Source: Eledone cirrhosa
Taxonomy: Eukaryota
NCBI GenBank assembly: GCA_964016885.1
Contig: OZ024759.1
Coordinates: 9,238,001-9,302,000 of the forward strand
Length of the DNA stretch: 64,000 nt
Direction of reading: 5' to 3'
Below are positions 1-64,000 of the stretch, in pieces; the stretch's first letter is position 1, and the number at the start of each line of letters is the position of its first letter. Under the pieces are notes generated by a model. It saw only the letters and a list, made by a program, of their open reading frames with translations, did no database searches and was not told the origin of the DNA. The translations under genes were made by a program, and so were the position numbers.

Positions 1-105
1 GAGAACTGCAGTTAGTGTTCTGTTTGCCAGTTCTGGTCTGTCAACACTAGGTGGCACCACATGACTCATCACAGTGGTTCTTTCAACAATCAGCTGTGCA
101 ACTTC
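1..105 (-). CDS. INTS1: INTS1 exon, runs off the window (EVAQLIVERTTVMSHVVPP...)
   Basis: ttgcag|GAA acceptor; VAxLxVERxTxMSH motif; open to position 1. Confidence 0.87.
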
Positions 106-1671
106 CTGCAACAATGCAAAGTAAAACATGCATTAGAACATCTGCAACTTTCTAAGGAATATATAAAAAATAGTTGTTTCTATTTTGGGCACAAGGCCAG
201 CAATTATCCCAGTACATTACTGGTACTTTATTTTATCGCCCCATAAGGATGAAAGACAAAGTTAACCCCAGCGAGATTTGAACTCAGGTCATAAAGGGAG
301 GTAACTCTACGCATCAAAGCATGGTGTCAGGTTTTCTACCGAAACTGCCAATCCACCACCCCTAGAATGTAGTATAATAAATGTTTCTACTTTAGGCACA
401 AGGCCAGCAATTATCCAGTACATTACTGGTACTTTATTTTATCGACCCCGTAAGGATGAAAGACAAAGTTAACCTCAGCGGGATTTGAACTCAGATCATA
501 AAAGGACGTAACTCTATGCTTCAAAGCATGGCGTCCGACCCTCTACCGATACTGCCAATCCACCGCCTTTATATAAAATATAAAAAATAATAAAACTAAA
601 AAAATATATATGCATGTATATACACTGTATACATATATATATATATCATCATCATCATCACCGTTTTACGTCCGTTCTTCCACACTAGCATGGGTTAGAC
701 GGGTTGTCCTGTTGCGGGCAGTGTCTGGTTGGCTGACCTTGTCTTGCTCATATGGGAACTGATTCTGGCTTGACTTCTACAGCTGGATGCCCTTCCTGAC
801 ACCAACCTCATTTACAGAAAAAATATATATGCATGTATATACACTGTATACATATATATATATATCATCATCATCATCATCATCACCGTTTTACGTCCGT
901 TCTTCCACGCTAGCATGGGTTAGACGGGTTGTCCTGTTGCGGGCAGTGTCCGGTCGGCTGACCTTGTCTTGCTCATATGGGAACTGATTCTGGCTTGACT
1001 TCTACAGCTGGATGCCCTTCCTGACACCAACCTCATTTACAGTGAGGGCTGGGTGCCTTTTTGCCGTGGCACCTCCAAGACCACTTTGCAGTGGAATGAT
1101 AGGGACCCCAGTCCCTATCATCTCATTTCTACAGCTGAGTAAACTGGAGCAATGTGAAATAAAGTGTCTTGCTCAAGGAAACAACACATCACCCGGTCCG
1201 AGAATTGAACTCACAACCTTTCGATTGCTAGACCCACTAGTTGGACCTGGATAATAGGAAAGTTCCTGTTGTAGTGTGATGTGTGTTCATTGAAGATCTG
1301 CTCATTTGAAGACAACCGTGGTATAGAGAGGGAGATGTTTGTTACCAAATTATTAGTAGTGTTCCTTGGATGGTTGGAATAGTGGTGGATATCTAAAGCC
1401 TGTCTTAAGCCAGAAGTCTCATTTGACCAGTGCTTCGGTGCTTCTCCTGGTTTCATGGCGTGAAGCGACTGAGAGTACAAGACTCCCCCCTGGACAGGAT
1501 GCCAGTCCATTGCCGAGTTAAACCTCCAGCTATTGCTGGTACTCATTTAGCAACAGATACAGTACAGTAGCTAAGGGATGTATATATATTTCTGTGTGTA
1601 TATATATATACATTTCTCTGTGTGTAATATATATATATACACACAGAAATATATATACATTTCTGTGTGTG

Positions 1672-1712
<41 letters not shown>

Positions 1713-1848
1713 AATAAATTAACGGAGGCATAGGCCGTCGTTATTCCCTGGTTCACTGCCCTTAAACACGCTGTGACTTCTCTCTCCCACGTGTAGCTGG
1801 ACAGTCAATTGTAAAATTCTCTTAGTGTTGTCTGAAATGTATGGCCTT

Positions 1849-1929
1849 ACACACGCTGATGAACCGAGACTAGACCATTTCTTTCAACAAATTTTCTGGT
1901 GAAACATATCTCTGGATTTGTACGTGTGT
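1849..1929 (+). ncRNA. Type I hammerhead ribozyme
   Basis: Stem I ACACACG/CGUGUGU; CUGAUGA at 1856-1862; stem II ACC...GGU; GAAA at 1901-1904; stem III CAUAUC/GAUUUG; GUA cleavage triplet at 1920-1922. Confidence 0.85.
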
Positions 1930-2091
1930 TATATAGTTATAGAGGTATTTATTTACGCTTTAATTTATATTTTTAATTATCGTGTCTATAGTCTGCCTTT
2001 CAGAGGTTATAGATTCCATACACTGGTGGTTTTTTCCCTGTATTATTGATAACGCACTATATATCTCTCTCTGGTGTGTTACCTTCTCAAC

Positions 2092-2135
<44 letters not shown>

Positions 2136-2236
2136 AATATATATATATTTCTGTGTGTATATATATATACATTTCTCTGTGTGTAATATATATATATATA
2201 TACACACACAGAAATATATATACATTTCTGTGTGTG

Positions 2237-2284
<48 letters not shown>

Positions 2285-2599
2285 CATGTCTTCAGCCTTT
2301 ATAGTGAGTCTGGGCTAGATGTGAAATGAAGGGTTTTGCTCAAGAACACAACACGCAACCCAGGAATCGAACCTACGACATTATGGTCGTAAGTCCAACA
2401 CTCTTGCCTCCACATAGTGGTGGATATAGAGTAAGTTATACCCGCTTCTGGCGTTTCAGTTTGGATCTAGCTGTTGAAATGGTCGGAGCTCAGCCATCAG
2501 CGTCACAAATTTTTCATATTACCCACTCTACTTCCCCAAGTATCAAGTACTCTGGTGAGTAATGGTCTAACTGGCTTTTACTGCCTCCATTCTGATTAT

Positions 2600-3347
2600 A
2601 TATATATATTGTTATACTATTGTTAGTTTTCTGTATGTGTGTGTCTGTGTGTGTGGACAATTTTTAATGAGGGCTCATATATTCTAAATCATTCATGCGA
2701 TTTCTTTGAAATTTTTTACAGAGCTTCTCCTTGCACAAAACCTGTACATGATCTACAAAGGCTATGAAAAATCTATATTGGGGCCTTTGGAGACATTAAA
2801 AAAGTTTCGGTTATTTGTGTGAATTTTCGTGATTAAGTAAGACAAGAGTTATCTTTCGCAATTCGGCTCATTTGGATTTTAATTTACTCTTTGTACTTGA
2901 AACAAAAGTACGCTTCCTTGAGACTAACAATATCATTTTGTATATTTCACAACCAGCAATTTCTAACAGATTACTAAGTTAAGTTATAGATTTGACATTG
3001 TATAATTTATCGTTTCAAGCTTGATGTTCATACATTAAGTGATGTCATAACTTTTACAATATTATGCTTTGTACTTAATAGTGTCTATTATTCACTTCAC
3101 TTCTCTATTTCATGATGCGCTTTTACTGTTGTCAAAAATATTTATACCTAGACTGAATTTCTGTTGTTACATGGTATAACGGATGACACCGAGCTCACAT
3201 ATGAATTATTTCGCTGGAATAGTGCCTAAGGTTTCCATGTTTACATAAAATACGTTTATCTTCTATGTATTCAAATTTACTTTGTTTAATTTAATGAGCT
3301 ACATCGAAAGCTACTTAAACCGTCCAAAGGACTGGTAGTTTAGCTAG
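2600..3347 (+). mobile_element. Helitron-like non-autonomous element
   Basis: Ends in the hairpin CCGTCCaaaGGACtGG followed by CTAG|T. Similar termini at ~12045 (+) and 63538 (-). Confidence 0.5.
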
Positions 3348-4169
3348 TATATATATTTATCATCATTCATCATTTCATTTCATTTTACGTCCGCTTTTTC
3401 CCTGCTTGCAAGGGTGGGACAGGAACTGATTCTGGCTTGATTTCTACAGCTGGATGCGCTTCCTAACACCAACCTCATTTACAGTGAGTGGTGGGTGCTT
3501 TTTTGCCGTGGCACCTCCACGACCACTTTGCAGTGGAATGATACGGACTCCAGTCCCTATCATCTCATTTCTACAGCTGAGTAAACTGGAGCAATGTGAA
3601 ATAAAGTGTCTTGCTCAAGGAAACAACACATCACCCGGTCTGAGAATTGAACTCACAACCTTTCGATTGCAAGTCCAATGCTCTAACCACTGAGCCATGT
3701 GCCTCCATATATAAAATTATATAAATACACGTATGTGTATATATATATATATAAACACTTATACATATAATATATCCCTTCCATACACTGTACCGATTGT
3801 GTTGTTATTTCTGTTTACCTTTTACATACGGGGTCCTAACTCTTTTCCTATTACCCACTCTACTACCCTAAGTATTGAGTACTTTGATGCGTTATGGTCC
3901 ACCTGGTTCCTTACCACAATTCCTTTGTTATATATATACATATATATATATATATACATAGATGAGTGTATAAGCTGCATCTTTTTCTACAAAAATACAT
4001 GTAAACCAATATATGACTTATGAGAGAGAGAGAGAGAGAGGGAGGAGGTAGAGGGGGAGAAAGAGGAGAGTGGGGAGGAGAGGGGCCAGAGGAGAGAGGG
4101 GGAGATGGGAGGAAAGGAAAGTGGAGAGGTCAGAGAGGGGGAGAGGAGAAAGAGAGAGTATGTACTTAC

Positions 4170-4274
4170 AAATGCCAGGTCATCCAAGTTCTGTAAAGTA
4201 ACGTCCTTAACATGACGGTCCAAGAAGATGACATAGGCACTGACCAGCGACGGATCAGTCTCTACACGACAGGC
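4170..4274 (-). CDS. INTS1: INTS1 exon (ACRVETDPSLVSAYVIFLDRHVKDVTLQNLDDLAF)
   Basis: ttcag|GCC acceptor and TTT|gtaagt donor; 105 bp; ETDP..SAY motif. Confidence 0.9.
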
Positions 4275-4292
4275 CTGAAGTGAGGGAGAGAG

Positions 4293-5816
4293 AGAGGTGA
4301 GTGGTAGAGAGAGGTGAGTCAGTGGTAGAGAGAGGTGAGTCAGTGGTAGAGAGTGGTGAGTCAGTAGTAGAGAGAGGTGAGTCAGTGGTGGAGAGAGGTG
4401 AGTCAGTGGTAGAGAGTGGTGAGTCAGTGGTAGAGAGAGGCGAGTCAGTGGTGGAGAGAGGTCAGTCAGTGGTAGAGAGAGGTGAGTCAGTGGTAGCGAG
4501 AGGTCAGTCAGTGGTAGAGAGGTCAGTCAGTGGTAGAGAGAGGTGAGTCAGTGGTAGAGAGTGGTGAGTCAGTGGTAGAGAGTGGTGAGTCAGTGGTAGA
4601 GAGTGGTGAGTCAGTGGTAGAGAGAGGCGAGTCAGTGGTGGAGAGAGGTCAGTCAGTGGTAGAGAGAGGTCAGTCAGTGGTAGAGAGAGGTGAGTCAGTG
4701 GTAGAGAGAGGTCAGTCAGTGGTGGAGAGAGGTCAGTCAGTGGTAGAGAGAGGTGAGTCAGTGGTAGAGAGAGGTGAGTCAGTGGTAGAGAGAGGTGAGT
4801 CAGTGGTAGAGAGTGGTGAGTCAGTGGTAGAGAGAGGTCAGTCAGTGGTAGAGAGAGGTGAGTCAGTGGTAGAGAGGTGAGTCAGTGGTAGAGAGAGAGG
4901 TGAGTCAGTGGTAGAGAGAGGTCAGTCAGTGGTAGAGAGGTCAGTCAGTGGTAGAGAGAGGTGAGTCAGTGGTGGAGAGAGGTCAGTGAGTGGTAGAGAG
5001 AGGTGAGTCAGTGGTAGAGAGTGGTGAGTCAGTGGTAGAGAGAGGCGAGTCAGTGGTAGAGAGGTCAGTCAGTGGTAGAGAGAGGTGAGTCAGTGGTAGA
5101 GAGGTGAGTCAGTGGTAGAGAGGTGAGTCAGTGGTAGAAAGAGGTCAGTCAGTGGTAGAGAGAGGTGAGTCAGTGGTAGAGAGAGGTGAGTCAGTGGTAG
5201 AGAGTGGTCAGTCAGTGGTAGAGAGAGGTGAGTCAGTGGTAGAGAGGTCAGTCAGTGGTAGAGAGAGGTCAGTCAGTGGTAGAGAGAGAGGTGAGTCAGT
5301 GGTAGAGAGAGGTGAGTCAGTGGTGGAGAGAGGTCAGTCAGTGATAGAGAGAGGTGAGTCAGTGGTAGAGAGAGGTGAGTCAGTGGTAGAGAGGTGAGTC
5401 AGTGGTAGAGAGAGAGGTGAGTCAGTGGTAGAGAGAGGTCAGTCAGTGGTAGAGAGGTCAGTCAGTGGTAGAGAGGTCAGTCAATGGTAGAGAGAGGTGT
5501 CAGTGGTAGAGAGAGGTGAGTCAGTGGTAGAGAGAGGTCAGTCAATGGTAGAGAGAGGTGAGTCAGTGGTAGAGAGAGGTCAGTCAATGGTAGAGAGAGG
5601 TGAGTCAGTGGTAGAGAGAGGTCAGTCAGTGGTAGAGAGGTCAGTCAGTGGTAGAGAGAGGTCAGTCAATGGTAGAGAGAGGTGTCAGTGGTAGAGAGAG
5701 GTGAGTCAGTGGTAGAGAGAGGTGAGTCAGTGGTAGAGAGAGGTGAGTCAGTGGTAGAGAGGTCAGTCAGTGGTAGAGAGAGGTGAGTCAGTGGTAGAGA
5801 GAGGTCAGTCAGTGGT
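4293..5816. repeat. ~21-bp minisatellite (GAGAGAGGTGAGTCAGTGGTA)
   Basis: Visible tandem units of 19-23 bp. Confidence 0.97.
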
Positions 5817-5937
5817 GACCATCTATATGCAAGTTATAATCATCTGACCTAACTTGTCTTCGACCATCATGACCTGTCCAACCCATGCTAGCATGGAATT
5901 TGGTAATGAGGATGATGGTGATTATATTGTTGATGGA

Positions 5938-6482
5938 ACACACCACACTACACCACACTATACACCACACTACACCATACACACTACACCACACCACACC
6001 AAACATCACACACCACACCAAACATCACACACCACAACATACCACACCACACTACACCACACACCAAACATCACACACCACACCACACCATACATCACAC
6101 ACTACACCACACCACACTACACCACACCATACCACACCATATATCATACACCACACCACATCACACCATACTACACCACACCACACATCATACACCACAC
6201 CATACCACACACCACACCATACATGACACACCACACCACAACATACCACACCACACACCATACTACACTACACCACACCATACATCGCACACTACACCAC
6301 ACCACACCACACCATACAACACCACACCACATCACACCATACTACACTACACCACACATCATACACCATACTACACCACATCACACCACACCAAACATCA
6401 CACACCACACCATACACCATACCACCCCACACCCCACCCCACCACACCACACCACACCACACCATACACCACACACCACACA
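5938..6482. repeat. (CACCA)n-like degenerate microsatellite
   Basis: Pentamer-based low-complexity tract. Confidence 0.95.
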
Positions 6483-6524
6483 AACAAAAATAAAAACCAC
6501 CAAAGGAGAAGTGTTGCCGCTGAC

Positions 6525-6707
6525 CTTTCGAATTGCATAGCAGGCCCTTGCTGTGAGGGAATCGAAGAGAGGGAGGCTGGGCAAGTAGAGAAGCAGCCAT
6601 TTATGTTGTGGTAGCAACTTGAGGAACTGTTCCTCTTCTTCATCTACTTTGATGGGTTCAATCTCAGACGGGGGAATGTGGGACATTGATACCACAAGGG
6701 ACAGGCC
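6525..6707 (-). CDS. INTS1: INTS1 exon (GLSLVVSMSH...WLLLYLPSLPLFDSLTARACYAIRK)
   Basis: aacag|GGC acceptor and AAG|gtcagc donor; 183 bp; GLSLV and WLL..LP.LPLFDS motifs. Confidence 0.9.
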
Positions 6708-6867
6708 CTGTTAATGAAGACACATGATGCTTTTATTAGATAAATTTAAAAAAAAAAAAACAAAAAAAAAACAAGCAAACAAACAGGCAAATAAATAAAA
6801 TAAAACAAATTTAGCTGAATTTAAACAAATATCGCTTAATTTAACGCTTGAAATAAAAGGAAAAGAG

Positions 6868-6904
6868 TCTTAATGTTTCAGATACTAGTCCTTCATCAGA
6901 AGAT
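6868..6904 (-). ncRNA. Decayed minimal hammerhead motif; same family at 17575-17606 (-) and 17950-17986 (+)
   Basis: UCUU CUGAUGA AGGACUAGUAUCU GAAA CAUU AAGA. The three copies point to a consensus CUGAUGA A GGAC uagc GUCC GAAACGUU with CpG-type decay. Confidence 0.6.
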
Positions 6905-7055
6905 AGAACTCAAAATAAAAGATAAACTAGAAAGAGAAAGAGTGAGAAGAAGAAGGAACGTGAAAAAAGCCGTCCGTATTAGGTGACACACCTCCATTAT
7001 ACTAACTAGTCTTAATTAGAATTAACGAAGCTGGTGTAATGATCAACAATGTTAC

Positions 7056-7205
7056 CTTGATGGCGAGACTTCGACTTGAAGCTTGACTAGATGAGAGTCT
7101 CTTGAAGAAATAATCCATCACTTCAAAAGTGGTGCTGCTGTCACTTGATGGACTGTGAACCAACATTTGTAGTTTAGCCAACAGCTGCTCTTGTTTCTTC
7201 ATTTT
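7056..7205 (-). CDS. INTS1: INTS1 exon (KMKKQEQLLAKLQ...FEVMDYFFKRLSSSQASSRSLAIK)
   Basis: tctag|AAA acceptor and AAG|gtaaca donor; 150 bp. Confidence 0.9.
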
Positions 7206-7324
7206 CTAGACACAGAACAATGGAAATTGTTAAAATATTAAAACTGACATGACTACATACACATATACATATATTAATAAAACATCGGAGGCCATAATCA
7301 GTTGATTCAGGTTTATTTAAAACT

Positions 7325-7382
7325 CCGTTATACATATTTCACTGAGGTCTATCAGTTATGGCAGCCTGAGCTCTTCAGACGG
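7325..7382 (-). ncRNA. Type I minimal hammerhead ribozyme (INTS1 sense strand)
   Basis: Minus strand reads CCGU CUGAAGA GCUCAGG...CCUCAGU GAAA UAUGUA UA ACGG. Stem I CCGU/ACGG; near-palindromic short stem III. Confidence 0.82.
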
Positions 7383-7905
7383 CAAAACCTAAAAAAACTT
7401 GAAAACATTGAAAGTTTCTAAAAAAATCCTTTAAGTTTTGAAAAATCCAATAATTTCCCTGAAAAAGATTTTCTTTTCATGATACAGGGGGCCAGCCGAA
7501 CATGTGGTGTTGTTTCTTCAATGGCTGGCCCTTGTATGGCCCTAAGAATTTTAGTGGAAGTGTTGGTCAGTTCAGGTCCCAAGTCACTATCGCCTGATGT
7601 TTAGTTTAGGAAGTAAGGAAATCAGCTAGTAGCCCTGCCCCCTATCAGTCAGTAGTTGTCACATCTCCCCCCAAGTCCATATTGTCCACAGGTCGACAAC
7701 AGCTGTCGATATTATAACCAATACCAAGAAGTAACTATACAATAAATACATTAAAATACAGAAATAAATTAATTAAAAACAAAAGCAAAGGTTATATTAA
7801 AGGAGATGAATAAGTGGGAGAGAGATAATTATAATGAAAATAAAAAAATAAAGAAATATCTGTCTGTAGGCCTAAGCTATATATAACGTATCTATTATAG
7901 TTTAA

Positions 7906-8327
7906 CCCTTTAGCAATCACATTACTCTATATATACTATTGTATTTTCATGGTAAAAGCTTTACCCCACATAATATCTCATATAACATTTACATTACTCT
8001 ATATATACTATTGTATTTTCATGGTAAAGACTTTATCTCACATAATATCTCGCATAACATTTACATTACTCTATATATACTATTGTATTTTCATGGTAAA
8101 GACTTTATCTCACATAATATCTCACATAACATTTACATTACTCTATATATACTATTGTATTGTCACAGTAAAGGGTTTACTTCACATAATATCTCATATA
8201 ATATCGAATCTATGAGATTTTGAAAGTATTTATTTTGAGAACAATACCATAACATCAGTTTGAGCCAGTTTCAACAGAAAAAGGGAGAGAATTCTGACCG
8301 GTTTAGGCCGGTTTGAACATTGATGGG
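7906..8327 (+). mobile_element. piggyBac-type MITE with an internal 59-bp tandem repeat
   Basis: TTAA|CCCTTT...GGG|TTAA ends. Confidence 0.8.
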
Positions 8328-8339
8328 TTAACTGGTTTG

Positions 8340-10006
8340 AAATAGCTGGAAGCAAGATAACCGTATTCCTTGCTAGTTCCCCGATCAAGCTCAACAGATT
8401 ACATCCAGATGTAAATAGCTGGAAGCAAGATAGCCGTATTCCTCGCTAGTTCCCCGATCAAGCTCAACAGATTACATCCAGATGTAAATAGCTGGAAGCA
8501 AGATAACCGTATTCCTCGCTAGTTCCCCGATCAAGCTCAACAGATTACATCCAGATGTAAATAGCTGGAAGCAAGATAGCCGTATTCCTTGCTAGTTCCC
8601 CGATCAAGCTCAACAGATTACATCCAGATGTAAATAGCTGGAAGCAAGATAGCCGTATTCCTTGCTAGTTCCCCGATCAAGCTCAACAGATTACATCCAG
8701 ATGTAAATAGCTGGAAGCAAGATAGCCGTATTCCTCGCCAGTTCCCCGATCAAGCTCAACAGATTACATCCAGATGTAAATAGCTGGAAGCAAGATAGCC
8801 ATATTCCTCGCTAGTTCCCCGATCAAGCTCAACAGATTACATCCAGATGTAAATAGCTGGAAGCAAGATAGCCGTATTCCTCGCTAGTTCCCCGATCAAG
8901 CTCAACAGATTACATCCAGATGTAAATAGCTGGAAGCAAGATAGCTGTATTCCTCGCTAGTTCCCCAATCAAGCTCAACAGATTACATCCAGATGTAAAT
9001 AGCTGGAAGCAAGATAGCCGTATTCCTTGCTAGTTCCCCGATCAAGCTCAACAGATTACATCCAGATGTAAATAGCTGGAAGCAAGATAGCCGTATTCCT
9101 CGCTAGTTCCCCGATCAAGCTCAACAGATTACATCCAGATGTAAATAGCTGGAAGCAAGATAGCCGTATTCCTTGCTAGTTCCCCGATCAAGCTCAACAG
9201 ATTACATCCAGATGTAAATAGCTGGAAGCAAGATAGCCGTATTCCTCGCTAGTTCCCCAATCAAGCTCAACAGATTACATCCAGATGTAAATAGCTGGAA
9301 GCAAGATAGCCGTATTCCTCGCTAGTTCCCCAATCAAGCTCAACAGATTACATCCAGATGTAAATAGCTGGAAGCAAGATAGCCGTATTCCTCGCTAGTT
9401 CCCCAATCAAGCTCAACAGATTACATCCAGATGTAAATAGCTGGAAGCAAGATAGCCGTATTCCTCGCTAGTTCCCCAATCAAGCTCAACAGATTACATC
9501 CAGATGTAAATAGCTGGAAGCAAGATAGCCGTATTCCTCGCTAGTTCCCCGATCAAGCTCAACAGATTACATCCAGATGTAAATAGCTGGAAGCAAGATA
9601 GCCGTATTCCTCGCTAGTTCCCCAATCAAGCTCAACAGATTACATCCAGATGTAAATAGCTGGAAGCAAGATAGCCGTATTCCTCGCTAGTTCCCCGATC
9701 AAGCTCAACAGATTACATCCAGATGTAAATAGCTGGAAGCAAGATAGCCGTATTCCTCGCTAGTTCCCCAATCAAGCTCAACAGATTACATCCAGATGTA
9801 AATAGCTGGAAGCAAGATAGCCGTATTCCTCGCTAGTTCCCCGATCAAGCTCAACAGATTACATCCAGATGTAAATAGCTGGAAGCAAGATAGCCGTATT
9901 CCTCGCTAGGTCTCAGATCAAGCTCAACAGATTACATCCAGATGTAAATAGCTGGAAGCAAGATAGCCGTATTCCCAATCAAGCTCAACAGATTACATCC
10001 AGATGT
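8340..10006. repeat. 73-bp minisatellite, about 22 copies
   Basis: Unit AAATAGCTGGAAGCAAGATAGCC...TTACATCCAGATGT. Confidence 0.97.
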
Positions 10007-10544
10007 CACATTCCTCGTCTTCCGGGGACTCAAGTACTCAATCAGTGGAACATTAAAGTGAAATTTTACGATATATAAAGGGAATGTCCAGGAGGGGGTT
10101 AGACAGTAGGATTGTTCCCTGTTGTTTGTATGAAATATCCGTGAAACCGATCAAGGTCTCTGGGCCAACATGCCTGACTGGTAAGGAACTATTAGGTGGT
10201 TCCTTTACCAATTAAACAGTGTAGGCTAATCTAAGGTAAGTTAAAGTGATGATCAAAGTAAGGCATGTGAAGAAGAATTAGAAATAAATGAAAATACAGT
10301 AAAGTAGGTTTAGTCTGACTTAAGATAACTTAAAGGAAATAGCAGAGTGAGACTCATGAGGATGAATAAGAGATAAATTAAAGTTAGAGTTAATTTGGGT
10401 TGGCAGGCAGTCGAAGAGAAAAAGGGAAAAAGTATGGTATGCAACAATATATGGGATAACGAGATACGGGGGTAGAGAAAGAAAATAAGTACATATAATA
10501 AAGGCAATATAGCTATTAAGTGGTCAAACTGGTGGACTAATAGT

Positions 10545-11898
10545 AACTTATTAAACTGTTAAATAACAGAATACACTGTTATATTACCTTAGATATAACT
10601 TATTAAACTGTTAAATAACAGAACACACTGTTATATAACCTTAGATATAACTTATTAAACTGTTAAATAACAGAATACACTGTTATATTACCTTAGATAT
10701 AACTCATTAAACTGTTAAATAACAGAATACACTGTTATATAACCTTAGATATAACTTATTAAACTGTTAAATAACAGAATACACTGTTATATAACCTTAG
10801 ATATAACTTATTAAACTGTTAAATAACAGAATACACTGTTATATAACCTTAGATATAACTTATTAAACTGTTAAATAACAGAATACACTGTTATATAACC
10901 TTAGATATAACTTATTAAACTGTTAAATAACAGAATACACTGTTATATAACCTTAGATATAACTTATTAAACTGTTAAATAACAGAATACACTGTTATAT
11001 AACCTTAGATATAACTTATTAAACTGTTAAATAACAGAATACACTGTTATATAACCTTAGATATAACTTATTAAACTGTTAAATAACAGAATACACTGTT
11101 ATATAACCTTAGATATAACTCATTAAACTGTTAAATAACAGAATACACTGTTATATAACCTTAGATATAACTTATTAAACTGTTAAATAACAGAATACAC
11201 TGTTATATAACCTTAGATATAACTTATTAAACTGTTAAATAACAGAATACACTGTTATATAACCTTAGATATAACTTATTAAACTGTTAAATAACAGAAT
11301 ACACTGTTATATAACCTTAGATATAACTTATTAAACTGTTAAATAACAGAACACACTGTTATATAACCTTAGATATAACTTATTAAACTGTTAAATAACA
11401 GAATACACTGTTATATTACCTTAGATATAACTCATTAAACTGTTAAATAACAGAATACACTGTTATATAACCTTAGATATAACTTATTAAACTGTTAAAT
11501 AACAGAATACACTGTTATATAACCTTAGATATAACTTATTAAACTGTTAAATAACAGAATACACTGTTATATAACCTTAGATATAACTTATTAAACTGTT
11601 AAATAACAGAACACACTTATATAACCTTAGAAATAACTTATTAAACTGTTAAATAACAGAATACAGTTATATAACCTTAGATATAACTGATTAAACTGTT
11701 AAATAACAGAATACACTGTTATATAACCTTAGATATAACTTATTAAACTGTTAAATAACAGAACACACTTATATAACCTTAGAAATAACTTATTAAACTG
11801 TTAAATAACAGAATACAGTTATATAACCTTAGATATAACTGATTAAACTGTTAAATAACAGAATACACTGTTATATAACCTTAGATATAACTTATTAA
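10545..11898. repeat. 52-bp AT-rich minisatellite, about 26 copies
   Basis: Unit AACTTATTAAACTGTTAAATAACAGAATACACTGTTATATAACCTTAGATAT. Confidence 0.97.
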
Positions 11899-12100
11899 GA
11901 ACAGAGTGTCAGGTGCTCAGCTTTTTTACAAAATAAAATTGACTCTTTGCCATTTTCACATATCTGTGTACTTCGGAAAAGATGGGTTAGGGCTGAAGCT
12001 TTGAGAAGGAAAATTATGAGAACTTATTTCACACGGGCCAACTAGTATTAATAATATGGAGCAGGAATGAAGTATCAATATAACATCATTATGTTTATTT

Positions 12101-12192
12101 ACACGTGACATGTGTTTCATGATCGATCAGCTCTAGGTACGATCCAGTAGTGATCATGCCCAACTCTGGAATTGATAGCTCATCAGACATAT
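12101..12192 (-). ncRNA. Hammerhead ribozyme with long stem II, partly decayed
   Basis: Minus strand reads AUAUGU CUGAUGA [~65-nt imperfect hairpin] GAAA CACAUG UC ACGUGU. GUC triplet present; the base of stem II is mismatched. Confidence 0.6.
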
Positions 12193-12224
12193 ATATATAT
12201 ATATATATATACACATACATGCAC

Positions 12225-13274
12225 TTCTCTAAGACAATGCCACTGGATCGAGATCTTGAGAGCTACGCAGTAATACAGAAGACCCGCCTCGTCTATGTAC
12301 AAAGCGAAACCTACAGTCAGTAGGCACCTCTTAACCAAATATACACCCCATCCCACTAGCCTTACTCCATCCTCCCACTCCCACCAACACCACCCCTTTC
12401 TCTGTAAAGTTATGTTGGTACCACAACATCCAGTCCAAACTAAAGAGGTTGTGTAGGTGTCACTACAAAAAGCACCCAGTTGTACACTGTAAAGTGGTCA
12501 TGTAGGAGACATGGTAAAAAGGCTCCCAGTCCACACTAATGTGGTCATGTAGGAGACATGGTAAAAAGGCTCCCAGTCCACACTAATGTGGTCATGTAGG
12601 AGACATGGTAAAAAGGCTCCCAGTCCACACTGTAATGTGGTCATGTAGGAGACATGGTAAAAAGGCTCCCAGTCCACACTGTAATGTGGTCATGTAGGAG
12701 ACATGGTAAAAAGGCTCCTAGTCCACACTAATGTGGTCATGTAGGAGACATGGTAAAAAGGCTCCCAGTCCACACTGTAATGTGGTCATGTAGGAGACAT
12801 GGTAAAAAGGCTCCCAGTCCACACTAATGTGGTCATGTAGGAGACATGGTAAAAAGGCTCCCAGTCCACACTGTAATGTGGTCATGTAGGAGACATGGTA
12901 AAAAGGCTCCCAGTCCACACTAATGTGGTCATGTAGGAGACATGGTAAAAAGGCTCCCAGTCCACACTGTAATGTGGTCATGTAGGAGACATGGTAAAAA
13001 GGCTCCCAGTCCACACTGTAATGTGGTCATGTAGGAGACATGGTAAAAAGGCTCCCAGTCCACACTGTAATGTGGTGAGAAGGAGACACGGTAAAAAGGC
13101 TCCCAGTCCACACTGTAAACGGGGTTGGTGTTAAGAAGGACATCCAGCCATAGAAAACCTGCCAGATACAGTTCTATACGAGCGAGACACGGTCACCCAA
13201 TCAGTCTTGCCTCAAGTGGGACAATTCCTGTCTAACCCATGCTAGCGTTGAAGATAGAAGTTAAACGATGATGA

Positions 13275-13278
<4 letters not shown>
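12225..13278 (+). mobile_element. RTE LINE 3' fragment with an internal 47/49-bp tandem expansion
   Basis: Similar to 22590-23067; (GAT)n tail; about 13 units at 12485-13117. Confidence 0.85.
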
Positions 13279-13345
<67 letters not shown>

Positions 13346-13763
13346 CTGGTAATATGGTAATAGGAAATTACTGACCTTCCTATTTATAGTTGTTTATACT
13401 ATATACATAACTATAAATAGTATTATTATTATATATATATAATCAAGGGAAAGCAAATAAAGTTAATTTATTAACTTGCGATTGAACCACACTGGCATAC
13501 GGTCGGACTATACTTGTATATTATTTACATGTAGGAACACATACTTTTATTATTATTCTCCCCTATGGTAGAGAAACCTTTGGTCATTTGAACGGCTGCT
13601 ATTTTCAGTAGCAAGAGTTGACCTGTCCACCTTGCTTTCAGTCTTTGCACACGGTACTAGACAAAATTGTTTCATCATTCATTTGCTCTCATTCTGGGGC
13701 AGTTTTGTATGGCGCCTGTTTGTAATTTTAACTCGGGAATTTTATATTCTCTGAGAGAGAAAA

Positions 13764-13845
13764 GCCTTCTGACGAGAATCTCTTTCTCAATGGAAATCCG
13801 CTTGGATTATCTATTTGTTCTGGGATCTGAAACCGCGGTAAAGGC
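13764..13845 (+). ncRNA. Type I minimal hammerhead ribozyme
   Basis: GCCUU CUGACGA [long stem II] GAAA CCGCGG UA AAGGC. Perfect stem I GCCUU/AAGGC; palindromic stem III ACCGCGGU; GUA triplet. Confidence 0.82.
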
Positions 13846-14029
13846 ACATATAGTAAGTACAGTGTATTTTTTGAAATTTATTTTAAAATTTTTTCTTTAT
13901 TTGCTTTCCCTTGATTATATATGTTCTGGCTTGTTAGTTTATTAACTTACCATTGAACCAGACTGGCATATGGTCAGACTATACTTGTATCCCTATGTGT
14001 ATTATTTACATGTAGGAACACATACACAT

Positions 14030-14607
14030 TAAGGCTGTACATGGCTATGGCGCGACCACACTTAGAATTTGCATCACCAGTCTGGAACCCCTATCTTGCT
14101 CACAACATTGACCGCCTGGAAACTGTTCAGAGACGTGCAACCAAGCGAATACCCTCCATCAGGCATCTACCATACTCTGAGCGCCTTGCTTCCCTGGGCA
14201 TGGATACATTGAAGCTCCGACGCCTGGCAACTGACTTGGTAAACACCCACAACATTGTTAACCATGTTGCCAACAACAACCCTGAGTACCTTTCTGATTT
14301 CCATGTGTCTAACACACGTGGACATGCCCACAAAGTAAGAAAACAGCACAGTTCCCATGACTTTCGGAAACATTTTTTCACGCTCAGAGTTGCTGAAGCA
14401 TGGAACAAACTACCTGCATCAGTTGTTAGCTGTCGAGACACTGCATCCTTTAAGGCCTCCATGCTTCCCGAGATCCGCCAACACTACAGCTAACACATAC
14501 ACACATATACTTCCCTGACATTTGTGTATTATTCTATGTACTATACATACACCTTTGACGACTTGTAGTGCACCTGAGCACTTTACACAATAATTTCATT
14601 ATTATTA
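14030..14607 (+). mobile_element. 5'-truncated CR1/L2-group LINE 3' end
   Basis: RPHLEFASPVWNPY...VQRRATK...TRGH...FFTLRVAEAWNKLP followed by an (ATT)n tail. Confidence 0.88.
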
Positions 14608-14613
14608 TACTTT

Positions 14614-14651
<38 letters not shown>

Positions 14652-14654
14652 AAA

Positions 14655-14694
<40 letters not shown>

Positions 14695-14803
14695 TGGGTA
14701 GATGTATTAGCATTATTTTCACTATTACCATGCTTATTTTTAATATTCAAACTTCCAATAGGGCTTAATTTCTGTGTAATAGAAAATAGATATGTGTACT
14801 GTA

Positions 14804-14843
<40 letters not shown>

Positions 14844-15176
14844 ACATATATACATGTATATATTGTACCTTCTGAGTTTTAATTTGGAATTTTAATGTTG
14901 GTATAAATATATTATTATTATAATGTATTATATTGTGTTATATATAATTCCTGCTCTATATAATCAAATTTGTTTAGATTTAAGTTGGTGGCTTTGGACT
15001 ATATTTGTAATATGGTTCTTAATGTTATCTACATCCTTAGTTATTATAATTTTATTATTTTTATCTTTATTTTCATTTTTATTATCGTATATCTTTGCAA
15101 GACATTAGTGTATGTACACTCCATATTCTTCAGAGTTTCTGGCTTGTATCTGCCGATATTACTTCTTGTTGTTTTG

Positions 15177-15221
15177 ATTGCCCTGATGAGTCCTTAATAG
15201 GACGAAACATTGTCGGCTAAT
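15177..15221 (+). ncRNA. Type I minimal hammerhead ribozyme
   Basis: GCC CUGAUGA GUCC uuaaua GGAC GAAA CAUUG UC GGC. Canonical core; GUC triplet at 15212-15214. Confidence 0.88.
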
Positions 15222-15350
15222 AAAAACTTTTGATGTATTAAAGGATTCTTTGTTTTACTCTCTTAATTCTTTGGCTCTGTTTAACTGCATTGAGTTATAC
15301 CTTTTACTGTCATTTCTATAATACGAAGAGGGTGTTTGACTACAACACGC

Positions 15351-15406
<56 letters not shown>

Positions 15407-15520
15407 AGGATTAGAATACTGGAGCGTGTTGGAGTCAAACACCCTCTTCGTATTATAGAAATGACAGTAAAAGGTATAACTCAATGCAGTTAAACAGCGT
15501 TTTACGTCCATTCTTTCATG

Positions 15521-15557
<37 letters not shown>

Positions 15558-15931
15558 TATATATATATGTGGATGTAAAATGATGATGATAATGATTTCA
15601 ACTATAGGCACAAGGCCAGCAGTTTGGGGGTAGGGGAAAGTCGATTAAATTGAACCCCCCAGTGCATTACTGGTACTTTATTTTATCGATCCCCGTAAGG
15701 ACGAAAGGCAAAGCTAACTCTAACAGTGCTTGAACGTAGAACGTAAAGGGCCATAACTCTATGCTGCAAAGCAAGGTGTCTGACGCTTTACACTGCCAAA
15801 ATCATAACAACAAAAACCAAATACTGACTCTTGTCTTCGTAAAGGGCCATAACTCTATGCTGCAAAGCAAGGTGTCTGACGCTTTACACTGCCAAAATAA
15901 TTGTTTCTAACAACAAAAACCAAATACTGAC

Positions 15932-16096
15932 TCTTTTCTTCTGCTTCTCAGCCTCGAAATCTGTGTCATCCTCTTCAGTAGAGTCTTGTGGGTCATGGAG
16001 CAGGAACTCACACAAACACTGGACAGGGAGGACATCCAAGGATCCTTCATTGGATTCTACCAACTCAGCAAGCCAGGGCATTGATTGGGTTGTACC
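15932..16096 (-). CDS. INTS1: INTS1 exon (GTTQSMPWLAELVESNEGSLDVLPVQCLCEFLLHD...KQKKR)
   Basis: tgtag|GGT acceptor and AGA|gtcagt donor; 165 bp; QSMPWLA..EGSLDVLPVQCLCEFLLHD motif. Confidence 0.94.
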
Positions 16097-16154
16097 CTAC
16101 AGCAGAAGCAAAACAGTTATTAAAGACAAAGACAACCTCGCTAGTGTTGGTCAT

Positions 16155-16438
16155 ATACACCCAGTGTACTCTGTAAAGTGGTTGGTAACAGGATACATAC
16201 ACCCAGTGTACTCTGTAAAGTGGTTGGTAACAGGACACATACACCCAGTGTACTCTGTAAAGTGGTTGGTAACAGGATACATACACCCAGTGTACTCTGT
16301 AAAGTGGTTGGTAACAGGATACATACACCCAGTGTACCCTGTAAAGTGGTTGGTAACAGGATACATACACCCAGTGTACTCTGTAAAGTGGTTGGCAACA
16401 GGATACATACACCCAGTGTACTCTGTAAAGTGGTTGGT
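16155..16438. repeat. 42-bp minisatellite, about 7 copies
   Basis: Unit ACACCCAGTGTACTCTGTAAAGTGGTTGGTAACAGGATACAT. Confidence 0.95.
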
Positions 16439-16894
16439 GAGATGAAAGACCAGCAGATGTGTGAAAGACACAATAACTTCCCTTGTGCCCAAGATATGAC
16501 AATCTCCCTAGTGTTGGTGGTCTACACGATAAACAACCACCCAATACACTCTATAAAGTGGTTGAACATAGGAAGTGCTGGCCTCACAATGACATGCACC
16601 CAGTGCACTCTGCAGAGTACAAGCAAAGTAAGTGAGAGGGGGGCCCATGGTCCATCTTAGAGATCAGTAACTTCAATTAAGTACTGAAACTTAGTCTGTA
16701 ATAATCTGTCCAACCCTTGCTAGCATTAAACAATGATAGAAATTATCATATTCATAGGGTCTCCCAGTCCTAACATGAATAGCAGCATGAAATGAAGCAT
16801 CTTACTCAAGAACTCAACACAGCGTGGGCCCACCCCTTTACAATTTTGAGACTAATACTCTAAGCATGAGGTCACCTGACTCCACAATAGTTAC

Positions 16895-17024
16895 CTGACG
16901 TTGTATTATATCCAGGAGGAAGTCTGGGTTACGGCTTCGACAGAGACGCTGACCAATTTTCAAGTTCTGGTTCAAAGTGACGAGCTGTTCAATAATAGTA
17001 GATGGAGGTTTGCGGAGAGCCCCT
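16895..17024 (-). CDS. INTS1: INTS1 exon (GALRKPPSTIIEQL...LCRSRNPDFLLDIIQRQ)
   Basis: tacag|A acceptor and CAG|gtaact donor; 130 bp; LCRSRNPDFLLxIIQRQ motif. Confidence 0.94.
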
Positions 17025-17060
17025 CTGTAATAGGAGATATAAAGATATATATATATATAT

Positions 17061-17234
17061 ATATTGTTATACTTTGGGAGGGTCATGTTGCCAATAAGAA
17101 ACACACGCACCAGTTGCTTTCACTTCAATTTATTATATATTTATAAATTTATAAATATATAATAAATTGAAGTGAAAGCAACTGGTGCGTGTGTTTCTTA
17201 TTGGCAACATGACCCTCCCAAAGTATAACAATAT
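17061..17234. repeat. 174-bp spacerless palindrome
   Basis: Symmetric about 17147/17148. Confidence 0.95.
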
Positions 17235-18614
17235 CGGTTTCAACACACGATTTCAGATAAATAATCTTGCTAAACAAATTCAGAAACGAAATATATATAT
17301 ATATTTATGTGTGTATGTGTGTGTGTTGAACAATGAAAACAAAACATAAGTCAGAGATAGTTAGTTTATTGTTTTATGATCATTTCAGAAAGTCAATTGA
17401 TCGTGGAAGATCAATGTATCAATTATCATGGTAGTGGTTAGGTTACTACGGATTTTGCCATAATCCAGTAATTGATTACTTAACCTTAAATGTCTTACGT
17501 GAATCACAGCAGGAAACAACACAGTACAATGGAGAAATATATTAGTTTAACGCTTGATATAGTAGGAAAAGGGTCTATGGTTCAGATGCTAGTCCTTCAT
17601 CAGAAGATACAATGAGAAATAATTGTTTCTACTTTTGGCACAAGGCCAGCAAATTACCCAGTACATTACTGGTACTTTATTTTATCGACCCCGTAAGGAT
17701 GAAAGGCAAAGTTAACCTCGGCGGGATACAATGAGAAATAATGAAATAGAAAGATAGGGAGAGAGAAGAGGAAGGAACAGAAAAATAAAATTTTGGGAAA
17801 AAGCCCCTGTGTATTGAGTTAGCCATATATCATACACAAGACAGCATCAGTTTTCCATGGCAACATGAATGAACCTGTTATTTTTCTCTACAAAATTTTT
17901 TCCAATTCCACCCCACCCGTCCCTTCAATCTATCTAATTTCTCATTCTTTCTTCTGATGAAGGACTAGCGTCCAAAACATTAAGACCCTCTTCCTGCTAT
18001 TGCAAGCATTAAACTAATATATTCATTCCATTTATTGTAGCGATTGTGTTGTTATTACTTGTTTACCTTTTACATACATATATATACATACATACATACA
18101 CACATATAAATATATATATATATCATCATCATCATTTTACGTCCGCTTTTCCCTGCTTGCAAGGGTGGGACGGGAACTGATTCTGGCTTGATTTCTACAG
18201 CTGGATGCCCTTCCTAACACCAACCTCATTTACAGTGAGTGCTGGGTGCTTTTTTGCCGTGGCACCTCCACGACCACTTTACAGTAGAATGATAGGGACC
18301 CTCAGCTGGGTGGATTTCATGAGCGAGAGAGGTACAGACCGTGTTGATGTGTGTGAGATGTAAGCAGGAAGAGACCCACTACAAGCCAAACGGGAGGAAG
18401 TGAGAAGGGGAGAAACAGAGAGTTAGTGAGTGGAAGTGTGAGGAAGAGGTCAGTCGAGAGAAAGTGTAACTGACAGAGGGGGGCAAAAGAAGGTGAGAGA
18501 AACAGAGAGAGCGGGGAAGCAGTAAGAGAGAAACAGACAAACGCAGCTGAGGTAAATATATATAAAAACATGAGAAGAAAGAAGAATACTGAGTGGTTGC
18601 ACATGGGTTACATA

Positions 18615-18660
<46 letters not shown>

Positions 18661-18691
18661 AGTGTAATTTTCTACACAAAACGAAGGTTAT

Positions 18692-19427
18692 AGAGAAAAT
18701 TGAGGTTGGTAATGGCACATGGAATATATAAGAGACAGAATACTTTTTTGTGAAAAAACATAATTTTATAAGGTAAGGAAATAATAAAGGGTATAAAAAA
18801 TGACCGGTTTCGATGGGTCTGCAAAAGCCGTCTTTTCAAATGTTGATTAATATTAAGAAAAATTAATAATACGAAGAGTTAAAATTTGAGATTTGAAAAT
18901 TCAAGTATAAAATTCATTGTGGGATTTCATAGCAGTTTTCATCTAGGTAGCAACAACAGGTTGACTGCTGTGTCCCTTTCTGGTAGTGAATGAGAAGTTA
19001 TTTGGGGTGTGGGTTATTTTATAAAGGTCAGATTTAGCAATCGCCAACTGGCCAGCTGCTGGTCAGTGAGGGGGTGGCCAGTTGGCGATTGCTAAATCTG
19101 ACCTTTATAAAATAACCCACACCCCAAATAACTTCTCATTCACTACCAGAAAGGGACACAGCAGTCAACCTGTTGTTGCTACCTAGATGAAAACTGCTAT
19201 GAAATCCCACAATGAATTTTATACTTGAATTTTCAAGTCTCAAATTTATTCTTCGTATTATTAATTTTTCTTAATATTAATCAACATTTGAAAAGACGGC
19301 TTTTGCAGACCCATCGAAACCGGTCATTTTTTATACCCTTTATTATTTCCTTACCTTATAAAATTATGTTTTTTCACAAAAAAGTATTCTGTCTCTTATA
19401 TATTCCATGTGCCATTACCAACCTCAA

Positions 19428-19435
<8 letters not shown>
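18692..19435. repeat. Long inverted repeat: ~360-bp arms, 20-bp spacer
   Basis: 18692-19054 is a near-perfect reverse complement of 19075-19435. Confidence 0.95.
19282..19331 (+). ncRNA. Degenerate hammerhead motif; mirror copy at 18796-18845 (-)
   Basis: CAACAU UUGAAAA GACGG...CCCAUC GAAA CCGG UC AUUU. The CUGAAGA box is mutated; GAAACCGGUC is intact. Confidence 0.5.
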
Positions 19436-19520
<85 letters not shown>

Positions 19521-19524
<4 letters not shown>

Positions 19525-22500
19525 GTGGACGAGAATGCGATCACTCCTCTTTGTTTCGACCGCGGACGGCTAACATAACCCCATCTCCCCCTGCCCCCCA
19601 CCGCCCCCACCCTCCAAACGCAATCCAAAACTTCAGAGTTGGTACCGTAAATGTAGGCACCCTAAAGGGTCGCGCTAACGAGGTTGTAGAAATGCTTGAA
19701 CGTATGGAGGTCGATGTTTGTTGTATCCAAGAGACCAGGTGGAGGGGTGGGTCTGCTAGATTCATTGAGGGTAAAAAACGATGTTATAAGCTTTTCTGGG
19801 TGGGAAACGACGATGCGCTGGGTGGAGTAGGAATCATGGTAGCAGAAAAGTGGGCAGATAAGATAATAGACGTAAATAGAGTGAACGACAGAATAATTAA
19901 AATACGACTTGTCCTCAATAGAACTACGGTGACAGTAATATCTGCATACGCACCCCAATCCGGACTGCCCGGCACTATAAAAGACAGATTCTATGAGACA
20001 CTGATGCTCGCTACCTCCCAAATAACCGACAGTGACTATATAATTATTGCAGGCGACCTAAATGGTCACGTTGGACAACATTGTGACGGCTACGACGAAA
20101 TCCATGGAGGCTATGGGTTTGGTACTAGAAATGAGGAAGGCTCCAGAATCCTGGAATTCTGTGATGCAAATAACCTAACTATCTGTAACACTAACTTCAA
20201 AAAACGTGACAACCACCTGATCACCTATAGATCCGGGGAACACACAAGCCAGGTAGATTATATCCTTACCAGAAGACGTGACAGAGTGTCTGTTGTAAAC
20301 ACTAAATCCCTCCCCCATGAAGAATGCACCTCCCAACATAGACTGATAATTAGCGACCTCATAGTCAGGACGAGACGTACTCGACAGCAGAAGAGGACTA
20401 TCCTCAGGAGAAAAATATGGAAGCTAAAGGACCCCACAGTCAGAAATAAATTTCAAAGCATATTACTTGATGCTTTCGACAGTAAGGAAGAACATTTAGA
20501 GTCGGACAATATAGAGGGACAGTGGGAATTTCTGAAAGCAAACCTGCTGATGGCGACAGACGAAGTCTGTGGCTGGAGCAGGCCTGCAGGCAGGAGGAGA
20601 GTAACATGGTGGTGGAACAGTAAGGTGGAGGGGTCAATTAAGGCCAAAAAGCAGGCTTGGAAAGTATGGCGGGATGGGGGAAGTAGAGAAGACTATCAAG
20701 TGGCCAGGAGGGAAGCTAGGAGACAAGTGTACTTCGCAAGAAGGGAAGCAGAGGAAAGAAAGTTCAAGCATGTTCTACAACGCGAGGACCAAAAACGTGA
20801 GGTGTTCAGGATTGCTAGGCAATGCGTCAAGGAAAACCGTGATATTGTCGGGGAGAAGTGTGTACTTAACGATGATGGCATACTTGCCATCACCGACGCT
20901 GATAAGAAGGTAGCTTGGAAGTGTCACTATGAAAGGCTACTAAATGAGGAGAATAAATGGGAGAAAGACAGTCTCCCCCATATCGACCCAACAGAGGGAC
21001 CAGCAGTGTTAGTCGAGGGGAGTATAATAAGTAAGGCAATCAAGGATATGAAGACGGGTAAGGCGGCTGGGCCTTCGGAAATAGTTGCTGAGATGCTGAA
21101 GGCATCTGGCACGGTGGGACACACCATGGTCACCCGCATAGTTAACCAAGTCGTACAGAATGGGGTTGTTCCGAAGGACTGGCATAGCAGCATCATTGTT
21201 AACTGTTATAAGGGTAAAAGAGACGCCCTAGATAGGAGTAACTATAGAGGCATTAAATTAATCGACCAGGTCATGAAGGTCACGGAAAAAGTAATAGCGC
21301 AACTAATCAGAGAGAGAATTGACCTAGATGAAATGCAGTTCGGGTTTGTGTCAGGCAAAAGTACCACAGACGCTCTTTTCATTGTACGACAACTACAGGA
21401 GAAGTACCTAGCTAAAGGTAAACCCCTCTACTTAGCTTTTGTCGACTTGGCGAAAGCCTTCGACAGAGTCCCCCGCTCCATTATCTGGTGGGCTCTTAGA
21501 AAACTAGGCGTTGACGAATGGCTTGTGAGGGCTATACAAGCCATGTATAAAGAAACAGTCAGCAAGGTTAGAATTAACAACGAATATAGTGAAGAGTTTA
21601 GCGTAAAAGTTGGCGTCCATCAGGGCTCTGTTCTCAGCCCCCTACTATTTATTATTGCCCTTCAGGCTATAACAGAGGAGTTCAAGACCGGCTGCCCATG
21701 GGAACTCCTATACGCAGACGACCTGACACTCATAGCGGAATCAATGGCCGAGCTAGAGAAGAAATTCTAAACATGGAAGCACGGCCTAGAATCAAAAGGA
21801 CTTAAAATTAACTTGGCTAAGACTAAAGTTCTAGTTTGTAGGAAAGAAAATAAGGCGCCGGTCCCTTCTGGGAAATGGTCGTGCTCGGTGTGTAGGAAAG
21901 GCGTAGGTAGAAACTCCATTTTATGTCCTAAATGCAAAGTATGGGTGCATAAAAGATGTAGTGGGATCACAGGTAAGCTAACTAAGAACATAGATTTTAC
22001 ATGTGGCCGGTGCTCTGGTGCAATAAGTAGCAGCAAGTGCCCACAAATAACTAGCTCTTTCAATTGCGCAGAGGGTTCTATAGAAATAGTGGGCAGCTTC
22101 CGTTACCTGGGCGATAAAATCAGCAGTGGGGGAGGGTGCTCTGAAAGTACAGTAGCTAGAGTCAGAACTGGTTGGAAAAAGTTCAGAGCTTATACCACTA
22201 TTAGCTGCTAAAGGGTTCTCCCTAAAAATGAAAGGCAGGTTGTACAATGCCTGCATACGAACAGCAATGTTGCATGGCAGTGAAACCTGGGCATTGTGTG
22301 CAGAGGATATACGCAGACTAGAGAGAAACGAAGCTTGCATGCTCCGCTGGATGTGTAACAGTAATATACGTGAACGGCAAAGCATAAACGAACTAAGGAA
22401 AAAATTAGAAATAAGAGGGATCAGATGTTGTTTACTCGAGAGAAGGCTACGTTGGTATGGACACGTGATGCGCATGAAAGTCGATAGCTGTATAACAAAG

Positions 22501-23067
22501 TGCAGGGCAATAAAGATAGACGGTAGCCACGGAATAGGCAGACCTAGAAAAACCTGGGACGAGCTGATAAACTCCGACCTCACACACTTACACCTCTCCA
22601 AGACAATGTCACTGGACCGAGACCTTTGGCGGTACTCAGTAACAGAGAAGACCCGCCTTACCTAAATACATAGTAAAACCTACTACAGCCAGTAGGCATC
22701 TCTAACAAAATACCCCCCCGTCCCACCACCACCACTCCCACCCCATCCACACCACCCCGTTCTATGTAAAGTTATGTTGGTGCCACACCATCCAGGCCGA
22801 AACAAATGAGATCGTGTAGGTGTCACGACAAAAAAACCCACAGTCCACGCTGTAATGTGGCCGTGTAGGCAACACGGTAAAAACCTCCCAGCCCGACACT
22901 GTAAATGTGGTTGGTGTTAGGAAGGGCATCCAACTGTAGAAAACCTGCCAGATAGTCCTATGCGAGCAAGACGATCACTCTTGCCTCAAGTGGGACTACC
23001 CCCGTCCAAGCCCATGCAAGCGTGGAACACGGACGTTAAACGTTGATGATGATGATGATGATGATGA
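19521..23067 (+). mobile_element. Near full-length RTE-clade LINE (APE endonuclease, RT, PHD finger), disabled
   Basis: EN motifs VGTVNV, CIQETRW, AGDLNGH, SQVDYIL. RT motifs NYRGIKL, AFVDLAKAFD, GVHQGSVLSP, LYADD. In-frame TAA at 21768-21770, frameshift near 22188, ORF end at 22665, 3' UTR and (GAT)n tail. Inserted in a (CT)n(TA)n tract. Confidence 0.95.
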
Positions 23068-23163
23068 TATATACATACACACATACATACAAACATATAA
23101 TACAAAATATTAGACTAGAACAAGAGTTTGAAGGTATAATTAAAAAGATGAAAATAAACATAC

Positions 23164-23288
23164 GAGACATCCATAGTGGTGAGTTGGGACAGCAATAAAC
23201 TGTTAGACTCTGTGATGGTTATTTTACTGGTGGCTGCTGCTAAATGGGACTCGAACTCCAGTATTTCATGTTTCTCTTTCTCGTACAA
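23164..23288 (-). CDS. INTS1: INTS1 exon (LYEKEKHEILEFESHLAAATSKITITESNSLLLSQLTTMDV)
   Basis: ttcag|TTG acceptor and TC|gtatgt donor; 125 bp; HLAAA..TITESxSLLLSQLT motif. Confidence 0.93.
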
Positions 23289-23392
23289 CTGAAAAAACAT
23301 CAGAAATATAGATCAGTTATCTATTTAACTTTATCTTACCACATTTCTAAAGAAAGACTCCACCATCGTTTTTAAAATATTCTCATAATTAA

Positions 23393-25123
23393 CCCTTTAG
23401 CCTTCACATTACTCTATATATACTATTGTATTTTCACAGTAAAGGCTTTACCTCACATAATATCTCACATACTATTTACATTACTCTATATATACTATTG
23501 TATTGTCACAGTAAAGGCTTTACCTCACATAATACCTCACATAACATTTACATTACTCTATATATACTATTGTATTGTCACAGTAAAGGCTTTACCTCAC
23601 ATAATATCTCACATAACATTTACATTACTCTATATATACTATTGTATTTTCACAGTAAAGGCTTACCTCACATAATATCTCACATAACATTTACATTACT
23701 CTATATATACTATTGTATTGTCACAGTAAAGGCTTTACCTCACATAATATCTCACATAACATTTACATTACTCTATATATACTATTGTATTTTAATGGTA
23801 AAGGCTTTACCTCACATAATATCTCACATAACATTTACATTACTCTATATATACTATTATATTTTCATGGTAAATGCTTTACCTCACATAATATTTACAT
23901 TACTCTACATATACTACTGTATTTTCACAGTAAAGGCTTTACCTCACATAACATTTACATTACTCTATATATACTATTGTATTTTCACAGTAAAGGCTTT
24001 ACCTCACATAATATCTCACATAACATTTACATTACTCTATATATACTATTGTATTTTAATGGTAAAGGCTTTACCTCACATAATATCTCACATAACATTT
24101 ACATTACTCTATATATACTATTGTATTTTCACAGTAAAGGCTTTACCTCACATAATATCTCACATAACATTTACATTACTCTATATATACTATTGTATTT
24201 TAATGGTAAAGGCTTTACCTCACATAATATCTCACATAACATTTACATTACTCTATATATACTATTGTATTTTCACAGTAAAGGCTTTACCTCACATAAT
24301 ATCTCACATAACATTTACATTACTCTATATATACTATTGTATTGTCACAGTAAAGGCTTTACCTCACATAATATCTCACATAACATTTACATTACTCTAT
24401 ATATACTATTGTATTTTAATGGTAAAGGCTTTACCTCACATAATATCTCACATAACATTTACATTACTCTATATATACTATTATATTTTCATGGTAAATG
24501 CTTTACCTCACATAATATTTACATTACTCTACATATACTACTGTATTTTCACAGTAAAGGCTTTACCTCACATAACATTTACATTACTCTATATATACTA
24601 TTGTATTTTCACAGTAAAGGCTTTACCTCACATAACATTTATATTACTCGATATATACTATTGTATTTTCACAGTAAAGGCTTTACCTCATATAATTATC
24701 TCACATAACATTTACATTACTCTATATATACTATTGTATTTTCACAGTAAAGGCTTTACCTCACATAATATTTCACATAACATTTACATTACTCTATATA
24801 TACTATTGTATTTTCACAGTAAAGGCTTTATCTCACATAATACCTCACATAACATTTACATTACTCTATATATACTATTGTATTTTCACAGTAAAGGTTT
24901 TATCTCACATAATACCTCACATAACATTCACATTACTCTATATATACTATTGTATTGTCACAGTAAAGGCTTTACCTCACATAATATCGAATCTATGAGA
25001 TTTTGAAAGTATTTATTTTGAGAACAATACCTTAACATCAGTTTGAGCGACCAGTTACAGCCAGTTTCAACAGAAAGAGGTAGAGAATTCTGGCCGGTTT
25101 TGGCCGGTTAGAACATTAAAGGG
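23393..25123 (+). mobile_element. piggyBac-type MITE with the internal 59-bp repeat expanded to about 27 copies
   Basis: TTAA|CCCTTTA...TAAAGGG|TTAA ends. Confidence 0.85.
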
Positions 25124-25271
25124 TTAAACTGGAGTTTAGAATGTAACAAAAGTTCTTACATGAAATTATGACAGAAGCTAATTTTAGATAAACACTTAAA
25201 CTTTTTTGTTAAGATATTTCTGATGAAAGACACTCTCCATGGTTTTAAAATACGTTCTAGATTAGACATAC

Positions 25272-25347
25272 CTGTTTCTCATGGTTTTTGATCTCCTCAA
25301 TATGTTTCTCATCAGTGGCTGTCGTGGGAGGAGGGAACCTGTAATTG
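25272..25347 (-). CDS. INTS1: INTS1 exon (NYRFPPPTTATDEKHIEEIKNHEKQ)
   Basis: ttgcag|C acceptor and CAG|gtatgt donor; 76 bp, phase 2 to 0. Confidence 0.88.
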
Positions 25348-25524
25348 CTGCAAATAGTGGAAATATAAAGGGAAATCATCACAATCATTACCACCACCAC
25401 CATCACTACTACTACTACTATCATCATCACCACCACCTCCATCAATAACTATTACTACTATCATCACCACCACTACCATCACCACCACCACTACCCCTAC
25501 TGCTACCGTCATGACACAAGATGG

Positions 25525-28500
25525 TGGTGAGCCCAACACTCTACTAAAGCCCAGGATGGTATTATGGTGAGCCCAACACTCTACTAAAGCCCTAGATGGT
25601 ATTATGGTGAGCCCAACACTCTACTAAAGCCCAGGATGGTATTATGGTGAGCCCAACACTCTACTAAAGCTCTAGATGGTATTATGGTGAGCCCAACACT
25701 CTACTAAAGCCCAGCATGGTATTATGGTGAGCCCAACACTCTACTAAAGCCCAGCATGGTATTATGGTGAGCCCAACACTCTACTAAAGCCCTAGATGGT
25801 ATTATGGTGAGCCCAACACTCTACTAAAGCTCAGGATGGTATTATGGTGAGCCCAACACTCTACTAAAGCCCTAGATGGTATTATGGTGAGCCCAACACT
25901 CTACTAAAGCTCAGGATGGTATTATGGTGAGCCCAACACTCTACTAAAGCCCTAGATGGTATTATGGTGAGCCCAACACTCTACTAAAGCTCAGGATGGT
26001 ATTATGGTGAGCCCAACACTCTACTAAAGCCCTAGATGGTATTATGGTGAGCCCAACACTCTACTAAAGCCCTAGATGGTGTTATGGTGAGCCCAACACT
26101 CTACTAAAGCCCTAGATGGTATTATGGTGAGCCCAACACTCTACTAAAGCTCAGGATGGTATTATGGTGAGCCCAACACTCTACTAAAGCTCAGGATGGT
26201 ATTATGGTGAGCCCAACACTCTACTAAAGCCCTAGATGGTATTATGGTGAGCCCAACACTCTACTAAAGCCCTAGATGGTGTTATGGTGAGCCCAACACT
26301 CTACTAAAGCCCTAGATGGTATTATGGTGAGCCCAACACTCTACTAAAGCCCTAGATGGTGTTATGGTGAGCCCAACACTCTACTAAAGCCCTAGATGGT
26401 ATTATGGTGAGCCCAACACTCTACTAAAGCTCAGGATGGTATTATGGTGAGCCCAACACTCTACTAAAGCTCAGGATGGTATTATGGTGAGCCCAACACT
26501 CTACTAAAGCCCTAGATGGTATTATGGTGAGCCCAACACTCTACTAAAGCTCAGGATGGTATTATGGTGAGCCCAACACTCTACTAAAGCCCTAGATGGT
26601 ATTATGGTGAGCCCAACACTCTACTAAAGCTCAGGATGGTATTATGGTGAGCCCAACACTCTACTAAAGCCCAGGATGGTATTATGGTGAGCCCAACACT
26701 CTACTAAAGCCCTAGATGGTATTATGGTGAGCCCAACACTCTACTAAAGCCCAGGATGGTATTATGGTGAGCCCAACACTCTACTAAAGCCCTAGATGGT
26801 ATTATGGTGAGCCCAACACTCTACTAAAGCCCAGCATGGTATTATGGTGAGCCCAACACTCTACTAAAGCCCAGCATGGTATTATGGTGAGCCCAACACT
26901 CTACTAAAGCCCTAGATGGTGTTATGGTGAGCCCAACACTCTACTAAAGCCCTAGATGGTATTATAGTGAGCCCAACACTCTACTAAAGCCCTAGATGGT
27001 ATTATGGTGAGCCCAACACTCTACTAAAGCCCTAGACGGTGTTATGGTGAGCCCAACACTCTACTAAAGCCCTAGATGGTGTTATGGTGAGCCCAACACT
27101 CTACTAAAGTCCTAGCTGGTATTATGGTGAGCCCAACACTCTACTAAAGCCCTAGATGGTGTTATGGTGAGCCCAACACTCTACTAAAGCCCTAGATGGT
27201 ATTACGGTAAGCCCAACACTCTACTAAAGCCCTAGATGGTATTACGGTAAGCCCAACACTCTACTAAAGCCCTAGATGGTATTATGGTGAGCCCAACACT
27301 CTACTAAAGCCCTAGATGGTGTTATGGTGAGCCCAACACTCTACTAAAGCCCTAGATGGTATTACGGTAAGCCCAACACTCTACTAAAGCCCTAGATGGT
27401 ATTACGGTAAGCCCAACACTCTACTAAAGCCCTAGATGGTATTATGGTGAGCCCAACACTCTACTAAAGCCCTAGATGGTGTTATGGTGAGCCCAACACT
27501 CTACTAAAGCTCTAGATGGTATTATGGTGAGTCCAACACTCTACTAAAGCCCTAGATGGTATTATGGTGAGCTCAACACTCTACTAAAGCTCTAGATGGT
27601 ATTATGGTGAGCCCAACACTCTACTAAAGCCCAGCATGGTATTATGGTGAGCCCAACACTCTACTAAAGCTATAGATGGTGTTATGGTGAGCCCAACACT
27701 CTACTAAAGCCCTAGACGGTGTTATGGTGAGCCCAACACTCTACTAAAGCCCTAGATGGTGTTATGGTGAGCCCAACACTCTACTAAAGTCCTAGCTGGT
27801 ATTATGGTGAGCCCAACACTCTACTAAAGCCCTAGATGGTGTTATGGTGAGCCCAACACTCTACTAAAGTCCTAGCTGGTATTATGGTGAGCCCAACACT
27901 CTACTAAAGCCCTAGATGGTATTACGGTGAGCCCAACACTCTACTAAAGCCCAGGATGGTATTATGGTGAGCCCAACACTCTACTAAAGCCCAGGATGGT
28001 ATTATGGTGAGCCCAACACTCTACTAAAGCCCTAGATGGTATTATGGTGAGCCCAACACTCTACTAAAACCCTAGATGGTGTTATGGTGAGCTCAACACT
28101 CTACTAAAGCCCTAGATAGTATTATGGTGAACCCAACACTCTACTAAAGCCCTAGATGGTGTTATGGTCAGCCCAACACTCTACTAAAGCCCAGGATGGT
28201 GTTATGGTGAGCCCAACACTCTACTAAAGCCCTAGATGGTGTTATGGTGAGCCCAACACTCTACTAAAGCCCAGCATGGTATTATGGTGAGCCCAACACT
28301 CTACTAAAGCCCTAGATGGTGTTATGGTGAGCCCAACACTCTACTAAAGCCCTAGATGGTATTATGGTGAGCCCAACACTCTACTAAAGCCCTAGATAGT
28401 ATTATGGTGAGCCCAACACTTTACTAAAGCCCTAGATGGTATTATGGTGAGCCCCACACTCTACTAAAGCCCTAGATGGTATTATGGTGAGCCCAACACT

Positions 28501-31500
28501 CTACTAAAGCTCAGGATGGTATTATGGTGAGCCCAACACTCTACTAAAGCCCTAGATGGTATTATGGTGAGCCCAACACTCTACTAAAGCTCAGGATGGT
28601 ATTATGGTGAGCCCAACACTCTACTAAAGCCCTAGATGGTATTATGGTGAGCCCAACACTCTACTAAAGCTCAGGATGGTATTATGGTGAGCCCAACACT
28701 CTACTAAAGCCCAGGATGGTATTATGGTGAGCCCAACACTCTACTAAAGCCCTAGATGGTATTATGGTGAGCCCAACACTCTACTAAAGCCCAGGATGGT
28801 ATTATGGTGAGCCCAACACTCTACTAAAGCCCTAGATGGTATTATGGTGAGCCCAACACTCTACTAAAGCCCAGCATGGTATTATGGTGAGCCCAACACT
28901 CTACTAAAGCCCAGCATGGTATTATGGTGAGCCCAACACTCTACTAAAGCCCTAGATGGTGTTATGGTGAGCCCAACACTCTACTAAAGCCCTAGATGGT
29001 ATTATGGTGAGCCCAACACTCTACTAAAGCCCTAGATGGTATTATGGTGAGCCCAACACTCTACTAAAGCCCTAGATGGTATTATGGTGAGCCCAACACT
29101 CTACTAAAGCCCTAGACGGTGTTATGGTGAGCCCAACACTCTACTAAAGCCCTAGATGGTGTTATGGTGAGCCCAACACTCTACTAAAGTCCTAGCTGGT
29201 ATTATGGTGAGCCCAACACTCTACTAAAGCCCTAGATGGTGTTATGGTGAGCCCAACACTCTACTAAAGTCCTAGCTGGTATTATGGTGAGCCCAACACT
29301 CTACTAAAGCCCTAGATGGTATTATGGTGAGCCCAACACTCTACTAAAGCCCTAGATGGTGTTATGGTGAGCCCAACACTCTACTAAAGCCCTAGATGGT
29401 ATTACGGTAAGCCCAACACTCTACTAAAGCCCTAGATGGTATTACGGTAAGCCCAACACTCTACTAAATCCCTAGATGGTATTATGGTGAGCCCAACACT
29501 CTACTAAAGCCCTAGATGGTGTTATGGTGAGCCCAACACTCTACTAAAGCTCTAGATGGTTTTATGGTGAGTCCAACACTCTACTAAAGCCCTAGATGGT
29601 ATTATGGTGAGCTCAACACTCTACTAAAGCTCTAGATGGTATTATGGTGAGCCCAACACTCTACTAAAGCCCAGCATGGTATTATGGTGAGCCCAACACT
29701 CTACTAAAGCTCTAGATGGTGTTATGGTGAGCCCAACACTCTACTAAAGCCCTAGATGGTATTATGGTGAGCCCAACACTCTACTAAAGCCCTAGATGGT
29801 ATTATGGTGAGCCCAACACTCTACTAAAGCCCAGGATGGTATTATGGTGCGCCCAACACTCTACTAAAGCCCTAGATGGTATTATGGTGAGCCCAACACT
29901 CTACTAAAGCCCTAGATGGTGTTATGGTGAGCCCAACACTCTACTAAAGCCCTAGATGGTGTTATGGTGAGCCCAACACTCTACTAAAGCCCAGGATGGT
30001 ATTATGGTGAGCCCAACACTCTACTAAAGCCCTAGATGGTATTATGGTGAGCCCAACACTCTACTAAAGCCCTAGATGGTATTACGGTAAGCCCAACACT
30101 CTACTAAAGTCCTAGATGGTGTTATGGTGAGCCCAACACTCTACTAAAGCCCTAGATGGTATTATGGTGAGCCCAACACTCTACTAAAGCCCTAGATAGT
30201 ATTATGGTGAGCCCAACACTTTACTAAAGCCCTAGATGGTATTATGGTGAGCCCAACACTCTACTAAAGCCCTAGATGGTATTATGGTGAGCCCAACACT
30301 CTACTAAAGCCCTAGATGGTGTTATGGTGAGCCCAACACTCTACTAAAGCCCTAGATGGTATTATGGTGAGCCCAACACTCTACTAAAGCTCAGGATGGT
30401 ATTATGGTGAGCCCAACACTCTACTAAAGCTCAGGATGGTATTATGGTGAGCCCAACACTCTACTAAAGCCCTAGATGGTATTATGGTGAGCCCAACACT
30501 CTACTAAAGCTCAGGATGGTATTATGGTGAGCCCAACACTCTACTAAAGCCCTAGATGGTATTATGGTGAGCCCAACACTCTACTAAAGCTCAGGATGGT
30601 ATTATGGTGAGCCCAACACTCTACTAAAGCCCAGGATGGTATTATGGTGAGCCCAACACTCTACTAAAGCCCTAGATGGTATTATGGTGAGCCCAACACT
30701 CTACTAAAGCCCAGGATGGTATTATGGTGAGCCCAACACTCTACTAAAGCCCTAGATGGTATTATGGTGAGCCCAACACTCTACAAAAGCCCAGCATGGT
30801 ATTATGGTGAGCCCAACACTCTACTAAAGCCCAGCATGGTATTATGGTGAGCCCAACACTCTACTAAAGCCCTAGATGGTGTTATGGTGAGCCCAACACT
30901 CTACTAAAGCCCTAGATGGTATTATGGTGAGCCCAACACTCTACTAAAGCCCTAGATGGTATTATGGTGAGCCCAACACTCTACTAAAGCCCTAGATGGT
31001 ATTATGGTGAGCCCAACACTCTACTAAAGCCCTAGACGGTGTTATGGTGAGCCCAACACTCTACTAAAGTCCTAGCTGGTATTATGGTGAGCCCAACACT
31101 CTACTAAAGCCCTAGATGGTGTTATGGTGAGCCCAACACTCTACTAAAGTCCTAGCTGGTATTATGGTGAGCCCAACACTCTACTAAAGCCCTAGATGGT
31201 ATTATGGTGAGCCCAACACTCTACTAAAGCCCTAGATGGTGTTATGGTGAGCCCAACACTCTACTAAAGCCCTAGATGGTATTACGGTAAGCCCAACACT
31301 CTACTAAAGCCCTAGATGGTATTATGGTGAGCTCAACACTCTACTAAAGCTCTAGATGGTATTATGGTGAGCCCAACACTCTACTAAAGCCCAGCATGGT
31401 ATTATGGTGAGCCCAACACTCTACTAAAGCTCTAGATGGTGTTATGGTGAGCCCAACACTCTACTAAAGCCCTAGATGGTATTATGGTGAGCCCAACACT

Positions 31501-34500
31501 CTACTAAAGCCCTAGATGGTATTATGGTGAGCCCAACACTCTACTAAAGCCCAGGATGGTATTATGGTGCGCCCAACACTCTACTAAAGCCCTAGATGGT
31601 ATTATGGTGAGCCCAACACTCTACTAAAGCCCTAGATGGTGTTATGGTGAGCCCAACACTCTACTAAAGCCCTAGATGGTGTTATGGTGAGCCCAACACT
31701 CTACTAAAGCCCAGGATGGTATTATGGTGAGCCCAACACTCTACTAAAGCCCTAGATGGTATTATGGTGAGCCCAACACTCTACTAAAGCCCTAGATGGT
31801 ATTACGGTAAGCCCAACACTCTACTAAAGTCCTAGATGGTGTTATGGTGAGCCCAACACTCTACTAAAGCCCTAGATGGTATTATGGTGAGCCCAACACT
31901 CTACTAAAGCCCTAGATAGTATTATGGTGAGCCCAACACTTTACTAAAGCCCTAGATGGTATTATGGTGAGCCCAACACTCTACTAAAGCCCTAGATGGT
32001 ATTATGGTGAGCCCAACACTCTACTAAAGCCCTAGATGGTGTTATGGTGAGCCCAACACTCTACTAAAGCCCTAGATGGTATTATGGTGAGCCCAACACT
32101 CTACTAAAGCTCAGGATGGTATTATGGTGAGCCCAACACTCTACTAAAGCTCAGGATGGTATTATGGTGAGCCCAACACTCTACTAAAGCCCTAGATGGT
32201 ATTATGGTGAGCCCAACACTCTACTAAAGCTCAGGATGGTATTATGGTGAGCCCAACACTCTACTAAAGCCCTAGATGGTATTATGGTGAGCCCAACACT
32301 CTACTAAAGCTCAGGATGGTATTATGGTGAGCCCAACACTCTACTAAAGCCCAGGATGGTATTATGGTGAGCCCAACACTCTACTAAAGCCCTAGATGGT
32401 ATTATGGTGAGCCCAACACTCTACTAAAGCCCAGGATGGTATTATGGTGAGCCCAACACTCTACTAAAGCCCTAGATGGTATTATGGTGAGCCCAACACT
32501 CTACAAAAGCCCAGCATGGTATTATGGTGAGCCCAACACTCTACTAAAGCCCAGCATGGTATTATGGTGAGCCCAACACTCTACTAAAGCCCTAGATGGT
32601 GTTATGGTGAGCCCAACACTCTACTAAAGCCCTAGATGGTATTATGGTGAGCCCAACACTCTACTAAAGCCCTAGATGGTATTATGGTGAGCCCAACACT
32701 CTACTAAAGCCCTAGATGGTATTATGGTGAGCCCAACACTCTACTAAAGCCCTAGACGGTGTTATGGTGAGCCCAACACTCTACTAAAGCCCTAGATGGT
32801 GTTATGGTGAGCCCAACACTCTACTAAAGTCCTAGCTGGTATTATGGTGAGCCCAACACTCTACTAAAGCCCTAGATGGTGTTATGGTGAGCCCAACACT
32901 CTACTAAAGTCCTAGCTGGTATTATGGTGAGCCCAACACTCTACTAAAGCCCTAGATGGTATTATGGTGAGCCCAACACTCTACTAAAGCCCTAGATGGT
33001 GTTATGGTAAGCCCAACACTCTACTAAAGCCCTAGATGGTATTACGGTAAGCCCAACACTCTACTAAAGCCCTAGATGGTATTACGGTAAGCCCAACACT
33101 CTACTAAAGCCCTAGATGGTATTATGGTGAGCCCAACACTCTACTAAAGCCCTAGATGGTGTTATGGTGAGCCCAACACTCTACTAAAGCTCTAGATGGT
33201 ATTATGGTGAGTCCAACACTCTACTAAAGCCCTAGATGGTATTATGGTGAGCTCAACACTCTACTAAAGCTCTAGATGGTATTATGGTGAGCCCAACACT
33301 CTACTAAAGCTCTAGATGGTGTTATGGTGAGCCCAACACTCTACTAAAGCCCTAGATGGTATTATGGTGAGCCCAACACTCTACTAAAGCCCTAGATGGT
33401 ATTATGGTGAGCCCAACACTCTACTAAAGCCCAGGATGGTATTATGGTGCGCCCAACACTCTACTAAAGCCCTAGATGGTATTATGGTGAGCCCAACACT
33501 CTACTAAAGCCCTAGATGGTGTTATGGTGAGCCCAACACTCTACTAAAGCCCTAGATGGTGTTATGGTGAGCCCAACACTCTACTAAAGCCCAGGATGGT
33601 ATTATGGTGAGCCCAACACTCTACTAAAGCCCTAGATGGTATTATGGTGAGCCCAACACTCTACTAAAGCCCTAGATGGTATTACGGTAAGCCCAACACT
33701 CTACTAAAGTCCTAGATGGTGTTATGGTGAGCCCAACACTCTACTAAAGCCCTAGATGGTATTATGGTGAGCCCAACACTCTACTAAAGCCCTAGATAGT
33801 ATTATGGTGAGCCCAACACTTTACTAAAGCCCTAGATGGTATTATGGTGAGCCCAACACTCTACTAAAGCCCTAGATGGTATTATGGTGAGCCCAACACT
33901 CTACTAAAGCCCTAGATGGTGTTATGGTGAGCCCAACACTCTACTAAAGCCCTAGATGGTATTATGGTGAGCCCAACACTCTACTAAAGCTCAGGATGGT
34001 ATTATGGTGAGCCCAACACTCTACTAAAGCTCAGGATGGTATTATGGTGAGCCCAACACTCTACTAAAGCCCTAGATGGTATTATGGTGAGCCCAACACT
34101 CTACTAAAGCTCAGGATGGTATTATGGTGAGCCCAACACTCTACTAAAGCCCTAGATGGTATTATGGTGAGCCCAACACTCTACTAAAGCTCAGGATGGT
34201 ATTATGGTGAGCCCAACACTCTACTAAAGCCCAGGATGGTATTATGGTGAGCCCAACACTCTACTAAAGCCCTAGATGGTATTATGGTGAGCCCAACACT
34301 CTACTAAAGCCCAGGATGGTATTATGGTGAGCCCAACACTCTACTAAAGCCCTAGATGGTATTATGGTGAGCCCAACACTCTACAAAAGCCCAGCATGGT
34401 ATTATGGTGAGCCCAACACTCTACTAAAGCCCAGCATGGTATTATGGTGAGCCCAACACTCTACTAAAGCCCTAGATGGTGTTATGGTGAGCCCAACACT

Positions 34501-37500
34501 CTACTAAAGCCCTAGATGGTATTATGGTGAGCCCAACACTCTACTAAAGCCCTAGATGGTATTATGGTGAGCCCAACACTCTACTAAAGCCCTAGATGGT
34601 ATTATGGTGAGCCCAACACTCTACTAAAGCCCTAGACGGTGTTATGGTGAGCCCAACACTCTACTAAAGCCCTAGATGGTGTTATGGTGAGCCCAACACT
34701 CTACTAAAGTCCTAGCTGGTATTATGGTGAGCCCAACACTCTACTAAAGCCCTAGATGGTGTTATGGTGAGCCCAACACTCTACTAAAGTCCTAGCTGGT
34801 ATTATGGTGAGCCCAACACTCTACTAAAGCCCTAGATGGTATTATGGTGAGCCCAACACTCTACTAAAGCCCTAGATGGTGTTATGGTGAGCCCAACACT
34901 CTACTAAAGCCCTAGATGGTATTACGGTAAGCCCAACACTCTACTAAAGCCCTAGATGGTATTACGGTAAGCCCAACACTCTACTAAAGCCCTAGATGGT
35001 ATTATGGTGAGCCCAACACTCTACTAAAGCCCTAGATGGTGTTATGGTGAGCCCAACACTCTACTAAAGCTCTAGATGGTATTATGGTGAGTCCAACACT
35101 CTACTAAAGCCCTAGATGGTATTATGGTGAGCTCAACACTCTACTAAAGCTCTAGATGGTATTATGGTGAGCCCAACACTCTACTAAAGCCCAGCATGGT
35201 ATTATGGTGAGCCCAACACTCTACTAAAGCTCTAGATGGTGTTATGGTGAGCCCAACACTCTACTAAAGCCCTAGATGGTATTATGGTGAGCCCAACACT
35301 CTACTAAAGCCCTAGATGGTATTATGGTGAGCCCAACACTCTACTAAAGCCCAGGATGGTATTATGGTGAGCCCAACACTCTACTAAAGCCCTAGATGGT
35401 ATTATGGTGAGCCCAACACTCTACTAAAGCCCTAGATGGTGTTATGGTGAGCCCAACACTCTACTAAAGCCCTAGATGGTGTTATGGTGAGCCCAACACT
35501 CTACTAAAGCCCAGGATGGTATTATGGTGAGCCCAACACTCTACTAAAGCCCTAGATGGTATTATGGTGAGCCCAACACTCTACTAAAGCCCTAGATGGT
35601 ATTACGGTAAGCCCAACACTCTACTAAAGTCCTAGATGGTGTTATGGTGAGCCCAACACTCTACTAAAACCCTAGATTGTATTATGGTGAGCCCAACACT
35701 CTACTAAAGCCCTAGATGGTATTATGGTGAGCCCAACACTCTACTAAAACCCTAGATTGTATTATGGTGAGCCCAACACTCTACTAAAGCCCTAGATGGT
35801 ATTACGGTAAGCCCAACACTCTACTAAAGTCCTAGATGGTGTTATGGTGAGCCCAACACTCTACTAAAGTCCTAGATGGTGTTATGGTGAGCCCAACACT
35901 CTACTAAAGCCCAGGATGGTATTATGGTGAGCCCAACACTCTACTAAAGCCCTAGATGGTGTTATGGTGAGCCCAACACTCTACTAAAGCCCTAGATGGT
36001 ATTATGGTGAGCCCAACACTCTACTAAAGCCCTAGATGGTGTTATGGTGAGCCCAACACTCTACTAAAGCCCTAGATAGTATTATGGTGAGCCCAACACT
36101 CTACTAAAGCCCTAGATGGTGTTATGGTCAGCCCAACACTCTACTAAAGCCCAGGATGGTATTATGGTGAGCCCAACACTCTACAAAAGCCCTAGATGGT
36201 ATTATGGTGAGCCCAACACTCTACTAAAGCCCTAGATGGTATTATGGTGAGCCCAACACTCTACTAAAGCCCTAGATGGTGTTATGGTGAGCCCAACACT
36301 CTACTAAAGCCCTAGATAGTATTATGGTGAGCCCAACACTCTACTAAAGCCCTAGATGGTGTTATGGTCAGCCCAACACTCTACTAAAGCCCAGGATGGT
36401 ATTATGGTGAGCCCAACACTCTACTAAAGCCCAGGATGGTATTATGGTGAGCCCAACACTCTACTAAAGCCCTAGATGGTATTATGGTGAGCCCAACACT
36501 CTACTAAAACCCTAGATGGTGTTATGGTGAGCCCAACACTCTACTAAAGCCCTAGATAGTATTATGGTGAGCCCAACACTCTACTAAAGCCCTAGATGGT
36601 GTTATGGTCAGCCCAACACTCTACTAAAGCCCAGGATGGTGTTATGGTGAGCCCAACACTCTACTAAAGCCCTAGATGGTGTTATGGTGAGCCCAACACT
36701 CTACTAAAGCCCAGCATGGTATTATGGTGAGCCCAACACTCTACTAAAGCCCTAGATGGTGTTATGGTGAGCCCAACACTCTACTAAAGCCCTAGATGGT
36801 ATTATGGTGAGCCCAACACTCTACTAAAGCCCTAGATAGTATTATGGTGAGCCCAACACTTTACTAAAGCCCTAGATGGTATTATGGTGAGCCCAACACT
36901 CTACTAAAGCCCTAGATGGTATTATGGTGAGCTCAACACTCTACTAAAGCTCTAGATGGTATTATGGTGAGCCCAACACTCTACTAAAGCCCAGCATGGT
37001 ATTATGGTGAGCCCAACACTCTACTAAAGCCCTAGATGGTATTATGGTGAGCCCAACACTCTACTAAAGCCCTAGATGGTATTATGGTAAGCCCAACACT
37101 CTACTAAAGCCCTAGATGGTATTATGGTGAGCCCAACACTCTACTAAAGCCCAGGATGGTGTTATGGTGAGCCCAACACTCTACTAAAGCCCAGGATGGT
37201 ATTATGGTGAGCCCAACACTCTACTAAAGCCCTAGATAGTATTATGGTGAGCCCAACACTCTACTAAAGCCCTAGATGGTGTTATGGTGAGCCCAACACT
37301 CTACTAAAGCCCTAGATGGTATTATGGTGAGCCCAACACTCTACTAAAGCCCTAGATGGTATTATGGTGAGCCCAACACTCTACTAAAGCTCTAGATGGT
37401 GTTATGGTGAGCCCAACACTCTACTAAAGCCCTAGATGGTGTTATGGTGAGCCCAACACTCTACTAAAGCCCTAGATGGTGTTATGGTGAGCCCAACACT

Positions 37501-37865
37501 CTACTAAAGCTCTAGATAGTATTATGGTGAGCCCAACACTCTACTAAAGCCCTAGATGGTGTTATGGTGAGCCCAACACTCTACTAAAGCCCTAGATGGT
37601 ATTATGGTGAGCCCAACACTCTACTAAAGCCCTAGATGGTATTATGGTGAGCCCAACACTCTACTAAAGCTCTAGATGGTGTTATGGTGAGCCCAACACT
37701 CTACTAAAGCCCTAGATGGTGTTATGGTGAGCCCAACACTCTACTAAAGCTCTAGATGGTGTTATGGTGAGCCCAACACTCTACTAAAGCCCTAGATGGT
37801 GTTATGGTGAGCCCAACACTCTACTAAAGCCCTAGATGGTGTTATGGTGAGCCCAACACTCTACT
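25525..37865. repeat. 40-bp satellite array, about 308 copies, with higher-order repeats
   Basis: Unit GGTGAGCCCAACACTCTACTAAAGCCCTAGATGGTATTAT; no indels seen, as the register holds across the whole array. Confidence 0.99.
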
Positions 37866-37930
37866 ACTGGGTCCCACACCATTGCTTTCCACGCTAAAAA
37901 AAACAACTACAATAAATAAGAATTTCTTAC

Positions 37931-37991
37931 TTGGTCATTGCCATTTCCATCAAACATTTCAAGATGGGGTAGTTCTCCCATGCAGCTGGAC
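37931..37991 (-). CDS. INTS1: INTS1 exon (GPAAWENYPILKCLMEMAMT)
   Basis: tttag|GT acceptor and AA|gtaaga donor; 61 bp; AAWExYPxLKxLMEMxMT motif. Confidence 0.92.
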
Positions 37992-38062
37992 CTAAACACA
38001 ATACCGTACATACTTGAATATAAGCCAAGAAATATGTGGGGGCAATTAAGACATATAATAGT

Positions 38063-38248
38063 TGTTTCTACTTTTGGCACAAGGCCAGCAATTACCCAGT
38101 GCATTACTGGTACTTTTATTTTATCGACCCCGTAAGGATGAAAGGCAAAGTCAACCTCGGCAGGATTTGAACTCAGACCATAAAGGGCCGTAACTCTATG
38201 CTGCAAAGCATGGCGTCAGACCCTCTACCGATACTGCCAATCCACCGT
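38063..38248 (-). mobile_element. tRNA-derived SINE with a Nin/Deu-like domain
   Basis: Minus strand: TGGCAGTATCGG A box, GAGTTCAAATCC B box, GCCTTTCATCC..GGGGTCGATAAAA..GTACCAG. Other copies: 175-360, 382-568, 15596-15800, 17623-17727 (GATACAATGAGAAATAAT TSD), 48296-48412. Confidence 0.8.
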
Positions 38249-38334
38249 TAAGACATATAATAGTGGGGTCAGCTGAGACATTATATATATATATATAAGC
38301 AGGGAAAAGCAGACGTAAAATGATGATGATGATA

Positions 38335-38640
38335 TATCATCATCATCACCATCATCATCATTATTTTACGTCCGCTTTTCCCTGCTTGCAAGGGTGGGAT
38401 GGGTCCTATTCATAACAGCATCTCTCTATTCGTCACGGTCCTTCGTCATGTCCCCCGTGAGCTTCAGTGATCTGAGGTCAGCTCTCACCACCTCCACCCA
38501 TGTTTTTTGTGGTTTTCCTCTACTGCGTCTTCCTTCCACTGGGATTTCTTGGCACTTCTTCACCCAGCAGTCATCTTCCACGAGCATCACATAGCCGTAC
38601 CAACGCAGTCTTCTCTCCTGCACACTACAGTTTATCCGTC
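38335..38640 (-). mobile_element. RTE LINE 3' fragment (short-UTR subfamily)
   Basis: ERRLRWYGYV...GKPQKTW followed by a (GAT)n tail. Confidence 0.85.
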
Positions 38641-38915
38641 TTATATATTATACAGTTGATGAAAGTTGGTTGATCATATAATCTGCTGACTTTTTTGTCA
38701 GCAGATGTAAAGCACTCAATGTTTTGTATTTTTAAGGATTTTCTTGGTAAGGTATCAACCGGAGTTTCAATATAATAAATACCACAAGAAACCAGTAACA
38801 TATCAATAGATAGGAAAATACATTTTATATAACCACTCTGACATCTTTGAAATACATATAATAGAATGATATAATAAAATGAAGATGTATGAATAAAACC
38901 TTCTCTCTTATTTAT

Positions 38916-38951
<36 letters not shown>

Positions 38952-39613
38952 CGTTCAAGAGTTGTGCTTTTTAAAATGGTTAAAATGATTCTTTTCATGC
39001 AATCTAAACTATAATAAAGTAAGGAGCGCAGGACTGCGTACGGTTTATAATTTTTTATCCCATTAGTAAAATAAGTTGGATTACTTTGAATAAATAATGA
39101 ATGAATATTTCATAATTTATCTACTAAATTTTGTGGCTGTTGATTAAATATATTTTGTTTATTTAAAAATTCACTTCTTTAAAATTTCTGAAATGTCAAC
39201 ACTTCCAGTTGGCGATCGCTTAAATAAACATACTAATTTTCTGTCACTAATTTTCTCCTAATGCAGTTTATATATAATATCGTCTTTTTTAATGTAACAT
39301 GGATTACGTTACTGATTAAATAAGACAGTGTAACACAGTCTTCGATCAATTTCTATGTATTATATATTGTCAATTACAATTTTATTTGATGTATCATATC
39401 TACATGTATATATACCTGCATATAATATCAATATACACACTACACATGCTAGCAGAAAACCACCCGAGGGGTGGTTTTTCTGCTAGCATGAATTTAAGGG
39501 GAGAAAATTTTACTGGCATTTACCATGGACCAAGAAATTAGGTTTTGAGATGAGCACTCTAAGGTTTCTCTGGTTTATAAGCACAGCTCTTTGTGAAATA
39601 TCAACAGATTTAA

Positions 39614-40482
39614 CCCTTTAGCATTTACATTACTCTATATTCACTATTATATTTTTGTGATAAAAGCTTTCCCACATAATATTAAATCTATGAGATTTTG
39701 ATATTATTTTTTTTTAACAGTACCTTAACATCAGTATGAGTGGCTGGTTACATTTGGTTTGAACAGAAAGAGGTGAGAAAATTCAAACCAGCCAAAACTG
39801 GCCAGAATTCTCTACCTCTTTCTGTTGAAACTGGCTGTAACTGGTCACTCAAACTGATGTTATGGTATTGTTCTCAAAATAAATACTTTCAAAATCTTAT
39901 AGATTCGATATTATGTGAGGTAAAGCCTTTACTGTGACAATACAATAGTATATATAGAGTAATGTAAATGTTATGTGAGATATTATGTGAGATAAAGTCT
40001 TTACTGTGAAAATACAATAGTATATATAGAGTAATGTAAATGTTATGTGAGATATTATGTGAGGTAAAGCCTTTACTGTGAAAATACAATAGTATATATA
40101 GAGTAATGTAAATGTTATGTGAGATATTATGTGAGGTAAAGCCTTTACTGTGAAAATACAATAGTATATATAGAGTAATGTAAATGTTATGTGCGATATT
40201 ATGTGAGGTAAAGCCTTTACTGTGAAAATACAATAGTATATATAGAGTAATGTAAATGTTATGTGAGATATTATGTGAGGTAAAGCCTTTACTATGAAAA
40301 TACAATAGTATATATAGAGTAATGTAAATATTATGTGAGATATTATGTGAGGTAAAGCCTTTACTGTGAAAATACAATAGTATATATAGAGTAATGTAAA
40401 TGTTATGTGAGATATTATGTGAGGTAAATCCTTTACTGTGAAAATACAATAGTATATATAGAGTAATGTAAATGCTAAAGGA
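39614..40482. mobile_element. Two piggyBac-type MITE copies fused in inverted orientation
   Basis: A plus copy at 39614-~39790 joins a minus copy at ~39791-40482, which has about 10 internal units. Confidence 0.75.
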
Positions 40483-40513
40483 TTAGGAGTGAAATGAGAA
40501 AATGACAACTCAC

Positions 40514-40605
40514 CGAAAGTGTTGGGATTGAAGGCCACAATGATGAGTAGCATATTCCATGCCTTCCAGTACAGTGCAGATATGGCCAGTGTAGGGGGAG
40601 TATAT
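40514..40605 (-). CDS. INTS1: INTS1 exon (YTPPTLAISALYWKAWNMLLIIVAFNPNTF)
   Basis: tccag|A acceptor and G|gtgagt donor; 92 bp; LAISxLYWKAW...AFNP motif. Confidence 0.93.
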
Positions 40606-41195
40606 CTGGAGAGAGAGTAGTAGTGAGAAGGGGGAGGGAAGAATGTTAGAGAACATATATATATCATCATCATCATCATCATCATCACCGTTCTACGTCC
40701 GTTCTTCCACGCTAGCATGGGTTAGATGGATTGTCCTGTTGTGGGCAGTGTCCGGTCAGCTGACGGACACTGCCCACAACAGGGAACTGATTCTGGCTTG
40801 ATTTCTACAGCTGGGTGCCCTTCCTAACACCAACCTCATTTACAGTGAGTGCTGGGTGCTTTTTTGCCGTGGCGCCTACACGTCCACTTTACAGTGTGGG
40901 TTGGGTGCTTTTTTGCCGTGGCACCTCCACGACCACTTTGCAGTGGAATGATAGGGACTCCAGTCCCTATCATCTCATTTCTACAGCTGAGTAAACTGGA
41001 GCAATGTGAAATAAAGTGTCTTGCTCAAGGAAACAACATATCACCCGGTCTGAGAATTGAACTCACAACCTTTCGATTGCAAGGCTAATGCTCTAACCAC
41101 TAAGCCATGTGTATATATATAAATATATATACACACACACACACACATATATATACACGTAAACATAAATATATTTATGTATATACATACACATA

Positions 41196-41768
41196 TCATC
41201 ATCATCATCATCATCGTTTAACGTCTATCTTCCATGCTAGCATGGGTTTAGATGGGAATTGTCCCACGTGAGGAAAGATTGGTTGTCTTGCTCGCATAGG
41301 ACTGTCTGGTGGGTTTTCTACAGCTGGATGCCCTTCCTAACACCAACCATGTTTACAGTGTGGACAGGGAGCTTTTTACCGTGTTACCTACACGGCCACA
41401 TTACAGCGTGGACTGTGTGTTTTTTTGTTGTGACACCTACATGACCTCATTTATTTAGGACTGGATGTTGTGGCGCCAACATAACTTTAGGTGTAGATGG
41501 GGGTGGGGGTAAGGGTAGTGGGATGGGGGTGTATTTTTGGTTAGGAGGTGTCTACTGACTGTATGTTTCGCTTTGTACTTATGCAAGGCATGTCTTCTGT
41601 ATTACTGCGTAGTGCCAAAGATCTCGGTTCAGTGACATTGTCTTGGAGAGGTGAAAGTGTGTGAGGTCGGAATTTATCAGATCATCCCAGGTTTTTCTGG
41701 GTCTACCTACTCCGTAGCTTCGATCTATTTTGATCGCCCTGCACTTTTTTATACAGCTGTCGTCTTTA
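41196..41768 (-). mobile_element. RTE LINE 3' fragment
   Basis: Reverse complement of the 3' ORF end and UTR seen at 22480-23067. Confidence 0.85.
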
Positions 41769-41929
41769 TATATACATTAATATAAATGTATATGTATATA
41801 CATACTTATATATATACACACACACATACATATATATACACACACACACATAGACACACTAAATTTGACATTCTTTATGAAAGAATATATATGAGTGAAA
41901 GAAGTGTAAAAGTGGAAAGTCTGGCTCAC

Positions 41930-42026
41930 CCCTTTGGTAAAACAATGTTCTCAGGGTGGCGGTAGGCACACAGGTTCATGAGGGCATCAACAAACTCTAG
42001 ACGAGACACCCGCAGTACTTCAACAC
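41930..42026 (-). CDS. INTS1: INTS1 exon (GVEVLRVSRLEFVDALMNLCAYRHPENIVLPK)
   Basis: ttcag|GT acceptor and GG|gtgagc donor; 97 bp; NLCxYxHPENIxLP motif. Confidence 0.92.
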
Positions 42027-42539
42027 CTGAAAGGTGAAAAAAAGAGAAAGAAAACAAAAAGTTGTTGGAATAGCATTAGAACAGAAATAAAGAAAACTTT
42101 TTTTTTTTAAACTCATTTGTATAAAAATTTAATAAATGGCTACAGAACGAAAACACAAACAAATATAATATATACAAAGGAAAGGGAAAGGAAAAAAAGA
42201 AAGAGAAAAAAACACACAAGCACGTAATACCCACATCTTAGACCACATAGGCTGGATAATGTAGTTAGCTGACAGAACACGGTATTTTAGGATTTTGTTC
42301 CGTTCAGCTGTGGATGCTGTAGGTCTCGCCCTTACCACAGCATCCAAGATGTGGGAAGAAGCACATCCCAGGTAAGGCACTTGCCTCTTGACCAGGAGCA
42401 CAGAGTAAGACCGTCAAGTCTGGACAATTCTGGACAACCCAGACGGTTCCAAAAGTGCAAGCATTGCAAAAGCTGATGCAGTAAAGCGCCAGCCTCAGAG
42501 TTCAGTAATCGCTGTCTTCCCGGTATTCCTGCCAACTCT

Positions 42540-42975
42540 TACCGAGGATCATGAATCTTGAGTAATGACCAAAAGAATACAATTGCAAATAACAGTGGCA
42601 GAAATGGGATTCCTCCGAAGGGTCTTTGGAGTAACGTTACTCGATAAAGTGCATAACTCAGAGACCAGAGAGTCACTCCTGGTAGAGCCGCTACTTCTCC
42701 GAATTGAGAGATCACAACTCCGATATTATGAGCATGTGGTTAGAATGTCTCAGTAAAGAATCACTGGATACATTTTACAGGCAAAACCAACCGGCAAGGG
42801 ACCCAGAGGCAGACCCTAAGCAAGATAGTTGGATAACATCCATGAGCTTGGCTGGTCACACTTTGGAATCCAGCTGGATCAGTTCGAGATGTTTGTTACT
42901 GACAGACTCGCTGGAAGGAGTGTTTGAGAAGGACTCTGTCCCCACGACCCTCTCAGAAATAAGTGGGCGAAGAAG
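42540..42975 (+). mobile_element. Degenerate RTE-type LINE 3' fragment
   Basis: AEMGFLRRVFGVTLLDKVHNSETRESL...SQLRYYEHVVRM, with stop codons. Confidence 0.75.
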
Positions 42976-43448
42976 ATATCGTCAATTTACTTTTCAATTT
43001 ACATATATCTATATGCATATATATTTGCATATAATATCAATATGCACCCTACATATGCTAGCAGAAAAACGCCTGGTGGACGGTTTTTCTACTAGTATAT
43101 ATAATGTTGGTACCACAAAACATCCAGCCCACATTGTACAGTGGTTGTGTAAAAGACACAGCACTGTCTATGAGGTTGGATGTAGTTGGCACTAGGAAGG
43201 GCATCCAGCCAGAAACAGTCTTATGTGAGTGGGACATGTCACCCGACTCAACTTGCTTCTAAATGGGACAAACCCGTCTAACCCATGCTAGCGTAAAAGA
43301 TAGACCTTAAACAATGATGATAATGATGAAGTTGGTGTTTGGAACAAATTTTTTTACATATAATCATGATGGAAGGAGTTTTTGATAATTTGGACAAATA
43401 GAAAAACAAAGTAATAATTTAAATAAATCCTTCTACAATCTTCATTAA

Positions 43449-43785
43449 CCCTTTAATGTTCAAACCGGCCAAAACCAACAAGAATTCTCTACCTTTTTCT
43501 GTTGAAACTGGCTGTAACCGGTCACTCAAACTGATGCTAAGGTATTGTTCTCAAAATAAATTCTTTCAAATTCTCATAGATTCGATATTGTGAGATAAAG
43601 CACTTATCATGAAAATACAATAGTATATATAGAGTAATGTGAATGTTATGTGAGGTAAAGCCTTTACTGTGAAAATACAACAGTATATATAGAGTAATGT
43701 GAATGTTATGTGAGATATTATGTGAGGTAAAGCCTTTACTGTGAAAATATAATAGTATATATAGAGTAATGTGAATGCTAAAGGA
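43449..43785 (-). mobile_element. piggyBac-type MITE (about 3 internal units)
   Basis: TTAA at 43445-43448 and 43786-43789; CCCTTTA terminus. Confidence 0.8.
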
Positions 43786-43810
43786 TTAAGCAACTGAAAT
43801 CCAATGTAAT

Positions 43811-46800
43811 TTATTGCTGTGGTGAACACCCCTTTTATTGCTGTGGGGAACACCCCTTTATTGGTGTAGTGAACACCCCTTTATTGCTGTAGTGAATGCC
43901 CCTTTATTGCTGTGGGGAACACCCCTTTATTGCTGTGGTGAACACCCCTTTATCGGTGTGGGGAACAGTCCTTTATCACTGTGGTGAACACCCCTCTATT
44001 GCTGTGGGGAACAGCCCTTTATCACTGTGGTGAACACCCCTCTATTGCTGTGGGGAACACCCCTTTATCACTGTGGGGAACACCCCTCTATTGCTGTGGG
44101 GAACACCCCTCTATTGCTGTGGTGAACACCCCTTTATTGCTGTGGGGAACACCCCTTTATTGCTGTGGTGAACACCCCTTTATTGCTGTGGGGAACACCC
44201 CTCTATTGCTGTGGAGAACACCCCTTTATTGCTGTGGGGAACACCCCTCTATTGCTGTGGTGAACACCCCTTTATTGCTGTGGGGAACACCCCTTTATTG
44301 CTGTGGTGAACACCCCTTTATTGCTGTGGGGAACACCCCTTTATTGCTGTGGGGAACACCCCTTTATTGCTGTGGGGAACACACCTTTATTGCTGTGGGG
44401 AACACCCCTTTATTGCTGTGGGGAACACCCCTTTATTGCTGTGGGGAACACCCCTTTATTGCTGTGGGGAACACCCCTTTATTGCTGTGGGGAACACCCC
44501 TTTATCACTGTGGGGAACACCCCTTTATTGCTGTGGGGAACACCCCTTTATCACTGTGGTGAACACCCCTTTATTGCTGTGGTGAACACCCCTTTATTGC
44601 TGTGGTGAACACCCCTCTATTGCTGTAGGGAACACCCCTTTATTGCTGTGGGGAACACCCCTTTATCACTGTGGTGAACACCCCTTTATCACTGTGGTGA
44701 ACACCCCTTTATTGCTGTGGTGAACACCCCTTTATTGCTGTGGGGAACACCCCTCTATTGCTGTAGGGAACACCCCTTTATTGCTGTGGGGAACACCCCT
44801 CTATTGCTGTAGGGAACACCCCTCTATTGCTGTGGGGAACACCCCTTTATTGCTGTGGGGAACACCCCTTTATTGCTGTGGGGAACACCCCTCTATTGCT
44901 GTAGGGAACACCCCACTATCTCTGTGGGGAACACCCCTTTATTGCTGTGGTGAACACCCCTCTATTGCTGTGGGGAACACCCCTTTATTGCTGTGGGGAA
45001 CACCCCTTTATTGCTGTGGTGAGCACCCCTTTATCGCTGTGGTGAACACCCCTTTATTGCTGTGGAGAACACCCCTCTATTGCTGTAGGGAACACCCCTC
45101 TATTGCTGTAGGGAACACCCCACTATCGCTGTGGGGAACACCCCTTTAATGCTGTGGGGAACACCCCTTTATTGCTGTGGTGAGCACCCCTTTATCGCTG
45201 TGGTGAACACCCCTTTATTGCTGTGGTGAACACCCCTTTATTGCTGTGGTGAACACCCCTTTATCACTGTGGTGAGCACCCCTCTATTGCTGTGGTGAAC
45301 ACCCCTTTATTGCTGTGGTGAAAGCCCCTTTATTGCTGTGGGGAACACCCCTCTATTGCTGTGGTGAACACCCCTTTATTGCTGTGGTGAAAGCCCCTTT
45401 ATTGCTGTGGGGAACACCCCTTTATTGCTGTAGGGAACACCCCTCTATTGCTGTGGGGAACACCCCTCTATTGCTGTGGTGAACACTCCTTTATTGCTGT
45501 GGTGAAAGCCCCTTTATTGCTGTGGGGAACACCCCTCTATTGCTGTGGTGAACACCCCTTTATTGCTGTAGGGAACACCCCTTTATTGCTGTAGGGAACA
45601 CCCCTCTATTGCTGTGGTGAACACTCCTTTATTGCTGTGGTGAACACCCCTTTATTGCTGTGGTGAACACCCCTTTATTGCTGTGGTGAACACCCCTTTA
45701 TTGCTGTGGGGTACACCCCTTTATTGCTGTGGTGAACATCCCTCTATTGCTGTGGTGAACACTCCTTTATTGCTGTGGTGAACATCCCTCTATTGCTGTG
45801 GTGAACATCCCTCTATTGCTGTGGTGAACATTCCTTTATTGCTGTGGTGAACACCCCTTTATTGCTGTGGTGAACACCCCTCTATTGCTGTGGGGAACAC
45901 CCCTTTATTGCTGTGGGGAACACCCCTTTATTGCTGTGGGGTACACCCCTTTATTGCTGTGGTGAACATCCCTCTATTGCTGTGGTGAACACTCCTTTAT
46001 TGCTGTGGTGAACACCCCTTTATTGCTGTGGTGAACACCCCTCTATTGCTGTGGTGAACACCCCTCTATTGCTGTGGTGAACACACCCCTCTATTGCTGT
46101 GGTGAACACCCTTTTATTGCTGTGGTGAACACCCCTTTATTGCTGTGGTGAACACCCCTTTATTGCTGTGGTGAACATCCCTCTATTGCTGTGGTGAACA
46201 CTCCTTTATTGCTGTGGTGAACACCCCTTTATTGCTGTGGGGAACACCCCTTTATTGCTGTGGTGAACACCCCTTAATTGCTGTGGTGAACACCCCTTTA
46301 TTGCTGTGGGGAACACCCCTTTATTGCTGTGGTGAACAACCCTTAATTGCTGTGGTGAACACCCCTCTATTGCTGTGGTGAACACCCCTCTATTGCTGTG
46401 GTGAACATCCCTCTATTGCTGTGGTGAACACCCCTTTATTGCTGTGGTGAACACCCCTTAATTGCTGTGGGGAACACCCCTTTATTGCTGTGGGGAACAC
46501 CCCTTTATTGCTGTGGGGAACACCCCTTTATTGCTGTGGTGAACACTCCTTTATTGCTGTGGGGAACACCCCTCTATTGCTGTGGGGAACACCCCTCTAT
46601 TGCTGTGGGGAACACCCCTTTATTGCTGTGGGGAACACCCCTTTATTGCTGTGGTGAACACCCCTTTATTGCTGTGGGGAACACCCCTTGTTATGGTGAA
46701 CACCCCTCTATTGCTGTGGGGAACACCCCTTTATTGCTGTGGGGAACACCCCTTGTTATGGTGAACACCCCTCTATTGCTGTGGGGAACACCGAACACCC
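43811..46800. repeat. 23-bp minisatellite, about 130 copies
   Basis: Unit TATTGCTGTGG(G/T)GAACACCCCTT. Confidence 0.98.
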
Positions 46801-46951
46801 CTTTAGTGTGAAAGAAATGGACTCGACAGACTGTGATAAATAAACGGGATACGTTGTGAGTGAGTTTGAAAGTCTGTTACACCTGAGATAAAGTTGTTAG
46901 GGTCCCCGAATGGTAGGAAATATAAGGGAGAAGATTGTAAAAGGGATTTAC

Positions 46952-47109
46952 CTTCGAGGCGAATCATAGCGGCCCTCTTGATTAACTGGTCAGCTAACTC
47001 TACAGCATCGGCTGAACTGAGGGACAGCTCTCGAGACAAGCCAATCACCAGCACACGCATCAACGTATCTTCTAGGACTGGAACTTCTGATGCAATACGT
47101 AGCATTAAA
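46952..47109 (-). CDS. INTS1: INTS1 exon (LMLRIASEVPVLEDTLMRVLVIGLSREL...KRAAMIRLE)
   Basis: actag|T acceptor and G|gtaaat donor; 158 bp; SEVPxLEDTLMRxLVIGLSREL motif. Confidence 0.93.
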
Positions 47110-47112
47110 CTA

Positions 47113-48630
47113 GTGATAGAGAGAGTGAGAGTGAGAGAGTGAGTGAGAGTGAGTGATGGAGGGAGTGAGAGTGATAGAGTGAGTGAGAGTGATAGAGTGA
47201 GTGATAGAGTGATGGAGAGAGTGAGAGTGATAGAGAGAGTGAGAGTGATAGAGTGAGTGATAGAGTGATGGAGAGAGTGAGAGTGATAGAGAGAGTGAGA
47301 GTGATAGAGTGAGAGTGATAGAGTGAGAGTGAGTGATGGAGAGAGTGAGTGAGAGTGATGGAGAGAGTGAGAGTGAGTGATGGAGAGAGTGAGAGTGATA
47401 GTGAGTGAGAGTGAGTGATGGAGAGAGTGAGAGTGATAGAGTGAGTGAGTGAGAGTGATAGAGTGAGAGTGAGTGATGGAGAGAGTGAGAGTGATAGAGT
47501 GAGTGAGTGAGAGTGATAGAGTGAGAGTGAGTGATAGTGAGAGTGAGTGATGGAGAGAGTGAGAGTGATAGAGTGAGAGTGATAGAGTGAGAGTGAGTGA
47601 TGGAGAAAGTGAGAGTGATACAGTGAGAGTGAGTGATGGAGAGTGATAGAGTGAGAGTGAGTGATGGAGAAAGTGAGAGTGATACAGTGAGAGTGAGTGA
47701 TGGAGAGTGATAGAGTGAGAGTGAGTGATGGAGAGAGTGAGTGAGTGATGGAGAGAGAGAGAGTGAGTGATGGAGAGTGATAGAGTGAGTGAGAGTGATA
47801 GAGTGAGAGTGAGTGATGGAGAGAGTGAGAGTGATAGAGAATGAGAGTGAGAGAGAATGAGAGTGAGAGAGAATGAGAGTGAGAGAGAGTGATAGTGAGT
47901 GAGAGTGATAGAGTGAGAGTGAGAGATAGAGAGAGTGAGTGAGTGAGAGAGTGATAGAGAGATAGTGAGTGTGTGTGTGTGTATTAGTGTATATATAGAT
48001 GTGTATGTGTGTATATTAGTGTATATATAGATGTGTATGTGTATATTAGTGTATATATAGATGTGTATGTGTGTATATTAGTGTATATATAAATGTGTGT
48101 GTGTGTATTAGTGTATATATAGATGTGTATGTGTATATTAGTGTATATATAGATGTGTATGTATGTATATTAGTGTATATATAGATGTGTATGTGTGTAT
48201 ATTAGTGTATATTTAGATGTGTATGTGTATATTAGTGTATATATAGATGTGTATGTGTATATTAGTGTATATATAGATGTGTATGTGTGTATAATTGTTT
48301 CTACTTTAGGCACAAAGCCAGCAATTACCCAGTGCATTACTGGTACTTTATTTTATCGACCCCGTAAGGATGAAAGGCAAAGTCAACCTCGGCGGGATTT
48401 GAACTCAGATCCCGATAATAGTGTATATATATATAGATGTGTATGTGTGTATAATAGTGTATATATATATATAGATGTGTATGTATATATATTAGTGTAT
48501 ATTAGTGTAAATATATAGATGTGTATGTTTATAATAGTGTATATGTGTATGTGTATATATTAGTGTATATATATATATATATATATATATGTGTATGTGT
48601 GTATATTAGTGGATATATATAGTGTATGTG
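47113..48630. repeat. GA-rich tract (47113-47970) followed by a GTGTATAT-type repeat
   Basis: Low-complexity tandem units. Confidence 0.95.
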
Positions 48631-48778
48631 TGTATGAATAGAATGGTATATAGATGAATCTCTACGTAAGTCTGGTCAGACTTTGGTGAGGTGTGTATAT
48701 ATATGTATGTATGTATGTTAGTGTATCATCATCATCATTGTTTAGCGTCTATTGTCCACGTTAGCATGGGTTAGACGG

Positions 48779-48823
<45 letters not shown>

Positions 48824-49267
48824 AAGGCGTATGGCTTAGTGGTTAGAGTATTGGGCTTGCAATCGAAAGGTTGTGAGTTCAATTCTCAGACCGGGTGATG
48901 TGTTGTTTCCTTGAGCAAGACACTTTATTTCACATTGCTCCAGTTTACTCAGCTGTAGAAATGAGATGATAGGGACTGGGGTCCCTATCATTCCACTGCA
49001 AAGTGGTCGTGGAGGTGCCACAGCAAAAAAACACCCAGCACTCACTGTAAAGTGGACGTGGAGGTGCCACGGCAAAACAGCACCCAGCACTCACTGTAAA
49101 TGAGGTTGGTGTTAGGAAGGGCATCCAGCTGTAGAAATCAAGCCAGAATCAGTTCCTGTATGAGCAAGACAAGGTCAGCCGACCGGACACTGCCCACAAC
49201 AGGACAACCCGTCTAACCCATGCTAGCGTGGAAGAACGGACGTAAAACAGTGATGATGATGATGATG
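48824..49267 (+). mobile_element. tRNA-derived SINE with a CORE-like body and RTE-derived tail
   Basis: A box TGGCTTAGTGG, B box GAGTTCAATTC, CCTTGAGCAAGACACTT core, tail shared with the RTE 3' UTR, (GAT)n. Other copies: 867-1228 (-), 3361-3707 (-), 18123-18300 (-), 40663-41110 (-), 57180-57518 (-), 63187-63527 (+). Confidence 0.88.
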
Positions 49268-49684
49268 TAAGTGTAGTCTCAACTTATGTCTGGTCAGATT
49301 CTGGTGGAGTGTGTATGTCGATGAAGTGAATCCCCTGTTCAATCATAGAATGCCACAAACTTACGTATTACATAAGTGGGAGTGATGATGTCGGATTCAT
49401 AGAAACATATCGGACGTATTGCAGAATATCGTTTGATCTGTCCAGGTCTGTTGTCTAACCTGATTAGTTCTTTTGTTGTTTTGGTACTGTATGGCTGGGC
49501 TTTGCCTGCCGCAATTTTCAATTTGTCAAGCTATCTAAAAGTATGTTATTACTCAAAGGACCTACCCTTATTGAGTGCTTTGCTACTCATTCCTTATTGT
49601 AGGTCGACTTTGTTTGGCCGCAGCCAAAGCTTCGATTTTACTTAACTTCCACTTGTATATATATATATATATATTATATATATA

Positions 49685-50195
49685 TCATCATCACCATCAT
49701 TTTACGTCCGCTTTTCCCTGCTTGCAAGGGTGGGACGGGTCTTATTCAGCACAGCATCTCTCCACCCGTCACGGTCCTTCTTCATCTCCACCGTGAGCTT
49801 CAATGATCTGAGGTCTGCTCTCACCACCTCCACCCATGTTTTTCGTGGTCTACCTCTACCATGTCTTCCTTCAACTGGCATTTCCTGGCACTTCTTCACC
49901 CATCGGTCATCCTCCATGCGCATCACATGTCCATACCACCTCAGTCTCCTCTCCCGCCGTACACTACATTCTATTCCTCTCAGACACAGTTTCTCTCTCA
50001 ACACATTTATGCTGGGTCGTTCACGCACATTTACACTGCACATCCAACGGAGCATGCTTGCCTCATTTCTCTCCAGCCGTCGCATATCCTCTGCAGTTGC
50101 TGCCCATGTCTCACTACCATGCTGCATCGCGCTCCTCACACAGGCATCATACAACCGGCCTTTCGTACGCAGGGAGAAACCCTTCTTCGTCAACA
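49685..50195 (-). mobile_element. RTE LINE 3' fragment
   Basis: KGRLYDACVRSAMQHGSETW...RLRWYGHVMRM...GRPRKTW with a GAT tail. Confidence 0.9.
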
Positions 50196-50200
50196 CACAC

Positions 50201-50232
<32 letters not shown>

Positions 50233-50289
50233 ATTATATATAAATGTGTATGTATATAAATGTGTGTATGTATGTATGTATGTATGTTA

Positions 50290-50680
50290 TCTCAGTTGAA
50301 AATGGTGTCAAGCAGGGTGATATACCTGCACCAACTTTGTTTGCCTTGTATTTCACAATGGCGTTCTTCATGGCCTTCAAGGGTTGTCAACACGGTATCT
50401 ATCTCAGATATCGCACTTCCGGCAAGCTGTTCAACCCCAGGCGTCTCACTGCCAACACTAAGGTACTGAGTACCTTCATCAGAGAATTTCTGTGTGCAGA
50501 TGATTGCGATCTCTTTGAACACTCTCAGAATGACATGCAACACCTTATGGATTCTTTTTCCAATGCATGCAGTGCTTTGGGACTGACAGTCAGTCTGAAG
50601 AAGAGTGTCGTCGTGTACCAACCTGCTCTTGATAAAGTTTTCAATGGACCCTCTATATATGTATACGGTCAAAAGCTGAA
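50290..50680 (+). mobile_element. RTE/BovB-like reverse transcriptase fragment
   Basis: NGVKQGDIPAPTLFALYF...YLRYRTSGKLFN...LCADDC. Confidence 0.85.
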
Positions 50681-50842
50681 GGTAGCCCTGCCCACTTTAC
50701 CATTATACCAAAACACATTAAAACAGAAACAGACCCCATAAAGTTCAAGAAGTCTTTGGACAAATTCCTTCAAGAAATCCCAGATGAACCTCCTACAAAC
50801 GGATATGCCAATACTGGGCGAAAGTTATCAAAGTTATGTGTT

Positions 50843-52203
50843 AGTGTATATATAGAGGTGTATATGTAGAGGTGTGTATATATAGAGGTGTGTATATATA
50901 GAGATGTGTATATATATATAGAGGTGTATATATATTTAGAGGTGTGTATATATAGAGGTGTGTATATATAGAGGTGTGTATATATAGAGGTGTGTATATA
51001 TAGAGGTGTATATATAGAGGTGTGTATATATAGAGGTGTGTGTATATATAGAGGTGTATATATATATATATGTGTAATATAGAGGTGTATGTATATATAG
51101 GTGTGTATATATATATAGATGTGTATATATAGAGGTGTATGTGTATATATAGAGGTGTATATATATATATATATATATATGTGTATATATAGAGGTGTAT
51201 ATATATATATATAGAGGTGTATGTATATAGAGGTGCGTATATATATATAGATGTGTATATATATAGAGGTGTGTATATATATATAGAGGTGTATATATAT
51301 ATATATATAGAGGTGTATATATAGAGGTGTGTATATATAGAGGTGTATATATAGAGGTGTGTATATATAGAGGTGTATATATAGAGGTGTGTATATATAG
51401 AGATGTGTATATATAGAGGTGTATATACATAGAGGTGTATATACATATAGAGGTGTATATATAGAGAGGTGTATATATAGAGGTGTGTATATATAGAGGT
51501 GTATATATATATAGAGGTGTATATATAGAGGTGTGTGTATATATAGAGGTGTATATATATATATGTGTAATATAGAGGTGTATGTATATATAGGCGTGTA
51601 TATATATATAGATGTGTATATATAGAGGTGTATGTGTATATATAAAGGTGTATATATATATATATATATGTGTATATATAGGTGTATATATATATATAGA
51701 GGTGTATGTATATAGAGGTGTGTATATATATAGATGTGTATATATATAGAGGTGTGTATATATATAGAGGTGTGTATATATATATAGAGGTGTATATATA
51801 TATATAGAGGTGTATATATAGAGGTGTGTATATATAGAGGTGTATATATAGAGGTGTGTATATATAGAGGTGTATATATAGAGATGTGTATATATAGAGG
51901 TGTATATATATATAGAGGTGTATATATAGAGGTGTATATATAGAGGTGTATATATAGAGGTGTATATATAGAGATGTGTATATATAGAGGTGTATATATA
52001 TATATATGTGTATATATATATATATATAGAGTTGTATATATAGAGGTGTATATATATATAGAGGTGTATATATAGAGGTGTATATATAGAGGTGTATATA
52101 TAGAGGTGTATATATAGAGATGTGTATATATAGAGGTGTATATATATATAGAGGTGTATATATATATATATGTGTATATATATATGTGTATATATAGAGG
52201 TAT
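50843..52203. repeat. (TATATAGAGGTG)n-like repeat
   Basis: Variable-length units of about 14-22 bp. Confidence 0.96.
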
Positions 52204-52213
52204 CTCTACTTAC

Positions 52214-52291
52214 GTCCTGTCAGACTCAGGTGGCCAGTTGTCTTTGTTGTGATAATGTTCTGTACTTTCCATAAACAGGACTTTGTGTAAA
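52214..52291 (-). CDS. INTS1: INTS1 exon (CLHKVLFMESTEHYHNKDNWPPESDR)
   Basis: ttgcag|T acceptor and AC|gtaagt donor; 78 bp; LHKVLF...DNWPPESDR motif. Confidence 0.93.
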
Positions 52292-52329
52292 CTGCAATCA
52301 AAATAACATCTCTTTAATTGAGAAACAGA

Positions 52330-53020
52330 TCCAGCCTGGCCACACTGCCCCAGCCTGGCCACACTACCCCAGCATGGTCACACTGCCTCAATATGGCCAC
52401 ACTGCCCCAGCCTGGCCACACTACCCCAGCATGGTCACACTGCCTCAATATGGCCACACTGCCACAGCATGGTCAGTGCCTCAATATGGCCACACTGCCC
52501 CAGCATGGCCACAGTGCCTCAATATGGCCACACTGCCCCAGCATGGTCACACTGCCTCAATATGGCCACACTGCCACAGCATGGTCAGTGCCTCAATATG
52601 GCCACAGTGCCTCAATATGGCGACAGTGCCCCAGCCTGGCCCACACTGCCCCAGCCTGGCCACACTGCCCCAGCATGGTCACACTGCCCTAGCATGGTCA
52701 CACTGCCTCAATATGGCCACACTGCCCCAGCATGGTCACACTGCCCCAGCCTAGCCACACTGCCCTAGCATGGTCACAGTGCCTCAATATGGCCACACTG
52801 CCCCAGCATGGTCACACTGCCTCAATATGGTCACACTGCCTCAATATGGCCACACTGCCCCAGCATGGTCACACTGCCTCAATATGGCCACACTTCCTCA
52901 ATATGGCCACACTTCCTCAGCATGGCCACACTGCCTCAATATGGCCATACTGCCCCAGCATGGCCACACTGCCTCAATATGGCCACACTGCCCCAGCATG
53001 GCCACAGTGCCCCAACATGA
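52330..53020. repeat. 19-bp-based compound minisatellite
   Basis: Unit variants ATGGCCACACTGCCCCAGC and ATGGTCACACTGCCTCAAT. Confidence 0.95.
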
Positions 53021-53059
53021 CTGCAACAACAACAGCATTAACCTATTGTAACTATGTAT

Positions 53060-54613
53060 TAGTCAGTCTCTTCTTCATACCGTGAGCAGAGAAAATCCAA
53101 CTTTCTTATGGCCTAGGGCCCGCATTAGGTGAAAAACTTCCTTTTTTCAGCTTTTTTGAGGCGTTACGTCTAGCTAATTTTCATCTTCTTGATCTCCTAG
53201 GGCCCGCATTAGGTGAAAAACTTCATTTTTTCAAATTTTTAGGGCTTTTTTGAGGCGTTAAATCTAGCCGATTTTCATCTTCTTGATCCCCTAGGGCCCG
53301 CATTAGGTGAAAAACTTCATTTTTTCAGCTTTTTAGGGCTTTTTTGAGGCGTTACGTCTAGCCGATTTTCATCTTCTTGATTCCTTAGGGCCCGCATTAG
53401 GTGAAAAACTTCATTTTTTCAGCTTTTTGGGGCTTTTTTGAGGCGTTACGTCTAGCTAATTTTCATCTTCTTGATCCCCTAGGGCCCGCATTAGGTGAAA
53501 ACCTGCATTTTTTCAGCTTTTTAGGGCTTTTTTGAGGCGTTACGTCTAGCCGATTTTCATCTTCTTGATCCCTTAGGGTCCGCATTAGGTGAAAAACTTC
53601 ATTTTTTCAGATTTTTGGGGCTTTTTTGAGGCGTTACGTCTAGCCGATTTTCATCTTCTTGATCCCCTAGGGCCCGCATTAGGTGAAAAACTTCATTTTT
53701 TCAGCTTTTTGGGGCTTTTTTGAGGCGTTACGTCTAGCCGATTTTCATCTTCTTGATCCCCTAGGGCCCACATTAGGTGAAAAACTTCATTTTTTCAAAT
53801 TTTTAGGGCTTTTTTGAGGCGTTAAATCTAGCCGATTTTCATCTTCTTGATCCCCTAGGGCCCACATTAGGTGAAAAACTTCATTTTTTCAGCTTTTTGG
53901 GGCTTTTTTGAGGCGTTACGTCTAGCCGATTTTCATCTTCTTGATCCCTTAGGGTCCGCATTAGGTGAAAAACTTCATTTTTTCAGCTTTTTGGGGCTTT
54001 TTTGAGGCGTTACGTCTAGCCGATTTTCATCTTCTTGATCCCCTAGGGCCCGCATTAGGTGAAAAACTTCATTTTTTCAGCTTTTTGGGGCTTTTTTGAG
54101 GCGTTACGTCTAGCCGATTTTCATCTTCTTGATCCCCTAGGGCCCACATTAGGTGAAAAACTTCATTTTTTCAAATTTTTAGGGCTTTTTTGAGGCGTTA
54201 AATCTAGCCGATTTTCATCTTCTTGATCCCCTAGGGCCCACATTAGGTGAAAAACTTCATTTTTTCAGCTTTTTGGGCTTTTTTGAGGCGTTACGTCTAG
54301 CCGATTTTCATCTTCTTGATTCCTTAGGGCCCGCATTAGGTGAAAAACTTCATTTTTTCAGCTTTTTGGGGCTTTTTTGAGGCGTTACGTCTAGCTAATT
54401 TTCATCTTCTTGATCCCCTAGGGCCCGCATTAGGTGAAAACCTGCATTTTTCCTGCTTCATCGAGGAAAATCTTAAAGATTATCCAGCCATCAGAGTATT
54501 CGGTTTATTTTCTTTACATATTGTCCAGGCATGCAGTTTTTCCACGATTAGGTCTGTTGGCGACCCGCCTTCCAAAATACCTTATCCCGTGCAACGACGG
54601 GTACCACTGCTAG
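53060..54613 (+). mobile_element. Helitron-like non-autonomous element carrying a 94-bp tandem array
   Basis: 3' hairpin CCCGTgcaacgACGGG followed by CTAG|T at about 54587-54614; about 14 x 94-bp units at 53111-54450; the 5' boundary is uncertain. Confidence 0.6.
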
Positions 54614-54635
54614 TAGTTGATAAACAGTAACTTAC

Positions 54636-54756
54636 CAATGGACATACTCGTGTGGTTTCATCTCAACTATACTTGGTACGACTGTGTGAAGCCACCATAC
54701 GCTGTCCCGTTGAATGAGGGTCACTTGTTGCTGATATTGGTGTAAAATATCCAAGT
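54636..54756 (-). CDS. INTS1: INTS1 exon (DLDILHQYQQQVTLIQRDSVWWLHTVVPSIVEMKPHEYVH)
   Basis: tctag|AC acceptor and TG|gtaagt donor; 121 bp; carries the IQRDxVWWLHTVVPSI motif of INTS1. Confidence 0.93.
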
Positions 54757-55419
54757 CTAGAAATAAAGACAGAAAGACATAACCTCCAAAATATCAATGT
54801 TAACATCAACAATAATATAAAATATCCAAGTGGTGCTATTAAGTTAGACATGGCCTGGGCCAATACTGGCCGAAACCTATCAAAGTTCTATCTATATATA
54901 TTATAGACGAGAAACCGTATCACGTATACACCTTCAGTCTCTCTTCTTTTCTTATAATATTGAAACTCTGTCTGGTACCATATAGGTAATACCCTATGGT
55001 ACCCATGTTGTGGAGTGCTTATGTCTGATTACACAACAGTTGGTCAATTGCTTGAATCAACCAACACTGATTACATGGAATTCATCATCATCATCACCGT
55101 TTTACGTCCGTTCTTCCATGCTAGCATGGGTTAGACGGGTTGTCCTGTTGTGGGCAGTGTCCGGTCGTCTGACCATGCCTTGCTCATACAGGAACTGATT
55201 TTGGCTTGATTTCTACAGCTGGATGCCCTTCCTAACACCAACCTCATTTACAGTGAGTACTGGGTGCTTTTTTGCTGTGGCACCTCCACGACCACTTTAC
55301 AGTGAGTGCTGGGTGCTTTTTCCGTGGCGCCTACACGTCCACTTTACAGTGTGGGCTGGATGCTTTTTTTGCCGTGGCACCTCCACGAGCACCTTGCAGT
55401 GGGAGGGTGTGGGGGCATA

Positions 55420-55735
55420 TTGTCTATATGCTTTAGCTTGTACCCATGGGAGGTCGGGTACCCTGTATTACTGTGTGACGCCAGAGGTCACGGTCGTGTG
55501 TCATCGCCTTTGAGAGGTGTAATTGGGTAAGGTCGGCTTTTATCACCTCATCCCAGGTCTTCTTGGGTCTCCCCACTCCGCGGTTTCCATTGACTTCTAG
55601 TGCTCTGCACCTTTTTATGCAGCTGTCATCCTTCATACGCATCACATGTCCATACCAACGCAACCGCCTCTCCTGCATACAGCATTTGATTCCTCTTATG
55701 CTCAGTCTCTCTCTCAATTCATTTATGCTTTGTCG
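55420..55735 (-). mobile_element. RTE LINE fragment, continuing into the RTE/SINE tail at 55082-55420
   Basis: IRGIKCCMQERRLRWYGHVMRM...GRPKKTWDEVI. Confidence 0.85.
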
Positions 55736-55774
55736 TGGAATTATGTATATATATATATATATTGTCGTGGACTT

Positions 55775-56367
55775 ATCATCATCATCAACGTTTAACGTCC
55801 GTGTTCCACGCTTGCATGGGTTTGGACGGGGGTAGTCCCACTTGAGGCAAGAGTGATTGTCTTGCTCGCATAGGACTGTCTGGCAGGTTTTCTACAGTTG
55901 GATGCCCTTCCTAACACCAACCACATTTACAGTGTGGGTCTGGGAGGTTTTTACCGTGTTGCCTACACGGCCACATTACAGCGTGGACTGTGTGTTTTTT
56001 TTGTCGTGACACCTACACGATCTCATTTGTTTCGGCCTGGATGGCGCGGCACCAACATAACTTTACATAGAACGGGGTGGTGTGGATGGGGTGGGGGTGA
56101 TGGTGGTGGGACGGGGTGTATTTTGTTAGAGATGCCTACTGGCTGTAGTAGGTTTTACTATATATTTAGGTAAGGCGGGTCTTCTCTGTTACTGAGTACC
56201 GCCAAAGGTCTCGGTCCAGTGACATTGTCTTGGAGAGGTGTAAGTGTGTGAGGTCGGAGTTTATCAGCTCGTCCCAGGTTTTTCTAGGTCTGCCTATTCC
56301 GTGGCTACCGTCTATCTTTATTGCCCTGCACTTTGTTATACAGCTATCGACTTTCATGCGCATCACG
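55775..56367 (-). mobile_element. Young 5'-truncated RTE copy
   Basis: Encodes the same peptide as the C-terminus of the 19521-23067 element; flanked by a GACTTAT duplication. Confidence 0.9.
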
Positions 56368-56656
56368 ACTTATGTATATATATATATATATATATATATT
56401 GTCGTGGAATTATGTATATATATATATATATATATTGTAAAGAGTTAGTGCCCGATGGCTGAGCTCATTACAATACCTACACTCTACTTTTCCAGGTATT
56501 GAGTACTTAGATGAACAATGGGCTTATTAGTCAAAACGGGTAACTCCCAATCTATCTATTTATATGTGTGTGAGTCCCAGGTTCAATCGAGGGTAACCAC
56601 AGCAAGTAAGGTACTCAGTACATTAGTAGAGTGTAAACAATAAATTTAATATATCA

Positions 56657-56707
56657 GGCTTTCCTGATGATTCCTATGAATGAAACAGTTCTAGTCCTGT
56701 AGAAGCC
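56657..56707 (+). ncRNA. Type I hammerhead ribozyme
   Basis: GGCUUUC CUGAUGA UUC cuau GAA U GAAA CAG...CUG UA GAAGCC. One-nt irregularity at the base of stem II. Confidence 0.72.
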
Positions 56708-57887
56708 ATTTCTTACAACTTTACTAACCTTTATGATTACCACATAGTAAATATAACTTTACTATGTTCAATGCAATATATATATGATGATGATGATGAT
56801 CACACCGTCTAACCCATGCTAGCGTGGAAGAACGGACGTAAAACGGTGATGATGATGATGAAGATAGATTGCTAGCATGGAAGATGGACGTTAAACGATA
56901 ATGATGATGATGATGATATAGTGTGTATGTGTGTGTGCTTAGAAAATCTTGAACACAGGAAAATATGTGAGAAGAGATCTTGAGAAAATCAGGTAAAATA
57001 TCTCAATAGAGAGAAAATCTAGCCACCAGCTGCTATAGAATTGGTTTCCCTATACCAGCTGATGGCTACTTCTTCCGTCTATACAGATGTTTTACCTGAC
57101 CTTTTTTGTTCAGTTTGCTCCATTCAAGATTTTCTAAGCATTTCATTCACTCGACGCTTCAATGCTTATTTAACATGTATCATCATCATCATCATTTTAC
57201 GTCCGCTTTTCCCTGCTTGCAAGGGTGGGACGGGAACTGATACTGGCTTGATTTCTACAGCTGGATGCCCTTCCTAACACCAACCTCATTTACAGTGAGT
57301 GCTGGGTGCTTTTTTGCCGTGGTACCTCCACGACCACTTTGCAGTGGAATGATAGGGACCTCAGTCCCTATCATCTCATTTCTACAGCTGAGTAAACTGG
57401 AGCAATGTGAAATAAAGTCTCTTGCTCAAGGAAACAACACATCACCCGGTCTGAGAATTGAACTCACAACCTTTCGATTGCAAGGCCAATGCTCTAACCA
57501 CTAAGCCATATGCCTCCATATGTATATATATATATATACATATATATGTATAGACAGCCGATGAACATTCTTCAAATCGGACCAAGGAAACAATGTTTCC
57601 GTTGGTTTTTCCAATTGCCAATACTATCTATCAGTTGCAGTTCCAGATAGAAGGAGCAATGTGAAATAAAGTGTCTTGCGCAAGGACATAACGCATCGCC
57701 CAGGTCCAGGAATCGACCTCACAACCTCATGATATAATTCGAGTATGTGTTGATTAATTACCAACACTTCAGTATGCATGGTAGAGCACTTGACAAAGTG
57801 CACAGATGGGTCTCTTTACTCTGGAATATATTTAAAAACAAGAAGTGTAAGTCAACAAGTTAAAATAAACTTTGTTTATTCATAGTC

Positions 57888-57946
57888 ACTGTTATATATA
57901 TTTCGGTGATAACCATTATTCAACAGCTATGACCTCATCAGACAGC
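57888..57946 (-). ncRNA. Type I minimal hammerhead ribozyme (INTS1 sense strand; left arm of inverted repeat)
   Basis: Reverse complement of the 58121-58179 motif, differing only in the stem II loop. Confidence 0.83.
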
Positions 57947-58120
57947 AAGAATTTTAACAGAAAAACATAATGATGGAACAAAGTTTACCTCCGTTATTTC
58001 GACTTTTTGATATGCTCCGGGCTGAAGTTTGTTGTTTTCTCAGGGCACCAGTAGCATACACTACTGGTGCCCTGAGAAAACAACACGTTATGTTTTTCTT
58101 TTTATTCTGTTCAAATTCTT

Positions 58121-58179
58121 GCTGTCTGATGAGGTCATAGCTGTTGCATAATGGTTATCACCGAAATATATATAACAGT
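58121..58179 (+). ncRNA. Type I minimal hammerhead ribozyme (right arm of inverted repeat)
   Basis: GCUGU CUGAUGA GGUCAUAGCUGUU gcau AAUGGUUAUCACC GAAA UAUAUA UA ACAGU. Palindromic stem III. Confidence 0.83.
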
Positions 58180-58487
58180 GACTATGATTAAATGAAGTTA
58201 ATTTTAACTTGTTGACTTACACTTCTTGTTTTTAAATATATATGTTTCTGAGAAAGATGGTGAAATGGAGCTAGAATATCAAGACTAGTAATAATGTGAT
58301 GATACAACCACTACCGATTAGTCAACATATCAATTTATCATCAATCAACATTCTGAAAAGATTGTAAACTAATTAACTAATTAAGTACCAATCTTTGCCT
58401 TTTGTTTTATTTTCATTATTCAACTCATAAATATTCATATATAAATATATATAAATATATGTGTGTGTGTGTGTATGAATAAAATAT

Positions 58488-59287
58488 TACAAACTTTTAC
58501 AATTGCCACATAAAATATAACTTTACAAACCTTTACGAACCCCACATAAAGTATAACTTTACAAACCTTTACGGTCCCCACATAAAGTATAACTTTACAA
58601 ACCTTTACGATCCCCACATAAAGTATAACTTTACAAACCTTTACGATCCCCACATAAAGTATAACTTTACAAACCTTTACGGTCCCCACATAAAGTATAA
58701 CTTTACAAACCTTTACGATCCCCACATAAAGTATAACTTTACAAACCTTTACAAACCCCACATAAAGTATAACTTTACAAACCTTTACAAACCCCACATA
58801 AAGTATAACTTTACAAACCTTTACGGTCCCCACATAAAGTATAACTTTACAAACCTTTACGATCCCCACATAAAGTATAACTTTACAAACCTTTACAAAC
58901 CCCACATAAAGTATAACTTTACAAACCTTTACAAACCCCACATAAAGTATAACTTTACAAACCTTTACAAACCCCACATAAAGTATAACTTTACAAACCC
59001 CACATAAAGTATAACTGTACAAACCTTTACGATCCCCACATAAAGTATAACTTTACAAACCCCACATAAAGTATAACTTTACAAACCTTTACGATCCCCA
59101 CATAAAGTATAACTTTACAAACCCCACATAAAGTATAACTTTACAAGCCTTTACGATCCCCACATAAAGTATAACTTTACAAACCCCACATAAAGTATAA
59201 CTTTACAAACCTTTACGATCCCCACATAAAGTATAACTTTACAAACCCCACATAAAGTATAACTTTACAAACCTTTACGATCCCCAC
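58488..59287. repeat. 36/24-bp minisatellite overlapping an INTS1 exon end and donor
   Basis: Unit CCCCACATAAAGTATAACTTTACAAACCTTTACGAT. Confidence 0.96.
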
Positions 59288-59381
59288 GTGCCAAGTTTCC
59301 AAAAGCTTCTCTCACAGAAGGCGTGATTCCAACCAAAATAGTCAAAGTAATGAGATCTGTTATTGCCAAAACATACCGCTC
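59273..59381 (-). CDS. INTS1: INTS1 exon (ERYVLAITDLITLTILVGITPSVREAFGNLARGDRK)
   Basis: tttag|GAG acceptor and G|gtttgt donor; 109 bp, phase 0 to 1, in phase with the neighbouring exons. Confidence 0.88.
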
Positions 59382-59434
59382 CTAAATACACAGAAATATA
59401 AGACATGTAGCTCTGATGAAGTTATTGTTTCTAG

Positions 59435-62036
59435 CTTAAACATGTGGTCAGTAGTATTGTATCTTAAACATGTGGTCAGTAATATTGTTAGACATGTGGT
59501 CAGTAGTATTGTATCTTAAACATGTGGTCAGTAATATTGTATCTTAGACATGTGGTCAGTAGTATTGTAACTTAGACATGTGGTCAGTAATATTGTAACT
59601 TAGACATGTGGTCAGTAGTATTGTAACTTAGACATATGGTCAGTAGTATTGTAACTTAGATGTGGTCAGTAATATTGTAACTTAGACATGTGGTCAGTAG
59701 TATTGTAACTTAGACATGTGGTCAGTAATATTGTAACTTAGACATGTGGTCAGTAGCATTGTAACTTAGACATGTGGTCAGTAATATTGTTAGACATGTG
59801 GTCAGTAGTATTGTAACTTAGACATGTGGTCAGTAATATTGTAACTTAGACATGTGGTCAGTAATATTGTAACTTAGACATGTGGTCAGTAGTATTGTAA
59901 CTTAAACATGTGGTCAGTAATATTGTATCTTAGACATGTGGTCAGTAGTGTTGTAACTTAAACATGTGGTCAGTAATATTGTAACTTAGACATGTGGTCA
60001 GTAGTATTGTAACTTAGACATGTGGTCAGTAATATTGTAACTTAGACATGTGGTCAGCAATATTGTAACTTAAACATGTGGTCAGTAGTGTTGTATCTTA
60101 GACATGTGGTCAGTAGTATTGTATCTTAAACATGTGGTCAGTAATATTGTAACTAAGACATGTGGTCAGTAGTATTGTAACTTAGACATGTGGTCAGTAG
60201 TATTGTAACTTAGACATGTGGTCAGTAGTATTGTAACTTAGACATGTGGTCAGTAGTATTGTAACTTAAACATGTGGTCAGTAGTATTGTAACTTAGACA
60301 TGTGGTCAGTAGTATTGTAACTTAGACATGTGGTCAGTAGTATTGTAACTTAAACATGTGGTCAGTAGTATTGTAACTTAAACATGCGGTCAGTAGTATT
60401 GTAACTTAGACATGTGGTCAGTAATATTGTAACTTAGACATGTGGTCAGTAGTATTGTAACTTAGACATATGGTCAGTAGTATTGTAACTTAGATGTGGT
60501 CAGTAATATTGTAACTTAGACATGTGGTCAGTAGTATTGTAACTTAGACATGTGGTCAGTAATATTGTAACTTAGACATGTGGTCAGTAGCATTGTAACT
60601 TAGACATGTGGTCAGTAATATTGTTAGACATGTGGTCAGTAGTATTGTAACTTAGACATGTGGTCAGTAATATTGTAACTTAGACATGTGGTCAGTAATA
60701 TTGTAACTTAAACATGTGGTCAGTAGTATTGTAACTTAAACATGTGGTCAGTAATATTGTATCTTAGACATGTGGTCAGTAGTGTTGTAACTTAAACATG
60801 TGGTCAGTAATATTGTAACTTAGACATGTGGTCAGTAATATTGTAACTTAGACATGTGGTCAGCAATATTGTAACTTAAACATGTGGTCAGTAGTGTTGT
60901 ATCTTAGACATGTGGTCAGTAGTATTGTATCTTAAACATGTGGTCAGTAATATTGTAACTAAGACATGTGGTCAGTAGTATTGTAACTTAAACATGTGGT
61001 CAGTAGTATTGTAACTTAGACATGTGGTCAGTAGTATTGTAACTTAGACATGTGGTCAGTAGTATTGTAACTTAGACATGTGGTCAGTAGTATTGTAACT
61101 TAAACATGTGGTCAGTAGTATTGTAACTTAGACATGTGGTCAGTAGTATTGTAACTTAAACATGTGGTCAGTAGTATTGTAACTTAAACATGCGGTCAGT
61201 AGTATTGTAACTTAGACATGTGGTCAGTAATATTGTAACTTAAACATGTGGTCAGTAATATTGTATCTTAGACATGTGGTCAATAATATTGTAGACATGT
61301 AGTCAGTAATACTGTAGACATGTGGTCAGTAATGTGACAGGGTGGTCAGTAATGTGACAGGGTGGTCAGTAGTAATGTGACAGGGTGGTCAGTAGTAGTG
61401 TGACAGGGTGGTCAGTAATGTGACAGGGTGGTCAGTAGTAATGTGACAGGGTGGTCAGTAGTAATGTGACAGGGTGGTCAGTAATGTGACAGGGTGGTCA
61501 GTAGTAATGTGACAGGGTGGTCAGTAGTAGTGTGACAGGGTGGTCAGTAATGTGACAGGGTGGTCAGTAGTATTGTAGACATGTGGTCAGTAATGTGACA
61601 GGGTGGTCAGTAGTAATGTGACAGGGTGGTCAGTAGTATTGTAGACATGTGGTCAGTAATGTGACAGGGTGGTCAGTAGTGTGACAGGGTGGTCAGTAGT
61701 GTGACAGGGTGGTCAGTAGTAGTGTGACAGGGTGGTCAGTAGTAATGTGACAGGGTGGTCAGTAATGTGACAGGGTGGTCAGTAATGTGACAGGGTGGTC
61801 AGTAGTAATGTGACAGGGTGGTCAGTAATGTGACAGGGTGGTCAGTAGTAATGTGACAGGGTGGTCAGTAATGTGACAGGGTGGTCAGTAGTAATGTGAC
61901 AGGGTGGTCAGTAATGTGACAGGGTGGTCAGTAATGTGACAGGGTGGTCAGTAGTAATGTGACAGGGTGGTCAGTAGTAATGTGACAGGGTGGTCAGTAA
62001 TGTGACAGGGTGGTCAGTAATGTGACAGGGTGGTCA
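59435..62036. repeat. 28-bp minisatellite grading into a 20/23-bp minisatellite
   Basis: AGACATGTGGTCAGTAGTATTGTAACTT up to about 61320, then GTGGTCAGTA(GTA)ATGTGACAGG. Confidence 0.97.
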
Positions 62037-62148
62037 ATTAAGTTGACCAACAGGAATTAACCGGGACTTATTTTATGCCAGAAGTGATGATTATTTGTTC
62101 CTATCTGGTCTCAGGCCATATTAACTTGTCCAACCCATGCCAGTAAAA

Positions 62149-62675
62149 TGGTGAGACAATGGTGATGGTGGTGGTGGTGGTGATGGTGGTGATGGTGGTG
62201 ACAATGATGGTGATGGTGGTGATGGTGATGATGGTGATGGTGGTGATGGTGGTGACAATGATGGTGGTGGTGGTGACAATGATGGTGATGGTGGTGATGG
62301 TGGTGATGATGGTGGTGATGGTGATGATGGTGGTGATGATGATGGTGATGGTGGTGATGGTGGTGACAATGATGGTGGTGATGGTGACAATGATGGTGAT
62401 GGTGGTGATGGTGGTGATGATGGTGGTGATGGTGGTGATGATGGTGGTGATGGTGGTGACAATGATGGTGATGATGGTGACAATGATGGTGATGGTGGTG
62501 ATGATGGTGGTGATGATAGTGACAATGATGGTAATGGTGATGATGGTGATGGTGACAATGATGGTGACAATGACAATGATGGTGACAATGATGGTGATGA
62601 TGGTGACAATGATGGAGACAATGATGGTGATGGTGACAATGATGGTGACAATGACAATGGTGACAATGGTGGTGA
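62149..62675. repeat. (GGT/GAT)n trinucleotide repeat
   Basis: Intronic; starts just after the donor at 62683. Confidence 0.96.
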
Positions 62676-62683
62676 ATACTTAC

Positions 62684-62866
62684 TTTGAATGCTTGATCCA
62701 TTTCAAGGAATTTTGTCTCAGTTCGTTTTTGCATCAGACCCAAACAGAAAGACACAAAGTTCAAATCATGCCTCAGTGAGCGAACTATCTCCCTAAAAAG
62801 GGCCCTTAATGCTCTCAGGTAGTCCTCTTTGTTGACCAACAGGTCCTGGAAAATTTCAGCAAGGAT
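62684..62866 (-). CDS. INTS1: INTS1 internal exon (ILAEIFQDLL...EMDQAFK)
   Basis: ccag|ATC acceptor and AAA|gtaagt donor; 183 bp. Peptide FQDLLVNKEDYLRALRALFREIV..LNFVSFCLGLMQ resembles metazoan INTS1 as I recall it. Confidence 0.93.
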
Positions 62867-62918
62867 CTGGTAGGGTAGAGAGAGAGAGGACATTAGATGG
62901 TGGTTGTGTGTGTAAATA

Positions 62919-63117
62919 TGAGGGTTGGCTGGAAAGCTCCTAAGCTGGCTATGAATGAGTGATGCTAGAGCTGTGAAATCTTGCATGCATGCATTAATTT
63001 CAACTCTTCTTATCAGTAACTATGTTTTGTTTTTTTCGGGATTATGTTTCTAAATATCCCTCATTTGGTCATTCCATGAAAGTATCTTGGTCAGCCTATC
63101 AACTTTTCAGCCGACTC

Positions 63118-63118
<1 letters not shown>
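62919..63118. mobile_element. Mariner/Tc1-type MITE
   Basis: Imperfect TIRs ta|TGAGGGTTGGCTGGAAAG and AACTTTTCAGCCGACTCG. Confidence 0.65.
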
Positions 63119-63155
<37 letters not shown>

Positions 63156-64000
63156 GCACACACACACATACGCATATATATTATATGGAGGCACATGGCT
63201 TAGTTGTTAGAGCATTGGGCTTGCAATCGAAAGGTTGTGAGTTCAATTCTCAGACCGGGTGATGTGTTGTTTCCTTGATCAAGACACTTTATTTCACATT
63301 GCTCCAGTTTACTCAGCTGTAGAAATGAGATGATAGGGACTGCGGTCCCTATCATTCCACTGCAAAGTGGTCGTGGAGGTGCCACGGCAAAAAAGCACCC
63401 AGCACTCACTGTAAATGAGGTTGGTGTTAGGAAGGGTATCCAGCTGTAGAAATGAAGCCAGAATCAGTTCCCATCCCACCCTTGCAAGCAGGGAAAAAGC
63501 GGACATTAAATGAAATAATGAAATGATATATATATACACTAGCCAAATTACCCGTGCCTTGCTGCGTTTCACACATTTTTTTTGTGAGAAAATGATGATT
63601 GATTTTAAATCAGTGATATAATTTATGGAGAAAAATCTGCATTTCAATATTACTCAATGTAAAATATAATGCATGAAAAATTGGAAAACATTATTTTTTT
63701 ATAATATATCAACTCAAAATTACATTATTAAATCTTATTTTTTGTTTCTTGTATATAATTTTTATCAAAATATCAATTCAAAACTTGATCATTTCATTTT
63801 GGTGTAAAGCATTATTTTATTTATGCTTCCAAAATGTTCACTCTAGGGGGTTTAAACCCCATTAGGGTGCCTTAATATTATTGAAATTTGCTGAAATTTA
63901 GTGAATAGGCATCATATTGTGTCATTTACCTATGGTTTAAATTTCATATATATCGAAGGGTTTGTGCCCCCAGGGAACTCTTTGAATAAAATGAAATATA

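What the first reader, a model, noticed from the sequence alone, without database searches (positions are those of the whole stretch)
1849..58179. Thirteen hammerhead ribozyme motifs from about nine families inside the introns of one gene
Seen: CUGANGA...GAAA...NUH cores with pairable stems at 1849(+), 7325(-), 12101(-), 13764(+), 15177(+), 56657(+), 57888(-) and 58121(+), plus decayed copies at 6868(-), 17575(-), 17950(+), 18796(-) and 19282(+). The stems differ between families while the core and pairing are kept, which argues against chance. All lie in 200-700 bp AT-rich non-coding segments, mostly next to (TA)n tracts and often with an inverted copy of their own end. Known: Penelope-like element pLTRs and retrozymes carry minimal type I hammerheads with short palindromic stem III that cleave as dimers. 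Inference: this genome holds a diverse population of non-autonomous ribozyme-bearing retroelements (about 1 per 5 kb here), and no convincing PLE ORF is present in the window.
Basis: partly seen in the sequence, partly recalled or inferred. Interest (0 to 1): 0.82.

Follow-up and report, generated by a model that had tools for sequence, protein, structure and literature searches.

The report
Penelope retroelement ends carrying hammerhead ribozymes
The thirteen self-cutting-RNA motifs in these introns are real and mark leftover ends of Penelope-type jumping genes and two small non-coding repeats that likely borrow their enzyme; this is a known kind of system, here at an estimated quarter of a million intact-looking copies per genome.

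Summary
All 13 motifs are type I hammerheads in introns of INTS1. They come from 9 families and 10 insertions. Six pass a strict descriptor (0 in 40 shuffles), two carry the known U3-A8 core, and five are decayed.

The reading 'non-autonomous' holds only in part:
- Six sites (E, H x3, I x2) are truncated 3' pseudo-LTRs of coding Penelope-like elements found elsewhere in the genome. E's parent has an unbroken 916-aa Hydra-type ORF.
- Two sites (A, 541 nt; D, about 460-470 nt) are tandem non-coding retrozymes.
- Five sites have no parent found.

The window is typical: 36 intact-looking hammerheads in 400 kb sampled (0 in shuffles), about 270,000 genome-wide, more than any count in the papers read.

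In family A, 38 of 38 inverted insertions have exactly one tail-bearing arm. Arms and units of one locus always share a haplotype (34 of 34 pairs, against 26% between loci). This points to a Penelope enzyme priming both target strands on one RNA, possibly a circle (inferred). Cleavage and circles are untested.

The class is published, and this scan noted similar elements on other DNA. Verdict: new member of a known kind.

The parts
1706..2096 (+). Family A retrozyme copy: inverted tail-bearing arm 1706-1750 plus forward arm 1748-2096, between (TA)n tracts; hammerhead 1849-1929, 7-bp stems I and III (one mismatch in III), predicted cut after 1922
7270..7530 (-). Family B element (outer limits approximate); hammerhead 7325-7382, palindromic stem III, sense to INTS1
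6836..6908 (-). Family H pLTR fragment (Neptune-type parent); decayed minimal hammerhead, core at 6899, inside the spliced intron 6707-7054
12040..12190 (-). Family C element; long-stem-II hammerhead (core 12186) with a damaged stem II base; 5' end at a (TA)n tract
13435..14025 (+). Family D retrozyme copy (about 1.2 units plus a short inverted arm); hammerhead 13764-13845 with 53-nt stem II region and palindromic stem III
14687..15497 (+). Family E: 3' end of a Hydra-type PLE (95% to L201); forward arm 14687-15351 with hammerhead 15177-15225 (Rfam RF00163), (TA)n, inverted tail-bearing arm 15403-15497
17521..18086 (.). Family H head-to-head pair (cores 17603- and 17954+), both with damaged GAAA box; 87% to the 3' UTR of a Neptune-type PLE (L160)
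18647..19435 (.). Family I fold-back: two arms of the pLTR of a Neptune-type PLE (L078); U3-A8 hammerheads at 18839- and 19288+
56550..56713 (+). Family F stub: inverted tail arm joined to a decayed hammerhead (core 56664)
57755..58241 (.). Family G fold-back; hammerheads at 57941- (tail-bearing arm) and 58126+ with palindromic stem III
17037..17290 (.). Additional PLE end (family K), a fold-back truncated before its hammerhead; 95-96% to the 3' end of a coding PLE (L307, L308)
2426..2574 (+). Additional hammerhead half (family J): GAAA, long stem III and tail, without the CUGANGA half; a J tail also lies at 3845-3935
1..62869 (-). Host gene INTS1 (Integrator subunit 1), about 16 exon matches from 62869 down to about 100

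Best explanation
[quoted passage not shown] Shown: E, H and I continue upstream into coding PLEs elsewhere in the genome; A and D are circularly permuted ORF-less units with the same fold-back, tail and (TA)n footprint. Inferred mechanism: the PLE protein nicks both strands of an AT-rich target and primes reverse transcription at two fixed internal sites of one RNA, 92 nt apart in A. This gives two 5'-truncated arms, one with the tail and one without, joined head to head. Multi-unit arms come from a re-ligated circle or an uncut homogeneous multimer. Most copies are dead stubs; the short palindromic stem III types would cut mainly as dimers (inferred from the literature).
For: Coding parents. 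E: a 4,862-bp unit between two hammerheads with an unbroken 916-aa ORF bearing DKT, RWR, CxCX5C, CxxC and CxH, the Hydra features of PMC8557442. H: L160 runs from a GIY-YIG C-terminus through about 560 bp of UTR into the H hammerhead. I: inverted and direct pLTRs flank a GIY-YIG ORF in L078. PF01541 gives 10,597 first-look candidates; 150 of 150 scored passed the cut-off. Family A: 541-nt tandem unit, arms up to 2,359 nt. 38 of 38 inverted loci (of 58 loci) have exactly one arm ending at unit position 92-93; 33 partners end at 538-541; none is tail/tail. The same rule holds in 11 of 11 F and 14 of 16 J fold-backs; the other 2 had no tail detected. Subfamily sites are identical in 15 of 15 inverted-arm pairs and 19 of 19 tandem-unit pairs, against 853 of 3,327 pairs between loci. 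74 of 76 A hammerheads keep the core. Covariation: 13 of 15 pairs change on both sides across 12 related hammerheads (rows mostly pre-selected by the descriptor). U3-A8 double change 21 hits, single changes 0 and 2. PAc in vitro nicks and extends both strands, and its tail lies between two RT start sites (PMC11167929).
Against: No cleavage, circle or protein-RNA interaction was tested. No coding partner sharing sequence with A or D was found. Only 3 of 99 A arms end within 367-370, at the predicted cut; this is no clear fossil of cleavage. 84 of 169 A segments span the cut site, so templates were uncut or re-ligated. The minimum-energy fold of isolated motifs is not the hammerhead for A, B, C, F or I, and z-scores are weak (-1.9 to +0.2). 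PAc's hammerhead is not needed for insertion in vitro, and 8 of 9 Xenopus retrozyme dimers did not cleave. Shared haplotypes within a locus could also come from later gene conversion. The window's E copy is arranged tail to tail across a TA tract, not head to head, which the model explains less simply.
Confidence: 0.82

Rival explanations
1. All nine families are self-standing non-autonomous SINE-like ribozyme elements, each with its own fixed 5' end.
For: 5' ends cluster in several families: F 16 of 28 within -8..+2 of the core, G 13 of 27 at -136..-99, H 9 of 27 at -109..-90, C 9 of 16 at -32..-10. No parent ORF was found for B, C, F or G.
Against: E, H and I run into coding PLEs. H has clustered ends and a coding parent, so clustering does not prove independence. 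F, G, B and H copies extend 250-900 bp further upstream. The F cluster lies about 30 nt downstream of a TATA-like box, as expected for stubs copied from the 5' end of a pLTR-initiated transcript (inference).
Confidence: 0.1
2. Tandem A and D arrays arise as satellites by local duplication or unequal crossing-over of an inserted pLTR, not by reverse transcription of a circle or multimer (the amplification route discussed in Li et al. 2026).
For: Units within an array are identical at subfamily sites, which local duplication also gives. Li et al. propose this route.
Against: Arrays are dispersed over many chromosomes, end at the same two unit positions against (TA)n, start at scattered positions, and carry inverted 5' arms. 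A local duplication would not reset both ends to the RT-start positions.
Confidence: 0.05
3. The intronic hammerheads are host-domesticated regulators of INTS1 (co-transcriptional cleavage or splicing control).
For: Six motifs lie in the sense orientation of an essential gene; B and one G arm pass the strict descriptor.
Against: The density in the window equals that of 40 unselected stretches. Each copy is an ordinary member of a family with many copies, and several are decayed. The three motifs with a longer, non-palindromic stem III (A, E, F) are antisense. The intron holding one H copy is spliced normally.
Confidence: 0.03

Closest known systems
Minimal hammerheads in pLTRs of Penelope-like elements (Cervera & de la Pena 2014, PMC4209133; section 5 and passages read)
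   Same: Type I fold, short or palindromic helix III, long helix II, mostly single dispersed copies from truncated PLEs, opposite-strand pairs 100-700 bp apart, U3-A8 core variant.
   Different: Counts there are about 2,000 plus 1,300 (Schistosoma), 4,000 (coelacanth) and 9,000 (Xenopus); here about 270,000 is estimated with another descriptor. Several families here have 40-65-nt stem II regions, and A has a 7-bp stem III. The word 'mollus' does not occur in that paper's main text.
Metazoan non-LTR retrozymes (Cervera & de la Pena 2020, PMC7229834, results and discussion read; Li, Clavereau & Pollet 2026, bioRxiv 10.64898/2026.07.22.740005, abstract to discussion read)
   Same: A and D are ORF-less, AT-rich tandem units with one type I hammerhead per unit; PLEs are the proposed helper.
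   Different: Units (541 and about 460-470 nt) are longer than the 170-400 nt of the 2020 paper, though within Li's 51-972 bp range. Here the PLE link rests on insertion footprints (tail rule, inverted arms, TA target), not on pLTR phylogeny. Circles and cleavage are not shown.
Hydra, Neptune and Penelope/Poseidon clades of EN+ PLEs (Craig et al. 2021, PMC8557442; passages, section 11 and a supplement search)
   Same: pLTRs, partial tandems, inverted 5'-truncated copies, tail on one end only, (TA)n targeting. E's parent has the Hydra motifs; Hydra-1_Obim of Octopus bimaculoides is already in File S1.
   Different: E's unit is 4.86 kb with a long 3' UTR, against under 3 kb for typical Hydra elements. 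Tails here are about 80-100 nt in A, D and J, against 30-40 bp.
Poseidon of Anolis carolinensis, PAc (Frangieh et al. 2024, PMC11167929; part 2 and passages read)
   Same: Two internal RT start sites that bound the tail, AT-rich nicking, extension of both strands.
   Different: PAc was studied in vitro on its own RNA; it does not show that the two sites are used one per strand, nor use of a non-coding circle.

Membership tests
Type I hammerhead ribozyme | Core CUGANGA, GAAA, NUH (or covariant U3-A8) | tested here: met
   11 of 13 keep the core letters (9 C3-G8, 2 U3-A8); the H copies at 17603 and 17954 have a damaged GAAA box
Type I hammerhead ribozyme | Three pairable stems with open stem I and covariation | tested here: met
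   6 strict hits against 0 in 40 shuffles; 13 of 15 pairs with two-sided change in an alignment mostly pre-selected for pairing
Type I hammerhead ribozyme | Self-cleavage at NUH | not testable with these tools
   No assay; genomic 5' ends at the cut site inconclusive, 3 of 99 arms
EN+ Penelope-like element (parents of E, H, I) | ORF with RT and C-terminal GIY-YIG upstream of the pLTR | tested here: met
   E: 916-aa ORF (no Pfam hit itself, but 807 homologues, the best carrying PF01541). I: PF01541 in L078. H: GIY-YIG C-terminus with stops in L160
EN+ Penelope-like element (parents of E, H, I) | Partial tandem or inverted pLTRs with hammerhead, tail on one end, microsatellite target | tested here: met
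   L201, L202 and L078 structures; window fold-backs
EN+ Penelope-like element (parents of B, C, F, G) | Coding parent upstream of the pLTR | tested here: inconclusive
   None in the loci extended by 8-10 kb; only a few dozen copies per family were seen
Hydra clade (parent of E) | DKT, RWK-like motif, CxCX5C linker, CxxC and CxH around the EN, (TA)n target | tested here: met
   DKT, RWR (not RWK), CNCRVSANC, CNLC and CPH read by eye in the L201 ORF against section 11 of PMC8557442
Hydra clade (parent of E) | Placement in an RT phylogeny | not tested
   No named reference PLE proteins were loaded for a tree
Non-LTR retrozyme (A, D) | Non-coding tandem unit with a type I hammerhead in each unit | tested here: met
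   A: 541 nt, up to 4.4 units, 74 of 76 cores intact. D: 459-473 nt spacing. No PLE protein match
Non-LTR retrozyme (A, D) | Expressed as linear and circular monomers | tested here: inconclusive
   A sequence lies in contigs of run X4, which shows a spliced INTS1 joint; contigs cannot show strand, ends or circularity

The most novel reading that the evidence does not exclude
This genome carries the largest hammerhead load yet counted (about 270,000 intact-looking motifs from at least 16 families), and its young 541-nt retrozyme records how Penelope enzymes insert: one protein dimer primes the two nicked target strands at two fixed sites of a single circular RNA, which is why every fold-back has exactly one tail and one haplotype.
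Probability: 0.4. Interest if true: 0.68.

Novelty: new member of a known kind. Interest (0 to 1): 0.45.

Why it matters
Hammerheads in PLE ends and animal retrozymes are published, so the class is not new. Two points add value. First, the scale: a sampled estimate of about 90 intact-looking ribozymes per Mb, many inside introns, whereas a 2026 repeat annotation of Octopus vulgaris does not use the words ribozyme or hammerhead in its main text. Second, family A is young (0.56% from the column majority), abundant and has exact ends, and an unbroken Hydra-type ORF and long Neptune-type ORFs lie in the same genome. That gives ready substrates to test two open questions: whether PLE proteins mobilise retrozyme RNA, and how PLE inverted repeats and one-sided tails form.

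Tried and rejected
- Rfam detects only family E, so it cannot be used to count these motifs. Its many microRNA hits in the window are (TA)n tracts and fold-backs.
- A relaxed descriptor adds noise (46 hits against 1-7 in shuffles; one extra weak window hit at 25220, not accepted).
- A fossil of in vivo cleavage was sought in family A 5' ends: 3 of 99 arms at 367-370 and 3 at 375, where a TA microhomology can explain it; inconclusive.
- An apparent ORF next to C copies (L142, L143) matched a LINE with zf-RVT, not a PLE; rejected.
- ORFs near G (L205, L073) and F (L307, L308) have their own, different hammerheads or 3' ends; not accepted as parents.
- No sequence shared between A or D and a coding PLE beyond a nested A tail in L033.
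- The look-up of sequencing runs: no RNA holder listed. Summed contig depths were not used as copy number or expression level.
- The organism could not be fixed. INTS1 hits are invertebrates including bivalves and gastropods, the E-parent's named hits include Solemya and Argonauta, and the LINE search gave no informative names. 'Octopod' rests on these and on earlier unchecked notes.
- Paper searches: hammerhead ribozyme + Penelope + octopus gave only Craig 2021. Self-cleaving ribozymes + cephalopod gave no dedicated paper. Penelope + twin priming + inverted + retrotransposon gave two unrelated listings. C3U/G8A terms gave none. Subscription papers and Repbase were not searched.
Full report
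Setting. The window is G000:C20:9,238,001-9,302,000 of a 3.0-Gb animal genome. It spans about 16 exon matches of INTS1 on the minus strand. A contig of run X4 joins 6706 to 7055 across canonical intron ends and covers only exons, which confirms one intron and shows that X4 behaves as an RNA run. The host is probably a mollusc and likely an octopod; this was not established here.

Observation. All 13 sites hold a type I hammerhead at the stated places. My strict descriptor (CUGANGA, GAAA, NUH, three stems) finds six: 1856+, 7378-, 13769+, 15183+, 57941- and 58126+. It finds none in 40 shuffles that keep local dinucleotide content. Rfam sees only 15183 (31.7 bits), though relatives of it pass the 34-bit cut-off elsewhere in the genome (18 matches among 74 scored). 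C (12186-) and F (56664+) keep the core but have lost stem II pairs. The H copy at 6899 keeps the core but has lost pairs in stems II and III; those at 17603 and 17954 have a damaged GAAA box.

The I pair reads UUGAAAA. Across all DNA held, the descriptor gives 21 hits for the double change U3-A8 (two are repeats of the window's own pair), 0 for U3 alone and 2 for A8 alone. U3-A8 is a published, active covariant (PMC3088659, passages) already seen in PLEs (PMC4209133, section 5), so these two are not merely decayed. An alignment of 12 related hammerheads with a TATATA-type stem III shows two-sided changes in 13 of 15 pairs; most rows were picked by the descriptor, so this leans towards pairing. 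Isolated motifs fold only weakly better than shuffles, and five of nine have a non-hammerhead minimum-energy fold.

Density. In 40 stretches of 10 kb taken at round coordinates on 25 large contigs, the strict descriptor gives 36 hits, and 0 in five shuffled sets. That is 1 per 11 kb, the same as the window, and about 270,000 for the genome (Poisson 189,000-373,000; bootstrap over stretches 165,000-389,000). The sample was not length-weighted, and U3-A8 and decayed motifs are left out. Clustering 212 hits from 1.2 Mb then held gave 39 groups, 16 of them present in the unselected sample. Published counts I read are 126,247 in axolotl, over 6,000 in coral and about 5,000 in mussel (PMC7229834), and 2,000-9,000 minimal motifs in Schistosoma, coelacanth and Xenopus. 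These used other descriptors, so the comparison is rough.

What the families are. The genome is rich in PLEs: PF01541 gave 10,597 first-look candidates, with RT plus GIY-YIG ORFs of up to 938 and 1,096 codons. E is the 3' end of a 4,862-bp unit bounded by two hammerheads, holding an unbroken 916-aa ORF (L201); the window copy is 95% identical. The ORF has the Hydra motifs listed in PMC8557442. It has no Pfam hit itself but 807 homologues, and an octopus Hydra family is in that paper's File S1. I is the pLTR that flanks a GIY-YIG ORF in both orientations in L078. H continues upstream, without a break, into a GIY-YIG C-terminus with a CxxxxCxxC linker in L160.

A is a 541-nt ORF-less unit in tandem and D a 459-473-nt one; neither matches a PLE protein. 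For B, C, F and G I followed the longest copies 8-10 kb and found no own ORF. Their 5' ends cluster near the ribozyme. In F the cluster lies about 30 nt behind a TATA-like box, which fits stubs copied from the 5' end of pLTR-initiated transcripts; RT stalling at stem I would give the same picture. So six of 13 sites are ends of coding PLEs, two are retrozymes and five are unresolved. Two more PLE-end families, J and K, lie in the window.

How family A was inserted. I mapped 58 distinct loci (70 ids, 12 dropped as overlapping duplicates). Copies differ by 0.56% from the column majority, and 74 of 76 hammerheads keep the core. 3' ends fall at two unit positions, 541 and 92 of the next unit, mostly against (TA)n; 5' ends are scattered. 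All 38 inverted loci have exactly one arm ending at 92-93; the partner ends at 538-541 in 33 and elsewhere in 5. F (11 of 11) and J (14 of 16) follow the same rule. Either arm can be the longer at its 5' side, which a simple fold-back of one cDNA would not give. At eight subfamily sites, 15 of 15 inverted-arm pairs and 19 of 19 tandem-unit pairs within a locus are identical, against 853 of 3,327 pairs between loci. Arms reach 2,359 nt, and 84 of 169 segments span the cut site.

PAc nicks and extends both strands, is predicted to be a dimer, and its tail is the stretch between two RT start sites (PMC11167929). I infer that both nicked strands prime on one RNA, one at each site, and that long arms come from a circle or a homogeneous multimer. 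Gene conversion between arms and multimeric linear templates are not excluded. Only 3 of 99 arms end at the cut site, so cleavage has left no clear trace. In run X4 one A haplotype forms contigs of depth 104-134, and its marker at L098:364 is rare in run X1 (182 of 36,010 summed depth). This shows presence in one RNA-type sample and hints at a single transcribed source. It says nothing on strand, ends or circularity.

Relation to what is known. Minimal hammerheads in PLE pLTRs, dispersed single copies, opposite-strand pairs and U3-A8 are in PMC4209133. Tails, inverted truncated copies and (TA)n targeting are in PMC8557442. Tandem retrozymes with PLEs as the likely helper are in PMC7229834 and PMC7761336 (passages). 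My searches found no paper on hammerheads in cephalopods, and the O. vulgaris repeat annotation PMC13282606 lacks the words (passage search). PMC6155905, PMC8490949 and PMC2377424 were read as passages only. Supplements of PMC4209133 and PMC7229834 were not read and may list mollusc motifs. Earlier notes of this scan report similar retrozymes and PLE ends in this and other genomes; none matched family A by sequence.

Verdict. It is a new member of a known kind. Its value lies in the scale and in a young, exactly bounded retrozyme that makes the helper question and the paired-priming model testable.

Noticed in passing
window 2426-2574, 3845-3935; L168, L170, L188: Family J: very abundant fold-backs truncated inside stem II, lacking the CUGANGA half; 19 arms in the 400-kb sample. 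The few longer copies have a non-standard core.
   Followed up: partly
window 17037-17290: Perfect palindrome scored by Rfam as a microRNA precursor; it is a fold-back of the 3' end of a coding PLE (family K, L307 and L308).
   Followed up: yes
window 7263-7720 and L271 (G000:C20:8.85 Mb): The B copy with its flank is duplicated at 98.5% identity about 400 kb away on the same contig, next to a 92% match to window 39001-39456.
   Followed up: no
window about 25500-38000: About 12.5 kb of very even composition (GC 0.45-0.46) inside an INTS1 intron, probably one long tandem array.
   Followed up: no
window 19560-22665: Near-complete LINE with AP endonuclease and RT (736-aa open stretch, then frameshifts); many shorter copies in the window.
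   Followed up: partly
L060:7200-7700, L171, L173, L183, L078:1542: Further hammerhead families with 45-65-nt stem II regions and 6-10-nt palindromic stem III; one is a 459-bp tandem. Rfam misses those of this type in the window.
   Followed up: partly
window A, E, F (plus strand) versus B, G, H, I, C (minus strand): The three motifs with a longer non-palindromic stem III, which could cut as monomers, are all antisense to INTS1; too few to test an orientation bias.
   Followed up: no
L098:227-767 laid with run X5: A second organism (coded B) holds near-identical pieces of family A at low contig depth.
   Followed up: no
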